From Capsulimonadales bacterium (GTDB lineage Bacteria > Armatimonadota > Armatimonadia > Armatimonadales > Armatimonadaceae), in NCBI GenBank assembly GCA_033762295.1, contig JANRLW010000115.1, positions 1 to 49,333 of the forward strand: a DNA stretch of 49,333 bases. The letters are read 5' to 3'. The translations under genes were made by a program, and so were the position numbers. Shown piece after piece: positions 1-49,333 of the stretch. Numbering within the stretch: the stretch's first letter is position 1; every line of letters begins with the position of its first letter. The notes beneath the pieces are model-generated. The model worked only from the letters and a program-made list of their open reading frames with translations, was not told the DNA's origin and did not search any database.

Positions 1-489
1 TTCGAGAACGCTCTGCGACTGATCCTGCGCTCGGCGCAGTACCCGCTGACCTACACGCGCGAAAGCGGCGTCTATGTGGTCAAGATCCGCGAGATCGCGA
101 CGACGACCAACGCGGCTCCTCCCCCGGCCCCGCCGGAGGACGACCGCAACGACCGGGTGTACCAGCCTCTGGAGACGATCCAGCTGGTGTACGTGGACCC
201 GGCGGACCTGTCGGCGGCGATCGGCCCGATCACCTTCATCCAGTATAACGTCCGTGGTCAGGGCATGGGTGGTGGCATGATGGGCGGTATGGGCGGTGGA
301 ATGATGGGTGGTATGGGTGGCATGATGGGCGGCATGGGTGGCGGAATGATGGGTGGTATGGGCGGCATGATGGGCGGCATGGGCGGTATGGGCGGCGGAA
401 TGATGGGTGGTATGGGCGGTGGAATGATGGGCGGAGGCTTCGGAGGCGGTATGATGGGCGGAGGCTTCGGAGGCGGACGCGGATTTTAA
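1..489 (+). CDS. 5'-truncated STN/secretin-N-like protein with Gly/Met-rich tail
   Basis: Frame +1 is open from base 1 (FENALRLILRSAQYPLTYTRESGVYVV, STN-like), then a Pro linker, IQLVYVDPADL and (GGMM)n; TAA at 487-489. Confidence 0.65.
   Translation, partial: FENALRLILRSAQYPLTYTRESGVYVVKIREIATTTNAAPPPAPPEDDRNDRVYQPLETIQLVYVDPADLSAAIGPITFIQYNVRGQGMGGGMMGGMGGGMMGGMGGMMGGMGGGMMGGMGGMMGGMGGMGGGMMGGMGGGMMGGGFGGGMMGGGFGGGRGF
262..480 (+). repeat. Low-complexity coding repeat (GGMMGGM)n
   Basis: Degenerate ggc/ggt/atg codon repeats. Confidence 0.9.
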
Positions 490-504
490 GCCCTGCAACC
501 CTTT

Positions 505-530
505 CCCCCTCCCGTCTAAACGGGAGGGGG
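505..530. terminator. Hairpin between convergent genes (terminator or REP-like)
   Basis: ccccctcccgt-ctaa-acgggaggggg, 11-bp stem. Confidence 0.7.
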
Positions 531-578
531 GATTTCGTAACGTTGGTTCCACCGTCGGAGAGATCGAGGTGAGAGGGT

Positions 579-1379
579 TTACCTGGTCAGAACCTTCCAG
601 TTCTTGTAAAAGAGATAGTTGATACCGCGCAGAAAGACCCGCAAACCGTCAACGACCACCGAAAGCAGTGCGGTTAACGGCGACGGCCGGAGAATATCGA
701 CGAAGAGACAGTAGCGCGCTTTGTCGGACTCGTTGAATGACTGGTGCAGAAGCGTATCATCAAAGATGAAAAGCTTTTCATCGCACCAGTAATGCTTGAC
801 CTTTCCCACTTCGATATAGGCCGAATTGTCCTCCATCGTGTTGATGTTGTACAGCACGCGCAACGTCGCCCGAAGCGGTCCGAAATGGCGCGACGTGGAC
901 TCCCGTTGATTGAAGACGGAAACCCCGATCGTTCGTATGTAGCGATATTTCTCCTGGAAGGCGGGGGCATGGACGAATGTTTCCACATTTGCGCCATACC
1001 ACTTGAAAAAGATCATTGTCCGCGGCTGAGTTCGGGTCCTTTCCTCCAGTTGACCGACCAGATCGATCTCATGACTCTCGTCGATCAGTTTGCGGATCTC
1101 CTGTTGATACGACTTCGGCAGGTCCTCCAGGCGATAAATCCCCCGGTTCGTGTACGGCAGCGCCAGGATATCCATCAGAATATTGAACGGTGACAGAATC
1201 CAGGTCAAAAGCCCGTTGCCGAAAAAATACTGCAGAACGACGGAGGTATCGAGTTTGCGATTCCGTACCACGTCATAGGTTCCGCACAACAGGAAAAACG
1301 CGGTCCACCAGGGGAAGAAATAGGCGAGCGGTACGAGAATCACCAGCGCCTTGAGGATCGTCCGAGTCGTTTTTTTCAC
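579..1379 (-). CDS. Aspartyl/asparaginyl beta-hydroxylase domain membrane protein (LpxO-like Fe/2OG oxygenase)
   Basis: N-terminal TM segments; RHFGP and FIFDDTLLHQSFN motifs; RYCLFVDILRP. Confidence 0.8.
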   Translation of the reverse strand: MKKTTRTILKALVILVPLAYFFPWWTAFFLLCGTYDVVRNRKLDTSVVLQYFFGNGLLTWILSPFNILMDILALPYTNRGIYRLEDLPKSYQQEIRKLIDESHEIDLVGQLEERTRTQPRTMIFFKWYGANVETFVHAPAFQEKYRYIRTIGVSVFNQRESTSRHFGPLRATLRVLYNINTMEDNSAYIEVGKVKHYWCDEKLFIFDDTLLHQSFNESDKARYCLFVDILRPSPLTALLSVVVDGLRVFLRGINYLFYKNWKVLTR

Positions 1380-1513
1380 GATGGCACTCTTTTTGAAAGA
1401 TTGGTCCGGTTTGCGGGTTGCGACCCGGTTGCCGTACCCGGCTTAGTATATCCCAGAAAAGAGAACGGCTTCCGGGGAGTTCCCGGAAGCCGCGAGTTCC
1501 GTATCTCGAACTA

Positions 1514-2630
1514 TCAGGGTTCCTGACCGGTTGCACTTCTCCAGGCATTGAGGCTGTCATACTCCGTCGCACCCCAGATCGCATGGAAAAACGGTGTCAG
1601 ATAGCAGTTGTCCCGGAAGAGCAGGTTTGGCTGCAGGGCGAGGTCGGGCACTTTGATCATTGTCCGATTGCCCTGAGGAATGAACAGGTTTCTCCGAATG
1701 GTGACATTGACATTCGTCATTCCGTCCTTTACCTGCAGGACGCCAAACGGTCCCTCCGCCGTCGGAAGCGGGTTGTTGCCGAAGATGAAGGTGTTCCCCT
1801 CGACCAGAAGACCGTCCATACCTCCGCCAAAGGTAAACCCGCCGCCATTGCTTATTCCGTCGTTCACGCTGAGATTGTAACGGACTTTGTTGTTTCGCAT
1901 CGGACGGGCCGAGTAAAATTCGTAGACGAGGAAGCCACTGCCAAAGTTATCGTGGCTGTAATTATACTCCATGACGCAGTTGACGCAGCCGCCATCGAGA
2001 TCGAATCCACCGCCGTCGATGGTCATCGACCGGTTTCGATAACTCTCATTGAACCGGATCACGACGTTTTTGGATTCCCAGGCCCAGATACCGACCGGCC
2101 CGCCCCCCTTGTGATCGTTCTTCGCCCCGTTCTCGAAGGCGACACTACATTCGATCATTCCGTTCTCCACATCCGAGAGAACGATTCCGTTGCCGCTGTT
2201 ATTGCCTTTGTTGGCGAAACCGGTGTTTCGATAGGCGCAGCATCCGCCGACGTAGACGTTCTCATGGCTGTAGCCGGGGATGAGCGACTCCGGAAAATCC
2301 GGACCGTAGTAGGAGTTAAAACTTCCGTAGGTGTAAATCCCGCCGTCGCCATTGTCGTGGGCGACGACATTGGTAATCCGAACGTTTTTGAAACCGGTCT
2401 TGATCGCGACATAGTTCTCGTAATCGTAGACATACGCGCCGATCGAGACGCCGTTGACACCGAAACCGCTCACTTCGACGTTGTGGATTTGAACCGTATC
2501 CAGCTTGTTGCCGACGATCGGAATATCGGAAAAGAAGGAGATTCCGTCCTTTAGATTGCCATTATCGCGTCCGACCCCTACCGCATTTAGGTTCTCGATG
2601 CGGATTCCGGCGGTGTCGTAGGCGAAGCGC
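1514..2630 (-). pseudogene. Right-handed parallel beta-helix (pectate lyase-like) protein apparently missing its N-terminus
   Basis: Repeated beta-helix motifs (GNNSGNGIVL, DGGGFDLDGG, YNYSHDNFGSG); no signal peptide; the ORF-track start lies inside prepilin-coding DNA in another frame. Confidence 0.6.
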
Positions 2631-2741
2631 CTGGGCGAAAACCGGGAAAACGATCGCCGCAAGTATGGCAATAATAGCGATTACTATTAAAAGTTCTATC
2701 AGCGTAAAGCCGAACCGCACGGATACACCGCTCCTACGCAT
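2562..2741 (-). pseudogene. Truncated prepilin-type N-terminal cleavage/methylation gene (59 aa)
   Basis: Hand translation: [38 protein letters not shown] then unrelated residues and TAA at 2564-2562; not in the ORF track. Confidence 0.8.
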
Positions 2742-2938
2742 AGTTGGAACGCCCTTTCAACAGGAGATACCGGGATCCCCAGCGGAACCCGGTCGTTATA
2801 ACAGATACGCCCAATCCGAGTTTCGGCGAGATATGTTTGGCTGCTTAGGAAGACAAACCGAAGGAAGAAGAAATTTATTGTTCTTGACGACTTACCATAA
2901 GGTTTACGGGAAGGGCGTGAGCCTCGTGCGTAGGTGCG

Positions 2939-4738
2939 TTAGCCGCCGTGCGGAACGTCCACCGGACGCTCACGGTGCGTCATCACCCAGTCGCCGTTCT
3001 CCGCCAGAGACTCCTGCCCCAGTTCCGTCAGCAGTTGTCGCGCCTCCTCGTACTCGCCGGCGGCAAGACGCCGATGCAAACGATGTTCCGCCAGCACGAA
3101 AAGATGGCCCATCCGTTCATACTGCCTGGCATGCTCGGACAGAGCCCGTTTGTCGACGTAGGTATGCAGCGCCCCGGCCAGGGCGGCGAGCAGGAAAACG
3201 GCGATAATCAGCAGTTTGTGGGCCAGGGGATACCCGTGCATCCAATCCTGAACCGGCGACGGAATCAGTTCCGCCAGCGCCGTGAGCAGAGCGACCACCG
3301 GGCTGGTGGCGATCAGCACCTGAATCGCCTCCTCCAGACGTTCCAGACGGCTCTCCTCCCGATGCGTCGCCCGCTCGAAATACCGCGCCTGATCCGCCAC
3401 CCAGTGTTTCTGAACGTACCCGAGATGCTCCGCCGTTCCGAGCGGCGCGGTTCCCTCAGCGCCGGCATTCTCCGAAAGGTTCCGGATCGCGATCCGTATC
3501 CAGTCCAGTTCCCCCCGCTGCTTCCGCAGGTAGTTGTCGGCGACCGAGGTCCCGATTCCGGCAAGCCTCCAAAAAAACTCCACGCGCAACCCTTCGGCCA
3601 GGGCACGATAGTCCTGATACCGATCCTGCCACGCGCCCCGACTGACCGTCGAATACCAGAGAACCCAGGCGACACCGATCATACCCGGAAAGATCAAGCC
3701 CAGGCGAGCGTTATCCGGTGCTAGTTTCGCCGACAGTTCGAACGCGACGCCCGCCAGAAAGACGATGCCTATCAGGAGTTTCAGCATGCCAAAGGTGCGT
3801 TGCTGATACTCCTGCGCCAGCGTATCGGTCAGGGCGTAAGCCTGGCGAAGCGTCCGCAAGGCCGGGTCCAGAGTGGCGGCCGTTTCGTCGGCGATCAGAT
3901 ACCCGGCATTCCTCCGGAGTTTCGCCGACAGATCGGGGTCCGCCTCCGCCCGCAAGACATTCCGGTTGAACTCCTCCATATTGGCGAAGATGCGATCGAA
4001 CGTCGCCTGGGACTCCGGAATGGCCTCGCCCTCTTCCTCGTCCGTTACCTTCTTTCCGGGATAGTACCGGTTCAGGGTAAACGGCTCCCCTTTCAGTTCA
4101 GGATGGTGACGCCGTGGGGTGACGATATGGTAGACCGGCCCGGTCTCCGGCGGATCGAGCGTGCTGCCGGAAGCGGATTCGGTTTCGAGCAGGGTCGCCA
4201 GCAAACGTTCCGGTATCCCCTCATGCCGGTATTCCAGAATCGTGCCGGTGCCGCCCCCCTCGCCACGGGAAACGCCGTTCCACAGCGCGATCAGGATCTG
4301 GCAGTGACGGACCACGTACGCTCCGACCAGGGCATACTGCTCCGCGCGACACGCCGCGTCACAGACGTTCCCGGCGTCATTTCCGGGCAGATACGGCAGT
4401 TCGAGGGAACGATCGGCCCGCGCCAGTAGCGACCGGAACTCCTCCAGGGACTCGGAAGTCGAAAAATCCTTCTCGTATTCGGCCTGAACCATCGGCAAAG
4501 GCACAATCAACCGGACCCCACGCGCCAGAGCGATCCGGGCGACCAGGCGATCGGCTCCCTCGGCCAGCGGCGAAAGAATATGCAACGGGGTATGGGGATA
4601 TGCGGCTTCCAGTTCGGCGAAAAGGGCGGCGACCTGCGCTTCCAGTTTCGCGGTATCCTCGGGGCGCAGGTCGCGATGTCCGGTGATCCCGACCACCAGC
4701 GGTAAGGGACCATACTTTTTGTCGCCACGGTTTTGCAT
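2939..4738 (-). CDS. SLOG domain fused to two SLATT-like (2TM) domains
   Basis: VGITGHR, SPLAEGADRL, LIALWNG..GGGT (SLOG); two TM pairs with WQDRYQDYRALAEGLR and ELGQESLAENGDW; start refined to ATG at 4738. Confidence 0.8.
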   Translation of the reverse strand: MQNRGDKKYGPLPLVVGITGHRDLRPEDTAKLEAQVAALFAELEAAYPHTPLHILSPLAEGADRLVARIALARGVRLIVPLPMVQAEYEKDFSTSESLEEFRSLLARADRSLELPYLPGNDAGNVCDAACRAEQYALVGAYVVRHCQILIALWNGVSRGEGGGTGTILEYRHEGIPERLLATLLETESASGSTLDPPETGPVYHIVTPRRHHPELKGEPFTLNRYYPGKKVTDEEEGEAIPESQATFDRIFANMEEFNRNVLRAEADPDLSAKLRRNAGYLIADETAATLDPALRTLRQAYALTDTLAQEYQQRTFGMLKLLIGIVFLAGVAFELSAKLAPDNARLGLIFPGMIGVAWVLWYSTVSRGAWQDRYQDYRALAEGLRVEFFWRLAGIGTSVADNYLRKQRGELDWIRIAIRNLSENAGAEGTAPLGTAEHLGYVQKHWVADQARYFERATHREESRLERLEEAIQVLIATSPVVALLTALAELIPSPVQDWMHGYPLAHKLLIIAVFLLAALAGALHTYVDKRALSEHARQYERMGHLFVLAEHRLHRRLAAGEYEEARQLLTELGQESLAENGDWVMTHRERPVDVPHGG

Positions 4739-4769
4739 TTGTCTCGTCCTTTTCCTGTTGTTTCCCGAC

Positions 4770-6509
4770 TTAACGTCGGTAGACCTGGAACCCGGCCAGA
4801 GCAAGCGACTCGGGCAGTTCCCGAATGGTCTGCCGGTTGAACTCCCGGCCCTCCTCCGGCAGTTCCGGCCAGGGCACCAGGTTGGGATTGGTCTTCCGGT
4901 CCGGGTCGCGCGGTCCGAAAGTCCATCCCGCGGCCCGGCGCTCCGCCATCCAGCGCTCATGTTCCATCTGCGCCATCCGCTCGATCTCCTCGGGTGTGAA
5001 GGCGAAGGAGGACGCTTCCCAGTCGGTCAGGGGCGCGATATCGCAACCGATGGACCGCAGTTTGATGCCGATATCGTCCGCCTGGCGGCGATTGGACTCT
5101 TTCCACTCCTCCGAAAGGAACTCCCACGGCACGAGGGTCGGGTTCTGTTGTCCGGTCACGCCCGCCTTGTGCTGGTCGCGCAGGTAACGGGCATGAATGG
5201 CGTGTGCCAGCGCTTCATTAGCCCCGCCGAGAACGAATTCCGGCTGGCAGATCCGCTGCAAGAGGCCGATCGGATGCAGTTTCTCGAACCCGTGTCCGCT
5301 CGCCTGCGTCGATTCCAAAAGCGCTCCGAGGCCGGAATCCTGCGTCATCCGAAGCAGAATCGGTACGGGATGCTGGCGGAACCGGTGCAGGAGCGCCAAT
5401 CCGGCCGAAAGGCTCGCGCCGTCGTTCTCCAGACAGATATAGACGGCGGTGACGGTCACCCGTTTTGCTTCATCGTAGAGAAACGCGCCTCGATGAAACT
5501 CGGCGGAAGGCACGTCCATCACCAGGATTTCCGGATCGCACAGCGAGGCGAACCCCGAATCGTCGGGCCGAAGTTCCTCCAGGAGATCGCCCGTCCGGTC
5601 GATGACCGTGATCCGGAACCGTTCCGTTCCGCGACGGTGCTCGCGCCAGAGCCGAACGGAATGCAAAACGATATTTCGCGCCAATCGGCCTCCGCCGACC
5701 ACCAGGAGATGCGGCGTCCCTTCGACCCGTTCAAACGGCGGGTGCGCGGCCAACATCGCGCGCGCCCCGAGGTCGAAGACGTTGAAAAACTGGAGTCGGA
5801 ACGCGCCGACCGAAGAAATCTCCCAGCGCCGGAGCAAATACCACAGATCGGGATCGACGATATGCGCGGAGCAGGTCAGGGGGTTTCCCTTCCTGTTTTC
5901 GACCAGTTCGCGGGCGCGGGTCGCCACTTCCGCGTTTTTTCCGTCCTCGCCGCAGACGGCAATCAGGTAGCGGGCGCTGCCGACGTTGGCCTTGCGCAGC
6001 ATCTCCGGTTCGGCCGCATCTCCGACCAGCACGATCGCCCCGAGTTCCCGGCAGGCTTCCGACAGAACGTTGGTCTCGTTCTCCTCGATCGCCACGACCG
6101 TCAGGCCACGTTCCCGGAACGCTCGCGTCAGCAGATAGCCCTTCTCCCCCAGTCCGCAGACGACCACATGGTTGCGCAGACGGCGGAGACGCAGTCGCTG
6201 GAGCGAGTCGCTGCGGACAAAGTAGGCGGCAATCGCGGCGGTCGAGACGCCGAGGGTGCCGATCCCGACGAACATCAGGAAGACGGCGACGATCCGCCCG
6301 CCGATCGTCTTCGGGAAAATGTCTCCGTAGCCGATCGTGGTCATCGTTACCAGCGCCCACCAGAGGCTGTCCCCGTACGTCTGCACGGTTTCGTTTCGAC
6401 CGTGTTCGAAGTGGTAGAAGCCGGCGGCGGACAGCAGAGCGATGACAATCACCAGGCTGATGATGGTCAGAAGATAGGTACGCAGGGAGCCTCGACCGGA
6501 TTCATTCAT
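4770..6509 (-). CDS. 2TM K+ channel with two RCK/TrkA-N domains and two C-terminal RyR repeats
   Basis: Filter TMTTIGYGD; Rossmann motifs VVVCGLGEKG and LLVVGGGRLA; RyR-like AHAIHARY..LVPWEFLSEEWKESNR and EHERWMAERRAAGWTFGP.D..RKTNPNLVPW. Confidence 0.88.
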   Translation of the reverse strand: MNESGRGSLRTYLLTIISLVIVIALLSAAGFYHFEHGRNETVQTYGDSLWWALVTMTTIGYGDIFPKTIGGRIVAVFLMFVGIGTLGVSTAAIAAYFVRSDSLQRLRLRRLRNHVVVCGLGEKGYLLTRAFRERGLTVVAIEENETNVLSEACRELGAIVLVGDAAEPEMLRKANVGSARYLIAVCGEDGKNAEVATRARELVENRKGNPLTCSAHIVDPDLWYLLRRWEISSVGAFRLQFFNVFDLGARAMLAAHPPFERVEGTPHLLVVGGGRLARNIVLHSVRLWREHRRGTERFRITVIDRTGDLLEELRPDDSGFASLCDPEILVMDVPSAEFHRGAFLYDEAKRVTVTAVYICLENDGASLSAGLALLHRFRQHPVPILLRMTQDSGLGALLESTQASGHGFEKLHPIGLLQRICQPEFVLGGANEALAHAIHARYLRDQHKAGVTGQQNPTLVPWEFLSEEWKESNRRQADDIGIKLRSIGCDIAPLTDWEASSFAFTPEEIERMAQMEHERWMAERRAAGWTFGPRDPDRKTNPNLVPWPELPEEGREFNRQTIRELPESLALAGFQVYRR

Positions 6510-6545
6510 TGAAAGGCATCATGGCGAATTTTCTCGATCGGTTCT

Positions 6546-6848
6546 TCACGGGCCGGGGGAAATGCCGTTCTTTTCCAGGCGATAGCCGAGAGCGGTGATC
6601 ATCCGTAACGTCTCCATCGCGGTGTTCCGATCGTACTCCTTTTCGATCTCGGACAGTTCTTCGTACGGGATCAGGCAGGGATGCTCCTTCCGCGTATCGT
6701 CCCGTTTCGGACCGTATCGCCAGCCCTCGGACAGCCGCTGCCTGGCCCACACCTCGTGCGTGTTCCGGGCGAGCAGTTCGGTCAGTTCGACCACTTCCGG
6801 CGTCAGAGTGACCCGGGACGTATCCAGGGGTTCGGGTGTATATTCCAT
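6546..6848 (-). CDS. Stand-alone RyR (ryanodine receptor repeat) domain protein
   Basis: YTPEPLDTS..LARNTHEVWARQRLSEGWRYGPKRDD..KEHPCLIPYEELSEIEKEYDR is a canonical RyR repeat. Confidence 0.92.
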   Translation of the reverse strand: MEYTPEPLDTSRVTLTPEVVELTELLARNTHEVWARQRLSEGWRYGPKRDDTRKEHPCLIPYEELSEIEKEYDRNTAMETLRMITALGYRLEKNGISPGP

Positions 6849-6921
6849 CTATCGACTCGCTTTGCCTTTTTCCTCATATCGGCATTCCGGAAGCGGACCC
6901 GAAGGTATGAGACGGTATCCG

Positions 6922-8613
6922 TCATCCTTTAAATCGCAGGTCGATATGGGTTCCGTCACAGAACGGCTTGTTTTGCGACCCGCCGCAACGACAGAGGGTG
7001 ACCCGATTACGGATTTCCGCCGGTTTGCCATCGGCGCGCTCGACCGTCAATCCGCCCATTGCCCAGAGCGGACCGTTGCCGATCACCGAGATCTCCTGCG
7101 GCAGGTGCGGTTCGATTGTCTCGCCGGACGGCAGCAGTTCGTAGGTCAGGGCGCCGCTCGGGCAGCGTTCGATCATCGCGATCACCTGCGATCGCACGGC
7201 GATGTCGTCGGTCTTTTCGGCCATCTCCCAGACATCGGTCACTTTATTTTCGCAGAAGGTGGCGAACGCGCAGAGGGTCCGGTCATGCTTCACAGTCAAC
7301 TGCGTGCCCGGATACGGCACGGCGCGATCGGCACGCGGCGCAGGATCGGCGGTCTCGGTTCCGTCGAAGCGCTCTGCGACATGGCTGCCATCGCAGTACG
7401 GTTTGGCATCCGACTTGCCGCAACGGCAGAGGGCGCAGAACTCGCCGGTATCCACCGGACCCTCGCGCCGCCAGGTAAGCGGTTCGCCCTGTTCAGAAAC
7501 GATCGCGCTCTTGCGCCGGATCGGGATTCCGCCCTCCACAATGTAGGGGCCGTTCGGACGAACGGCGATCCGGGGCGATTTTCGCCGTCCGTAGCCGGGC
7601 GGGACATACTCGAATGTCAGGCCGACCGTCGTTTCTCCGTCCCCCGAGGGCATCCGCACCAGTTCCAGAGCGCGGTATCGTACCTCGTACATCAGGCCGA
7701 CGGCCACCGCCATTCGTCCCGGTTCGCCGTTGAAGCTGCGGTGCATCTCCCGGAGCATCACGGAGTAAGCGCCGTTGAAATCCTCCAGGGCGATCCGTTG
7801 CGGACTGTCGACCGCGAAATCGGCGGTTCGGCCGTTCGCGCGTACCGGGAAAACGGCCTCCCAATCGACCGGGAACGGTTCGCCGGTCGGCCCGGATTCC
7901 GGCGTGTCCCCCTCCTGATAGCTGCGCTCGACCAGCAGTTCGTGGAATCGGAAATAGTGCGACAACTCCTGCCGTTCCGGATCGAACATCGTGCGGTCGC
8001 CGTCCCAGATCGAATGATGGTCCATCCCCTCGCCCTGCTCGACGATCTCTTTCAGGGCGGCGAGAGCCGAGTTCAGGTCGAAGACCGGCAGCACCTTGCC
8101 GCTGCCGTAGTAATGGAAGTTTTTGTCGGTCAGCTGTCGGGCAGGGTTCCCCGTAAAGACGCTCTCCTCGCCCAGTTCGTCACAGAGACGGATCAACCCC
8201 TGTTCGAGCGCCTCGTAAAACTGGCCGATGGTTTCGTAATTATCGTCCTCCGGCGGGGCGTCGGCGGGCGCGGGCATCTCAATGCGCAGAACCGTCTCGA
8301 CGAACTCCTTCGAAAACCGTCCGACCGGGACCTGAAACGCCCGATTACTGTGGGTCATGTAGCAGGGATAGGTCGGAATAAATGCCGGATGATCGAGGCT
8401 GGGCGTGCCGCCGATGGCATTGAGAACGTTGGCTGCCAGCGTCATGTGCAGCATCTCCTCGATGGCGACGCTGAGCAGCACCTTCGCCGCCTCGCGATTC
8501 CGGTCGGGATGCAGAGAATACAGCGCGGTCAGGTACGGCGGGAGGGTCGAATGCTCCAGTTCGATCGCCCACTGGAGATGGGTCCGCAGGTCCTCGATGT
8601 TCCGAATAGCCAT
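6922..8613 (-). CDS. Ferritin-like (VioB C-terminal type) domain fused to CDGSH / divergent 4Fe-4S / CDGSH domains
   Basis: AIELEHSTLPPYL, EEMLHM, EQGEG, SHY..F; LCRCGKSDAKPYCDGSH, CAFATFC..CPSGAL, LCRCGGSQNKPFCDGTH; start refined to ATG 8613. Confidence 0.85.
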   Translation of the reverse strand: MAIRNIEDLRTHLQWAIELEHSTLPPYLTALYSLHPDRNREAAKVLLSVAIEEMLHMTLAANVLNAIGGTPSLDHPAFIPTYPCYMTHSNRAFQVPVGRFSKEFVETVLRIEMPAPADAPPEDDNYETIGQFYEALEQGLIRLCDELGEESVFTGNPARQLTDKNFHYYGSGKVLPVFDLNSALAALKEIVEQGEGMDHHSIWDGDRTMFDPERQELSHYFRFHELLVERSYQEGDTPESGPTGEPFPVDWEAVFPVRANGRTADFAVDSPQRIALEDFNGAYSVMLREMHRSFNGEPGRMAVAVGLMYEVRYRALELVRMPSGDGETTVGLTFEYVPPGYGRRKSPRIAVRPNGPYIVEGGIPIRRKSAIVSEQGEPLTWRREGPVDTGEFCALCRCGKSDAKPYCDGSHVAERFDGTETADPAPRADRAVPYPGTQLTVKHDRTLCAFATFCENKVTDVWEMAEKTDDIAVRSQVIAMIERCPSGALTYELLPSGETIEPHLPQEISVIGNGPLWAMGGLTVERADGKPAEIRNRVTLCRCGGSQNKPFCDGTHIDLRFKG

Positions 8614-8774
8614 CTGGTTTTTCCACCGGCGGCAGGCCGGGTATCCGTCGGTAAGAATTCGTGACGTCCCTATTTTATCGTGATCCGGGGGCGGGTAATC
8701 GGGCGTTTGCGGCGGGTCTTTCAAAAGTCAGGGAGCGGTCGGGCAACCGTTCTCCTCCGTACGACGATCTTCCC

Positions 8775-8803
8775 GCCTCCGCCGCCACAAAAGCGGCGGA
8801 GGC
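8775..8803 (-). terminator. Hairpin downstream of AGE-like gene
   Basis: gcctccgccgc-cacaaaa-gcggcggaggc, 11-bp stem; no strong U-tract. Confidence 0.55.
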
Positions 8804-8821
8804 AGGATACGGACGATCCGT

Positions 8822-10708
8822 TTACACGGGGACGATACGGACTTTGACCTTCATCTCCGGCTTGATCTGCTGCAGTTTGACGCCACCGGCGCGGCGGCGT
8901 TCGAGCAGGTCGGTCGGGTGCAGGGACGCGACATCCGGCAGGGTGACGGTCAGCGCGTCGGCGTCGAAGTTCGTATATTCCTCGCCGTTGATCCACACCG
9001 CGTCCAGCTTGACGCTGCCCGGCGGCAGGATGTCCGGAGAGACGCGCAGGATATTGTCCTTGAACGCGCCCGGCTGCGGCTTGAAGTAGAAGTCCATCGG
9101 CTGCTTCATCACCAGCAGGTTGCTGTAAACGGCGGCAAGGTAGCAGAGTTCCGTCGAGTGGTACGCGCCCATCGAGTGGCTACCCTTGTCGCGTTCGTTG
9201 CCGAGCAGGTACGGCAGACCGTTCGCCAGGACGTTGAAGTAGACCGCGCCGGAATCGGTATCGAGGAACCAGGCGTTGTAGAACGCCGCCGACTCCTCGG
9301 CCAGCTTCTTGTAGGTCGGGTTCTCCAGGCATCCGGCCAGGATGAAGTAGGCGAGAATCCCCTGCTCCTGCTGCCACCAGGCCTTGCGGTCGTGGAACGC
9401 CAGCCGGTGGAACGTCTCTCCCTCGCCCAGTTGTCGCTCCAGCACGTCGTACCAGCCGCCCCGCTGCTTGTCCATCGCGACGGCCGGCATGGTATCGGCC
9501 AGTTTGGTGGCCAGGGCGACATACTTCTCCTTCGGCAGCGCCGAGTTCATCCGCATCAGGTTCCAGGCGATCTTCAGGTCATGACCGCCGACCGCGCGAT
9601 CCTGCTGCCAGCCCCAGGTCTTGTCCGGGCTCCAGTCCTCGTAGAACTTCTCCTGTACGAACGGGCTACCGTCCTTCGCGGGGAACTTCTCCTCGATGAG
9701 GTCGAAGACATACTCCAGGAAGTCCAGATACTTCTGCTCGCCGGTCGCCAGGTAGAGGTTGATCAGGTAGGCCGGAGCATGGTCACCGACCGAGTTCCAG
9801 TTCTTGCGAGCGCAGTTGTGGGCAAGCGATTCCGCCTTCGGGTCGAACGTATCGGTCGTGATGTGCGAGTAGTAGCCGGCCTGCGCGGACTCATCCTTGA
9901 AATACCGGTTGAACAGATTGATCGTCTTCTCGGTATCGGCCAGGATGCTGGGATCGCCGGTGATACGGTAGGTCTGGATCGGGCCGGCGAGAGCGTAGAT
10001 CTGCTCGTACGCCGGAATCGCGCCCCAGTCGTCGCCGAAGAGCGAGCCCAGCACTTCATGGACGCCATCCGGTTGCATATCGAGGGCGTGCAGCCAGTAG
10101 ACGACGCCTTCGTTCTCCTTGTCGCGCTTGCAGATATTGCGCTGCAGGTACTTGGTGCCCTTCTCGGCCGCTTCCAGGAAGCGGTCTTCGCCGGTCATCA
10201 GGTAGGCGGTCGCGAACCCGTAGACGGTGCGGGAGATGGTGTCGGTCTCCTGCAGGGTGGTTCCGAGCTTGCTGCCGTCCAGGTAAAGCTGGGTGCGATA
10301 CTTGGTGTAGTCGATCGGGCCGCCCTCGAACTGCGAGTTGATATAGAAGTCGGCCAGTTCGCGCACCTGGTTGATCCACCAGTCCTGCTTCTCGAATACG
10401 AAATCCCCGGCCTTCTTGCCCGCGAAGACAAGATGCTTCACTTCGAACTTGTAATCGCCGCCTTCCGGGTAGTAAATGCCGTAGGCGAAGACGTAGTTCC
10501 CCACGGACAGCGCCTCGCTCAACTGCCCCATGGCGTCCTGGTAGTTCTCGCCCAGATTGCGGACATATTCGCCGAAGGTGGAGGAGGTCAGTTTGGCCTC
10601 AAATTCCTTATCGCCGGGCGTCTTCAGTCGGAAGGTACCCTGGCTCAGGTCCGCCGCCGTCACATAACCGGCGATGGTATCGGAAAACGTAAAGTCGATC
10701 TGATTCAT
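8822..10708 (-). CDS. AGE family epimerase/isomerase-like (alpha/alpha)6 protein with extra N-terminal domain
   Basis: SRTVYGFATAYLMTG, VGDHAPAY, GHDLKIAWNL, AWWQQEQGILAY, YHSTELCYLAAVY. Confidence 0.8.
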   Translation of the reverse strand: MNQIDFTFSDTIAGYVTAADLSQGTFRLKTPGDKEFEAKLTSSTFGEYVRNLGENYQDAMGQLSEALSVGNYVFAYGIYYPEGGDYKFEVKHLVFAGKKAGDFVFEKQDWWINQVRELADFYINSQFEGGPIDYTKYRTQLYLDGSKLGTTLQETDTISRTVYGFATAYLMTGEDRFLEAAEKGTKYLQRNICKRDKENEGVVYWLHALDMQPDGVHEVLGSLFGDDWGAIPAYEQIYALAGPIQTYRITGDPSILADTEKTINLFNRYFKDESAQAGYYSHITTDTFDPKAESLAHNCARKNWNSVGDHAPAYLINLYLATGEQKYLDFLEYVFDLIEEKFPAKDGSPFVQEKFYEDWSPDKTWGWQQDRAVGGHDLKIAWNLMRMNSALPKEKYVALATKLADTMPAVAMDKQRGGWYDVLERQLGEGETFHRLAFHDRKAWWQQEQGILAYFILAGCLENPTYKKLAEESAAFYNAWFLDTDSGAVYFNVLANGLPYLLGNERDKGSHSMGAYHSTELCYLAAVYSNLLVMKQPMDFYFKPQPGAFKDNILRVSPDILPPGSVKLDAVWINGEEYTNFDADALTVTLPDVASLHPTDLLERRRAGGVKLQQIKPEMKVKVRIVPV

Positions 10709-10748
10709 GTCGTTCCCTTTTCAGTGCGGCAAGGAGATGGTGGGAGGT

Positions 10749-12926
10749 CTACGCCTCCCGGGATAACAGCACAACGATGCTGCGCGCGTTGACGAAATAC
10801 GAATGCCCGGTGATTTCCACCTCCTCGCCCCACTCCTCAATGTCGTGCGGCGATGGCAGGGAGGTATCGACGGTGCGGAACCATTTTCGACCGGAAATGA
10901 CCGGCAGTTCGAAGGTCAAACCCTCATGGTGCATGTTCATCATGACATGCAGGTCCGGATCGTTTTCAAACCCGGCCATCGTATAGGCCAGCACCCGTCC
11001 GTTGGGATCGCCCCATCCCGGCGCGTTCAACTGACACCCGTGCCAGGAGATATCCGGCACCCCTCGCTCGTTCATCTTTCCGGTGAAGAAGCGGGGGCGG
11101 TGCAGTTCGTTATAGTTGCGCCGCCGGTGCGTCACGGCCGAGCAGAAGCGAAGCAGATCGGCGTTCTTTTCGGTCAGGGTCCAGTCGAACCATGTAATCT
11201 CGTTGTCCTGACAGTACGGGTTGTTGTTGCCCTTCTGGGTCCGCATCACTTCGTCCCCGGCGGTGAGCATCGGTACGCCCTGAGACAGCATCAGAATCAG
11301 GAGGAAGTTCTTCATCTGTCGGCGGCGCAGGTCGTTGACCCAGGCATCCTCGGTCGGCCCCTCGACGCCGCAGTTCCAGCTGAGGTTGTCGTCGATCCCG
11401 TCGCGGTTGTTCTCACCGTTGGCGAAGTTATGCTTGTAGTTGTAGCTGACCAGGTCGGCCATGCAGAAACCGTCGTGGCAGGTGATGAAGTTGATGCTGT
11501 TGATCGGCAGTTCGCCCGCCGCCTCGAACAGGTCCGCGCTGCCCGCAATCCGGTTCGCCACCTCGCCGATCAAACCGGGATCGCCCTTGATAAATCGTCG
11601 GATGGCGTCTCGATACTTACCGTTCCACTCGGCCCAGCGGTATCCGGGGAAGAACCCGACCTGATACAGCCCGGCGGCGTCCCACGCCTCGGCGATGATC
11701 TTGGTCTCCGCGAGGGCATCGGACAGTTCGATCTGCCAGACGACCGGGGGTGTCATCATCGGAAGGCCATCCTCGCCGCGTACGAGGATACAGGCCTCGT
11801 CGAACCGGAAGCCGTCGACGTGCATCTCCTTGACCCAGTACTCGAGGCACTCGATGATCATCTTCTCGGTGATCGGGTGGTTGGCGTTGACCGTGTTACC
11901 GCACCCGGAGTAGTCCATGTAGTACTGTCGATCCTGCGGTGAAAGGATGTAGTAGACATGGTTGGCGAGTCCGCGGAAGTTGATGGTCGGCCCCTGATGG
12001 TTGCCCTCGGTCGTATGGTTGAACACGACATCGAGAATGACTTCGATTCCCGCCCGGTGCAGGGCCTTGACCATGTCCCGGAACTCGTTGATATGCGAGC
12101 CGGCTTCGGGAGTGGTGCAGTAGCCTTTGTGCGGCGCGAAGAAGCTGACGGTGCTGTACCCCCAGTAGTTGGGCATCGGCGAGCCGTCGATCGGGCTGAG
12201 GCGGATGATCTCTTTTTCGTCGAAATCGTGAACGGGCAACAGTTCGACCGCGGTGACGCCGAGGGATTTCAGGTAGGGAATCTTCTCGATGACTCCGGCG
12301 AACGTCCCCGGATTCGCGACGCCGGAGGTCGAGGACCGGGTAAAGCCGCGCACATGCATCTCGTAGATGATGGTCTCGCTCATCGGGCGATTGAGCGGCT
12401 TATCGCCTTCCCAGTCGTAATCATCGATATCGATGACGACCCCGCGCATCGAGGTGGCGATATTGTCACCGGGACCGCAGGCGGCCGACCGATCCCAGAG
12501 CGTGTTGGTGATTCCTCGCGCGTACGGATCGATCAGCACTTTGTTGCGGTTATACCGGAACCCGTTATGCGGATCGTGCGGTCCGTCGACACGGAAGGCG
12601 TAATGCGCGCCCGGCTTCAATCCCTTGACATAGACATGCCAGAAGTGGAAGCTTTTATTGCGGGTTTCATCCAGTTCGATGACCATCTTCGGATGGAGAT
12701 CGTCATGCTCATCGAAGATCAACAGCTCCACCGCCGTCGCCTTTTCGCCGAAGATGGAGAAGTTGACGCCGTTGGCATCGGGTGTCGCGCCGAGCGGGTG
12801 CGGCCGTCCGGGCATAATTTCGTATTCGGATTCCACTTCCTGCAGGACGACGGTCGTCACCGGTTGCGTCTCATCAGGTTCGATCAGCGCTTCGTTCTCG
12901 TTTCTGGAAACGGCTTTACGGGCCAT
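10749..12926 (-). CDS. glgX: Glycogen debranching enzyme / isoamylase (GH13 + CBM48)
   Basis: GRPHPLGAT, NYWGY, DVVFNHT, DGFRFD, AEAWD, TCHDGF, QKGNNNPYCQDN; catalytic D/E/D present. Confidence 0.93.
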   Translation of the reverse strand: MARKAVSRNENEALIEPDETQPVTTVVLQEVESEYEIMPGRPHPLGATPDANGVNFSIFGEKATAVELLIFDEHDDLHPKMVIELDETRNKSFHFWHVYVKGLKPGAHYAFRVDGPHDPHNGFRYNRNKVLIDPYARGITNTLWDRSAACGPGDNIATSMRGVVIDIDDYDWEGDKPLNRPMSETIIYEMHVRGFTRSSTSGVANPGTFAGVIEKIPYLKSLGVTAVELLPVHDFDEKEIIRLSPIDGSPMPNYWGYSTVSFFAPHKGYCTTPEAGSHINEFRDMVKALHRAGIEVILDVVFNHTTEGNHQGPTINFRGLANHVYYILSPQDRQYYMDYSGCGNTVNANHPITEKMIIECLEYWVKEMHVDGFRFDEACILVRGEDGLPMMTPPVVWQIELSDALAETKIIAEAWDAAGLYQVGFFPGYRWAEWNGKYRDAIRRFIKGDPGLIGEVANRIAGSADLFEAAGELPINSINFITCHDGFCMADLVSYNYKHNFANGENNRDGIDDNLSWNCGVEGPTEDAWVNDLRRRQMKNFLLILMLSQGVPMLTAGDEVMRTQKGNNNPYCQDNEITWFDWTLTEKNADLLRFCSAVTHRRRNYNELHRPRFFTGKMNERGVPDISWHGCQLNAPGWGDPNGRVLAYTMAGFENDPDLHVMMNMHHEGLTFELPVISGRKWFRTVDTSLPSPHDIEEWGEEVEITGHSYFVNARSIVVLLSREA

Positions 12927-12992
12927 GTTCGGTCACTCTTTCCGGAGATTAGGAATGGGCGCATCGTTCGGATACGCGTCCGTTGACTCTTG

Positions 12993-13421
12993 CTACCCCT
13001 CCAGGGCGGGCGGATTCTCCTGATCGGTATAGCCCTGGCTGATCTCGACGATATTCCCGTCCGGGTCGGCGACCCAGACGGTACGCCAGCCGGGGATGAA
13101 GGCGTCGAAATCGAACGGGCCGAAGGTGACTTTCGCCTCCTCGCCCATCGCCGCCAGTGTCGCGTCCACATGATCGACCTGGAAGGCGAGATGTCGAATG
13201 GCCGGATAGGCCGGTCCGTCGTTCCCGGCGGGCGGCGCGGGCGCGTCGCCTTTGGCCTGAAACAACTCCAGATAGACATCGCCGGAGCGGACGAAAACGA
13301 TCTGTTCCTCCCCAAGCGGGATGACCCGGGCGCGTACGAAACCGAAATGCTTCGCATACCACTTTTCCGTCGCGATGGGGTCGGCGCAGGAAAGGGCAAT
13401 ATGGGAAAAACGCATTGCCAT
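12993..13421 (-). CDS. VOC (glyoxalase/bleomycin resistance) family protein
   Basis: SHIAL, YLELF, RHLAFQVD, DPDGNIVEI with metal-ligand H/E residues. Confidence 0.88.
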   Translation of the reverse strand: MAMRFSHIALSCADPIATEKWYAKHFGFVRARVIPLGEEQIVFVRSGDVYLELFQAKGDAPAPPAGNDGPAYPAIRHLAFQVDHVDATLAAMGEEAKVTFGPFDFDAFIPGWRTVWVADPDGNIVEISQGYTDQENPPALEG

Positions 13422-13464
13422 TTGCTTCAGTCTCCTGATTCGGTCGGATTTGTCTCGAAAAACG

Positions 13465-14064
13465 TCAGGCAGTCGCCGCCGCCTCTTTCTCCCGCATGCG
13501 TTCGATGATGGCGCGGGCCAGCAGGTGGCAATGCCCCCCGGTGCGCGCCGTGATCAGGTCCTCATCCACCACCACATCGGCGTCGACATAGACCGCGCCC
13601 ATATTGCGGGCGTCGCCATACAGATTGTTGTGGACGACGACATTCCGTCCGCGCACCAGTTCGGGCATCGGGGCGACCAGCCACATTCCGTGACAGATAA
13701 TACCCTTGATTACTTCCCGGTTGGCGAACGCGCGGGCGAGCAACTGGGTCGCGGGCGGCACCTTCCGGACATCCTCCGTATAGCGGAGACGGTCGGCGAC
13801 CATTCCGGCCGGGACGATGATCGCCGAGTACTCGGCCAGCATCTCGTCGGTGAACGCTTCGAAGCTTTCCTCCGGGAACGTTCCCAGGACGTGGTACTCA
13901 TGTCCCCGGAAGTCGATATGCTGTTGTCCCCAGAGGCGGGTCAGGAAGTGAACGTCGATTCCTTCCTCGGCAAAACGATGCTGATAATACCAGATTTCCG
14001 GTTCGTAGAAATCCGACTCGATCAAAATGCCGATCTTCTTGCCGGCAAGGCTGACGTCGCTCAT
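13465..14064 (-). CDS. DJ-1/PfpI family protein
   Basis: ESDFYEPE, IIVPAG, GIICHG nucleophile, DADVVVDEDLITAR. Confidence 0.88.
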   Translation of the reverse strand: MSDVSLAGKKIGILIESDFYEPEIWYYQHRFAEEGIDVHFLTRLWGQQHIDFRGHEYHVLGTFPEESFEAFTDEMLAEYSAIIVPAGMVADRLRYTEDVRKVPPATQLLARAFANREVIKGIICHGMWLVAPMPELVRGRNVVVHNNLYGDARNMGAVYVDADVVVDEDLITARTGGHCHLLARAIIERMREKEAAATA

Positions 14065-14101
14065 GATTTGGTTCCTTCTTAGCGGCTCACTTCCCGCGAC
14101 T

Positions 14102-14995
14102 CTATTCGGCGGTTTTCTTTCGCGATTTTTCCGGTCCGACGTAGATGAAGTCGGTCATTTCGAAGACATTCACATTGCGGGCGGTATCATTCCGGATGAT
14201 CCAGCGGCGCGGATACCAGCCCGGCTTCGGGTAGACCGCCGGCTGCGGAATGAGGTCCGTTTCAAACTGATCGGGTTCCACCAGACCGGTCGGGCTGTCA
14301 AACGCCTTGCGGACGTTGGTACCGACGACCATCCCGTTCATATGCGCGTTGTAGTATAGAAAGTTCTGCCCGATGGTGATCCGTGCGGGTTGCCCGACCG
14401 GCTTGTTCGGAATATCATAGCTGACGCCGACCCCCGGAACGACCGTGTCGGGTACCCCACGGGTGACCGTCGGCGGCACCTCCTCGGCTACGGGATACTG
14501 CAGTTCGTTGACGAATCCGGGACTGGGCTGCTGCGGCGGATTCAGCAAAAAAACGGCATGAAAGTGTTCCGGTTCTTGCTCGGGACGATACTGGTCGATC
14601 GGATGGCCGGTGAAGTAAAAGAGGGCCATCTGCTTGAATGCGGTAACGGACGCCTCCGGCGGCAACGGAATAAAGTAGACATTCGGTCCTTCATCCGTAA
14701 TCGCTGTCGGCGGCTGGTTATCCCGCCCGGTTCGGTAGAGTTCGAACCCGACCGACTGGGGAACGCCACGATCCAGCGTCACGAAACTGCGTCCGAGCCG
14801 CGATGGCCCGCTCGGGCCATTGAAGATCGGCGGTTCGGGACCGAAGAAGGTTCCGGTCAGCCCGGACTGTGCGCTACCGAGGTCGCCGCTTCCGCTGCCG
14901 CACCCGGCGACCACGCCCGCCAGACCGACGCCGACAAAGGTGCAGGCGATCAACGTTCGGAAGACCCGGTTTTTGAATGTTTTTTGCTTGGTCAT
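14102..14995 (-). CDS. Lipoprotein, DUF5602/TTHB210-like
   Basis: Lipobox VVAGC; GRSFVTL..G.P..VGFEL, LPPEA..T.F, YPKPGWYP. Confidence 0.65.
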   Translation of the reverse strand: MTKQKTFKNRVFRTLIACTFVGVGLAGVVAGCGSGSGDLGSAQSGLTGTFFGPEPPIFNGPSGPSRLGRSFVTLDRGVPQSVGFELYRTGRDNQPPTAITDEGPNVYFIPLPPEASVTAFKQMALFYFTGHPIDQYRPEQEPEHFHAVFLLNPPQQPSPGFVNELQYPVAEEVPPTVTRGVPDTVVPGVGVSYDIPNKPVGQPARITIGQNFLYYNAHMNGMVVGTNVRKAFDSPTGLVEPDQFETDLIPQPAVYPKPGWYPRRWIIRNDTARNVNVFEMTDFIYVGPEKSRKKTAE

Positions 14996-15064
14996 CTTTT
15001 CCTTACTTCTCTCCGGAGACGGCGTTGCGAGCGTCCGCCGCTCGCAACGCCATCCGAACTCGCA

Positions 15065-16126
15065 TTACACAAAGGCGACATAGCCACCGAACGGTAACCC
15101 CGAGACCACGGCTCCCCTGGGTTGGCCGGTGTTCCCGTCAAACCGCAGGATCGATCCGCCGCCCAGGGCGCTGACGATGTCGCCTGCCAGCACGCTTCCG
15201 TAGCGATCCGGCGTGGTAAAACTGCCGACATACAGGTCGCCATCCGGGCCGTAGGTTATGCCGACCGGGAACGGACAGGTGGCGAAGGTGCCGACCTCGC
15301 TTCCGCTGTCCAGGTCATAGCGCACGACTCGCCCGGTGAAGTGTTCGACGACCAGCAGGTCGCCGCTCGGATGAAAAGCCATCGTGAACGGGATTTTGAG
15401 ATCCCGGGCCGTATATTTCACCAACCGTCCCGTCTCCCCGTTGAGGCGCGAGATGAAGTCGGTTTCGTTCGTCAGCGGTGAATACTGGAGCGTTGAGGAG
15501 ACATAAAAGTCCCGATCCCGCGGGTTGACGATGATTCCGAACGGCGCATAAGCGGGGGCGAAGGTTCCGATGCGGTCCCCGGTACGGGCATCGTACCGCT
15601 CGATCGAATCCGTGCCCTTGCCCACATTGCCGTTCAGCGAGGGCGCATTGACGACATAAAGAAAGCCATCCGGGCCAATCACGCCGCTGTGCGGGGTGAT
15701 CAACCCCCGCGGTGGCGTCGGCAGGGAGCGCAGAAATGCCCCGGAGCCTTTGTCGTACATGAAGGCGGCATCGCCGCCCGGACTGAAGACGAAGACATTG
15801 TTATTGCTTCCGGCAACGATCCCTGCGGTCGAAATCCCCACACCTCGCGACACGGCGAAGGTGCCCTGATTCCGAAACGTTCCCGGATCGTACGATTCCA
15901 CAGTTCCGAAAAGAAAAGTGGAAACCAGCATTCGACTGGGCGGCGCGGGCACCCGGTACAGTGACCCACTGCGGCTCCCGCACCCGGTCAGCAGCGACCC
16001 GCCGAGACTCAGGGCGGCCGCCCCACCCAGTGTGTCTCTCAAAAAGGCGCGACGGGTGGTTCGGCGGGCATCTTCCGATGCCTGCCCCGTCATCGCATCT
16101 CCAACTTCGCGGAGAATCGAACTCAT
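15065..16126 (-). CDS. Tat-exported beta-propeller lipoprotein (Vgb/NHL-like)
   Basis: TRRAFL twin-arginine, LLTGC lipobox, repeated GPDGxLYV blades. Confidence 0.75.
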   Translation of the reverse strand: MSSILREVGDAMTGQASEDARRTTRRAFLRDTLGGAAALSLGGSLLTGCGSRSGSLYRVPAPPSRMLVSTFLFGTVESYDPGTFRNQGTFAVSRGVGISTAGIVAGSNNNVFVFSPGGDAAFMYDKGSGAFLRSLPTPPRGLITPHSGVIGPDGFLYVVNAPSLNGNVGKGTDSIERYDARTGDRIGTFAPAYAPFGIIVNPRDRDFYVSSTLQYSPLTNETDFISRLNGETGRLVKYTARDLKIPFTMAFHPSGDLLVVEHFTGRVVRYDLDSGSEVGTFATCPFPVGITYGPDGDLYVGSFTTPDRYGSVLAGDIVSALGGGSILRFDGNTGQPRGAVVSGLPFGGYVAFV

Positions 16127-16200
16127 TTTGTTTTTCTCCCCTTTGTATGCGCCCGTTGGCGTAAACCCATCCTGCGCACCATCATTATGCTTTTCCGTTC

Positions 16201-17073
16201 CTAAAGGAAGCGTCCCGCCGGAACGAAATCCGTCAGTTTGAAAACGTGGTAGCTTTTATCCGAATCCCAGGTGACCGTGCTTCGAGTCGGATAGTACCCC
16301 GGTTTCGGGTAGACGACCGGTTGCGACATCGGCAGAACGATCGTCCGTTCCTCCTTCAAGAACCCGTAGGTGGCCAGCATCCCGACACCGTTCAGATGCC
16401 CCTTGAAGTAAAAATAGTTCTGACCGAAACTATTCCATCGTGGCTGGACGTGCGCCGAGGAAGGGTCCTCGTAGGCGACCCCGACGCCCCCTTCCGCCAG
16501 TTCGATATTGCCGGGGATTCCGCTTCCGATCAGGTACCCGGCCGGAATCTCCTCGGAGTTCGTTACCGGAGCCGTCTCATCGCGCAGTCCTTCGGAGGCG
16601 GCTCCGGGGGGAGCGATACAGAACGCCGCCAGGATGTGAGGAATGTCGGCGATCCCGACCGGGCGACGGCCATTCGCCCAGTTCAGCAACACCATATACT
16701 TGAACGGGGTCGTGTTGGCCTCGGGGGGCAGCGGCAGATAGAACGTATCCTCGGTATCGAACTTCGGATACGGAAGGGTTTTCAGCGCACGATCCGGCAG
16801 TTCCCAGCCAAGTTCGGTCGGAATGCCGTTGTTCAGCGTGACGAACGTTCGTCCGAGATCGACGGCGATGTCGCCGACCGGCTGCAGATTGACCGCACTG
16901 ACAAAACGCCCGGTACGTCGAACCGACAGAGTAGGATCGTCCTTTCCGCCGCCGCATCCGGTCGCAAAAACGCCCGAGGCTCCGAGCGCCGCACTGCCAA
17001 CGCCATAACGGACGATCAGATCCAGCATTTCCCGCCGACTGTAGAAGCGGTTTTCGGTTGCTATTCGTTCCAT
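16201..17073 (-). CDS. Tat lipoprotein, DUF5602-like; paralog of 14102-14995
   Basis: SRREML, FATGC; GRTFVTL, LPPEANTTPF, GQNYFYF, YPKPGYYP; start refined to ATG 17073. Confidence 0.7.
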   Translation of the reverse strand: MERIATENRFYSRREMLDLIVRYGVGSAALGASGVFATGCGGGKDDPTLSVRRTGRFVSAVNLQPVGDIAVDLGRTFVTLNNGIPTELGWELPDRALKTLPYPKFDTEDTFYLPLPPEANTTPFKYMVLLNWANGRRPVGIADIPHILAAFCIAPPGAASEGLRDETAPVTNSEEIPAGYLIGSGIPGNIELAEGGVGVAYEDPSSAHVQPRWNSFGQNYFYFKGHLNGVGMLATYGFLKEERTIVLPMSQPVVYPKPGYYPTRSTVTWDSDKSYHVFKLTDFVPAGRFL

Positions 17074-17095
17074 AACTCTCTTTCTCGTTCCGTCC

Positions 17096-18220
17096 TCAGG
17101 CGAACGCCAGGTAGCCGGAGAAAACGAGTTTCTCTGCCAGCGCGCCGAAAGGTTTGCCGTTGGCGCCGTTGTAGCGCAGAATACGACCTTTGTTTTTCGC
17201 CGTGTCGAGATCGTTGTTGAAAAGCGCCTCAATGCCTTTCTGGTCCGTAAAACTGGTCATATAGGCGTTTCGATCCGGGCCGAACTGAATATCGATGCAG
17301 AAGTCGGCATTGGCAAAGGCATCGACGATCTTCCCGGTACGCAGATCGAACAGGGCGACACGGCTGTAAAAGTGCTCGATCACCATCAGGTAGCCGTCCG
17401 GGTGGAAGTTGACGTTGAACGGCACCTTGACATCCCGGGCGACATAACCCGTGAACCGTCCGGCGGAGTCGAACCGGGCGACATAGTCGGACCCGAGCGC
17501 GAACGGGAAGTAAGCAAGCGAGGCCGTTACATAAAGGTTACCGTCCGGCCCCCAGGAGATGCCGAACGGCGCGCGAAGTTCCGGCGTGTCATTCCCGTCG
17601 ATAAATCGGCGGATATGTTCGCCATCGGGGGTGTAGATCTCGACGGTGTCCGGGCCGATCCCGAGCTGGTTGTTGAGGGAAGGCGCATTCACGACGTACA
17701 GGTTGCCGTCGGGACCGACCGAGCCGCAGTGAGGCGTCTGGGTAATCGGCAGTTTCACCTCACGGGTAATCGCGCCGGTCACTCCGTCGCAGATGAAGAA
17801 ACGGTTGCTGCCGGGGCTGAAGGCGTACACCTGTCCCTGCGGACCGACGCGTACCCCGGCAATGGTCGTACCCCGGTCGACCTGGCGGAAAAACGTGCCG
17901 AGGGACGCCCCCGTCCGGGCGTCCAGCGCCTCGATCGTCCCCTCGATAAAGGTGGAGACGAGCACCCGGGTTCCCGCCGGCATCGCCCGTCCCTTGTCCA
18001 CCGACTTCGAGGAGCCGCATCCGGCCAGCAACGTTGCGCCCGACGCGCCGAGCGCCAGCGTGCTCGCCGCGGCCCCCTCCAGAAACTCCCGCCGGGTCCA
18101 CGCTCCCTCCGGACGGGCGACGCTCGCCGGTTGAGGCAGTCGCCCGGTCTGACGCCGGATCATCCAGGACCGCAGTATCGACAGATACCGCATCTTCTCC
18201 GCTTCGCTTATGCCCTTCAT
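17096..18220 (-). CDS. Tat-exported beta-propeller lipoprotein; paralog of 15065-16126
   Basis: TRREFL, LLAGC; shared RVLVSTF, TPH..VGPDG.LYVVNAPSLN, IEHF, GY.AF end. Confidence 0.75.
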   Translation of the reverse strand: MKGISEAEKMRYLSILRSWMIRRQTGRLPQPASVARPEGAWTRREFLEGAAASTLALGASGATLLAGCGSSKSVDKGRAMPAGTRVLVSTFIEGTIEALDARTGASLGTFFRQVDRGTTIAGVRVGPQGQVYAFSPGSNRFFICDGVTGAITREVKLPITQTPHCGSVGPDGNLYVVNAPSLNNQLGIGPDTVEIYTPDGEHIRRFIDGNDTPELRAPFGISWGPDGNLYVTASLAYFPFALGSDYVARFDSAGRFTGYVARDVKVPFNVNFHPDGYLMVIEHFYSRVALFDLRTGKIVDAFANADFCIDIQFGPDRNAYMTSFTDQKGIEALFNNDLDTAKNKGRILRYNGANGKPFGALAEKLVFSGYLAFA

Positions 18221-18238
18221 GACTTTGACCTTGCGCTC

Positions 18239-19525
18239 CTAGAACCGGGTATTCAGACCCAGCACATAATCGTAGAGGGAAACCGAAAGATTCCGCGCCT
18301 CCAGGATGACCGACTTGCCGTAGACTTCGAACCGCTTGTCCCGGCCGAGGGTCTTGCTCACATAGGCGACCAGTCCGGCCGGAGCCGCGAAGTTCTTCTC
18401 GGCGATCGGATACGACAAGTAGACAACATACTTCAGGTCGCGCGTCAGCATCACGTAGTCCGTCGCAATCGACAACGATCGGAAGTCGCGCGGAATCCCG
18501 TAGTCCAGCGTAAAGAATCGTCCCTGATCCACGATCCCGTCGAGACCGACGCGCCAGACCGGCATCGGCTTCATCGGGTTCGTCGGTTTCAAACGGTACC
18601 AGAGGACGGTTCGAAAGTTGTTCCGCTCGTTGTTATCCCGGTACTTGAAATGGCGATAGGTGAAGTTCAGATCATATTTCTGTGCCAGCGGATATTCGAT
18701 GGCGGTGTAGTAGTCATTGAACGTGATTCGCCGCTGAAGCTGAAAGAACGTCTCGGGCGCGAGGAACTGGTTGATCTGATTCTGGTAGAACGAGTCATGC
18801 CGACCGGTACCGAACGTAAACTTTTCGCGGCCGGGCTTGGGAATGTACGAGTAGCGGAAGTCGTAGAGCAGACGATCCGGAACGCTGTCATACGTCTGCC
18901 AGGAGACCCACGCCGACCCTTCATGCTCCATGTTCTTGCCCCAGAACGGCTGAAACTCGACGTTATAGGTCTGTTTGTTCAGGGCGAAGTTGTCCTCTGC
19001 GGTCGGGATCGTCGGGACTTTGGACAGAGGATTGCGCCGGTTGTTCGGATTGTTGTTGTTCTTGTAGTACCCGTTGCCGACGGTAACCGTCACCTTGCCC
19101 AGCGGGGTACGAATCACGGGACCGCCGCCATAGGCGAAGAGCTGAACGTCCTTGGAGTCGTAGTAGGAGTGGGCCAGCGAGGTGAACCCGATCTTCTGCT
19201 GGTTAAGGGCATCGCGCAGACCGCGTTGAGCCACCTCGTTATTCGGGTCCTGCATCAGGATCAACCGGTAGAGCGGCTCCGCGCGCCAGGGCCGTTCCAA
19301 CGTCAGCAGGAAGTCGGCAAAGCCAAGCAGCACGGGCAGTGGCGGCGGCCCTCCCGCCTGCGGACCGGGCGCACCGGGGCCGGGCGCGCCGGCGGGCGCA
19401 TTGGCGGGAGTGCTGGGAGGTACGGTTCCGCTATCCTGCGCCCGGCCAACGGACGGTAACAGCGCGACGCTCGCCAGCGCGGCGCAGGCCCGCCAGGTCC
19501 CTATCATCTTTTCGTTTTGTCGCAT
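18239..19525 (-). CDS. Outer-membrane beta-barrel-like protein with Pro linker and TPR-like segment
   Basis: Signal peptide, Pro-rich linker, aromatic-rich alternating strands, C-terminal YVLGLNTRF beta-signal. Confidence 0.6.
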   Translation of the reverse strand: MRQNEKMIGTWRACAALASVALLPSVGRAQDSGTVPPSTPANAPAGAPGPGAPGPQAGGPPPLPVLLGFADFLLTLERPWRAEPLYRLILMQDPNNEVAQRGLRDALNQQKIGFTSLAHSYYDSKDVQLFAYGGGPVIRTPLGKVTVTVGNGYYKNNNNPNNRRNPLSKVPTIPTAEDNFALNKQTYNVEFQPFWGKNMEHEGSAWVSWQTYDSVPDRLLYDFRYSYIPKPGREKFTFGTGRHDSFYQNQINQFLAPETFFQLQRRITFNDYYTAIEYPLAQKYDLNFTYRHFKYRDNNERNNFRTVLWYRLKPTNPMKPMPVWRVGLDGIVDQGRFFTLDYGIPRDFRSLSIATDYVMLTRDLKYVVYLSYPIAEKNFAAPAGLVAYVSKTLGRDKRFEVYGKSVILEARNLSVSLYDYVLGLNTRF

Positions 19526-19626
19526 GTCCTCTGTTTTCCTGGCGGCCTTGCGGCCCCGGTCTCCGGGCGGGATCCGCCCGGAGTACGCTCGATGGAATCG
19601 GTCGGTCGTGTCCGGTCGGAGGGTCC

Positions 19627-20019
19627 TCAGGCCAGCGAACCGTCGGGATACTGCACCATCCCGGCGAAATGGATCGCGATCTTGCCGTCCCGCAGGACCC
19701 AGCTGTCGGCGAAACGCATCTGGGACTCGGTTCCGCCCGCTGTCATCGTAATCTGCTCGGTGATCATCAGGGTCTCCGGGTCCTCGGTCTCGCCCCAGAA
19801 GACGATCTCGGTTTCCAGTCCCTCGATCCCCAGGATGCCCTGCATATGCTCTTTCAGGCCCTCGCGGCCCTTGTAGATGACCGGCTTTTTCAGGAAGCTG
19901 CTGATCAGGAGGGCGTCGTCCGTGTACTGATCGAGCAGGGCGTCGATATTCTTATCGAGGATGAACTGAATGTGCTCGCGATACATGCGACCCAGTTTGG
20001 TGTCCGGAACGTTCTGCAT
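19627..20019 (-). CDS. NTF2/SnoaL-like protein
   Basis: IDALLDQYTDDALL, GREGL, DSWVLRDGKIAIHF; start refined to ATG 20019. Confidence 0.8.
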   Translation of the reverse strand: MQNVPDTKLGRMYREHIQFILDKNIDALLDQYTDDALLISSFLKKPVIYKGREGLKEHMQGILGIEGLETEIVFWGETEDPETLMITEQITMTAGGTESQMRFADSWVLRDGKIAIHFAGMVQYPDGSLA

Positions 20020-20021
20020 GG

Positions 20022-21545
20022 TTATTCTCCCAGAATGAGTGACGCGGCCTTCGCGCCGACCAGGGCGCTGGGCACGTTGGTATTGCCGCCGGAGACGGTC
20101 GGCATCACGGAGGCATCCGCGACGCGCAGTCCTTCGACGCCGTAGACCTTCAGGCTCGGATCGACGACCGCCAGATCGTCCTTTCCGATTTTGCAGGTTC
20201 CGGCCGGATGCCAGATGGTGGTCGCCGCCGCGCGGACGAACCCTTCCAGGTCCGTGTCGGGGCCGGGCACCATCTCGCCTTTGCCGAAGGTCGAGAACGA
20301 TTTCGTTCCCGCCAGTTCGCGCGCCAGTTTCACCGCCTCGACCAGCACCTGCACGTCCTCCGGAGCGGACAGGTAGTTGGGATCGACCACCGGGTTGGCG
20401 TCGGGATCGGCGGAAGCCAGTGTCACGGTCCCCCGGCTCGCCGGACGAACCAGGATCGGAAGGAAGATACAGACCGGAGCCGGGAACTGCAGGACCGGCG
20501 CGAGCGGCAGCGGAACCGTCGGGCTGAAAATCATCTGCAGATCGGGCGTCCTGTCGTTCTCCGGGCGCGGCAGAGTCCGGCGGAACAGGATATTTCCACA
20601 CAGCGTCAGCGTGTGGTCCATCGGCTGCTGCGTGAACCAGACGACCGGCAACTGCAGATGGTCCTGCAGATTTTGACCGACGCCGGGCAGGTCGACCAGG
20701 ACGTCGATGCCGTGCTTTTGCAGTTCGGCGGCGGGGCCGATCCCGGAGCGCATCAACAGCGCGGGCGAGAAGAACGCGCCGGCGCTGACGATGACCTCTT
20801 TCGCCGCGCGGGCGACCTTCGTTTCGCCGTTCTGCCGGTATTCGACACCGACCGCGCGTTTGCCCTCGAATACGATCTTCGTCACCGGAGAGTCGGTTTG
20901 GATGGTCAGCTGGGCGCGATCCCGGATCGGGTCGAGGAAGACGGTCACGGAACTGCCGCGCCGCCGATCCTTATTAATGGAAAACTGCAGCGGCCCGACC
21001 TTTCCGGCGGCGATCTCGCCGTTGTAGTCGGCGTGCGGTCCTTCGTAGCCGAGTTCGACCGCAGCGTTCAGGAACGGTTCGCAGGTCGCGTTCGGGTCGA
21101 ACCCGGTGATGACATTGAATTCCCCGGAGCCGCCGCGCTGATCGTTGCCCCCCTGATCGAACGTCTCGATCGACTTCAGAAGCGGCAGGATGCGGTCGTA
21201 GCCCCAGCCGTCCGCGCCGAGCGATTCCCAGAGATCGTAATCCGCCCGGCTGCCGCGGACGTACATCATGGCGTGGATGGACGTGCTTCCGCCGAGGACA
21301 CGCCCCTGATTGATGGTCAGGCTGCGTCCGCCGAGACCCTTCTGTTCGGTCGTTTGTATCTTCCAGTCGAGCGGGCCGTTCCATTCGCGGGTGAACCCGG
21401 TGACTTCATGGATGTTTTCGTTATCGTCCTTCGGGCCGGCTTCGATCACCAGCACCCGGGTGTTCGGGTCCTTGCTCAACCGGTTGGCGACGACCGCGCC
21501 GGAACTCCCGGAACCGACGACGATGTAATCGTATTCTGCGCTCAC
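20022..21545 (-). CDS. GMC family FAD oxidoreductase
   Basis: YDYIVVGSGSSG, GRVLGGSTS, GVGQNLQDH, IWHPAGTC, ADASVMP..GNTN. Confidence 0.92.
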   Translation of the reverse strand: MSAEYDYIVVGSGSSGAVVANRLSKDPNTRVLVIEAGPKDDNENIHEVTGFTREWNGPLDWKIQTTEQKGLGGRSLTINQGRVLGGSTSIHAMMYVRGSRADYDLWESLGADGWGYDRILPLLKSIETFDQGGNDQRGGSGEFNVITGFDPNATCEPFLNAAVELGYEGPHADYNGEIAAGKVGPLQFSINKDRRRGSSVTVFLDPIRDRAQLTIQTDSPVTKIVFEGKRAVGVEYRQNGETKVARAAKEVIVSAGAFFSPALLMRSGIGPAAELQKHGIDVLVDLPGVGQNLQDHLQLPVVWFTQQPMDHTLTLCGNILFRRTLPRPENDRTPDLQMIFSPTVPLPLAPVLQFPAPVCIFLPILVRPASRGTVTLASADPDANPVVDPNYLSAPEDVQVLVEAVKLARELAGTKSFSTFGKGEMVPGPDTDLEGFVRAAATTIWHPAGTCKIGKDDLAVVDPSLKVYGVEGLRVADASVMPTVSGGNTNVPSALVGAKAASLILGE

Positions 21546-22366
21546 GCGGCACCTCCCGTGCGTTTCACGAAGGTGTCGATCGCCGTGGCCATCTCGTCCG
21601 CGACCTCGAACGCCGGGAAGTGGCTCTTCGCTTCCGGCAGGAAAGCGATCTCATACCAGGGGTTCGCCTGACCGAACTGCTCCTGCGCGGCTTTATAACC
21701 GGGGTCCTTCGGTTGAGCGTAGACATGGAGCGTGGGCGCGAGCGGGTTCAGTTTCGAGAGGGCTTCGAGCGCGCTGCCGTTATCCCGGAGACAGCTGCCG
21801 ATGACCCGCCCGGAGCGGTTCCAGATATCCGCGCCGTAGCCGCCCATCTCCTCTTTCACGAAACGGTTTACCGCTTCGTTGTCGCTGTCCTCCAGCCAGA
21901 TGTTGAAAAGGATATCGCGCGCCCCTTCCCAGGCGTTCGGATCGGCCAACCCGTCGACCAGCCCCATGTACTCGGGCGGCGGCGGCACGACGATCCAGTC
22001 GGTGTGGACGATGGCCGGAACCTTTTCCGGCCCGTAGTGCCGTCGAAGCAGAATGCCGATCCAGCCGGAGTGCGACATGGTGACCGGGATGAACCGATCG
22101 ACGTTCTCAGCCCGGAGCACGGCGACGACGTCCTCATAAAGCCCTTCCGCGCCATGATCCGGCACGTCGCGCTGCGAGTCGCCGTGTCCGCGGAAGGTCA
22201 GGGAGAGAACGCGGTAACCTTTCGCCGCCAGCGTCTCCGGCAGGTCGGCCCAGCCGTTGCGGCTCATGCACCAGGCGGTGGTCAGCACCAGGGTCGGCGC
22301 GGTCGAGTCCGCCGGTCCTAGGGCGACGTAATCAATGCCAATGCCATCGGAGGTCGTGGTTTTCAT
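21542..22366 (-). CDS. alpha/beta-hydrolase-fold protein, Hod/Qdo/AqdC-type cofactor-independent 2,4-dioxygenase
   Basis: AWC, RGHGDS, MSHSGW, TDW, LFNIWL, IWNRSGRVI, YAQP, SHFP follow the Hod pattern recalled from memory. Confidence 0.8.
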   Translation of the reverse strand: MKTTTSDGIGIDYVALGPADSTAPTLVLTTAWCMSRNGWADLPETLAAKGYRVLSLTFRGHGDSQRDVPDHGAEGLYEDVVAVLRAENVDRFIPVTMSHSGWIGILLRRHYGPEKVPAIVHTDWIVVPPPPEYMGLVDGLADPNAWEGARDILFNIWLEDSDNEAVNRFVKEEMGGYGADIWNRSGRVIGSCLRDNGSALEALSKLNPLAPTLHVYAQPKDPGYKAAQEQFGQANPWYEIAFLPEAKSHFPAFEVADEMATAIDTFVKRTGGAA

Positions 22367-22370
22367 GGGA

Positions 22371-23954
22371 TTACTTCTCGTTGAGGATCATCTGGGCGAC
22401 AATATTTCCGGACGCGCCCGCCAGTCCGAGACCGGGGTGCGTCGCCGCGCCGATCTGATACAACCCGGCGATCGGCGTCCGGTGTCCGTTCTGGCCCGGC
22501 AAGGGGCGCAGGGTATAGCTCTGCGAGATCGCGTGCGATCCGCTGAACGGGTCTCCCTGGTTCCAGTTGAGGTTCCGGTTCTGAATATCGAGCGGTGAGA
22601 GCGTGAACTGCCCGATAATGCTCTGCTTCAGGTTCGGAATACGCGAGGCGACCGTGTCGATCACCCGATCCGTGTAGTACTTTTTGAGATCATCGGTCCA
22701 GGTTCCGTCGCCGACGTTGACCTCGCCACGGGCGTCCGCTTTGACATGGAACGGGCAGTCCAGTTGCTGGAGGCAGAGGATCGCCTTGCCCTCGGGCGCA
22801 CGACTCGGATCGAGCAGGGTCGGGACGCCGACGCCGACGACCGGATCGGACGGCAACAGATGCGAACTCGTTTCCAGGTAGTTCTTCGCCACACCGTCCA
22901 GACCGGCGCAGACGTGGGTGTAGGTCGCCTGGTTCAGTCGTTCGTCGTGCCACTTCGGCGGTTCGGACAGCGCAAGGTGGACGAAGAAGACGGCGTGTCC
23001 GTAGCGGTAGCCCTTCGCCTCCTGCACCAGGTGGTCGGCGATGCCGGGGACATCGGCCAGCAACTTGAGATAGAGCTGGTCGGGATTCACGGTGGCGATG
23101 ACCGCCTTCGTCGCGCGGATCTCCTCGCCGTCCTCGGTAACGACGCCGACCGCCTTGCCGTCCTCCACCAGAATCTTTTTCGCGGTGGTATTGGGGAGGA
23201 TGACGCCGCCCTGGTCCCGGATCAGACGGGCAAGCGCGACCGCCTGCATCTCCGCGCCGCCGACGCCGACCGGGAGACCGGCCATCTGCAGACCGAGGCC
23301 GAAGATTTTGGTCCAGAATCCGGAGTTGACATCCTCCGGTCCGTGCCCGCTGTGCAGCACCCAGGGCGCGAGAAACGCCTTCCAGACATCGCCTTTAAGG
23401 TTGGCGTCCAGCATCTCACGCGCGGAGAGCAGGAACTCCTTGGCGAACGAGGTCGGCAGGCCGTTCGGGCCGACCATCAGTTCGTCCATGACCTGTTTCG
23501 CGCGCGGCGACGTCAGATCGGAGGCAAGCAGTTCGAAGACCTGCGGGGCGACCGAGCCGATGCCGCCGAGGATCGCGCCCCAGCCGGCGGAATCGCCGGG
23601 ACAGAGCCGTTCGACTTCGGCCATATTGGCCGCGCCGTCGGTGGTGATGACGGTCGCGCGTCCGTCGGGCAGGGAGACCCCCGCCGGGGTGGTGCTGTTC
23701 GCCATCGTCAGCCCGCGCTCCGTCAGTTCCTTGTTGAACCGCGCATACGCCTGCGACAGGGCGAACAGGATCAGGAACCCGGCGTAGACATCGTGCTTGA
23801 AGCCGGGGAGCGTCAGTTCGTCGGTGCGCAGTCCGCCGCCGGGCCGATCGTTACGGTCCAGAATCGCGACACGGTAACCGGCGTTGGTCAGGTACGCGGC
23901 GCACACGAGCGCATTCGGCCCGCACCCGATAATCGTGATGTCATAGGTCTGCAT
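22371..23954 (-). CDS. Phytoene dehydrogenase-like FAD oxidoreductase (COG1233)
   Basis: IIGCGPNAL, PGGGLRTDELTLPGFKHD, RTPIAGLYQIGAATHPG.G..GASG. Confidence 0.85.
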   Translation of the reverse strand: MQTYDITIIGCGPNALVCAAYLTNAGYRVAILDRNDRPGGGLRTDELTLPGFKHDVYAGFLILFALSQAYARFNKELTERGLTMANSTTPAGVSLPDGRATVITTDGAANMAEVERLCPGDSAGWGAILGGIGSVAPQVFELLASDLTSPRAKQVMDELMVGPNGLPTSFAKEFLLSAREMLDANLKGDVWKAFLAPWVLHSGHGPEDVNSGFWTKIFGLGLQMAGLPVGVGGAEMQAVALARLIRDQGGVILPNTTAKKILVEDGKAVGVVTEDGEEIRATKAVIATVNPDQLYLKLLADVPGIADHLVQEAKGYRYGHAVFFVHLALSEPPKWHDERLNQATYTHVCAGLDGVAKNYLETSSHLLPSDPVVGVGVPTLLDPSRAPEGKAILCLQQLDCPFHVKADARGEVNVGDGTWTDDLKKYYTDRVIDTVASRIPNLKQSIIGQFTLSPLDIQNRNLNWNQGDPFSGSHAISQSYTLRPLPGQNGHRTPIAGLYQIGAATHPGLGLAGASGNIVAQMILNEK

Positions 23955-23980
23955 GATCGTCTTAATTTCCCTTGATGGTT

Positions 23981-24017
23981 CCCCCCTCTCCCGTTCGGAG
24001 AGGGGGGTTGGGGTGAG
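23981..24017. repeat. REP-like palindromic element
   Basis: cccccctctcc-cgttc-ggagagggggg-ttggggtgag; stem resembles those at 505-530 and 28873-28902. Confidence 0.6.
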
Positions 24018-24028
24018 ATCGTGGCTCT

Positions 24029-24898
24029 CTACCCGAACGCGCCCAGCTGCTTCATCAGGCCGAGGTCGTTTTCGTTGACCCAGATCTCGGCGATCTTACC
24101 GCCCTGGAACACGAAGATATCGATGCCCTGATCCTTGATCTTATTGCCGGTCGGCGGCATTCCGAGGAACGGACCGTTGTGCGTTCCCTCGATGAACCAG
24201 CGAGCGGCGGCCTTGTCGCCCTCGGCGATCTGTCGCTCGATCGTGAACTTGATATCCGGGAAGCCGGTGCGCAGACCGGTGACGAAGCCGCGCATGCCGT
24301 CCTTGCCGCGGATCGGTTCCGGCAGGGTCGGGATATGGAACGAGAAGCGCTCGGCGATGATCTCGTCGATCACCTCGAACTTCCCCTCGCTCATCAGTTC
24401 GCCGAAATAGCGGCCCACGAGAGCGAGCTTTTCGTCGTTGGAGAGTTGTACCGGGGCGGGCGCTTCGGGCATCGGGATCGCGCCGATCTGAATCAGCAGG
24501 CCGAGCGTGTCCTCGTTGATGCGGGCTTCGACGAACTTGCCGTCCTTGAATCGGAGCCAGCTCATGCCGTCGATAACGAACGGGTTGCCCTTGGCCGGAA
24601 TATCGCCCTTCAGGGTCTTGAGCGGGGTGCCGGTGTGCGTGCCGCGCGCGGTCCAGTGTCCGACGACCGTATCGCCGTCGCCGAGCAGGTGCTCGACGGT
24701 GAACTTCAGGTCGGGGAACGCGCCGCGCAGCATGGTCACGAGGTCCTTGAACTCCTGACCGCGGTACGGTTCGACGTGGGTCGGGTTGGTGAACTCGAAC
24801 TCGTCGGCGAAGTACTGATCGACGAAGGTGAGATCGCCGGCGCTCATCAGTTCGGCGTAGTAGCGGCGGGCCAGTGTCTTGTTTTCTTCAACGGACAT
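24029..24898 (-). CDS. Tandem two-domain SnoaL-like ester cyclase
   Basis: Two repeats of ..FPD.KFT.E...GD.....W...GTH.G; start refined to ATG 24898. Confidence 0.88.
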   Translation of the reverse strand: MSVEENKTLARRYYAELMSAGDLTFVDQYFADEFEFTNPTHVEPYRGQEFKDLVTMLRGAFPDLKFTVEHLLGDGDTVVGHWTARGTHTGTPLKTLKGDIPAKGNPFVIDGMSWLRFKDGKFVEARINEDTLGLLIQIGAIPMPEAPAPVQLSNDEKLALVGRYFGELMSEGKFEVIDEIIAERFSFHIPTLPEPIRGKDGMRGFVTGLRTGFPDIKFTIERQIAEGDKAAARWFIEGTHNGPFLGMPPTGNKIKDQGIDIFVFQGGKIAEIWVNENDLGLMKQLGAFG

Positions 24899-24916
24899 CT
24901 TTTCGAATCTCTTTCC

Positions 24917-24968
24917 AGGGGCTCCGCCCCTCAAACCCCGACAGGGGCCGGGGGCACTCGGCCCCCGG
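24917..24968. repeat. Three tandem GC hairpins (REP-like intergenic element)
   Basis: aggggc-tcc-gcccct; cccc-gaca-gggg; ccgggggc-actcg-gcccccgg. Confidence 0.55.
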
Positions 24969-24975
24969 AAAATAC

Positions 24976-25416
24976 TCAGCTTTCGGCGGGGGGATTCGGC
25001 GCGAGGGCTTCGGCGATATTGGTAAAGCCGGCCCAGGTCTTCTTGATCTTGCCCTGCTCGTTGAGCAGCGCGTAGTGGATGCCGGTGACCTTGGAGTCGC
25101 GGCCGGTCGGGGCGAACCCGGCGAACGGCGCGGCGTGGGTCCCGCCGAACTCCATGCGGGTGCAGACGATACGGCCGTCGGAGACGATGTCCTGAACGGT
25201 GTAGTGGGCATCCGGGAAGGCGGTGCGGAAGGCGGCGACGCGGGCCTTGAAGGCTTCGCGACCGGTCTTGACCGGACCGGAGCCGGACGCCAGCGCGGGG
25301 GCGTCGAACTCGTAGTCCTCGGCGTACATTTCGTCGATCAACTCGACATGGTTATCGGTCAGTACCTCGCCGAACAGGCGGCGGATCACGTTCTTGGCTT
25401 CTTCGGGAGTGGGCAT
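24976..25416 (-). CDS. SnoaL-like ester cyclase
   Basis: AFPDAHYTVQDIVSDG..GTH..PFAGFAPTGR. Confidence 0.88.
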   Translation of the reverse strand: MPTPEEAKNVIRRLFGEVLTDNHVELIDEMYAEDYEFDAPALASGSGPVKTGREAFKARVAAFRTAFPDAHYTVQDIVSDGRIVCTRMEFGGTHAAPFAGFAPTGRDSKVTGIHYALLNEQGKIKKTWAGFTNIAEALAPNPPAES

Positions 25417-25470
25417 CGGTCTCTCCTAAAATCTCGAATGAATGAAAAGCGACGGTCTACGAGCGACGGT

Positions 25471-25920
25471 CTACGGGTGGACGCCGTGGGCCTGGGCGGC
25501 GATCAGCGCGGCGCGCAACGGGGTGCCGTACTCGCAGATCCGGACATTCTTGAAGCGACCCTCGTCGTCGAACTGGACGAACCAGAGTTCCGCGCCGTGG
25601 ACCTTTTCGTTGGTCGGGGGAACGCCCGCGAACTCCTTGGCATGGGTGCCGCTATACGGCAGGTCGAAGGAGCCGCTGTTGCCCTCGACGATCAGGCTGG
25701 CGATATCGACCTGGACATCGGGAAACGCGTCGGTCCAGCCGAAGACGGCCTCACGGAAGATGGCGAAGCCGCTCGCCTGACCGGCGGCGGTCGGGACGCC
25801 GGGCGCTTCGAGCACGACATCGGGAGCGCAGATCTCCGACATGATGGAGTCGATTTTCTTCTCATTCAGACCGACCGCGACAAACTTCTTGATAGTCGCG
25901 ATGTTCTGCTCAACAGACAT
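25471..25920 (-). CDS. SnoaL-like ester cyclase
   Basis: AFPDVQVDIASLIVEG..GTHAKEFAGVPPT. Confidence 0.85.
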   Translation of the reverse strand: MSVEQNIATIKKFVAVGLNEKKIDSIMSEICAPDVVLEAPGVPTAAGQASGFAIFREAVFGWTDAFPDVQVDIASLIVEGNSGSFDLPYSGTHAKEFAGVPPTNEKVHGAELWFVQFDDEGRFKNVRICEYGTPLRAALIAAQAHGVHP

Positions 25921-26001
25921 GGTTCTAGTCTCCTGGAGGAAATAAATCCCGGACGGGCCGTTCGTAACGTCCGGGCGAGAGGTCGTCGATCGCCGGACGG
26001 C

Positions 26002-26430
26002 TCAAACCAGCCGTTCGTGGACCGGCTTCAGATGGAACGCCTTCCAGAAGAAGGCATCGTAGTTGTGCTGGTCGCCCATAAGCACCGTCACCTCGGCGAT
26101 CTTGCCGTCGCGGATCACGTAGTAGTTGCAGTTGGTGACGTTGAGTTTCGCGCCGTCCGGCCCGTCGCCTTCGGCCATGTACACTTCCGCGACCGCGCCG
26201 TTGGTCAGTTCGCCCATGCCGAGCGGGGTGACATGCAGGCCCGCGCCGCGCAGCTTGCCGAAGAAACCGAGCACCTCATCGATGCCTTTCTTCTGTCCGG
26301 CGAGGGGGTGGTGACCGGGGAGGTTCCAGACGATCTCGGGATGGAAGATTTCGGACCGGAGCCGTTCCATATTGCCGGTCTTGAAACACTCGTACATGTG
26401 GTGCACGATTTCCACGTTCTCGGAAGCCAT
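26002..26430 (-). CDS. NTF2/SnoaL-like protein
   Basis: IFHPEIVWNLPGHHPLAGQKKG, IRDGKIAEV; start refined to ATG 26430. Confidence 0.85.
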   Translation of the reverse strand: MASENVEIVHHMYECFKTGNMERLRSEIFHPEIVWNLPGHHPLAGQKKGIDEVLGFFGKLRGAGLHVTPLGMGELTNGAVAEVYMAEGDGPDGAKLNVTNCNYYVIRDGKIAEVTVLMGDQHNYDAFFWKAFHLKPVHERLV

Positions 26431-26567
26431 CTTTGCAATCCTTTCACGTTTCATGCGGGCGATCGCATCTCCGGCAGGAGATACGATCGCCCGTTACTTT
26501 ATTTGTAGGTTTCGAGGGAAATGGTTCGCCGACCTCCCGGCCGACGAAAGATCATCGGTTTTCGGTC

Positions 26568-27056
26568 TTACAGTCGGGCGAAGCCGGGAGCGTACTGGAA
26601 GGGCACGACCACCGCGTTGTAGCTGACGATCTCCAGACCGAACTCGTTGCGATCGGTGCGGCGCAGGGTCCAGTGCTGGGTGGCATCCATGGCGGTACGT
26701 TTCGACTTGGCGGCCGGCGGGGTGAACCAGCTTGCCTGCCAGGCGACGACGACATCGACTTCCGCCCCGTCGCCCTCGATACGGGCGTCGACGCTGGCGA
26801 CGTTGTGGTTCTCATCGAAGAAGATATTGATAACGCCCGGCAACTGGTTACCGGCGGCCGTCGTGCCGCCGCGATACCAGGCGAGGAAATCGTTGAGACC
26901 TTCCAGAGTGCTCTCCGGAAAGATCATCTTCAGGTCCTCCGTCGCCAGAAAACGAACGATTTCGGCTTCGGGGGCGTGAAAGTCGAGCGCCTGATACCAG
27001 GCGGCGGCGAAAGCCTTGATATTCTCTTCGGACAACGGTTCCGTCTGCGTGCTCAT
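26568..27056 (-). CDS. NTF2-like protein
   Basis: AWYQALDFH, FFDENHNV, VVVAWQASWF..P.AKSKR; NTF2-type helix/strand pattern. Confidence 0.7.
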   Translation of the reverse strand: MSTQTEPLSEENIKAFAAAWYQALDFHAPEAEIVRFLATEDLKMIFPESTLEGLNDFLAWYRGGTTAAGNQLPGVINIFFDENHNVASVDARIEGDGAEVDVVVAWQASWFTPPAAKSKRTAMDATQHWTLRRTDRNEFGLEIVSYNAVVVPFQYAPGFARL

Positions 27057-27132
27057 GTCGTTTTCATGTCCTTTCCTCCGGGCGCCTGCGGGCGCCCGGG
27101 GATTATGTTTTCCGCTACCTGCGGGTCGGGCG

Positions 27133-28848
27133 CTATTGACCGCAGGTGTTGCCGATACGCTCCGGATGGATGTTCCCCTCCAGTACCAGATCGATCAGGA
27201 ACGGTCCGGGGGTGGCGAGCATCTGTTCGATGGCGTGTTTGATCTGATACGGTTGTTCGACGCGCAGACCGGGTACTCCCAGGCCACGGGCGATATCGAC
27301 GAATCCGATCGGCGGATCGGAAAGATCGAAGGACAGCGGGTAGTCGTGCTTTTCGATCCCCTGTTCCTTCCAGAACTGGTCGATATTGAGCTGAAGCAGA
27401 CGGTACGAGCCGTTGTTGCAGATGACAAATTTCGCGCCGATATTATGCCGGGCGGCGGTCCAGAGCGCCTGAATGGTGTACATGCTGCCGCCGTCGCCGG
27501 TAAACCCGATGACGGTTTTCTCCGGGTTCGCGAGTTTGACGCCGATCGCGCCGGGGATGCCGACCCCGAGGCTGCCGCCGCGCGTCAGGAAGTATGCGTT
27601 CTCCCGCTGCGGCGTCAGGTAGCGAACGACGGCCGGCGAACTGGTCAGCGCCTCATCGAAGACGACGGCGTCCGGCGGCAGGTGCAGGGCCAGTTCCTTC
27701 GCGAACCGGGCCATGTGCATCGGCACGGCATCCCCTTCGGCGTCATCCTTCGCCTTATCGGCGGCGTCCTTCTCGGCCTTCGCTCTGGCCAGGGCGACGA
27801 CCCGCGCCTCGGCGGCGGCTTTCCGCTCCGGGGTCAGGACGGATTCCAGCACGTCGGCCAGCGCGGCCAGGCTCCGTTTGGGATCGGCGACGACGCCCAG
27901 ATCGACCGGATGGTTCTTGGCGATCTCGTAAGCGTTCAGATCGAAATGGATGGTCTTCGCGTTCTCCCCCCAGATGTCGCCGAGATGCGGGAAGACTTCG
28001 GGCACGATATAGGTGCCGACCACCAGATTGACATCGCCCTTTCGCAGCAGGGGCAGACTGGCGGAACCGAACATATGACCGGTCATTCCCTTGTAGCAGG
28101 GGTGACCGTAGGGCAGGTTCAGTTCTCCGGCATCCGCCTCCCAGACCTCCGCCCCGAGCAGGGTGGCGACCCGTCCGAGTTCCTCGGTCGCGCCGGAGTA
28201 GGCGACGCCATCGCCGATATAAATCATCGGCGTCTCGGCGTTCGCCAGCCACTCCGCCGCCTGCCGGAGGATTTCCGGGTCGGGCGCGGTCCGGGTGGAC
28301 GGGATCGACGCCGGTCGCACCGGCTCGACCGCCGGGGCGTCGAGGATATCGGCGGGCAGGCAGACATAGACCGGCCCCATCGGGGGGGTCGCGGCGATCT
28401 TGACGGCGCGGCGCAGCACCCGGAGCAGCGAGGACGGTTCCATGACCATCGTGCTCCACTTGGTGACCGGTTCCATGATGGCGACCAGGTCGGCGGCCAT
28501 CTGCGCATCCATCGCCATATACTTGATACCGGCGTCGCCGCCGATCACGACCAGCGGAGAGTGTCCGCGCTTCGCCTGATAAAGCGCGCCGACACCGTTC
28601 CCGATCCCCGGACTGCTGTGCAACTGGACCAGGGTCGGCTTTTTGGTCGCCCGGGCGTAACCATCGGCCGTCAGAACGGCGACGGACTCCTGCAGGGTCA
28701 GAATGTAGCGAAGATCGGGGTAATCCTTGAGCGCATCGAGAAATCCCTGCTCGACCGTCCCCGGGTTGCCGAACATGACGTTCATCCCGTCCGCCAGGAA
28801 CTGTTCCAGGATGGCGTGACGGCCTGTTTTGGGAGCCTGATCTGTCAT
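27133..28848 (-). CDS. Thiamine diphosphate-dependent enzyme, benzoylformate decarboxylase-like
   Basis: FGNPGTVE, LQESVAV..ADGYA, QLHSSPG, GDGGSMYTIQALWTAA..ICNN. Confidence 0.9.
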   Translation of the reverse strand: MTDQAPKTGRHAILEQFLADGMNVMFGNPGTVEQGFLDALKDYPDLRYILTLQESVAVLTADGYARATKKPTLVQLHSSPGIGNGVGALYQAKRGHSPLVVIGGDAGIKYMAMDAQMAADLVAIMEPVTKWSTMVMEPSSLLRVLRRAVKIAATPPMGPVYVCLPADILDAPAVEPVRPASIPSTRTAPDPEILRQAAEWLANAETPMIYIGDGVAYSGATEELGRVATLLGAEVWEADAGELNLPYGHPCYKGMTGHMFGSASLPLLRKGDVNLVVGTYIVPEVFPHLGDIWGENAKTIHFDLNAYEIAKNHPVDLGVVADPKRSLAALADVLESVLTPERKAAAEARVVALARAKAEKDAADKAKDDAEGDAVPMHMARFAKELALHLPPDAVVFDEALTSSPAVVRYLTPQRENAYFLTRGGSLGVGIPGAIGVKLANPEKTVIGFTGDGGSMYTIQALWTAARHNIGAKFVICNNGSYRLLQLNIDQFWKEQGIEKHDYPLSFDLSDPPIGFVDIARGLGVPGLRVEQPYQIKHAIEQMLATPGPFLIDLVLEGNIHPERIGNTCGQ

Positions 28849-28872
28849 GGGGTAGTTTTTCTCACGAGCGGA

Positions 28873-28902
28873 CCTCTCCCGCGAACGGTTCCGCGGGAGA
28901 GG
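28873..28902. repeat. REP-like intergenic hairpin
   Basis: cctctcccgcg-aacggttc-cgcgggagagg. Confidence 0.55.
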
Positions 28903-28914
28903 CGGGGCGGACGA

Positions 28915-29736
28915 TTACCAGCCGAAGCGGGTGGTGCCTTTTTCGAGGACTTCGACCATCTTCTCTCCGGTCAGATAGGAGTCGTGGGTCGAGCGGCCCG
29001 TGATGAACGGGTAGTCGACGATCACCGACAGCTCCTTGCCGAAGTTGCCGATATACGCGCCGTCCGGAGCGGTGGCGTCGCGCAGGATGAACTCCAGCGG
29101 ATACGGCGGCGGACCCATGTTGAAGTCGGTCCCCATGAAGCCGGTGCCGTCCTTGTAGTCGTACTCCTTGCAGTGTCCGGTGACATGCTTGCCGGAGATG
29201 ATGCTTTTACCGTTCTGCCAGTCGCGGGCGAAGGCGAGACAGGTCACGCCGTAGCACTCCGCGCCGATCGGCTTGTTGTTGCGGTAGAAGTGCATGATGA
29301 TGTCGTGGACGCGCTGATTGTTGGCCATATCCACGATCGGCCCGCTTCCGCCGACGAGCAGCAGCGCATCGAACGAAGCGAGGAAGTTATCGGCCTCATC
29401 CTTGGCGTTGTTATACTTCTCCAGTTCTCGCACCAGGAACTCCGCGCTGTAATACGGGCGTTCCGGCATGATTTCGGAGAGGTTGAGCGGGTTGTCGAGG
29501 CGAGGAGACTTGTCGAGTTCGCGCACCTTGGCCGCCACTTCCGCGGTGGTCACCGGGCGTCCGAGCGGCGGGTCGACGTAGGATTCGTCCATGCTGGGCG
29601 GCAGTGCCGGGGCGCGCTTGCCTTTCGGCGTCGCGAAGGTCACTTCGTATCCCGCTTTATCGAACATTTCGAGGGGCCCGAGGAGTTCCTCTCCCCAGTA
29701 ACCGTATTCCGAGAGGATAACCAGGATTTTTTTCAT
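28915..29736 (-). CDS. Type 1 glutamine amidotransferase-like / Hsp31-like (DJ-1 superfamily) protein
   Basis: GYWGEELLGP, LLLVGGSG, AECYG nucleophile elbow, ITGRS. Confidence 0.85.
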   Translation of the reverse strand: MKKILVILSEYGYWGEELLGPLEMFDKAGYEVTFATPKGKRAPALPPSMDESYVDPPLGRPVTTAEVAAKVRELDKSPRLDNPLNLSEIMPERPYYSAEFLVRELEKYNNAKDEADNFLASFDALLLVGGSGPIVDMANNQRVHDIIMHFYRNNKPIGAECYGVTCLAFARDWQNGKSIISGKHVTGHCKEYDYKDGTGFMGTDFNMGPPPYPLEFILRDATAPDGAYIGNFGKELSVIVDYPFITGRSTHDSYLTGEKMVEVLEKGTTRFGW

Positions 29737-29869
29737 AGGTCCTATCCGGCGTGAATTGGGATTGGAGTCGACGCCCGACGCGCCGCCACGATAACTTCAC
29801 CGTGGGGAGTTTCGCCGCAGGTATGTCGGGTTCCTCCCGCCCCCGATTAATTTACCGCCAAAATCTGCG

Positions 29870-30030
29870 AAAAACGGTTTTTTTCGAGATTGTTTCCTTT
29901 TTCACACCACGTTTCTTCGGTTCTTATGTCTATTTTCCGCAGGTTGAGTGTTCATTTTCCGTAATTTTACGTAAAAATTCAATGAACCCATGCATCAAGT
30001 TGACAAATATTAATCTATCGAAATCTTCAG
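29870..30030. promoter_or_regulatory. AT-rich control region upstream of the enzyme cluster
   Basis: Visibly AT-rich; perfect palindrome ttttacgtaaaa at 29965-29976. Confidence 0.5.
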
Positions 30031-30085
30031 GTTCCCCGGAATCCGCGATAAAGGCGCTTTTTGGACGACGGCACCGATCCGTTCG

Positions 30086-33085
30086 TCATTTCGCCGCCCG
30101 AATGACCTCCGATCCGTCCAGGGCGAACGCAATCGCCTCCTCGGCGGTCATTCTTTCACCCTCGATCAGAGCGGTCGCAAAGCCCGTACGCCCGAGAACC
30201 GCGCGCAGTTCGTCCTCATGGCGGTCGTGACGCGTCCGCAGGTGCGGAGCCACCGGTGCGCCGAGGGTGTCCCGGCGCGCGGTCGCCGCGGCGTAAAGAC
30301 GGGCGGCCCGGTCGTGCTTCTGAGACAGCAACGCCAGGGCGGCAAAGGCCTCCAGCGTCTCGGTCACCATCAGGTTCTGGCCGAGATCGCGGAACAGCAA
30401 AAGCGCGCGAGCCAGGAACTGCCCGGCCCGGGACTCATCGCCCTCATCGATCGCAACCCAGCCCAGACCGTACAAATTGAGCGCCTCGCCGATCCGGTTG
30501 CCAATCTCGCAATGGATGTCCATCGACTCGGTCAGCAGCGAACGGGCGTCCGCCCAATCCTCCCGGTGCCGTGAGAGCAGTCCCAGATAGTGCAGGTTGA
30601 GCGCCTCTCCCATCCGGTTTCCGGTCTCCCGGTTGATCGATAGCGATCGGACCTTGTATTCGCGCGCGCTGTCATAGTCCCCCTGATCCATCATCAGCAT
30701 CCCCAGGCCGTTCAGATTGGCGGCGGTACGATCCCGGCTGCCGATCTCCTCGCTGATCGCGAGAGCCTCCTCGAAAAAGGTACGGGCCTTCTCGTAATTT
30801 CCCTGGTTCCGCTCGATCAGGCCGAGACCGAACAGGTTCGCCGCCTCGCCGGACCGGTCACCGGTCCGGCGATTGATCGCCAGCGCCTGCGCCATGAAGT
30901 TGCGGGCCGCGGGGAAATCGCTCTGGTTCCAGGCGATCAGGCCCAGATTTCCCAGGTTGGATGCCTCCCCGGCCTGCGCCCCGATCTCCCGGTTGATCGC
31001 CAGCGCCTGCTCCTGATAGGACCGGGCCGCCGCGTAATCCCCCTGACCGCGGGTGACCAGTCCGAGACCGTCCAGGTTGTTCGCCTCGCCGAAACGGTTC
31101 CCGATCTGCCGATTGATCGCCAGCGCCTGCTCCATGAAGTCGCGGGCGGCGCCGTAGTCGCCCTGATTCCAGGACAGCATCCCTTCGCCGTTCAGAGCCT
31201 TGGCGCGGGCGGCGGTCGGCGCCTGCGCGCGCGGATGCGCCAGCGCCGTCGCCAGATGCTCTCGCCCCTCGCTCAGGTGACCGTGAATCAGCCAGAACCA
31301 CCACAACGCCCCGGTCAGGCGCAGGGCGACCTCGGCTCCTTCCCCGGTCTCCTGACAATGGGCCAGTGCGGCGCGCAGGTTGTCATGCTCCTGCTCCAGT
31401 CGGTGAAGCCAGTTCCCCTGCTCCGCGCTTCGAAGGTTCGGTTCGGCCTCCTCGGCCAGAGCGACGAACCAGTCGCGGTGCCGGTCCCGAACCTCCTTCT
31501 CCTCCCCGCTTTCGAACAGTTTCTCACGACCGTACTGCCGCACGGTCTCCAGCATCCGGTACCGGGTCTCGCCACGGGTCGTCTCGGCCACGACCAGGGA
31601 TTTATCGACCAGACTTGTCAGAAGGTCCAGCACCTCCCAGTCCTCGACCTCGCCGCCCGCGCCGACCGCTTCGGCGGCCTCCAGGGGCCACCCGCCCGCA
31701 AACAGCGTCAGACGGTGCAACAGGAGGCGCTCCGGATCGGTCAGCAGACCGTAGCTCCAGTCAAACAGCGCGCGAAGCGTCTGCTGTCGGGGAAGCGCGG
31801 TGCGACTGCCCCCGGTGAGCAGTCGGAACAACTGGTCCAGACGCCGGTCAATCTCCTCGACCGTCAGGGATTTGACCCGCGCGGCGGCCAGTTCGATGGC
31901 CAGGGGTATCCCGTCGAGCCGGGCGCAGACAGACGCGACCGCGCGCGCGTTCGCCTCGGTCAGGGCAAAGTTCGGCTGAACGGTCGTGGCCCGCTCGACG
32001 AACAGCCGCACGGCGGCGAACTGCATCAACGTCGTCGGCGTCTGCGGGATACGCGGGTCCGGCAGTGTCAGGGGCGGGACACGGTAGACCTGTTCGCCCT
32101 GAATGTTCATCGCCTCCCGGCTGGTCGCCAGTATTCGCACATGATGACAGGACCGGATCAGCGCGTCCGCCAGACGGGCGCAGGCGGCCAACAGGTGTTC
32201 GCAATTATCGAGCACAATCAGCAACTGCCTGTTGGTCAGCGTGTTCCGCAACGTCTGCAGAATCGGTTCGCCCGGCACCTCGCGAACCCCGCACACACCG
32301 GCCACCGTCGGTGCCACCAGATTCTCGTCACTGAGCGGAGCGAGTTCGACCAGCCAGACGCCGTCGGGAAAGAGTTCCAGAACGTTCGACGCCGCTTTGA
32401 ACGCCAGGCGGGTCTTGCCGCAACCGCCGAGTCCGGCCATGGTCAACAGGCGAACCGTCTGCAGCAGTCGCTCGATATCCTCCAGTTCCTGCTCCCGCCC
32501 GACGAAACTGGTGGCGGACAGCGGCAGGTTATGTTTGGGCGGACCGGTCACCGTCTCGGCGGAGACGGTCGTTTCCTCGTGATCCTCATGACCCGGGAAC
32601 GGCGGCGGCGGCACCACCTCCTTGGTGGTGACGGTCCGAAGTTCGGATACCGTTCCGACCGCCCGTTCCACGCCCTCGTCGGTCGCCGGAAGGATCGGCG
32701 CCAGACGTTCGTAAAGCTCCTGAAGCACGGCGTCGGTCAGGCCGGACACGGCGTTCATCCAGTGAATGGAACTGATGTAGTACTCCAGCGCCGGTCCCGG
32801 CAGCACCTCCTCCAGACGAATGGGAACGACATGCAGTTTTCGCTCGAAGGCGCGCTGGACCTCGCGCCGCACCTGGACCGATTCGTTGGACTGTGCGGAG
32901 AACAGAAAGACAAGCACCTTGCTCGCAGCGATTCCCTCGACGATTGCTTCGCTCCAGTCCTTCCCGGGCATGATGTTGCGCGGCGCGATCCAGCAACGGA
33001 TACCATGGCTCTCGAGGAAGGTGCATACCGCATCGGCGACCGCTTTATCTTTGGACGAGTGACTGATAAAAACGTCGTATCCCAT
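30086..33085 (-). CDS. TIR - STAND ATPase (AfsR/COG3903-like) - TPR protein
   Basis: YDVFISHSSKDK..RREV (TIR with Glu); GLGGCGKT, LLIVLDNCEH, LDGIPLAIELAA; 40-aa TPR repeats; start refined to ATG 33085. Confidence 0.9.
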   Translation of the reverse strand: MGYDVFISHSSKDKAVADAVCTFLESHGIRCWIAPRNIMPGKDWSEAIVEGIAASKVLVFLFSAQSNESVQVRREVQRAFERKLHVVPIRLEEVLPGPALEYYISSIHWMNAVSGLTDAVLQELYERLAPILPATDEGVERAVGTVSELRTVTTKEVVPPPPFPGHEDHEETTVSAETVTGPPKHNLPLSATSFVGREQELEDIERLLQTVRLLTMAGLGGCGKTRLAFKAASNVLELFPDGVWLVELAPLSDENLVAPTVAGVCGVREVPGEPILQTLRNTLTNRQLLIVLDNCEHLLAACARLADALIRSCHHVRILATSREAMNIQGEQVYRVPPLTLPDPRIPQTPTTLMQFAAVRLFVERATTVQPNFALTEANARAVASVCARLDGIPLAIELAAARVKSLTVEEIDRRLDQLFRLLTGGSRTALPRQQTLRALFDWSYGLLTDPERLLLHRLTLFAGGWPLEAAEAVGAGGEVEDWEVLDLLTSLVDKSLVVAETTRGETRYRMLETVRQYGREKLFESGEEKEVRDRHRDWFVALAEEAEPNLRSAEQGNWLHRLEQEHDNLRAALAHCQETGEGAEVALRLTGALWWFWLIHGHLSEGREHLATALAHPRAQAPTAARAKALNGEGMLSWNQGDYGAARDFMEQALAINRQIGNRFGEANNLDGLGLVTRGQGDYAAARSYQEQALAINREIGAQAGEASNLGNLGLIAWNQSDFPAARNFMAQALAINRRTGDRSGEAANLFGLGLIERNQGNYEKARTFFEEALAISEEIGSRDRTAANLNGLGMLMMDQGDYDSAREYKVRSLSINRETGNRMGEALNLHYLGLLSRHREDWADARSLLTESMDIHCEIGNRIGEALNLYGLGWVAIDEGDESRAGQFLARALLLFRDLGQNLMVTETLEAFAALALLSQKHDRAARLYAAATARRDTLGAPVAPHLRTRHDRHEDELRAVLGRTGFATALIEGERMTAEEAIAFALDGSEVIRAAK
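30841..31200 (-). repeat. 120-bp tandem coding repeats (TPR units)
   Basis: ttgatcgccagcgcctgc recurs at 30873, 30993 and 31113. Confidence 0.85.
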
Positions 33086-33309
33086 ATCGTATCCAATATA
33101 CCCTTTACCTGCCTGCCCGTGCATTCGGGCCGGAACATTCGCCGTGCAGGAGTCTTTTCCCCCATCCCTGAATAGACCATTCCGGTACGGCTTTCGCTTT
33201 GATCTCGCAAATGAATTTTTCTGCGGAATTCCTCACAGCGCCGCTCGGCAACGACTTCGAGAAAGACACGGGCAAGATCGGTCATGAGGGATCGCAAACC
33301 GGAGGTGCC

Positions 33310-34113
33310 ATGTCCTTTCCGTTGAATCTGCTGCTCCTGCTCTCCGTCTCCGTTGCGGCGGCGCTCCTTTTGTTGCTGGCGGTTCGCCGCCATCCTCAGG
33401 CCGGACGGCTGCGGGAAACCAACGACATCGCGGGATACTACTTCACGATCCTGGGCGGTCTTTACGGCGTTTTTCTGGGCTTCATGGTCCTGGTGGTCCA
33501 GACTCGCTTCGACCAGGCGGAAACTCTTACCGAACAGGAGGCTACCGCCGCGACCACCCTCTTCGTCATGGCGGGTGGTCTTTCCGAACCCTATCGTAAC
33601 ACGCTCCGTTCCGATTTGACACAGTACGTTTCGGAGGTCGCGGACCGGGAGTGGCCGATTCTGGGCGGAGGCGGATACCAGGCGCCGGAGGCGTTCCAAA
33701 CTTTTCTCCGACTGTACGAAACGGTCGGACGCATGAAGCCACGCGACTCCCGCGAGCAGTCGGTCGTCTCGGAGGCGCTGTCCCGCCTGCACCAGATTCA
33801 CGAAACGCGGCGTCTGAGACTGCTGGCGAATCGAAAAACGCTTCCGTTCGTTTATCAGGGGGTCTTGATCGGGGGGGCGATACTGACGGTGGTATCGACG
33901 GCGCTCTTCGGGGTGGAGCGGTTCGGCCTGCACGCGCTCAAGACCGCGCTGCTGACCGCGTTGATCTGCCTGATGCTTTTCGCGATCCACGAAGTGGACC
34001 GCCCGTTCCGGGGCGAGATACGGGTCTCGGTCGAACCGTTTCGAAGGGCCCGTCTCTTCTTCGGCGAGATTCGGACGCAGGAGGCCGGTCGGTTCGTCCC
34101 AACGGAGGATTGA
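33310..34113 (+). CDS. DUF4239 (bestrophin-like) membrane protein
   Basis: GGAGG RBS before ATG 33310; ILGGLYGVFLGFMV, EA, RRLR, EVDRPFRG..VS.EPF. Confidence 0.75.
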   Translation: MSFPLNLLLLLSVSVAAALLLLLAVRRHPQAGRLRETNDIAGYYFTILGGLYGVFLGFMVLVVQTRFDQAETLTEQEATAATTLFVMAGGLSEPYRNTLRSDLTQYVSEVADREWPILGGGGYQAPEAFQTFLRLYETVGRMKPRDSREQSVVSEALSRLHQIHETRRLRLLANRKTLPFVYQGVLIGGAILTVVSTALFGVERFGLHALKTALLTALICLMLFAIHEVDRPFRGEIRVSVEPFRRARLFFGEIRTQEAGRFVPTED

Positions 34114-34129
34114 CCGGCCTTCGGAGGGT

Positions 34130-34648
34130 CTACTGAGCGAGCAGCGCGGCCGGCTCCCCGCTGAGGTTTTTCCGGTACTCCGGCGCGAACCGACCCGCTC
34201 TGAGCAGGAACGTCTGCTCCTCGTCGGGCGAGAAAAGCGCGATCAACCGGTCCAGTTGCGCCGGTTCCGGCCAGATCTCAATCTTCTCCCAGCGTAACAC
34301 CGTCCAGCGGGTCACTCCGAGCGCATCCGCCACCTGCTGCTGCGTCAGCCCCGCGCGCTGCCGCAGGGAGCGCAGCAGAGTGCCATTGTCGGAAACCCGC
34401 TGCCGGGCGATCGCCTGTCGAAGCGCCCGAACGCCGCGCGGTTCATCGAGCAGCTGCCAGACCCGGTTGCTTTCGGTGGGACGGAGATTCAGGGCGTCGA
34501 TGACCGATTTCAATTCGCGCGTGCTGGGTTTTCGTTTGCCGCACTCCCAGCAGGACAGCGTCGACTTGCAGACCTGCGATTTGATCGCCAGAGCCCCCAG
34601 GGACATCCCCCGTCGTTGCCGCAGCGCACGGATCTCTTCTCCGATCAT
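34130..34648 (-). CDS. Transcriptional regulator with two XRE HTH domains
   Basis: IRALRQRRGMSL..KSTLSCWECGKRKP and LRSLRQRAGLTQQQVADALGV.RWTV.RWE; AGGAG RBS. Confidence 0.85.
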   Translation of the reverse strand: MIGEEIRALRQRRGMSLGALAIKSQVCKSTLSCWECGKRKPSTRELKSVIDALNLRPTESNRVWQLLDEPRGVRALRQAIARQRVSDNGTLLRSLRQRAGLTQQQVADALGVTRWTVLRWEKIEIWPEPAQLDRLIALFSPDEEQTFLLRAGRFAPEYRKNLSGEPAALLAQ

Positions 34649-34695
34649 GGCTTCTCTCCTAACGATTGAATGATGGCAGGAAAAACGTCCTGCCG

Positions 34696-34783
34696 TTCTG
34701 ACCACGTTTCGCCCACGTTCGGTCGCGGTACGGTGGGAGAGTATCGCCCTTTGGTGGCGAAAACGTGGTCAGAAACGTGGTCA
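34696..34783. promoter_or_regulatory. Paired heptamer repeats in inverted arrangement (candidate regulator sites)
   Basis: ccacgtt at 34702 and 34713; aacgtgg at 34762 and 34774. Confidence 0.6.
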
Positions 34784-34860
34784 AGAAAAAAATCGACCGA
34801 TTTCCGTCTCAGCCCTCACCAAACACGCTATTATTGCCGGTATGTCCGCTTCCTTAATAC

Positions 34861-34869
34861 TGTTATAAT
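34861..34869 (+). promoter_or_regulatory. Extended -10 promoter
   Basis: TGtTATAAT ending 38 bp before ATG 34907. Confidence 0.6.
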
Positions 34870-34906
34870 AACTGACAGGCGACTCCCACCAGGTATTCCG
34901 ATATAT

Positions 34907-36358
34907 ATGAATGTGATCGCACTCGAAATTCTTCTTCTGGGCGGGTTCGGTGCCCGGGTACGGGGAAAACCGCTTCCCCGACTGCGTTCGCGCCAGGGAG
35001 CGCGGCTGCTCGCTCTCCTGGCGATGCGGGCCAACCGGGACGTGGAACGATCCTATCTTGCCGGCATGCTCTGGCCGGACACACCGGAACCGCAGGGACT
35101 CGCTCTCCTGAGACGGGAACTCACCGATCTGCGGAACGCTCTGGGCGAAGAGAAGGAGCGACTGCGCTCGCCGCAACGCCGCGCCCTGCACCTTGACCTG
35201 AACCTCTCCGCCACCGGTAAAGCCTGGGTCGATGTCGGACGCTTCGAGGCGGCCGCCGGTCGTTTGCAGGACCCCGCGCAGATGGATCAGGCGCTGGCGA
35301 TCTACACCGGACCGTTCCTCGAAGGGTTCGACGACGACTGGGTCCTGGCCGAGCGAGAGCGACTCGCCCAGCTTCACCTGACCGTTCTCAAGACGCGCGC
35401 GACGCTCGCCCTCGAACAACGGGAGTTTGACCGCGCCCTGCCCCTGCTCCGACAGGCGATCACCCTGGCTCCCTTTCAGGAGGAGTTCCAGCGACTTCTG
35501 ATGTCCGGTCTGGCACACATCGGCCAGGAAGCCGAAATCGTCACCGTCTACGAGCGGTTGCGCCAGAGACTTCGGCGTGATCTCGGCACGGAACCGCATC
35601 CTGCCACGACCGAACTCTACCAGCGACTGCGCCACCGGGAGGGACCCTCCAAACCCTCCGTATCGGGCGCCCCGGAGGAGATCGTCTGGGATGTTCCGCA
35701 CCTGCCGCCGCCCCGCCCCCTGTCCGCGTCGCCCCAACCCTACTTCGAACGGCCCGCGCGCCTCCTTCCACGGGAGGGCTACTCCGAAAACGAGACCGCC
35801 GTCCGACGCCTTCTGGACTTTCTGACCGATCCGTCACAACGTTTTTCCTCGCGGCTGGTGACCCTGACCGGCCCCGGCGGCGTCGGCAAGACACAACTCG
35901 CCCTGGAAGCGGTTCGACAGCTCCGGTCGCCGACCACCGCCCTCATCGCCCCCCCGTTCGTCGCCGGCATCCATTTTGTGCGCCCGGAAGGGATTCGACA
36001 CAGCCGACAGCTGCCGGAAGCGTTCGCACGCGCCCTTTCCGTCTCCGTCCTGCCGCCGCGACGCCCCCTGGACGCTCTCCTCGATCGACTGCGCACCGAC
36101 ACCGCCGGACAGCGGGACGCCCTGCTCGTGATCGACCGCTTCGACCCGTTTCTCAGGGAGGACGCCGCCGAGGGACTGCGTTTCCTGAACGCCCTGCTGA
36201 ACGGCGTCCCCCATCTCTGGTGCCTGGTCACGTCCCGGCAGGCCCTTCGACTCCCCGGCGAACGCGAAATTCCGGTTGCCGCGCGATCCGCCACCGGGCT
36301 GGTCAGTGAGACGCGTTCGGATTTCACCATCTATACACTCTTCGACGATCCTATCTAA
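34907..36358 (+). CDS. SARP-type regulator (wHTH + BTAD) with truncated STAND ATPase
   Basis: LLGGF..LLALL, LWPD, YTGPFLEG, EP.P.T..LY; GPGGVGKT; ends shortly after TSRQALRLPGE. Confidence 0.8.
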   Translation: MNVIALEILLLGGFGARVRGKPLPRLRSRQGARLLALLAMRANRDVERSYLAGMLWPDTPEPQGLALLRRELTDLRNALGEEKERLRSPQRRALHLDLNLSATGKAWVDVGRFEAAAGRLQDPAQMDQALAIYTGPFLEGFDDDWVLAERERLAQLHLTVLKTRATLALEQREFDRALPLLRQAITLAPFQEEFQRLLMSGLAHIGQEAEIVTVYERLRQRLRRDLGTEPHPATTELYQRLRHREGPSKPSVSGAPEEIVWDVPHLPPPRPLSASPQPYFERPARLLPREGYSENETAVRRLLDFLTDPSQRFSSRLVTLTGPGGVGKTQLALEAVRQLRSPTTALIAPPFVAGIHFVRPEGIRHSRQLPEAFARALSVSVLPPRRPLDALLDRLRTDTAGQRDALLVIDRFDPFLREDAAEGLRFLNALLNGVPHLWCLVTSRQALRLPGEREIPVAARSATGLVSETRSDFTIYTLFDDPI

Positions 36359-36471
36359 ACCGGTCTGAAACGGACCGGCGCAGGAAAGAGGAGTCCGGCG
36401 TCCGCTGTCGAAATGGCAGAAAACCGAAGGCTCCCATCCCGCGCGGATGTCGGAGCGGGAAGGTGCTACCG

Positions 36472-37329
36472 ATGGCGCTGCGTGTATTGACCGGGGAACA
36501 GCCTGGTTTCTTCGAGGAGAACGGCTATGTCGTCGTCTCCGAGGTCGTTCCGAAGGAGAATCTCGACCGGCTGATCCGGGTGATGTTCGACTTTCTGGAG
36601 GCGGACCCGACGAACCGGGATACCTGGTATCCGAAGGACCGCAAGGGAGGAACCCTCGTCTACCTGCACCAGCATCAGGCGATCTGGGACAACCGGCAGG
36701 CGCCGCGCGTCCACGGGGCGTTCGCCGATATCCTGGGTACGGAAAAGCTCTGGGTCTCGATGGACCGCACCTCGCTGAAGCCGCCAATCGATCCGCGCTT
36801 TCCGCACTATGAGGACCGTGGGTTCGTCCACTGGGACATGGACACATCGAAGCCGTTTCCGACCGAAACCCATGTGCAGGGCGTGCTGGCGCTCGCCGAT
36901 ACCACGGAGGAGATGGGGGGATTCTGCTGCATCCCCGGCTTCCATCGGAATCTGAAGGAGTGGATCGACGCGCAGCCGGAGGGACGGGACCCGTTCAGGC
37001 CCGACCTCACCCGGTTACCGGAGGGCATGAAGGTCACTCCGATCCCGATGAAGGCGGGCGACCTGGTGATCTGGAACATCCTTCTGGCCCACGGCAACGG
37101 ACGGAACATGGGCGATCAGCCTCGTCTGGCGCAGTACATCACGATGAGTCGGGCGCGCGACGACTAGCAGGCGCGTCAGGAGCGCATCGCCTGCTGGCGG
37201 GAGCGCAGGGCGCCTCACTACTGGGAGCGGGAGATTCCGGAACCGTATCGGGATCGGGAGAAGGCCAACCCGCCCGCCGAACTGACCCCGCTCGGACGAA
37301 AACTCCTCGGACTCGATCTCTGGGACTGA
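36472..37329 (+). pseudogene. Phytanoyl-CoA dioxygenase (PhyH) family gene interrupted by in-frame TAG at 37165-37167
   Basis: FFEENGYVV, VHWD, AGDLVIWNILLAHGN; frame continues 53 aa after TAG to ..AELTPLGRKLLGLDLWD*. Confidence 0.8.
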
Positions 37330-37338
37330 CCCCGACCG

Positions 37339-38493
37339 TCACTGACCGACGGGGCGTAATCCTGTGGCGGGCCGGTTTGACGGCGGGGTGGTGATGGTGG
37401 CGCGGGTCGCCGATGCGGGCGAAGCCGCCGGTTCCTCGTCCGTGAACACCACCGGACAGCCGACCCGTTGCAGCAACATCGGCGCTTTATGGCGGAATAG
37501 ATGCGTCAGGGCGGACTCCTTCATCGGTTCGGGCAATGTCGGTTTCCGATCCAGCGCGCGCAGACGATCCGCCAGACAGGGGTGGACAACCTCGGAATCG
37601 GTGCGAACGCTGAGCAGAGCGTTGAGCCATCGCTGCGCGGTCAGGCGATCGATCGGCCCGGTGTGCCCGTTCGCGATTGCGACATCGGCCAGTTTGGTCG
37701 CGATCAGGGCAGCGGCAGTTGTATCGGCGCCGACGGCCTGCGCGGACAGTTTGTCCGCCTCGTACTCGTTCTGACGGCGCGCGACGAAGGTGTACGCCGC
37801 GAACAGGGGCACAAACCACGAAAAAAAGCCTGCGAAGAGGAAGAGGCTCGCCCGATCCTCCTCATCCAGCGCCGCCAGCAAGGAAATATAGCTGTAGTAA
37901 ATGCGACGAATGCGCGCGCCGAACCGGCTATGTCCTCCGGCGATATGCCCCATCTCATGCGCCAGAACCGCCCGAAACTGTGCCGGTGACAGCGAGGCCA
38001 TCAGGGGCAGCCCGATCACCAGATAGGAACGATGGCCGCCGAAGATTCCGAAGCGGGGCCTCTGCAGAACGCTGCAGTTGAACTCGTCCGTCAGAAAGAT
38101 GCGATGGAAGCGCGGTACCCTCAATTTCTCCCGCAGGCGATCGATCTCCAAATAAAGAGGGACCGCCTCCTCGTAGGTTACCTCGATCCCCTCCGGTTCC
38201 GGGACACGGATTACGAGGGCGGAAATCAGGGTGCCGATAAAGGCCAGTACCCCGAGACAGACCGGTATCAGCAGTTTCAGCGCCGTCAGACCATGCAGGT
38301 TTCGAAGGATCAGATAGACGAGAAAGCCCAACCCGCCCAGGATCGCGAAGGCCCCCAGAAGAAGGATCAGCAGATAGATGCCGGGCAGAGCGGCCAGCAG
38401 TGAAACACGGAAACGATACAGGCCCGGTCGGTCACGCGCTTCTCGATCCAGGCGTAAAATCAGTGACTCCCAGCGGTAGGTATCCGGGTTCAT
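37339..38493 (-). CDS. M48 (HtpX-like) membrane metallopeptidase
   Basis: N-terminal TMs, AVLAHEMGH, RQNEYEAD, HP.L.DRL. Confidence 0.85.
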   Translation of the reverse strand: MNPDTYRWESLILRLDREARDRPGLYRFRVSLLAALPGIYLLILLLGAFAILGGLGFLVYLILRNLHGLTALKLLIPVCLGVLAFIGTLISALVIRVPEPEGIEVTYEEAVPLYLEIDRLREKLRVPRFHRIFLTDEFNCSVLQRPRFGIFGGHRSYLVIGLPLMASLSPAQFRAVLAHEMGHIAGGHSRFGARIRRIYYSYISLLAALDEEDRASLFLFAGFFSWFVPLFAAYTFVARRQNEYEADKLSAQAVGADTTAAALIATKLADVAIANGHTGPIDRLTAQRWLNALLSVRTDSEVVHPCLADRLRALDRKPTLPEPMKESALTHLFRHKAPMLLQRVGCPVVFTDEEPAASPASATRATITTPPSNRPATGLRPVGQ

Positions 38494-38534
38494 CCGATCT
38501 CCTTGCATCAGGCATTAGATTGCTTGCTATACCT

Positions 38535-38563
38535 ACTATAAACCCGATCGTTCCCCCTGTCAA
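38535..38563 (-). promoter_or_regulatory. sigma70-type promoter for M48 gene
   Basis: Minus strand TTGACA-17 nt-TATAGT. Confidence 0.75.
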
Positions 38564-38573
38564 CCGGTGATGC

Positions 38574-39965
38574 TTAATCGTCCGTGTTCCTCCGCTTCAG
38601 GTAGAGAGCCGCACTGCCGGAGAAGGGCGCGCCGATGACGTGCCGACGACCGCCGGTCAGTCCGTCCACCGGGAACACCTCGCCCGTCAGGATATTGCGC
38701 CACTCTCCCACGAAGTTTCCCGGCGCGTCCCACAGATCGATCCCCTGTGACCCGCCACTCGGCAGGAAGAACAGGTACTCCGTGCCGGGGTCCGCCAGGC
38801 AGTAGGTCGAGGTGCAGAGTCCGTTGTGCGGCAGGCAGCGGTTCAGGTCCATCCGGTCGGCGTACTGCCGGGCATACCCCAGGTTCCGCCGCACCGCGTC
38901 CCAGAGATGGTAGTGACGCGTGTTGAGCGACGCGCCGTTTTTCACCCAGCCGGGCATATCGTTCGGGATCGGTTCCCAGGGGTCCATGAAGAGGACGTTC
39001 ATACCGCGCGTGAACGACTTCCAGATCCAGTCGATCTCCGCTCCGTGCCCCCAGAGGTGGTCGGTATCGTTGAGCACGACCTTGCTACCATCGGCCGCCG
39101 GCGGGTGATACCGATATTCGAAGAGGCGTCCGTTGCTCGGAGAGATCCAGTCGGCATTGGTCGCGAAGAGTTCCTCATTGTTGTGATCGCCCCCCTCCGC
39201 CGTGATACCGACCGGGTGACGTTTCGGCAGGGACGCCTCGCAATCCCGGATCACCCGGACGATATGTTCCGACCAGTCCATCGCCTCCCGGCGATGCGGC
39301 ACTTCGTTGCAGACCTCGAACAGGACATTATCCCGGTCGTTGAGCGTTTCCACCGTCTTGCGAACGTACCGTTCCTGCCAGTGCCGCAATTGCGGGCAGT
39401 TCATCGAATAAAAGTCCCATGCCCGTCCGTTTTCGACGACCGGATCATCGGTGATTCCGTTGACATTGTTTTCCGGGTGCATCGGGTGGAACGGCCAGGG
39501 GTCGTTCTGCGGCGACGCCCACTTGATCGCCCACCCCTCGAACAGCATGATGCTGACATAGATCCCCCGTTCCGCCGCTCTGTCGACCCGGTCACACAGT
39601 CGGTCGAAGTAGGCATCGTTCCAAACGGCCAGATCGAACTTCGGCAGACCGTCGCGCGCCGTTCCGTTCCCGGTTCGGGCGAACGGTTGCGGATCGAAGA
39701 TCGTCGGGATATCGGACCAGGCGGCCCGCCGCGTCTGCATCCATTGCCAGAAGCGGAGGAAGTTGTGTCCGTTCCCCGTCAGCATGTCCAGGAATCCGGT
39801 GTAGTCGGTATTGTGGCGGGGGCCGTTCTCGAGCCACATATCCTGCATCACGGCCCAGGTATGTGACCCGGTCAGGTAGATGGCCTTTCCGGTATCGTCG
39901 GTGAAGTAACGCGGGTTGGCGGGGTTGCGGCGCAACGGCCCCTGAAAGACGGCAGGATTCGGCAT
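38574..39965 (-). CDS. Putative glycoside hydrolase-like TIM-barrel protein (DUF6298/DUF4038-like) with C-terminal beta domain
   Basis: NPRYF..GKAIYLTGSHTW, YFDRL, NVLFEVCNE, NDTDHLWG; start refined to ATG 39965. Confidence 0.65.
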   Translation of the reverse strand: MPNPAVFQGPLRRNPANPRYFTDDTGKAIYLTGSHTWAVMQDMWLENGPRHNTDYTGFLDMLTGNGHNFLRFWQWMQTRRAAWSDIPTIFDPQPFARTGNGTARDGLPKFDLAVWNDAYFDRLCDRVDRAAERGIYVSIMLFEGWAIKWASPQNDPWPFHPMHPENNVNGITDDPVVENGRAWDFYSMNCPQLRHWQERYVRKTVETLNDRDNVLFEVCNEVPHRREAMDWSEHIVRVIRDCEASLPKRHPVGITAEGGDHNNEELFATNADWISPSNGRLFEYRYHPPAADGSKVVLNDTDHLWGHGAEIDWIWKSFTRGMNVLFMDPWEPIPNDMPGWVKNGASLNTRHYHLWDAVRRNLGYARQYADRMDLNRCLPHNGLCTSTYCLADPGTEYLFFLPSGGSQGIDLWDAPGNFVGEWRNILTGEVFPVDGLTGGRRHVIGAPFSGSAALYLKRRNTDD

Positions 39966-40286
39966 GGAACCTCCTTCGGAACAAGCGTCCGTTCCTCCAT
40001 CAGGTTGTTCCCCGCCGACGTCGATCCCTTCTCGCGCCGCGCCGGAGAAAGAGTTCGCGCCGAGAACGCCGAACCGCAGGCGGAGGGCCGCTGCGGTTAC
40101 AGGGCCTGGATTACCGGCGCATACGGACATTAAAACAGACAGAAAACGTCCTACCATGGCATGCCGTAACAGTGCGAAATAATACATAATCGCCCGGAAA
40201 ACCGTTCGATTGTGGCCGAATCCACAAACCTTCGCCCCGTTATCACCGCTATACTTGCGGTAACGCTTAACGATGGAGGCACGTCC

Positions 40287-41078
40287 ATGACGGAGGGTTC
40301 GACACTATCGGTCATCCTTTTCGGGTCTCCTTTTCTCCTCGTCGGGGGGGCGAGCGTGCGCCCCTTGCGCACCCGCCAGGGCTACACGCTGTTCGCCTTT
40401 CTGGCTCTCCGGTCGGGCAAGGCGGTGGATCGGGAATTTATCGCGGCAACCCTCTGGCCGGAAAGTGACCCGGACCATGCCCGGTCCGGACTTCGCCGAT
40501 CCCTCACCGACCTTCGAGAGGCCCTCGGGGAGGCGGCGGGCTGCATCGTCGCGCCGACCGCACACACCCTGATGCTGAACCTTCCGTCGCAAGCCGTCGA
40601 CGTTCCGCACTTCGACTCGTTGCTGGCGGGCGCGTCGCCGGATTCCGGCCGACTGCGCAAGGCGGTCGACCTGTACGGCGGACCGCTACTGGAAGGCTTT
40701 CACGAGGATTGGGTGCAAACGGAACGAACGCGGCGGGAAGCGGCGGTCTGTTCGGCCCTGGATCTTCTTGCCCGCGAATCGCGCGATACCGGAAACCTGC
40801 CGCTGGCGATCGCCTATCTCCGTCAGGGATTATGGATCGACCCGTCCAATGAAGCGTTTCAAAGGGCCTTGATGCTTGCCTATTACGAAAGCGGGAACGC
40901 CGCCGCCATGGTTCGAGTCTACCTTCAGTTCCGCCTGTTCCTGCGGCGGAGCCTCGCCACGGTTCCGTCCACGGAAACGATCGACCTTTTCCGCCGCCTC
41001 CGGAACGGAGAATCGCTGTCGGCCGCTTCCCCCGGGTATAATCGGGAGTATGTCGTCCCGCCGAACCGTCGTCATTAA
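40287..41078 (+). CDS. SARP/BTAD transcriptional activator
   Basis: GGAGG RBS; LFAFLAL, LWPE, LYGGPLLEGF.EDWV, PS.ET..L. Confidence 0.85.
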   Translation: MTEGSTLSVILFGSPFLLVGGASVRPLRTRQGYTLFAFLALRSGKAVDREFIAATLWPESDPDHARSGLRRSLTDLREALGEAAGCIVAPTAHTLMLNLPSQAVDVPHFDSLLAGASPDSGRLRKAVDLYGGPLLEGFHEDWVQTERTRREAAVCSALDLLARESRDTGNLPLAIAYLRQGLWIDPSNEAFQRALMLAYYESGNAAAMVRVYLQFRLFLRRSLATVPSTETIDLFRRLRNGESLSAASPGYNREYVVPPNRRH

Positions 41079-41601
41079 TCTCTTCCATCCCGATCTTTCC
41101 CGTTCCGCCACGAATCGGGTCTGGGCGACGGCGGCCCGGGAGGCCGGTTTCCCCGTGCGCGATCTGTATGCGCTCTATCCCGAAGGCACCCTCGACATCG
41201 CGGAGGAGCAACGGGTCTGCGAGGAGGCCGGGGCGATCGTGTTTCAGCACCCGATGCACTGGTACGGCGCGCCGTGGCTCTTGAAGAAATGGATCGATGA
41301 GGTGCTGACGGGCGGCTGGGCGTACGGTGGCCCGGATCGTCTGGCGGGGAAACGCTGGCGGCAGGCGATCTCGGTCGGCGCGGGCGCGTCGGAATACGGT
41401 CCGGACGGTTCGCGCCGCTACTTCGTCCCCGAGTTCCTGCGCCCGTTCGAGCGAACCGCGGGTTTCTGCCGGATGGAGTTCGATACGTTCTTCCGGTTCG
41501 GCGCGGGCTACAACGACGACGCGACCATTCGTCGGCAGGCCGACGAGTACGTCGCCTGGCTACGGGGCGAGTCGGTTCAGGACCGCCCGGTAGGCTCCTA
41601 G
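41050..41601 (+). CDS. Flavodoxin-fold NAD(P)H oxidoreductase (KefF/KefG/YwrO-like)
   Basis: HPD..S..N, RDLYALYP, FQHPMHWY..P.LLKKWIDEVL. Confidence 0.85.
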   Translation: MSSRRTVVINLFHPDLSRSATNRVWATAAREAGFPVRDLYALYPEGTLDIAEEQRVCEEAGAIVFQHPMHWYGAPWLLKKWIDEVLTGGWAYGGPDRLAGKRWRQAISVGAGASEYGPDGSRRYFVPEFLRPFERTAGFCRMEFDTFFRFGAGYNDDATIRRQADEYVAWLRGESVQDRPVGS

Positions 41602-42561
41602 CAGGCGCTCCGTCTCCTCCGCGTTCTCCATTTCGGCGGCGAAGGCCACGTCGCCCGGAAGCAGGACAACCTGATAGCGTAGTAGACGCTGCAAAAACGC
41701 CTCCCGGTCGCCCCATTCCGACCGATCGCCATACCCGTCGAGCAGCCATTCCAGCGGGAGTTCGGGATCGTTCACCGTAAAGTAGGCGATATCGGCCTCG
41801 GGCGGGCCGCCGTAAAAATCGCCGAAGTCGAGCATACCGGTCAGATTCCCCGTTTCGTCGGCGAAGAAGTGTTCCGCGCTGACATCGGCGTGCAGAAGCA
41901 CCGGTTGCGGACAGGGAAAGTCGACGGTATACCGTTCGATAGCGTTCAGTCCGCGCCGGATCTCGTCGTCGGTCAGGCCGGCCGCGAGCAACAGCGGCGT
42001 CTCCTCCTCCCGTTCGCGCAACGCGGACGCCATCCTCGACGCCCAATCCGGAAAATCCCAGGTACCGTCCGACCGACGGCGGTAAAACCCGTCGACGGCG
42101 ACCGTGTGCAGTCGGCGCAGCGCCTCACCGGCCTGGCGTAGGACACGTTCCTTTTGCGCTCCGGTGAACACGGGCAGCAGATCGACCAGGTTCCTTCCCG
42201 GCAGGCATCTCTGCACCATGACGGGACGCCGAACCCGGTTGATCCGTCGTTCCGTGAGCAGGAGCACTTCGGGAACGGGGACGCCCGCGCGCCCTGCCTG
42301 TTCGAGGGCCCAGGCTTCCTGCTCGTACGGGATATCGCCGTCGCGTCGGATACGAATGACGACGGCGGTTGCGGCGACGGTGCGTACCCGATAGACCTCG
42401 CTGTCGTAGCCGCGAACGATCTTGACGACGCTTTCGGGATCGGGCTCCTGCCCGACCGCCTCGCGTACGATATCGAACAGTGTCGGTCGCGGGGTGCGGA
42501 ATCCGGCGTGCAGCCGGGTGACCGCCGGTTCCACCCCTTCGTCCGGCAACTCCCTCTTCAC
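41560..42561 (-). CDS. Aminoglycoside phosphotransferase / choline kinase family protein
   Basis: GYDSEVYR, EAWAL, VPVPEV, LLHADVSAEH, MLDFGD. Confidence 0.8.
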   Translation of the reverse strand: MKRELPDEGVEPAVTRLHAGFRTPRPTLFDIVREAVGQEPDPESVVKIVRGYDSEVYRVRTVAATAVVIRIRRDGDIPYEQEAWALEQAGRAGVPVPEVLLLTERRINRVRRPVMVQRCLPGRNLVDLLPVFTGAQKERVLRQAGEALRRLHTVAVDGFYRRRSDGTWDFPDWASRMASALREREEETPLLLAAGLTDDEIRRGLNAIERYTVDFPCPQPVLLHADVSAEHFFADETGNLTGMLDFGDFYGGPPEADIAYFTVNDPELPLEWLLDGYGDRSEWGDREAFLQRLLRYQVVLLPGDVAFAAEMENAEETERLLGAYRAVLNRLAP

Positions 42562-42594
42562 AGGCGTCCCCTTCCTGACACCGGGAGACCGGAC

Positions 42595-43827
42595 CTACGG
42601 ATGTTCCGGAATCACAGGGTCACCTCGCAGGACCAGGACTCCGTAACGGCCGGGATACCAGCGGATCTTCGTCCGGTTGTCGCCATAAAGGTCCGCGAGC
42701 CGATCCAACGCCTCACGAAGGGGTAGATCCTTCACCTGAAACGTCCGTTGAACCTTTTCGCGACCATCAAAAGAATCGATATGGGCCAGTACGGGCACCT
42801 GATAGGTTTCACGGATGCGTCGGATCGCATTTATCAGGGTCATTTCGCCACCTCGTATCGTTCCCTTGCGATCGAACGCTTTCCTTTTCTTGTTCTCTTC
42901 GCGTACGGACGGTTCCTCCGGACGGTAGATCGGGCGCGTATCGGGAAACTCCCGGATCGGGATCGGCGGCGTATCCGCTTCCGAATCGTGTTCTACGCCT
43001 TCCTTTCCTTCATGACGCATCGGGGGTTGTTTCAAAAAGATGGCGAAGCCGTTGAAACCCGTCGGACCGTCCAGGCGAACAAAATAGGAGCGAAAACTGG
43101 TGAAGTTCCCCGGCTCGATCTTGATCTTTGCCTGGCGAACTTCCGCTGACGGAACTCCGCGCGGCGTTTTGACTCCCTCTTTCTCCTGTGAACGATAGGT
43201 GTGCCGATTGATCGCGTCCACCATCTGTTCCAGAAAATCCTGCATCGGTTCAGGCAGTTCACGCACGTTCACCATTTGGTCGGGAGATTCCGGGTTCAAC
43301 ATTGCGAACTTCCGTTTCGACGACAACTGATCGAAATGGCGAAAAAAATGCTCCCCCGCCGCGAAAGCGATCTTTTGTTCCTCGGAGCTATGCTTGATAA
43401 AGTCATACTCCAGAGCAAGATTACGAATCAGGGTGTACTCCGTGGGTGAGTCTCGCCGCCAACCCAGTTGGTAAACGGCTGCGACAGCCTCCATAACGGC
43501 GCGAACCGGCACCTTTTCCGCCGCCACGTAAACCAATTCGGAACTACCCGTCCCGAGCGTTCTCTTCGACATCTTCCCCGCCACCTGAAGAAGCTTATCC
43601 ATCCGACAGACACGCGGCGCCATACGAAACGGTCGATTCAGCGCAGGGTCATCATGGAAGAGTCCGTCCGTTCGCCGTGCCGCTTCGATGCGCTCGAACT
43701 CCGCAAACGCCTCCTGTGGCGTTTGTTTCGGAGACGCCGACACGATCGCCAGGGTTCCGGCCGAGGCAACGATAACGAGCACCATCCACAGACCGAACCG
43801 TAACGTCGGATTAAAACGCGATCGCAT
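42595..43827 (-). CDS. Hypothetical secreted protein with STN-like segments
   Basis: N-terminal signal/TM; VPVRAVMEAVAAVYQLGW and DLPLREALDRLADLY motifs; GAGG RBS. Confidence 0.6.
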   Translation of the reverse strand: MRSRFNPTLRFGLWMVLVIVASAGTLAIVSASPKQTPQEAFAEFERIEAARRTDGLFHDDPALNRPFRMAPRVCRMDKLLQVAGKMSKRTLGTGSSELVYVAAEKVPVRAVMEAVAAVYQLGWRRDSPTEYTLIRNLALEYDFIKHSSEEQKIAFAAGEHFFRHFDQLSSKRKFAMLNPESPDQMVNVRELPEPMQDFLEQMVDAINRHTYRSQEKEGVKTPRGVPSAEVRQAKIKIEPGNFTSFRSYFVRLDGPTGFNGFAIFLKQPPMRHEGKEGVEHDSEADTPPIPIREFPDTRPIYRPEEPSVREENKKRKAFDRKGTIRGGEMTLINAIRRIRETYQVPVLAHIDSFDGREKVQRTFQVKDLPLREALDRLADLYGDNRTKIRWYPGRYGVLVLRGDPVIPEHP

Positions 43828-43906
43828 CCTTACCTTCCTCTCAAAACCATAAAACGGAACAACACGGTCGAGAACGCATTTCGACCGTGTTGTTCGGGGT
43901 TTTCGT

Positions 43907-44380
43907 CTACTTGCGCGGCAGTGGTAGTGGCGTACTTTTCTTGGATTTCGCCAGCAACACACGCGTATTTTTCTTCACGTGGTGCAACGTAAAGATATAC
44001 TTTCCCGTGGTTGGGCGAAGAGCGGTCGTCAAAGTATCCTTTTTGGTCACTCTGTAAACGATTCCGCTTCCTGACGGACTCCCAACGTCGGCACGTTCGG
44101 TACCGCCGCTCACGAAATACGGCGTCGCACCGTTTTTGGCCATATCGACCCACGAAAGCGCGAAGGCAACCAGTTGGTTCTTTGTTTGGAACTCGGCCTG
44201 CCATTCATACCAGACTTGATCGCCCCATACTTTTCGATCGCCGACTACTTGCGTTCGAACGCCATCGAAAACGAGAATTCTCCCCCTCCCGGTATTTTGA
44301 TTTGTCCGGGCAAAACAGGGAACCGATCCTGGCAAAACGAACGCACAAAGCACACAACACACTCGAAACGACCGGAACAT
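43907..44380 (-). CDS. Hypothetical secreted protein
   Basis: Strong AGGAGG RBS, signal-peptide-like N-terminus. Confidence 0.6.
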   Translation of the reverse strand: MFRSFRVCCVLCAFVLPGSVPCFARTNQNTGRGRILVFDGVRTQVVGDRKVWGDQVWYEWQAEFQTKNQLVAFALSWVDMAKNGATPYFVSGGTERADVGSPSGSGIVYRVTKKDTLTTALRPTTGKYIFTLHHVKKNTRVLLAKSKKSTPLPLPRK

Positions 44381-44870
44381 GACCTCCTCCTTCAGGGAAA
44401 TCTGCTACCGGTTAAGGGTTACCATGATCCACTGCCTGCTTCCAGTGGACAATTGATGCCATCGGGGACTCGTTCTATCGAAGCATTATCGGCAGGGAAA
44501 ACGACCCGGTTTTCCCGGAGGTCGGAGGGACCGTGCGTCCGCAGGCCCGCGAGTACACGTACCGGATCAGTGAGCCTCAGGGCTAAGACCGAGAATTCCG
44601 ATAACGACACGACAAAGATCGTGTCGTTCGTCGGGAACGCGATAGAGGGTCACGTCCTGAACGAAGTGCCGTTCCCGTCGATGGAGAATCACAAACTGCC
44701 AGATGGTGCCGATCGAAACCGCTCCGTACAGACTCTCCGTTTCCGCCGGTGTCCCGGTGTCGACGGCGGACATTTCGGCGACCGGTTGGGACGTTCCCCG
44801 CTCCATGTCCGCGTTCTTTGCCGCTCCCTGCGGAATGCGCCCATCGTTGCCCGATTTCTAAGGTCCGCAC

Positions 44871-44914
44871 AAAAAACGGCCTGTATACGAAAATAGTATA
44901 CAGGCCGTCTTTTA
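44871..44914. terminator. Intrinsic terminator, probably bidirectional
   Basis: aaaaa-acggcctgtatac-gaaaata-gtatacaggccgt-ctttt, 13-bp stem downstream of the prepilin gene. Confidence 0.8.
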
Positions 44915-45009
44915 TTGATCAAGCGTCACCTTACGGGCGGGTGCGCGGTTGGTTCGTACGTCGGTACAACCGGAGGCCGGAGTGACCGTACGTCCGTTCT
45001 CAACATCGC

Positions 45010-45894
45010 TTACCAGTCGCGGGCCCAGCCGATGTTGCCCTGCGGCGTGTTGATGTTGGTTTCGTTACCGGCGGTGCCACGCCACGCCCCGTTTTCCATC
45101 ACGCACTCGTAGGAGACCAGGCTCATCGTCGGGACGGCTTTCACATGGCCGTCGACATAGGACACCATGGTCAGGCGACCGGTCAGGAACGTGTTGATCG
45201 CGCCGTTCGTACTCGCTCCCGGCGACGGGGCGACGACGCCCGATCCGCGCTGATGGCTGCCCCAGACCGCGTTGTTGTTCGCGCTTCGTGCGTTCGCACG
45301 GTAGGCGGCGGGCGGACGGCTCAGCTGTGCGCCGTCGGTCAGCAGGATCGTTTCCGCCGGGCGGCCCAGGGCGGCCAGCACCGCCGGCAGGGCGTACTGC
45401 TGGTCGTTGAACGGAGCATAGGCCGTCGAAAGCGTGTTCGTGCCGGTGCAGTTCGACAGACCGCCGAGGGCGTAGTAGTTGTAGGCGTAGGTGTTGGAGG
45501 CGGTCGACAACTGCGCCTTGGTCGAGGGGCAGGCCCAGACGCCGCCGAGCTGTCCGCCGTTACCGGTTGCGTTCGGCGTCGCCCCGTTCTTGATATAGGG
45601 ATCGACGATAAAGTTATAGAGATAGCGGAACGCGAACGAGGATGGGTCATAGACACGGCACGCGTTCGTCGTCCAGGGCGGCATCCGCTCGTCGTAATCC
45701 TGGGCGTACATATTGAACGCCAGAGAGATCTGCTTCAGGTTGGACTGACAGGTCGCCTGTCGGGCTTTCTCTCGCGCCTGAGCGAAAACGGGGAAAAGAA
45801 TGGCGGCCAGAATGGCGATAATGGCGATCACGACGAGCAGCTCGATGAGCGTAAACGCCGCGGCCCGACGAGGGGCGCAAACCGGGGAGAGCAT
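45010..45894 (-). CDS. Prepilin-type N-terminal cleavage/methylation, DUF1559-like protein
   Basis: [44 protein letters not shown]-terminal [16 protein letters not shown]. Confidence 0.92.
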
Positions 45895-45935
45895 TGCAAA
45901 CTCCTTTGGAACGAACGATCCGGCGTTTCCCCCAT

Positions 45936-46046
45936 GGAAACGCTCCCGGAACCAGCATGAAGAAGAGGATTTATGCCTTGAAAAGAGTATAGACGTATTG
46001 CCGCCGGAATGCAAGGATTCTCGCTATCTCTCCGCGTTTCCGGTCG
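45936..46046 (-). repeat. 111-bp direct repeat copy 1, carrying a sigma70 promoter
   Basis: 108/111 identical to 47034-47144 by manual comparison; minus strand TTGCAT-17 nt-TATACT at 46014-45986. Confidence 0.92.
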
Positions 46047-46075
46047 ATGATATCGACATTCCGACAGCCACAACG

Positions 46076-46981
46076 TTAGGGTGGCGTGCGTTTCCATTCT
46101 TTTCGCCAGCAGTGTAACGCATGCAACTCCCGGAAGCCCACGGCATTATATATAGGTTGCGTACTTCCGACATAGGCCACGGTGGCCCCGAGCAGGTTGC
46201 AACGACGGACCCCCTCACGTACGGCGGCGCTCCCCAGACCGCGGCGTCGGTAATCCGGGTCCGTTGCGACAGGTTCCACGTAGGCCAGGCGGTTCACAGG
46301 GTCGTACCACATACCGCAAAAGGAGGCAAACTCCCCGTTGGGAGCGACGACGACGACCGCCAGATCCTGCCGATAATTCGGACCTGATTGCATACGCTGT
46401 CTATCGATCACTCCCTCTTCCGGCGGTTCTCCGGGATGATCGAATCCGCGATACAGGACACGATCCATTTTTCGCAGGTCATTGTCCTCGGCCAGAGATT
46501 GGAGACGGAAGCCCTCCGGGAGCGTAATCGACGGAAATGGGTCGGGGATAAACCATCGCGCCATCGGACGCCATGCCGCAGGCACTCGCACATAGTCCTT
46601 TGCGGAGACGTACTGCGTGAACGCCCGATCGGAATCGTGAATAAAGACGTCCAGGCGAAGGTCGCCGTCGGGCAATTCCGCGGTCAGGTATTCCTCCGCA
46701 TGCTTCAGCATTTCCGCTTCCAGCCAGCGATAGTTGCGATGGCAGTTAAAGAACGCCTCGCCCCGCCGAAGCTCGTAACTTACTACGGCGACGATCCGCC
46801 CGTCGTCCTCCCAGATGCCGATTCGGTCCACGGACTCCTCGTCGAACCCGGGGTGAGTATACGCGTACTCCCAGATCGGTTGAAACCAGTTGCCATCCCG
46901 GTTCTCCGGTTCGTACAACGTCACCAGAAAGTCCGATACGGCAGTATAGTCCGTTGCCCTGTCAAAAGTTCGGAATCTCAT
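46076..46981 (-). CDS. GNAT family N-acetyltransferase
   Basis: EPVATDPDYRRRGLG acetyl-CoA motif, IYNAVGF; start refined to ATG 46981. Confidence 0.88.
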   Translation of the reverse strand: MRFRTFDRATDYTAVSDFLVTLYEPENRDGNWFQPIWEYAYTHPGFDEESVDRIGIWEDDGRIVAVVSYELRRGEAFFNCHRNYRWLEAEMLKHAEEYLTAELPDGDLRLDVFIHDSDRAFTQYVSAKDYVRVPAAWRPMARWFIPDPFPSITLPEGFRLQSLAEDNDLRKMDRVLYRGFDHPGEPPEEGVIDRQRMQSGPNYRQDLAVVVVAPNGEFASFCGMWYDPVNRLAYVEPVATDPDYRRRGLGSAAVREGVRRCNLLGATVAYVGSTQPIYNAVGFRELHALHCWRKEWKRTPP

Positions 46982-47033
46982 GGCTCTCGGATTGCGGTGG
47001 CATCGCACCTTGATTATAAGTGCAGGGTACGCG

Positions 47034-47144
47034 GGAAACGCTCCCGGAACCGGCAGGAAGAAGAGGATTTATGCCTTGAAAAGAGTATAGACGTATCGCC
47101 GCCGGAATGCAAGGATTCTCGCTATCTCTCCGCGTTTCCGGTCG
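47034..47144 (-). repeat. 111-bp direct repeat copy 2, carrying a sigma70 promoter
   Basis: Same element as 45936-46046; promoter at 47112-47084. Confidence 0.92.
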
Positions 47145-47234
47145 GCAAACTCGACCTTCCGAAGACTCAGGCAGGCATAGGGCAGGTATAATGGACTGTT
47201 TGGGAACCACTCACCCGCGAAAGGATCTACATCA

Positions 47235-47801
47235 ATGCGCTCCTCCTCTTTTCTTCGCACGGTCATCGGTCCGGTCGGTTTGGTGGCGAGCGTTATTGCC
47301 CCGGCGTTCACCGGCGGCGCATTCGCTCAGATCACGATCACGTTGGATCAGAACCCCCTGACGGTCGTCCGTCCGCAATCCGGCAGTCTGGTCGCCTCGA
47401 TTACCGGAACGGTGTCGGTCGGCACCGGTTGGGCGATCGGCGGCTTCGGTGTGCTCGATCAGGCGGCCAACGGCGGCGGTGACGCTCTGGTCGTGGATTT
47501 TTCCGAATCTTTTCTGAACTATATCAGTCTGGCTTCGCCCGGCGACGATTACACGGGATCGCTTTTCGATGTGACCGTCACCGCGTCCACGACTCCGGGC
47601 CTCTACGACCGCGATGCGGGCAACCTGAGCGAGCCGGCGCAGTTCGTCTACACCGCCTTCGACGGGCCGAACGGGTCGGTTCAAACGCTGGATTACGCCG
47701 TCAACATCGTCGCCATGGGCGCGGCGGCACCGGAACCGGGAACGCTCGCCCTGCTGGTTTTACCGACGGTCGGTCTCCTCGCCCGACGCCCCCGGCGGTA
47801 G
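47235..47801 (+). CDS. PEP-CTERM sorting domain protein
   Basis: Signal peptide ..AFA-Q; C-terminal APEPGTLALLVLPTVGLLARRPRR; TATAAT at 47187-47192. Confidence 0.9.
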   Translation: MRSSSFLRTVIGPVGLVASVIAPAFTGGAFAQITITLDQNPLTVVRPQSGSLVASITGTVSVGTGWAIGGFGVLDQAANGGGDALVVDFSESFLNYISLASPGDDYTGSLFDVTVTASTTPGLYDRDAGNLSEPAQFVYTAFDGPNGSVQTLDYAVNIVAMGAAAPEPGTLALLVLPTVGLLARRPRR

Positions 47802-47923
47802 AGCCAACCGGGAGCCGGGGATTTTCACCAGGAGAACTATGTCCCGGTCGGTTTTCCGCTGCCGCGCGTGGCGGTCCGACCGGGACGACAAACGATCCGC
47901 AGGGCGAAGGCTTCGGCAACAGG

Positions 47924-49333
47924 TTACAGGCTACTGTCGCGGAGGTAGCGCAGAAGGCCGTGGGTATCGGCGAGGGTGAGGGCGCCGATCCGTCCGCCGT
48001 CGGTTCCCGCAGCGGTGTTGAGGAACTTCGAGAGCGCCTCGGCATCGCCGTACTTGGCCAGAGAGTCGGTAAAGCCCTCGACAGTGACCTTCTGCTTCAG
48101 TCCCTCGCCGATCTCCTTGCCACGCACACCGAAACGGATATCGACGACGCCGTTCTCCTTGTCGCGCGGGCCGACGACAAAGATCACCGGAATCTTCATC
48201 AGTTCGGCATCGCGAACACGACGGTTCACCGATTCGTTGCGGTCGTCCACTTTCACCCGGAACTGGTCTGCCTTGAGCCGGGTTTCCAGATCGCGGGCGT
48301 AGGCGACCAGCGGTTCATCGTCCGTCTTCAGCGGGATGACGACGGCCTGTTGCGGCGCGAGCCAGACCGGGAAGGCCCCGGCGTAGTGCTCGATCAGGAA
48401 CGAGATCATCCGCTCCATGGTCGACAGATACCCACGATGGATCATGACCGGGCGATGCCGCTTGCTGTCCTCACCGATGTAGTCCAGTTCAAACTGGTTC
48501 GGCAGGTGACGGTCGACCTGCACGGTGGAGACGGTCTCCTCGCGTCCGAGAACGTTCCTGAGCTGAATATCGATCTTCGGTCCGTAGAACGCCGCCTCGC
48601 CGACGCCGTTGAAGTAGGGAAGCCCTAACTCCTCGAAGACCTCGCGCAGTTCGCCCTCGGCCTTTTCCCAGAGGGCCGGGTTGTCGACATACTTCTCGGT
48701 GTTGTTCGGGTCATGCAGCGAAAGCCGGTAACGGTACTCGGTGATGCCGAGCCGACGATAGGCGTCCTCAATCAGGAGGATCGATTTTTTGACCTCCTCC
48801 TTGACCTGGTCCTCGCGGCAGAAGATATGGGCATCGGAGAGGACCATGGCGCGGACGCGCGACAGGCCGGACAGTTCCCCGGCCTTCTCCCAGCGGAACA
48901 TCTGTCCGAGTTCGGCGTAGCGGATCGGCAGTTCGCGGTAGGAGCGCATCTCATTCTTGAAGATCTGAATGTGATGCGGGCAGTTCATCGGGCGGAGGAC
49001 GAACTCCTCCTCGATATTTCCGTCGTCGTCACGGAAGGTCATAACCGGGAACATCGAGTCCTTGTAGTGCGACCAGTGCCCGGAGACTTCGTACAGTTCC
49101 TTATGCGCGAGCGGGGGGGTGTAGACATGCTCGTAGCCGTGCTCCATCTCCACATCCTGAATGAACCGTTCCAGGGTGCGACGGATGGCCGCGCCATTGG
49201 GCAGCCAGAGCGGCAGGCCGGGACCGATCAGCGGCGACCCCATAAAGATGCCGAGTTGTTTGCCGAGAACCTTGTGATCGCGCTTCTTCGCCTCCTCCAG
49301 CATATTCAGGTAGGCTTCCAGCTGCGACTTCTT
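47924..49333 (-). CDS. thrS: Threonine--tRNA ligase (5' end outside window)
   Basis: RDHK.LGKQL, RPMNCPHH, GELSGLSRVR, AAFYGPKID, PVMIHR, FPVWLAPQQ. Confidence 0.97.
   Translation of the reverse strand, partial: KKSQLEAYLNMLEEAKKRDHKVLGKQLGIFMGSPLIGPGLPLWLPNGAAIRRTLERFIQDVEMEHGYEHVYTPPLAHKELYEVSGHWSHYKDSMFPVMTFRDDDGNIEEEFVLRPMNCPHHIQIFKNEMRSYRELPIRYAELGQMFRWEKAGELSGLSRVRAMVLSDAHIFCREDQVKEEVKKSILLIEDAYRRLGITEYRYRLSLHDPNNTEKYVDNPALWEKAEGELREVFEELGLPYFNGVGEAAFYGPKIDIQLRNVLGREETVSTVQVDRHLPNQFELDYIGEDSKRHRPVMIHRGYLSTMERMISFLIEHYAGAFPVWLAPQQAVVIPLKTDDEPLVAYARDLETRLKADQFRVKVDDRNESVNRRVRDAELMKIPVIFVVGPRDKENGVVDIRFGVRGKEIGEGLKQKVTVEGFTDSLAKYGDAEALSKFLNTAAGTDGGRIGALTLADTHGLLRYLRDSSL

Follow-up and report, generated by a model that had tools for sequence, protein, structure and literature searches.

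A cassette of three adjacent genes in a Capsulimonadales bacterium encodes a stand-alone RyR domain (solo RyR), a K+ channel with RCK and RyR domains, and a SLOG domain fused to a SLATT-like membrane module (SLOG-SLATT). The linkage of these three genes exceeds chance. Because relatives carry the cassette beside TIR enzymes, it probably responds to an NAD-derived signal, and we put the chance that the three genes act as receptors and effectors in an NAD-signaling pathway like Thoeris at roughly 55%. The domain anatomy and the conserved linkage were observed; from these, we infer the Thoeris-like mechanism. The cassette lies in a window of 49,333 nucleotides (the stretch of contig JANRLW010000115.1 that we analyzed), and the relevant features are listed in Table 1.

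Table 1. Features of the cassette and of a TIR gene in the same window
Feature	Coordinates	Strand	Remarks
Solo RyR (R12-type)	6546..6848	-	100 aa; predicted to act on ADPR-derived signals as a homodimeric binder or glycosidase
2TM K+ channel with RCK1, RCK2, and tandem RyR	4770..6509	-	579 aa
Selectivity filter TTIGYGD, aa 57-63 (T57-T58-I59-G60-Y61-G62-D63)	6321..6341	-	read from the translation
RCK1, aa ~113-260, glycine motif GLGEKG	5730..6173	-	Pfam TrkA_N at 115-230
RCK2, aa ~265-429	5223..5717	-	fold alignment of the AF2 model
Tandem RyR repeats A (degenerate) and B, aa ~430-579	4773..5222	-	proposed ligand sensor
YpsA-like SLOG fused to 4TM SLATT-like membrane module	2939..4738	-	599 aa
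SLOG domain, aa 12-223, invariant G61-x-D63 and G20-H21-R22	4070..4705	-	YpsA fold match
First TM pair, aa ~315-367, SLATT_3/DUF4231-like	3638..3796	-	hydrophobic segment 315-333
Second TM pair, aa 474-528, weakly SLATT_1-like	3155..3319	-	hydrophobic segments 474-492 and 510-528
TIR + P-loop + TPR protein, 1012 aa	30089..33124	-	Pfam TIR_2 85.9 bits, plus TPRs

Domains of the three proteins

A sequence-only reading of this DNA had described three co-oriented genes with gaps of about 30-40 bp, and this was confirmed: all three are on the minus strand, with gaps of 36 bp (between solo RyR and the channel) and 31 bp (between the channel and SLOG-SLATT). The reading frame of SLOG-SLATT is open to 4960, and a start there would give a 190-nt overlap with the channel gene. 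The ATG at 4738 is the likely start, since its position agrees with the starts of homologues.

The stand-alone RyR repeat was also as described. Solo RyR scores 124.9 bits against the Pfam RyR model (the cut-off is 27.4) and covers profile positions 1-91 of 91. It matches repeat 1 of RyR2 (i-E = 1.7e-21), and it is about 65% identical to two B. thetaiotaomicron chains named "putative ryanodine receptor" (3nrt and 6uag). In their available text, two 2026 preprints describe phage RyR domains as sponges or glycosidases of cADPR isomers, which bind 3'cADPR, 2'cADPR, and cADPR or cleave the first two (PMC13232231; 10.64898/2026.06.04.730250). Like solo RyR, the phage proteins RyDEP (PMC13232231) and RyR Tad (10.64898/2026.06.04.730250) are described there as single R12-type RyR domains of about 100 amino acids; they form dimers and bind 2'cADPR, 3'cADPR, and cADPR with nanomolar to submicromolar affinity. 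H31, W34, H56, and D73 of solo RyR have the same spacing (+3, +25, +42) as the His/Trp/His/Asp ligand or catalytic residues of RyDEP and RyR Tad, as mapped by the spacing printed in the papers rather than by sequence alignment. HWHD is kept in 14 of 15 solo RyR sequences. The earlier suggestion that solo RyR is an inhibitor is compatible with these phage sponges and glycosidases. However, as described, RyDEP and RyR Tad are viral counter-defense proteins, whereas solo RyR belongs to the host and shares a conserved operon with TIR, channel, and SLOG genes, and would accordingly regulate a signal of the cell itself.

The channel matches the Pfam models Ion_trans_2 (68.3 bits), TrkA_N (67.5 bits), and RyR (62.2 bits), and its translation confirms a 2TM channel with an intact TIGYGD filter. 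Nine orthologues are 47-57% identical; in these nine, the filter varies at just one of its seven positions, 59 (I or V). The second RCK domain was not detected in the channel by Pfam, which found one RCK only. In the AF2 model (pLDDT 85.1), the segment 113-429 aligns with the RCK pair found in each of TrkA, KtrA, and GsuK, which confirms the two RCK domains originally claimed. RCK1 matches KTN (1lss_A; Z 18.2, rmsd 2.0), the tandem matches TrkA (4j9u_G; Z 22.1, 268 residues aligned), and model residues 8-429 match the GsuK channel (4gx5_A; Z 20.8). Like our channel, GsuK from Geobacter (4gx0, 4gx1, 4gx2, and 4gx5) has a 2TM pore and a nucleotide-binding, tandem-RCK gating module, and its deposited structures include NAD-bound and ADP-bound forms. 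In contrast, GsuK lacks RyR repeats and is not known to be linked to TIR or SLOG genes.

The two RyR repeats that had been assigned to the channel differ in quality. Repeat B (aa ~506-578) is clear, with Pfam RyR at 509-576. Repeat A (aa ~430-493) is degenerate: a custom HMM matched weakly at 454-480, and the model shows a matching helix-helix-strand pattern. The four ligand positions of the C-terminal repeat are H-W-N-N, so two residues of the pocket known for cADPR isomers (His and Trp) are retained and the other two positions hold Asn. HWNN is found in 16 of 24 fused C-terminal RyR repeats, and by its residues this pattern fits binding without cleavage.

SLOG-SLATT was modeled with AF2 (pLDDT 90.3, pTM 0.90), and structure comparison bears out the N-terminal SLOG domain. 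The closest fold is YpsA from B. subtilis (2nx2; Z 15.2, rmsd 2.9 Å, 162 residues, model residues 12-223); DprA (Z ~10-10.7), ShosA (Z 10.0), LOG (Z 8-8.7), and TRPM2, TRPM4, and TRPM8 are also among the fold matches. When Pfam was run on this protein alone, the sole match in the SLOG region was YAcAr (E = 0.042). A GxD motif is invariant across 39 aligned sequences (the window protein and 38 homologues), and GxD/E is given as the signature of the YpsA clade in the available text of PMC6459960. YpsA is a soluble cell-division modulator with no membrane module, whereas the SLOG domain here is fused to four TM helices. Among 8000 sequences scored, more than 2174 were homologues of SLOG-SLATT at E <= 0.001.

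The sequence-only reading also proposed two SLATT-like TM pairs. The four TM helices hold up; no SLATT match reaches Pfam's cut-offs, and the second pair is barely assignable. The first pair matches DUF4231 with E = 0.006 and NCBIfam's SLATT_3 with E = 0.001 (residues 300-387), both sub-cut-off; across 39 homologues, DUF4231 matches 24, SLATT_3 matches 22, and SLATT_1 matches 12. SLATT_1 matches weakly in the C-terminal half of 3 of 9 homologues, and it does not match that of the window protein. The two SLATT-like halves show no profile similarity to each other (hhalign probability 7%).

Related modules are found in animal channels: ryanodine receptors (with an R12 domain) and TRPM channels (with an N-terminal SLOG-like domain) are cation channels that also carry nucleotide-pocket domains of these kinds. 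However, the pores of RyR and TRPM differ (they pass Ca2+ or nonselective cations instead of K+), the proteins described here are much smaller, and there is no evidence of direct descent between animal RyR or TRPM and this cassette.

Conserved linkage and neighboring TIR genes

The 5.16-Mb genome contains just two RyR genes and one SLOG-SLATT gene, all adjacent in this operon. The full-length channel is present in 12 of the 401 genomes sampled from the phylum, and all 12 contain SLOG-SLATT. In every phylum locus fetched whose contig continues (8/8), SLOG-SLATT is the next gene downstream of the channel. The same order was seen in 8 loci of a second set, from genome contigs, which has 5 loci in common with the phylum set. 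Since other genomes also carry the three genes together, the linkage proposed in the sequence-only reading is not refuted.

This conservation bears on another explanation for solo RyR, which is that it is an anti-Thoeris gene captured from a phage and that the adjacent membrane genes are functionally unrelated to it. The characterized RyR-domain proteins of this size are indeed phage counter-defense proteins. But the same order of genes is seen again within the family (L002 and G014) and across phyla, both of the genome's RyR genes are in this operon, and there were no phage genes among the window ORFs scanned. We consider phage capture to be highly improbable; conservation already comes close to refuting it.

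Of 79 SLOG-SLATT loci, 32 have a TIR gene at a distance of up to 8 kb (37 TIR ORFs). Twenty-one of these 37 are within 500 bp, versus 2.9 expected if they were spread evenly over the flanks, and 13 of the 21 are on the same strand. At least 22 of the 23 locus proteins that were flagged by a custom TIR profile (5 profile seeds and 18 further matches, with L030 among the 23) exceed the Pfam TIR_2 cut-off. In the closest operon-bearing relative, from the same family (L002), the order is TIR-WD40, solo RyR, channel, SLOG-SLATT, with the TIR gene directly upstream of solo RyR. In Abditibacteria, the order is solo RyR (if present), TIR, a Tll0287/HAMP gene, channel, SLOG-SLATT. In L198, this SLOG domain and RCK-RyR are parts of one protein of 1128 aa, and in L196 and L197, stand-alone SLOG genes lie between TIR and RyR genes. 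For 42 of the 79 loci, neither TIR nor RyR was found in the available flanks, some of which are short. A clade of 25 SLOG-SLATT rows, 22 of them from Bacteroidota or Ignavibacteriota, has a TIR gene in the flanks of 3; in several of its Kapaibacterium loci, SLOG-SLATT adjoins FBPase and dUTPase genes.

In 9 of the 79 loci, the cassette has a further fixed member, a Tll0287-like periplasmic sensor with HAMP. The presence of this gene in relatives hints at a cue other than phage.

The sequence-only reading also offered solo RyR as an adaptor, that is, an auxiliary subunit of the channel that docks on its RyR tandem or its RCK ring; in that role, it would be neither a free sponge nor an enzyme. 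Solo RyR is directly upstream of the channel here, in L002, and in G014, and a hetero-pair is conceivable because RyR-type domains pair via helices alpha1 and alpha4, according to the available text of PMC13232231. However, the channel's own two repeats can pair together, and solo RyR keeps the full set of ligand or catalytic residues. Its location also argues against a structural role. In 9 of 15 solo-RyR loci, a same-strand TIR_2 gene is within 300 bp, and in a tenth (L025), the neighbor encodes a TIR-STING protein. In Abditibacteria, solo RyR adjoins TIR and is two genes away from the channel, and it is missing from 5 of 9 loci (contig ends cut two of those flanks). Moreover, some loci that have solo RyR lack a full-length pore channel (L025, L029, L045, and L046, for example). 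We therefore think that an adaptor role is improbable.

Known Thoeris systems and a candidate signal generator

Type I Thoeris comprises the TIR protein ThsB and the SIR2-SLOG protein ThsA, with 3'cADPR as the signal. There, a SLOG domain thus senses what the TIR protein makes, as we propose here, but the effector of ThsA is SIR2 instead of a membrane module. ThsA was not among the 50 SLOG fold matches listed, where YpsA and DprA were closest.

The statement in the sequence-only reading that no characterized system has this composition needs qualification. As described in the available text of a December 2025 preprint (10.64898/2025.12.03.692087), both TIR + SLATT (type VII Thoeris, signal cADPR) and TIR + ion channel (type X Thoeris) have validated protection against phage, and one TIR operon can hold two effectors. 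From that text, type VII (the TIR protein ThsB and the SLATT effector ThsH) resembles this family in coupling a SLATT-type membrane effector to TIR genes, with a predicted oligomeric breach of the membrane upon nucleotide binding, as proposed here. ThsH is described as having a SLATT domain and inter-protomer pockets, with no SLOG mentioned, whereas our protein has a YpsA-like SLOG domain before its four TM helices; this comparison is of descriptions, not sequences. Type VII also includes the TIR protein ThsB, but no TIR adjoins the cassette in this window. In type X, the ion-channel effector ThsK (Bacillus sp. BH32) adjoins a TIR gene, like the channel in relatives of our cassette. RyR, TrkA, and HAMP appear nowhere in the preprint's text, and unlike the type X system described there, the channel here is paired with a second effector and with solo RyR.

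The sequence-only reading lacked a signal generator. Although TIR genes flank 32 of 79 loci, the nearest TIR gene in this window is 23 kb from the operon, which counts against the Thoeris-like reading. It encodes a TIR/P-loop/TPR protein, and the TIR domain shares 52% identity with the TIR of the L048 cassette. The genome has five TIR_2 genes, and this one scores best against a profile of cassette-type TIRs (150.8 bits), so by sequence it is of the cassette type. Tentatively, it may be a signal generator that acts in trans, from outside the operon. TIR domains in P-loop/TPR fusions are often terminal NADases rather than signalers. TIRs of this kind were set aside in the preprint on types VII and X, as far as its available text goes (10.64898/2025.12.03.692087).

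Proposed signaling and a housekeeping alternative

In the Thoeris-like reading, a TIR enzyme, encoded within the cassette in relatives and unlinked here (30089-33124 being the best candidate), would convert NAD+ to a messenger of the cyclic ADP-ribose type in response to phage infection or another cue. Two membrane proteins would read this messenger. The channel would do so via its C-terminal RyR tandem, seated on the tandem-RCK gating module, and SLOG-SLATT via its YpsA-like SLOG domain, upon which the 4TM module would breach or permeabilize the membrane. The resulting loss of K+ and depolarization would lead to growth arrest or death. Solo RyR, with its full His/Trp/His/Asp set, would be a homodimeric sponge or glycosidase of the same messenger, and would set the threshold or switch the response off. 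The earlier view of a nucleotide-centered membrane-effector system fits the evidence, and its interpretation is partly supported overall. Its arrangement of one sensor and two effectors is not favored: the RyR repeats are more likely the channel's ligand sensor, which points to two self-sensing effectors.

The ligand could be something other than a TIR product, because both RCK domains (GsuK with NAD or ADP) and the R12 domain of RyR, which binds ATP according to the available text of PMC13232231 and 10.64898/2026.06.04.730250, bind common nucleotides. A different explanation is that the cassette serves housekeeping or stress signaling instead of immunity. The channel and SLOG-SLATT would then adjust K+ content, membrane potential, or dormancy in response to ordinary adenine nucleotides, to NAD(H), or to a TIR-made messenger from an envelope or redox cue. 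GsuK, with its NAD-bound and ADP-bound structures, is the closest solved channel architecture, and the fixed Tll0287-like/HAMP sensor gene, the Bacteroidota/Ignavibacteriota-dominated clade that is mostly without flanking TIR, and the metabolic genes that adjoin several of its rows favor this explanation as well. So does the absence of recognized defense genes around the operon: PADLOC (2023 models) found nothing in the three proteins and no recognized system among 34 other window ORFs. In addition, the window's cassette and the Abditibacteria loci, from another family, share GlgX and epimerase-like neighbors, which suggests a stable site in the chromosome rather than a mobile island.

On balance, we judge a housekeeping role to be unlikely but not far-fetched. 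The TIR genes that neighbor the cassette are of conflict-system types (TIR-WD40, TIR-NB-ARC-TPR, TIR-STING, and SIR2-TIR), and the phage protection by TIR + SLATT and TIR + channel pairs (10.64898/2025.12.03.692087, available text) also counts against it. So does the patchy distribution of the channel, which is found at full length in 2 of 40 relatives from the same family and order and has a homologue (E <= 1e-60) in 21 of the 401 phylum genomes.

The operon and its conservation in relatives

The three genes lie head-to-tail with gaps of 36 and 31 bp, which agrees with the sequence-only reading of three co-oriented genes spaced by about 30-40 bp. The reading frame of the third gene is open as far as 4960. 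We rejected a start there because it would overlap the channel gene by 190 nt and because homologues begin near 4738, and we placed the start at the ATG at 4738. Gene calls throughout are ORF-based. Because it is on the same strand and 73 bp upstream of the solo RyR gene, the ferritin-like gene may be co-transcribed with it. Its 600-aa product combines a ferritin-like domain, a divergent 4Fe-4S mono-cluster domain, and two CDGSH iron-sulfur domains. On the other side, 267 bp separate the third gene from the next downstream gene. A scan of positions 2500-9000 for promoters and terminators was uninformative (no promoter-like sites; 7 terminator-like sites versus 5.4 in shuffled sequences).

Coordinates of the operon, of related genes in the window, and of Tll0287-like/HAMP genes in other loci (L048 to L077, from the genome-contig scan)
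Feature	Coordinates	Strand	Remarks
Solo RyR gene	6546-6848	minus	100 aa
Channel gene	4770-6509	minus	579 aa
SLOG-SLATT (third) gene	2939-4738	minus	599 aa
Ferritin-like / Fer4_19 / CDGSH gene	6922-8724	minus	upstream of solo RyR, 73 bp gap
TIR / P-loop / TPR gene	30089-33124	minus	1012 aa; ~23 kb from the operon
Bestrophin-like gene	33199-34110		divergent from and adjoining the TIR / P-loop / TPR gene
Tll0287-like/HAMP gene	L048:4960-5883		
Tll0287-like/HAMP gene	L053:5206-6075		
Tll0287-like/HAMP gene	L072:6410-7276		
Tll0287-like/HAMP gene	L077:6407-7273		

PADLOC-DB 2.0.0, a 2023 library that is older than Thoeris types V-XI, had no match for the three operon proteins. The same library identified no recognised defence system among 34 other ORFs of the window, which gave partial TIR/TPR and HTH matches and two weak matches to candidate models (GlgB-like and desaturase-like). 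At the edge of the window (1-489, plus strand), a partial ORF without a Pfam match has a tail of about 75 residues that is almost wholly glycine and methionine (GMGGGMMGG... repeats).

The window genome (5.16 Mb in 132 contigs) contains exactly two RyR-domain genes, both in the operon, and one SLOG-SLATT gene. A full-length orthologue of the channel is present in 2 of 40 relatives from the same family and order, both from one genus. In one of these (G003, whose operon is locus L002 of the genome-contig scan), the solo RyR is upstream of the channel and SLOG-SLATT is downstream. The second genome (G014) again has the solo RyR upstream, and the first 171 aa of the SLOG-SLATT ORF lie downstream at the contig end, with the remainder on another contig. 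Across 401 genomes sampled from the phylum, 21 contain a channel homologue (E <= 1e-60), of which 12 are full length, including the window genome and one split copy; SLOG-SLATT (E <= 1e-40) was found in 18. The expectation that the genes co-occur in other genomes was borne out: all 12 phylum genomes with a full-length channel also carry SLOG-SLATT. In another genome (G163), SLOG-SLATT matched over a long stretch (profile positions 11-490), and the channel had no match at E <= 1e-60.

We could examine the context of nine full-length channels, five of which share their DNA with loci of the genome-contig scan. SLOG-SLATT is the next gene in eight of them, and the ninth contig stops 405 bp past the channel. 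Conversely, the channel is immediately upstream in 8 of the 79 SLOG-SLATT loci from that scan; these loci come from MAG contigs that are related to one another and in many cases incomplete. Given the gene adjacency in relatives and the phylum counts, the channel and SLOG-SLATT pair is a conserved but patchily distributed accessory unit. A scan of metagenome contigs with the channel alignment was driven by patterns of the pore region and yielded generic K+ channels, with matches within query residues 1 to ~234; it was unusable as a reciprocal test of context.

Domains and pocket residues of the three proteins

The solo RyR is a complete single RyR domain (R12-type, PF02026; 124.9 bits versus a Pfam cut-off of 27.4). 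It is about 65% identical to crystal chains of a "putative ryanodine receptor" from B. thetaiotaomicron, and all four repeats of animal RyR2 align with it. Two preprints from 2026 ascribe a biochemical role to the RyR domain. The available text on the phage protein RyDEP describes H75 and D117 as the catalytic dyad, with W78 stacking on adenine and H100 contacting phosphates; 6 of 8 tested homologues bound the signals without cleaving them, and two characterised ones were nanomolar sponges (PMC13232231). Another phage protein, RyR Tad, is described in the available part of its preprint as a dimer that binds 3'cADPR (KD 43 nM), 2'cADPR, and cADPR, and binding needs H129/W132, H154/K147, and K170/D171 (10.64898/2026.06.04.730250). 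According to the residue numbers printed in these sources, the spacing from the first histidine is +3, +25, and +42 in both phage proteins. The spacing of H31, W34, H56, and D73 in the solo RyR is identical, as mapped by those printed numbers rather than by alignment to the phage sequences. Of 15 distinct sequences of solo RyR proteins, 14 have the H-W-H-D combination, with most of the four positions invariant. Judging from these residues, the solo RyR would be a high-affinity binder or a glycosidase. When the solo RyR was modelled in complex with residues 425-579 of the channel, the prediction scored 0.00, which gives no verdict and is evidence neither way.

In the channel, transmembrane segments 13-31 and 73-91 flank the filter TTIGYGD (residues 57-63), which is conserved in nine orthologues. 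This is the T-[VI]-G-Y-G-D filter between two transmembrane helices of GsuK/MthK-type K+ channels. Pfam recognises one TrkA_N domain (67.5 bits) and one RyR domain (62.2 bits versus a cut-off of 27.4). The channel had been described with two RCK domains and two RyR repeats. Fold matches of an AF2 model (23-row alignment, pLDDT 85.1) uphold the former: residues 113-429 are a tandem RCK module, which matches TrkA (Z 22.1, 268 residues aligned) and KtrA (Z 21.9). GsuK, a channel with two transmembrane segments and two RCK domains, matches residues 8-429 (Z 20.8). The two repeats hold only in part. Residues 430-579 form two helix-helix-strand units in the model, of which the second is clearly RyR and the first is degenerate. 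The pocket residues of the second repeat are H517, W520, N541, and N558. Among 24 channel-fused C-terminal repeats, the combination is H-W-N-N in 16, H-W-H-D in 5, H-W-H-N in 2, and H-W-N-Q in 1. The channel's RyR repeat may bind its ligand without cleaving it, as a sensor should.

By itself, the third protein has only sub-threshold matches in Pfam and NCBIfam. Of 8000 candidates that were scored, more than 2174 are homologues of it. In 39 family members, we saw matches to DUF4231 (24), SLATT_3 (22), SLATT_1 (12), the SLOG family YAcAr (17), and DprA (3); the matches to the SLATT profiles (24, 22, and 12 of 39) are sub-threshold, with best E values of 3.6e-6 to 1e-5. The AF2 model is confident (pLDDT 90.3, pTM 0.90), and residues 12-223 match YpsA (Z 15.2, rmsd 2.9 A over 162 residues). 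Foldseek also matched this region to YpsA (2nx2, E 6.1e-5), and TRPM channels were among its matches. Further fold matches, with Z of 8-10.7, are DprA, ShosA, LOG, and Moco-carrier proteins (MCP). All of these, including YpsA and TRPM, are SLOG-superfamily folds. The available text of PMC6459960 gives GxD/E as the conserved substrate-binding motif of the YpsA clade. The third protein has G61-x-D63, and both G61 and D63 are invariant across the 39 sequences. The N-terminal domain, which had been called SLOG from the sequence, is established as such.

The SLOG domain is followed by hydrophobic helices at 315-333, ~347-367, 474-492, and 510-528. This is a SLATT-type layout, in which a transmembrane pair precedes a cytoplasmic helical region and is fused or adjacent to SLOG, SMODS, or TIR; here the fusion is to an N-terminal SLOG domain. 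The window protein falls below the curated SLATT cut-offs (17.4 bits versus 24.7 for DUF4231, and 19.1 versus 45 for SLATT_3 of NCBIfam). Of the two SLATT-like transmembrane pairs proposed earlier, the first has a sub-threshold DUF4231/SLATT_3-like signal, and the second is weak (SLATT_1 in 3 of 9 homologous C-terminal halves). Comparison of the transmembrane halves by hhalign detected no internal duplication (probability 7%), and the SLOG-SLATT alignment, when searched as a profile against PDB sequences, matched nothing beyond chance coiled coils (E of 0.18 or worse). "SLATT-like" is a reasonable though sub-threshold description that stops short of strict membership, and the protein may well work like a SLATT protein.

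TIR genes near SLOG-SLATT loci and in the window

TIR_2 domains recurred among the genes that we annotated around the 79 SLOG-SLATT loci. The RyR, SLOG, Tll0287/HAMP, and TIR profiles were all made in this analysis and spot-checked with Pfam. The TIR profile was built from five Pfam-verified seeds, and at least 17 of 18 further proteins that it flagged have TIR_2 above the Pfam cut-off. It identified 37 TIR ORFs in 32 of the 79 loci, or about one per 26 kb of flank; the 5.16 Mb of the window genome contain five TIR_2 genes. Of the 37 TIR ORFs, 21 (in 21 loci) are no more than 500 bp from SLOG-SLATT, versus ~2.9 expected from an even spread across the 952 kb of flank; 13 of these 21 share a strand with SLOG-SLATT. 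The binomial p of 2e-14 for this proximity is overstated because the loci are related. The TIR partners include short proteins (220-320 aa), TIR-WD40, TIR-TPR, TIR-NB-ARC-TPR, TIR-kinase, SIR2-TIR, and, in L025, TIR-STING. At least 80% of 29 TIR sequences keep the glutamate after the SxxS motif, which we take to be catalytic.

In 42 of the 79 loci, neither TIR nor RyR was found in the flanks covered, some of which are short. In one clade of 25 SLOG-SLATT proteins, 22 of them from Bacteroidota or Ignavibacteriota, TIR is in the flanks of only three. In seven loci of Kapaibacterium-type MAGs (L008, L010, L011, L013, L059, L071, and L076), several of which belong to this clade, SLOG-SLATT directly follows an FBPase gene, and in six of these (all except L010) a dUTPase gene is just upstream. 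This is a conserved, housekeeping-like synteny. None of the seven has an adjoining TIR or RyR gene, and L013 has one TIR gene 3.4 kb away. We built an unrooted FastTree from 75 SLOG-SLATT proteins. In it, the window protein groups with that of L002 (support 100), and a single supported clade of 10 unites the other loci that are linked to a channel. TIR-linked proteins are scattered across the whole tree, which fits an ancient link to TIR that was repeatedly lost or moved.

The cassettes come in several orders. L002, the closest operon-bearing relative, has TIR-WD40 (1122 aa), solo RyR, channel, and SLOG-SLATT, with the TIR gene directly upstream of the solo RyR. The Abditibacteria-type order is solo RyR (when present), TIR (~310 aa), Tll0287-like/HAMP, channel, and SLOG-SLATT. 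Nine such loci include Tll0287/HAMP in nine, TIR in seven, and solo RyR in four, and both TIR-less loci stop at a contig border. In Proteobacteria, the order is Tll0287/HAMP, TIR, and SLOG-SLATT. The Tll0287-like/HAMP protein (~290 aa) joins a PAS-like, haem-type sensor to HAMP and lacks an output domain. Cassettes from Abditibacteria and Proteobacteria include it as a fixed component (9 of 79 loci), and it may determine what triggers the TIR.

Of 15 distinct loci with a solo RyR gene, nine have a same-strand TIR_2 gene within 300 bp of it. In a tenth, from a Pelotomaculum MAG (L025:1015-4369), the neighbour is TIR-STING (a CAP12/Pycsar-type TIR with prokaryotic STING); the solo RyR, TIR-STING, and SLOG-SLATT genes are on one strand, and this locus combines cyclic-dinucleotide and TIR modules. 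A family of pore-less paralogues consists of an N-terminal region, two RCK domains, and RyR. Of 11 such loci, four have TIR nearby, four have genes with the same SLOG domain, and three have a solo RyR. Among these loci, one 1128-aa protein (L198:9982-13365) fuses the family's SLOG domain to RCK-RyR. Stand-alone SLOG genes (239-253 aa) lie between TIR-TPR and RyR genes at L196:3621-4337 and L197:10267-11025; Pfam assigns nothing to these forms.

The window operon itself includes neither a TIR gene nor a Tll0287/HAMP gene. The TIR ORF nearest to the solo RyR is 23,241 bp away, and the TIR adjacency of a Thoeris-type system is absent here. A GlgX gene and an epimerase-like gene are upstream in the window and in the Abditibacteria-type loci L048 and L052. 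The slot beside them is occupied in L048 and L052 by bestrophin-like, solo RyR, TIR, and Tll0287/HAMP genes, versus the ferritin-like/CDGSH gene, solo RyR, and channel in the window. In both of those loci, the bestrophin-like gene directly adjoins the solo RyR/TIR end of the cassette. The TIR domain of the window's TIR / P-loop / TPR protein is 52% identical to the TIR of the L048 cassette. When the five TIR genes of the genome were scored with a profile made from 13 short TIRs of the cassette type, the gene for this protein also ranked first (150.8 bits, versus 127.3 for a second gene on contig C78), and the adjoining bestrophin-like protein is 35% identical to its L048 counterpart. The stretch from 30089 to 34110 looks like a cassette neighbourhood that was rearranged. 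Because of the identity to L048, the top score against the cassette profile, and the bestrophin-like neighbour, it is plausible that this TIR is a generator that acts in trans. Against this, TIRs that are fused to STAND-type modules are often terminal NADases. Such fusions were set aside in a December 2025 preprint on Thoeris types, of which part was available (10.64898/2025.12.03.692087). We rejected this TIR as an orthologue of the L002 TIR-WD40 (30% identity, in the TIR domain only). Just beyond the TIR and bestrophin-like genes are SARP/STAND-like regulators: an HTH gene (34133-34705, minus strand) adjoins BTAD-domain genes at 34670-36355 (BTAD with an AAA-type ATPase) and 40212-41075 (BTAD alone).

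Proposed function and related systems

From the observed anatomy and linkage, we infer a mechanism and all function as follows. A TIR enzyme would make a cADPR-type messenger, the RyR tandem on the RCK ring would open the K+ pore, and binding by SLOG would drive the SLATT-like module so that the membrane is permeabilised. The solo RyR would buffer or destroy the messenger. We give a probability of roughly 55% that the operon is the effector arm of NAD signalling, and perhaps two thirds of that goes to an anti-phage role. Conflict systems are suggested by the diversity of TIR-STAND/WD40/TPR partners and by the patchy occurrence, and a physiological cue by the Tll0287-like/HAMP sensor and the stability of the chromosomal surroundings. 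The complete scheme for the effector arm, in which a TIR-made cADPR messenger gates a K+ channel via its R12-type domain, SLOG gates a SLATT pore, and a host RyR tunes the signal as a sponge or glycosidase, is more tentative, and we would bet slightly against it.

A full-text literature search found no host-encoded RyR-domain channels and no host solo RyR in TIR operons. The work that defined SLOG and SLATT, reportedly by Burroughs et al. in 2015 in NAR 43:10633, may already note some of these associations. In the available part of the preprint on Thoeris types, TIR with SLATT (type VII, signal cADPR) and TIR with an ion channel (type X) are validated as defence systems; in one cluster, 84 TIR genes adjoin SLATT genes and 19 adjoin ion-channel genes (10.64898/2025.12.03.692087). 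ThsH (the type VII SLATT effector) and ThsI are sometimes in one operon (10.64898/2025.12.03.692087), so two effectors that answer one messenger have a precedent. RyR, TrkA, and HAMP are unmentioned in that part of the preprint, and its effectors may include proteins of the SLOG-SLATT family or RyR channels. A Thoeris-type system has an effector domain that binds the TIR product; the candidates in the window are a SLOG fold and RyR domains that carry the pocket residues known from the phage proteins. TIR with SLATT and TIR with a channel are already known as defence, and the cassette would be a variant that adds a RyR channel and a host solo RyR.

If the proposed scheme is correct, then animal channel signalling from cADPR to RyR and from ADPR to TRPM would have a counterpart in prokaryotes, from which it possibly evolved. 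The scheme would also mark the first time that a RyR-domain protein serves a cell in regulating its own immune messenger, as opposed to serving a phage in evading it. Should the channel sense its ligand through the RyR tandem, it would be a small and tractable bacterial model of how R12 reads cADPR-type nucleotides, a question that is open for animal ryanodine receptors. The TIR-less window raises the question of whether effector cassettes are driven in trans by unlinked TIR-STAND proteins. An ion channel with a RyR sensor and a signal buffer encoded by the host would extend the Thoeris-type repertoire. The cassette joins TIR, SLOG, and RyR modules, all of which also occur in eukaryotic immune and Ca2+ signalling.

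AAA proteins accompany these modules in two loci. A 701-aa AAA+ ATPase with a C-terminal RyR domain is directly downstream of SLOG-SLATT (L031:2546-4648), and an 865-aa protein with the family's SLOG domain and an AAA region adjoins an RCK-RyR protein (L200:10724-13318). In a MAG that is labelled Bifidobacterium breve (L069), the channel/SLOG-SLATT pair occurs with a TIR-kinase gene and with GlgX and epimerase-like neighbours as in the Armatimonadota and Abditibacteria loci; the label of this bin is probably wrong. Finally, in two Ignavibacteriota loci (L017:9867-10742 and L026:9810-10673), a 6TM Ion_trans-type K+ channel without RyR lies 31 bp after SLOG-SLATT, which is a second, independent pairing of this family with a cation channel.

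Follow-up and report, generated by a model that had tools for sequence, protein, structure and literature searches.

The closest described relative of the locus reported here is the icfG cluster (slr1852-slr1862) of Synechocystis sp. PCC 6803, in which Slr1855 is named in the accessible text of PMC8670252. Work on it, aimed at its kinase and phosphatase, goes back to 1994 (Beuf 1994, Shi 1999, and Gonzalez 2001, through the available portions of PMC8670252 and PMC12329169), and the known phenotypes, as described in the accessible part of PMC12329169, concern carbon regulation and SigC. The Slr1855-type AGE-like gene is adjoined there by glgX and accompanied by two STAS genes, a PP2C phosphatase, and an RsbW-like kinase; Slr1852, Slr1853 (CMD), and Slr1854 are encoded upstream, and its enzyme kit is of the Slr1852/CMD/EthD type. 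Synechocystis GlgX2 (Slr1857) was inactive in vitro and its deletion was without phenotype according to the available part of bioRxiv 2022.11.21.517384, and no published assay of Slr1855 was found in the literature searched. The TreX-TreY-TreZ route, as set out in the accessible text of PMC11046441, follows a comparable logic in that a debrancher lies beside an enzyme that uses the freed reducing ends.

The window analyzed here, the whole stretch of 49,333 nucleotides from a Capsulimonadales bacterium, carries 20 minus-strand ORFs running from 29736 to 8822 (Table 1), with intergenic gaps of -4 to 140 bp and purine-rich, ribosome-binding-site-like stretches before most starts. The gene order, tight spacing, and family matches agree with the 20 co-oriented genes and folds listed in the initial annotation, and searches against Pfam and NCBIfam likewise bore out that the cluster is free of PKS and NRPS genes, since no scaffold-forming core enzyme of the PKS, NRPS, terpene, or RiPP type was detected among the 20 proteins. 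The proposed AT-rich control region was also found (32 to 38% GC, against 62% for the genome). It contains no match to the sigma-70 consensus, an alignment of eight upstream regions gave no conserved motif, and promoter and terminator scans returned counts at chance (5 versus 4.8 and 16 versus 16.7 expected; in a second scan, 0 versus 1.6 and 5 versus 6.5). Rfam gave no match, and the repeats trace to gene paralogy alone. GC3 was 0.77 to 0.87 in the enzyme genes and 0.68 to 0.79 in the envelope genes; we rejected the idea that high GC3 marks high expression, because ribosomal-operon genes here are at 0.68 to 0.77. The conserved neighborhood reaches beyond both end points first assigned to the cluster. 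Relatives of the ferritin-like/CDGSH gene adjoin the cluster in two loci (L044 and L106) and lie on a separate contig in two genomes (G003 and G014), and bestrophin-like homologues occur in 11 of the first 80 AGE loci as well as in L106. Of the flanking genes, PADLOC recognized only generic TIR/TPR matches.

Table 1. Features of the cluster and its surroundings (positions in the window).
Position	Strand	Feature	Basis
6922..8613	-	Ferritin-like/CDGSH protein, possible accessory gene, outside the cluster limits first assigned	Family match
8822..10708	-	Slr1855-family AGE-superfamily (alpha/alpha)6 barrel without STAS; marker gene of the family	GlcNAc_2-epim match, model
10749..12926	-	GlgX/isoamylase, FRFD-E clade	TIGR02100, 723.6 bits (cut-off, 640.9)
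12993..13421	-	VOC/glyoxalase-I-fold protein	Glyoxalase/VOC match
13465..14064	-	PfpI/DJ-1 protein with Glu and Cys124-His125, core	PfpI match
14102..14995	-	Lipoprotein, TTHB210-like family, H-P...H-x-H motif kept, predicted metal site	Motif conservation
15065..16126	-	Tat lipoprotein, predicted beta-propeller, paralogue of 17096-18220	Sequence comparison
16201..17073	-	Tat lipoprotein, TTHB210-like family, family His motif lost in this copy	Own HMM
17096..18220	-	Tat lipoprotein, predicted beta-propeller	Weak ScyD/ScyE and WD40 matches
18239..19525	-	Secreted protein with Pro-rich linker and C-terminal Phe, predicted outer-membrane barrel	Sequence features
19627..20019	-	NTF2f, highly conserved SnoaL_2 protein	Family match, conservation
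20022..21545	-	GMC flavoprotein oxidase/dehydrogenase	GMC family match
21542..22366	-	HOD-like alpha/beta-hydrolase-fold protein, predicted cofactor-free ring-cleaving dioxygenase, optional module	E 6.5e-49 to PDB 2wj3
22371..23954	-	CrtO/CrtI-type FAD oxidoreductase, optional module	NF045689, 217.5 bits, below cut-off
24029..24898	-	Tandem two-domain SnoaL-like protein	Family matches
24976..25416	-	SnoaL-like protein, optional module	Family match, gene order of relatives
25471..25920	-	SnoaL-like protein, optional module	Family match, gene order of relatives
26002..26454	-	NTF2b, SnoaL_2 protein, start possibly 26427	Family match
26568..27056	-	NTF2a, NTF2-fold, predicted dehydratase or lyase	Weak Pfam SnoaL_4 match, E 0.0035
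27133..28848	-	ThDP enzyme, closest to benzoylformate decarboxylases, core kit A	TPP N/M/C matches
28915..29736	-	GAT1, DJ-1/Hsp31-like, core kit A	ThiJ/DJ-1 family match
29737..30085	-	Upstream intergenic region, AT-rich core 29860-30040, likely promoter region	GC 32-38%
33199..34113	+	Bestrophin-like membrane protein, recurring accessory gene, outside the cluster limits first assigned	Family match

The initial annotation took the cluster to be unrecognized and missed its homology to icfG: the AGE-like and GlgX core is homologous to Slr1855 and Slr1857, and a DJ-1/PfpI gene is common to both clusters. The AGE-like protein is 58% identical over 626 residues to a copy in S. salina LEGE 00031 (L013), a locus anchored by a Sll1785/CucA orthologue that matches PDB 2xl7 (E 4.7e-111). 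Whereas the icfG GlgX belongs to the FRFD-L type, that of the window is of the FRFD-E type and is encoded upstream of the AGE gene; the genome contains seven STAS and seven SpoIIE matches but none on this contig, and a search with the cluster RsbW returned nothing in the genome at E 1e-5. In place of Slr1852, CMD, and EthD, none of which found a match in the genome, where a search for the upstream icfG genes gave a PfpI match of 31% and no more, the window carries a kit of GAT1, ThDP, NTF2a, GMC, and VOC proteins, to which a SnoaL-CrtI-Hod module and an envelope block are added. The cluster is real, conserved in distant bacteria, and a switch-free version of the icfG-type cluster; what is new is the variant without the STAS/kinase/phosphatase switch, the core being already known.

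At least 594 relatives of the AGE-like core were confirmed, and 4,237 of the 7,997 candidates scored matched at E 1e-50. The distribution is patchy, comprising 8 of 201 genomes of the phylum and 17 plasmid records. Synteny, whose absence elsewhere would by the initial annotation's own criterion have told against its reading, proved strongly conserved: the gene order is almost exact in Armatimonadota-related genomes (G217, G003, and G014), and in four others (G083, G097, G141, and G265) these genes stand in a slightly different order. A minimal GAT1-ThDP-PfpI-AGE set recurs on plasmids of Streptomyces, Deinococcus, Gemmobacter, and Nostoc, and some copies lie amid regulators of secondary metabolism; one locus (L131) is surrounded by a StrR-type regulator, ScbA/ScbR genes, and MFS transporters. 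Among open-licence PMC and bioRxiv texts, we found only general papers and none on this combination of genes; a lead to pentenomycin yielded nothing evidently on the cluster for that compound.

The suggested tie to alpha-glucan is well borne out. All 53 loci that have 4 kb or more of flanking sequence on each side carry a GH13 match no farther than 10 kb from the AGE gene; these counts are not independent, since the best-scoring 80 AGE loci from which they were drawn include many related cyanobacteria. For comparison, the 5.2-Mb genome studied here has five GH13 matches. Two GlgX clades fill the cluster place, the FRFD-E clade with 32 copies upstream of the AGE gene and the FRFD-L clade with 38 downstream of it, and three loci (L018, L020, and L129) have other GH13 proteins instead. 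Streptomyces plasmids add or substitute TreS, GlgE, or GlgB, one carrying TreS/GlgE instead of GlgX; since these enzymes build alpha-glucan, substrate production is a better fit than substrate scavenging. Counting against the tie, a divergent AGE copy that has kit A (L092) lacks GH13 on its 13.7-kb contig. In the window, GlgX lies 40 bp from the AGE gene, has its triad (Asp376/Glu413/Asp485), and is the only GlgX found in the genome. As first noted, it has no glgA/B/C/P or treY/Z neighbor, unlike the glgX of classical glycogen or treXYZ operons: matches to the glycogen synthase family, GlgP, GlgB, and other GH13 proteins sit on other contigs (C77, C20, and C89), and no GlgC scored above the cut-off in the genome. 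The arrangement also departs from TreX-TreY-TreZ in that the partner is an AGE barrel with carbonyl-chemistry enzymes. Slr1857, inactive in vitro though of the other clade, shows that the GlgX of such a cluster need not debranch glycogen.

The fungal and algal anhydrofructose pathway (ascopyrone, microthecin) turns a storage glucan into a reactive keto sugar and this, by elimination, into a pyranone-type product. While the alpha-glucan part of the glucan-to-small-molecule pathway first suggested for this locus stands, the specific anhydrofructose route is not supported, and the analogy is functional only. The pathway uses a GH31 alpha-1,4-glucan lyase, whereas the cluster has no linked GH31: none was detected in the genome (94.5% complete; the control was positive in 6 of 14), and among the GH31 matches listed for 25 of 51 genomes, none lay within 100 kb of the AGE gene where positions were comparable. 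The aldos-2-ulose dehydratase cupin PF18637 was found in 0 of 51 genomes, yet also in 0 of 14 controls.

The AGE-like protein was modeled from an alignment (pLDDT 86.8), replacing a single-sequence fold of pLDDT 36.5. The model superimposes on mannose isomerase 5x32 with a Z score of 42.1 (rmsd 2.3 over 384 residues), and the top eight rows of a fold search are all AGE-family. Ten active-site positions are invariant in 93 to 97 of 93 to 97 distinct matches, among them Lys379, Glu520, and the three histidines (His310, His376, and His517), as mapped by sequence alignment, with His310 uncertain by one residue. A triple-histidine catalytic center is a feature of the AGE superfamily (PMC5726027, accessible text). 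With cellobiose 2-epimerase, mannose isomerase, and YihS, the protein also shares the barrel, Arg160, Trp382, Trp445, and Glu448, but it is only 14 to 20% identical to them, and the EpiA model scored 33 bits, far below its cut-off of 800. The glutamate of the GHxxE motif is essential in cellobiose 2-epimerase and mannose isomerase. At this position, Lys379 stands in 96 of 96 AGE-like matches, paired in the alignment with a change of the arginine after the last histidine to Glu520, which may represent a structural charge swap rather than new chemistry. Slr1855-type proteins further differ in having N- and C-terminal beta domains and often a fused STAS domain. From secondary structure only, the N-terminal domain appears OB-like; an Atlas search with this domain gave no match, and the fold search hardly probed it.

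GAT1, whose gene immediately precedes that of the ThDP enzyme in 37 of 39 loci and which is fused to GMC in L014, keeps the N-terminal glutamate (Glu17) and Cys161 of Hsp31/glyoxalase III but has Cys161-Tyr162 (37 of 37) in place of the Cys-His elbow; Glu17 and His188 are invariant. The ThDP enzyme matches benzoylformate decarboxylase in the PDB (E 1e-67), which places it in the benzoylformate decarboxylase subfamily even though its NF005485 score (320.8 bits) is below the cut-off of 493, and its Glu54, His77, and GDG motif are invariant in 33 of 33. The NTF2a profile matches a designed NTF2 protein (E 2.5e-4), and its invariant Asp25, His27, Asp81-Glu82, and His84 may resemble the Asp-His dyad of scytalone dehydratase and LinA. 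Of the five upstream NTF2 genes, four matched SnoaL, as did the sixth NTF2 gene at 19627; some other loci have at least nine NTF2/SnoaL genes. The VOC protein has His7, Glu52, His77, and Glu126 at the usual metal-ligand positions, and presumably these residues bind the metal.

In both Armatimonadota-related genomes and in two cyanobacteria (L110 and L140), the SnoaL-CrtI-Hod module comes after NTF2a; of 50 genomes with an AGE gene, only 6 have Hod matches. The stop of the Hod gene is overlapped by the GMC gene by 4 bp. The HOD-like protein matches the cofactor-free 2,4-dioxygenases HOD, QDO, and AqdC over its full length and shares their Ser-His, Asp, and His at catalytic positions (Ser98-His99, Asp123, and His249, invariant in 10 of 10), which we assume to serve the same catalytic roles. 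In contrast to these enzymes, two substrate-site histidines are methionines, and the setting is one of sugar chemistry instead of quinolone degradation. The only PDB match of the CrtO/CrtI-type flavoprotein is 4dgk (E 2.9e-13). CucA, presumably quercetinase-like and, as we assume of Hod, of a CO-releasing dioxygenase type, was considered as a functional stand-in for Hod and dropped, being near the AGE gene in one genome only.

As for the envelope block, all four proposed lipoproteins have lipobox-like cysteines, three with twin-arginine motifs. The proposed beta-barrel has a signal peptide and the C-terminal Phe and is conserved in relatives, but its best family match (E 0.046) is not significant. 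A custom HMM ties the lipoprotein at 16201..17073 to Pfam TTHB210-like proteins in L019, L044, and L065 (E ~1e-32), and an Atlas search with that at 14102-14995 gave sub-threshold leads only. The periplasmic genes of S. salina were rejected as an equivalent block for want of a sequence match. The window cluster has no conserved inner-membrane exporter, which counts against the pathway proposed below. Among the recurring neighbor families there was neither a sugar importer nor a LacI-type regulator, which speaks for it.

Gene content, order, conservation, folds, and active-site residues are direct observations. To explain them, we give about an even chance to a pathway in which chains freed by GlgX are converted via a reactive keto or dicarbonyl sugar into a tailored small product that is probably released. 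GlgX would free short alpha-1,4-glucan chains; since glycogen is nearly devoid of reducing ends and AGE-family enzymes need them, it may act as their supplier, as TreX does for TreY. The AGE-like enzyme likely acts on maltodextrin reducing ends and is predicted to make a reactive keto or dicarbonyl sugar of the glucose found there. Cellobiose epimerases take reducing-end substrates through an enediol route (PMC5726027, accessible text), and 4-O-glycosyl 2-keto sugars undergo beta-elimination under mild conditions (PMC8056936, available part). Tentatively, and with less than even confidence, we suggest that histidine-based enediol chemistry beta-eliminates the O4-linked chain, an enzymatic "peeling" that would yield a deoxy-hexodiulose. 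The two DJ-1 proteins, VOC, NTF2a, GMC, and ThDP enzymes might then rearrange, dehydrate, oxidize, cleave, or decarboxylate the sugar, the optional module might modify or open a hydroxy-enone ring, and the envelope block might handle the product outside the cytoplasm.

Several other explanations deserve consideration. The locus could be a catabolic or detoxifying route that converts damaged or reactive sugars (dicarbonyls, reductones, and oxidized glucan ends) into acids that re-enter metabolism, ThDP and Hod cleaving C-C bonds and no specialized product being made. The two DJ-1 proteins and VOC of the core, together with the Mo aldehyde oxidoreductases, Zn/Fe ADHs, and SDRs that recur nearby, fit this equally well, and a UbiD/UbiX pair is another recurring neighbor; moreover, the solved relatives of HOD are degradative, and ThDP hydrolases that open cyclic diones exist, such as IolD. 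Nevertheless, glucan-building genes in several plasmid copies would be futile for salvage, and the patchy, plasmid-borne distribution, the number of NTF2/SnoaL genes (six here), and a GlgX lacking a signal peptide also count against it; we consider this route somewhat unlikely.

Less likely still, AGE and GlgX might make or sense an intracellular glucan-status signal for the partner switch or other signaling, with the kits secondary. In 41 of the 80 best-scoring loci a separate STAS gene comes after AGE, in at least 24 STAS is fused to it, an RsbW-like gene is present in 33 of these 80, and TIR, RyR-K-channel, and SLOG/SLATT-like genes recur downstream in this phylum; icfG mutants, according to the accessible part of PMC12329169, show phenotypes in carbon regulation, and Slr1861 acts as an anti-SigC factor. 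Against this, AGE, GlgX, and the full kit are retained in the window and in its closest relatives, where STAS, kinase, and phosphatase genes are missing from the vicinity, and kit A or kit B is present in 71 of the 80 best-scoring loci whatever the regulatory layout. That the enzymes travel without the switch suggests that the chemistry is the conserved purpose. We consider it very unlikely that the locus is a composite island in which AGE-GlgX-PfpI, GAT1-ThDP, SnoaL-CrtI-Hod (Hod/CrtI perhaps acting on aromatic or heterocyclic compounds), and the envelope block serve unrelated substrates and have only a promoter in common. The modules are indeed separable, GAT1-ThDP lying some 10 to 40 kb from AGE in some Nostocales and on other contigs in G067, and both the scarcity of Hod and the GC3 difference noted above point the same way, but the place of the optional module after NTF2a, the GMC::GAT1 fusion, and the recurring minimal plasmid set argue against such an island.

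Returning to the pathway reading, its most far-reaching form is speculative and rather doubtful: the Slr1855 family would be glucan-peeling lyases that remove glucose from the reducing ends of maltodextrins as a deoxy-dicarbonyl and mark out a large class of bacterial biosynthetic clusters without a core enzyme, an independently evolved counterpart of fungal anhydrofructose defense, triggered in most taxa by phosphorylation through a partner switch and, in Armatimonadota, possibly by TIR/SLOG-type signaling, with swappable kits leading to pyranone or cyclopentenone products. If the AGE-like protein acts on maltodextrins, this would assign a function to thousands of proteins, explain a long-standing cyanobacterial operon, and give access to sugar-derived metabolites of a class likely missed by mining rules that look for core enzymes.

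The window cluster is real and conserved and is of the icfG type, in a variant form. Many loci of its AGE-like gene share the layout AGE-STAS-GlgX-STAS-RsbW-SpoIIE, that of the icfG cluster. The slr1852-1862 region, which adjoins sll1784-1785, has Slr1855 listed as an N-acetylglucosamine 2-epimerase and further includes GlgX, IcfG, and an anti-sigma antagonist (PMC8670252); Slr1861 is described as an anti-SigC kinase, and icfG mutants show carbon phenotypes (PMC12329169). In Synechocystis salina LEGE 00031, an AGE gene matching the window copy at 58% lies about 4 kb from a Sll1785 orthologue, which itself matched PDB 2xl7 (E 4.7e-111). By sequence comparison, the window core is homologous to slr1855/slr1857. 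A search of the window genome found the defining icfG switch genes absent from the cluster, which we therefore regard as an icfG relative and not as a strict-sense member. At L113:2828-9705, the icfG cluster of S. salina is divergent from a set of genes for ABM, two CucA-like periplasmic proteins, a TIM barrel resembling ketose epimerases, a hydrolase, a WD40 propeller, a DctP binding protein, and an HbpS-like protein.

The 20 genes, with intergenic gaps of -4 to 140 bp, run from a region whose GC content of 32 to 38% bears out its earlier description as AT rich. Family matches concur with the folds assigned in the initial annotation and, as stated there, GlgX has no glg or tre neighbor on this 49.3-kb contig, included here entire. 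The genome (5.16 Mb, 94.5% complete), whose nearest named relatives belong to Armatimonadota and Abditibacteriota, carries GlgB, GlgP, and a glycogen-synthase-family glycosyltransferase on other contigs and gave no match above the cut-off for GlgC. The expected conservation of synteny was found: almost the entire gene order recurs in three genomes, G217 lacking one propeller and the G003 and G014 copies each being split across two contigs. G083, G097, G141, and G265 have the same genes, but with GMC-NTF2f shifted behind the envelope block of barrel and lipoproteins. CrtI and Hod were not seen within the stretches examined from G085, G113, and G291, and this module is therefore optional; SnoaL-CrtI-Hod also follows NTF2a in two cyanobacteria (L110, L140). 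In searches covering 50 of the 80 AGE loci compared, Hod matched in 6 of 50 AGE-bearing genomes and a ThDP orthologue in 28.

Features of the cluster and its surroundings
Feature	Position	Strand	Remark
GAT1, ThDP enzyme, five NTF2/SnoaL, CrtI-like, Hod-like, GMC, NTF2	29736 to 8822	-	Genes 1 to 11 of the 20 spanning this range
Barrel, propeller, lipoprotein, propeller, lipoprotein, PfpI, VOC, GlgX, AGE-like	29736 to 8822	-	Genes 12 to 20 of the 20 spanning this range
SLOG/SLATT-like membrane protein, TrkA-RyR potassium channel, TIR-NB-ARC-TPR protein	2939-6509 and 30086-33124	-	Flank cluster
Fusion of a VioB-like ferritin domain with CDGSH and Fer4_19	6922-8613	-	
Bestrophin-like (PF14023)	33199-34113	+	Homologues adjoin cluster elsewhere
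Aspartyl/asparaginyl beta-hydroxylase, beta-helix gene	579-2671	-	Contig start; lower-GC stretch around them (54% at 1001-3000)

At least 594 relatives of the AGE-like protein were confirmed among the 600 pattern matches listed, and the best 80 (55 to 77% identity) come from Cyanobacteria, Chloroflexota, Chlorobia, Proteobacteria, Planctomycetota, Acidobacteriota, and others. The gene is patchy among near kin (strong match in 3 of 60 relatives) and occurs in 8 of 201 phylum genomes, window genome counted, and in 17 of 72,556 plasmid records. The 80 loci vary along two axes. Counts over these loci, including those for GH13 below, overstate independence, since the set consists of the highest-scoring hits, some of them closely related. 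GlgX lies downstream of AGE at 41, upstream at 31, and was not seen at 8; STAS is separate at 41 and fused at 24 (tblastn), with two further fusions by Pfam, and an RsbW-like gene is present at 33. Independently of GlgX/STAS layout, kit A (ThDP, close PfpI or VOC) is present at 37 loci and kit B (Slr1852, CMD, EthD or the other PfpI) at 34; no locus has both, and 9 have neither. This split is not absolute, since on three plasmids kit A occurs together with EthD-annotated genes. The window has kit A without STAS; two genomes hold a second copy of kit A genes (L030; L095 and L096). That DJ-1, VOC, and NTF2 folds occur in both kits suggests that the two perform similar carbonyl chemistry.

An alignment-based model of the AGE-like protein (57 rows, pLDDT 86.8) predicts a barrel between N- and C-terminal beta domains. 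It aligns structurally with mannose isomerase (Z 42.1, rmsd 2.3, 384 residues aligned) and with cellobiose epimerases, at 14 to 20% identity. Arg160, Asn305, His310, His376, Trp382, Trp445, Glu448, and His517 map to epimerase active-site positions, whereas, unlike AGE-family epimerases, the protein has Lys379 for the GHxxE glutamate and Glu520 for an arginine, a pair that may be a charge swap. All ten positions are invariant in 93 to 97 distinct matches, a set that takes in 35%-identical paralogues. Glycogen has almost no reducing ends. Cellobiose epimerases act at the reducing end by way of an enediol, using three histidines (PMC5726027), and debranching creates reducing ends, as in TreX-TreY (PMC11046441). 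GlgX debranching would create such ends for the AGE-like enzyme, and we infer that the two genes are kept together because of this supply. The cluster would work like TreX-TreY, a debrancher feeding the next enzyme, but without TreY/TreZ. An isomerase-derived lyase is chemically plausible, since beta-elimination removes the substituent of a 4-O-glycosyl 2-keto sugar with a half-life of 17 h at pH 7 and 30 C (PMC8056936).

Consistent with a glucan link, all loci that have 4 kb or more on both sides (53 of 53) contain a GH13 match no farther than 10 kb from AGE; the count leaves out the 27 shorter loci. Other GH13 proteins are in use at L018, L020, and L129, and on Streptomyces plasmids the neighbors of GAT1-ThDP-PfpI-AGE include TreS, GlgE, GlgB, or nucleotidyltransferases. 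Among these plasmid loci, L131 lacks GlgX, is surrounded by MFS transporters, ScbA/ScbR genes, and a StrR-type regulator, and is the best candidate for finding the pathway product; L131:4485-28030 also holds TreS, GlgE, GalU, and phosphoglucomutase. Against the link stand a divergent copy (L092) without GH13 on its 13.7-kb contig and the inactivity of Slr1857 in vitro reported in bioRxiv 2022.11.21.517384. Slr1857 was also put to the test in PMC4911114. In a tree of 73 GlgX, read without support values, 38 cluster copies are Slr1857-like (FRFD-L) and downstream, and 32, the window copy included, are FRFD-E and upstream, the latter being sister to the other GlgX of S. salina, presumably the Slr0237 orthologue. 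The Glu right after the nucleophile Asp, present in 32 of 32 upstream-type copies and replaced by Leu in the remaining 41 aligned sequences, is a possible specificity marker.

Among the tailoring genes, 42 cases of GAT1 (DJ-1/Hsp31-like) and ThDP could be compared once 3 at a locus edge were set aside: GAT1 lies immediately upstream of the ThDP gene at 37 of these 39 loci, and a GMC::GAT1 fusion makes up one of the exceptions. GAT1 has Cys-Tyr rather than the glyoxalase III Cys-His, which PfpI retains. The Asp/His set of NTF2a is invariant and reminiscent of NTF2 dehydratases. The Hod-like protein retains its catalytic positions, with Met at two substrate-site histidines; a sugar-derived 3-hydroxy-4-pyranone would be similar to the hydroxy-oxo ring of HOD. 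Both non-propeller lipoproteins are of the TTHB210-like family, found within the cluster also in an acidobacterium and two cyanobacteria.

The recurrence of Mo aldehyde oxidoreductases, ADHs, SDRs, and UbiD/UbiX at other loci points to a shared theme of aldehyde and dicarbonyl chemistry, be it synthesis or removal. Xanthine-dehydrogenase-type Mo enzymes lie within the cluster at L031:5790-12500 and L038:239-5497, one locus with UbiX/UbiD and another with FHA and SnoaL fusions. Synthesis, as a glucan-fed small-molecule pathway, is the reading we favor, at about even chances; removal, as detoxification or catabolism, appears distinctly less probable. The anhydrofructose route proposed by analogy did not hold up: the tailoring is similar in kind, but GH31 is not linked to the cluster (the aldos-2-ulose dehydratase search was uncontrolled). 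The bestrophin-like protein, with homologues by the cluster in Chlorobium, Competibacter, Heliobacteriaceae, Ktedonobacteraceae, and Abditibacteriota loci, is a candidate efflux channel.

In L027, L029, L132, L134, and L139, too, the AGE gene is followed by TIR, RyR-channel, and SLATT-like genes, so that in this phylum they may be a signaling module in place of the Rsb switch; the SLOG/SLATT-like call itself comes from weak Pfam matches (E 0.006 to 0.17). More than 12 NB-ARC/TPR paralogues of the window gene at 30086-33124 are spread over genome G000 (C1, C12, C23, C44, C49, C69, C78, and others). That the cluster as a whole is a signaling hub is improbable, and a composite island is the least probable account. 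Kin of the ferritin/CDGSH gene lie close to the cluster in L044 and L106 and are unlinked in G003 and G014.

Openly licensed PMC and bioRxiv texts, supplements aside, yielded no published description of this gene combination. New from the window are a form wholly free of STAS, the division of GlgX into two clades, plasmid copies that carry glucan-building genes, and two modules, Hod/CrtI and envelope. The icfG-type core is already known, and a single enzyme assay could address a 30-year-old gap.
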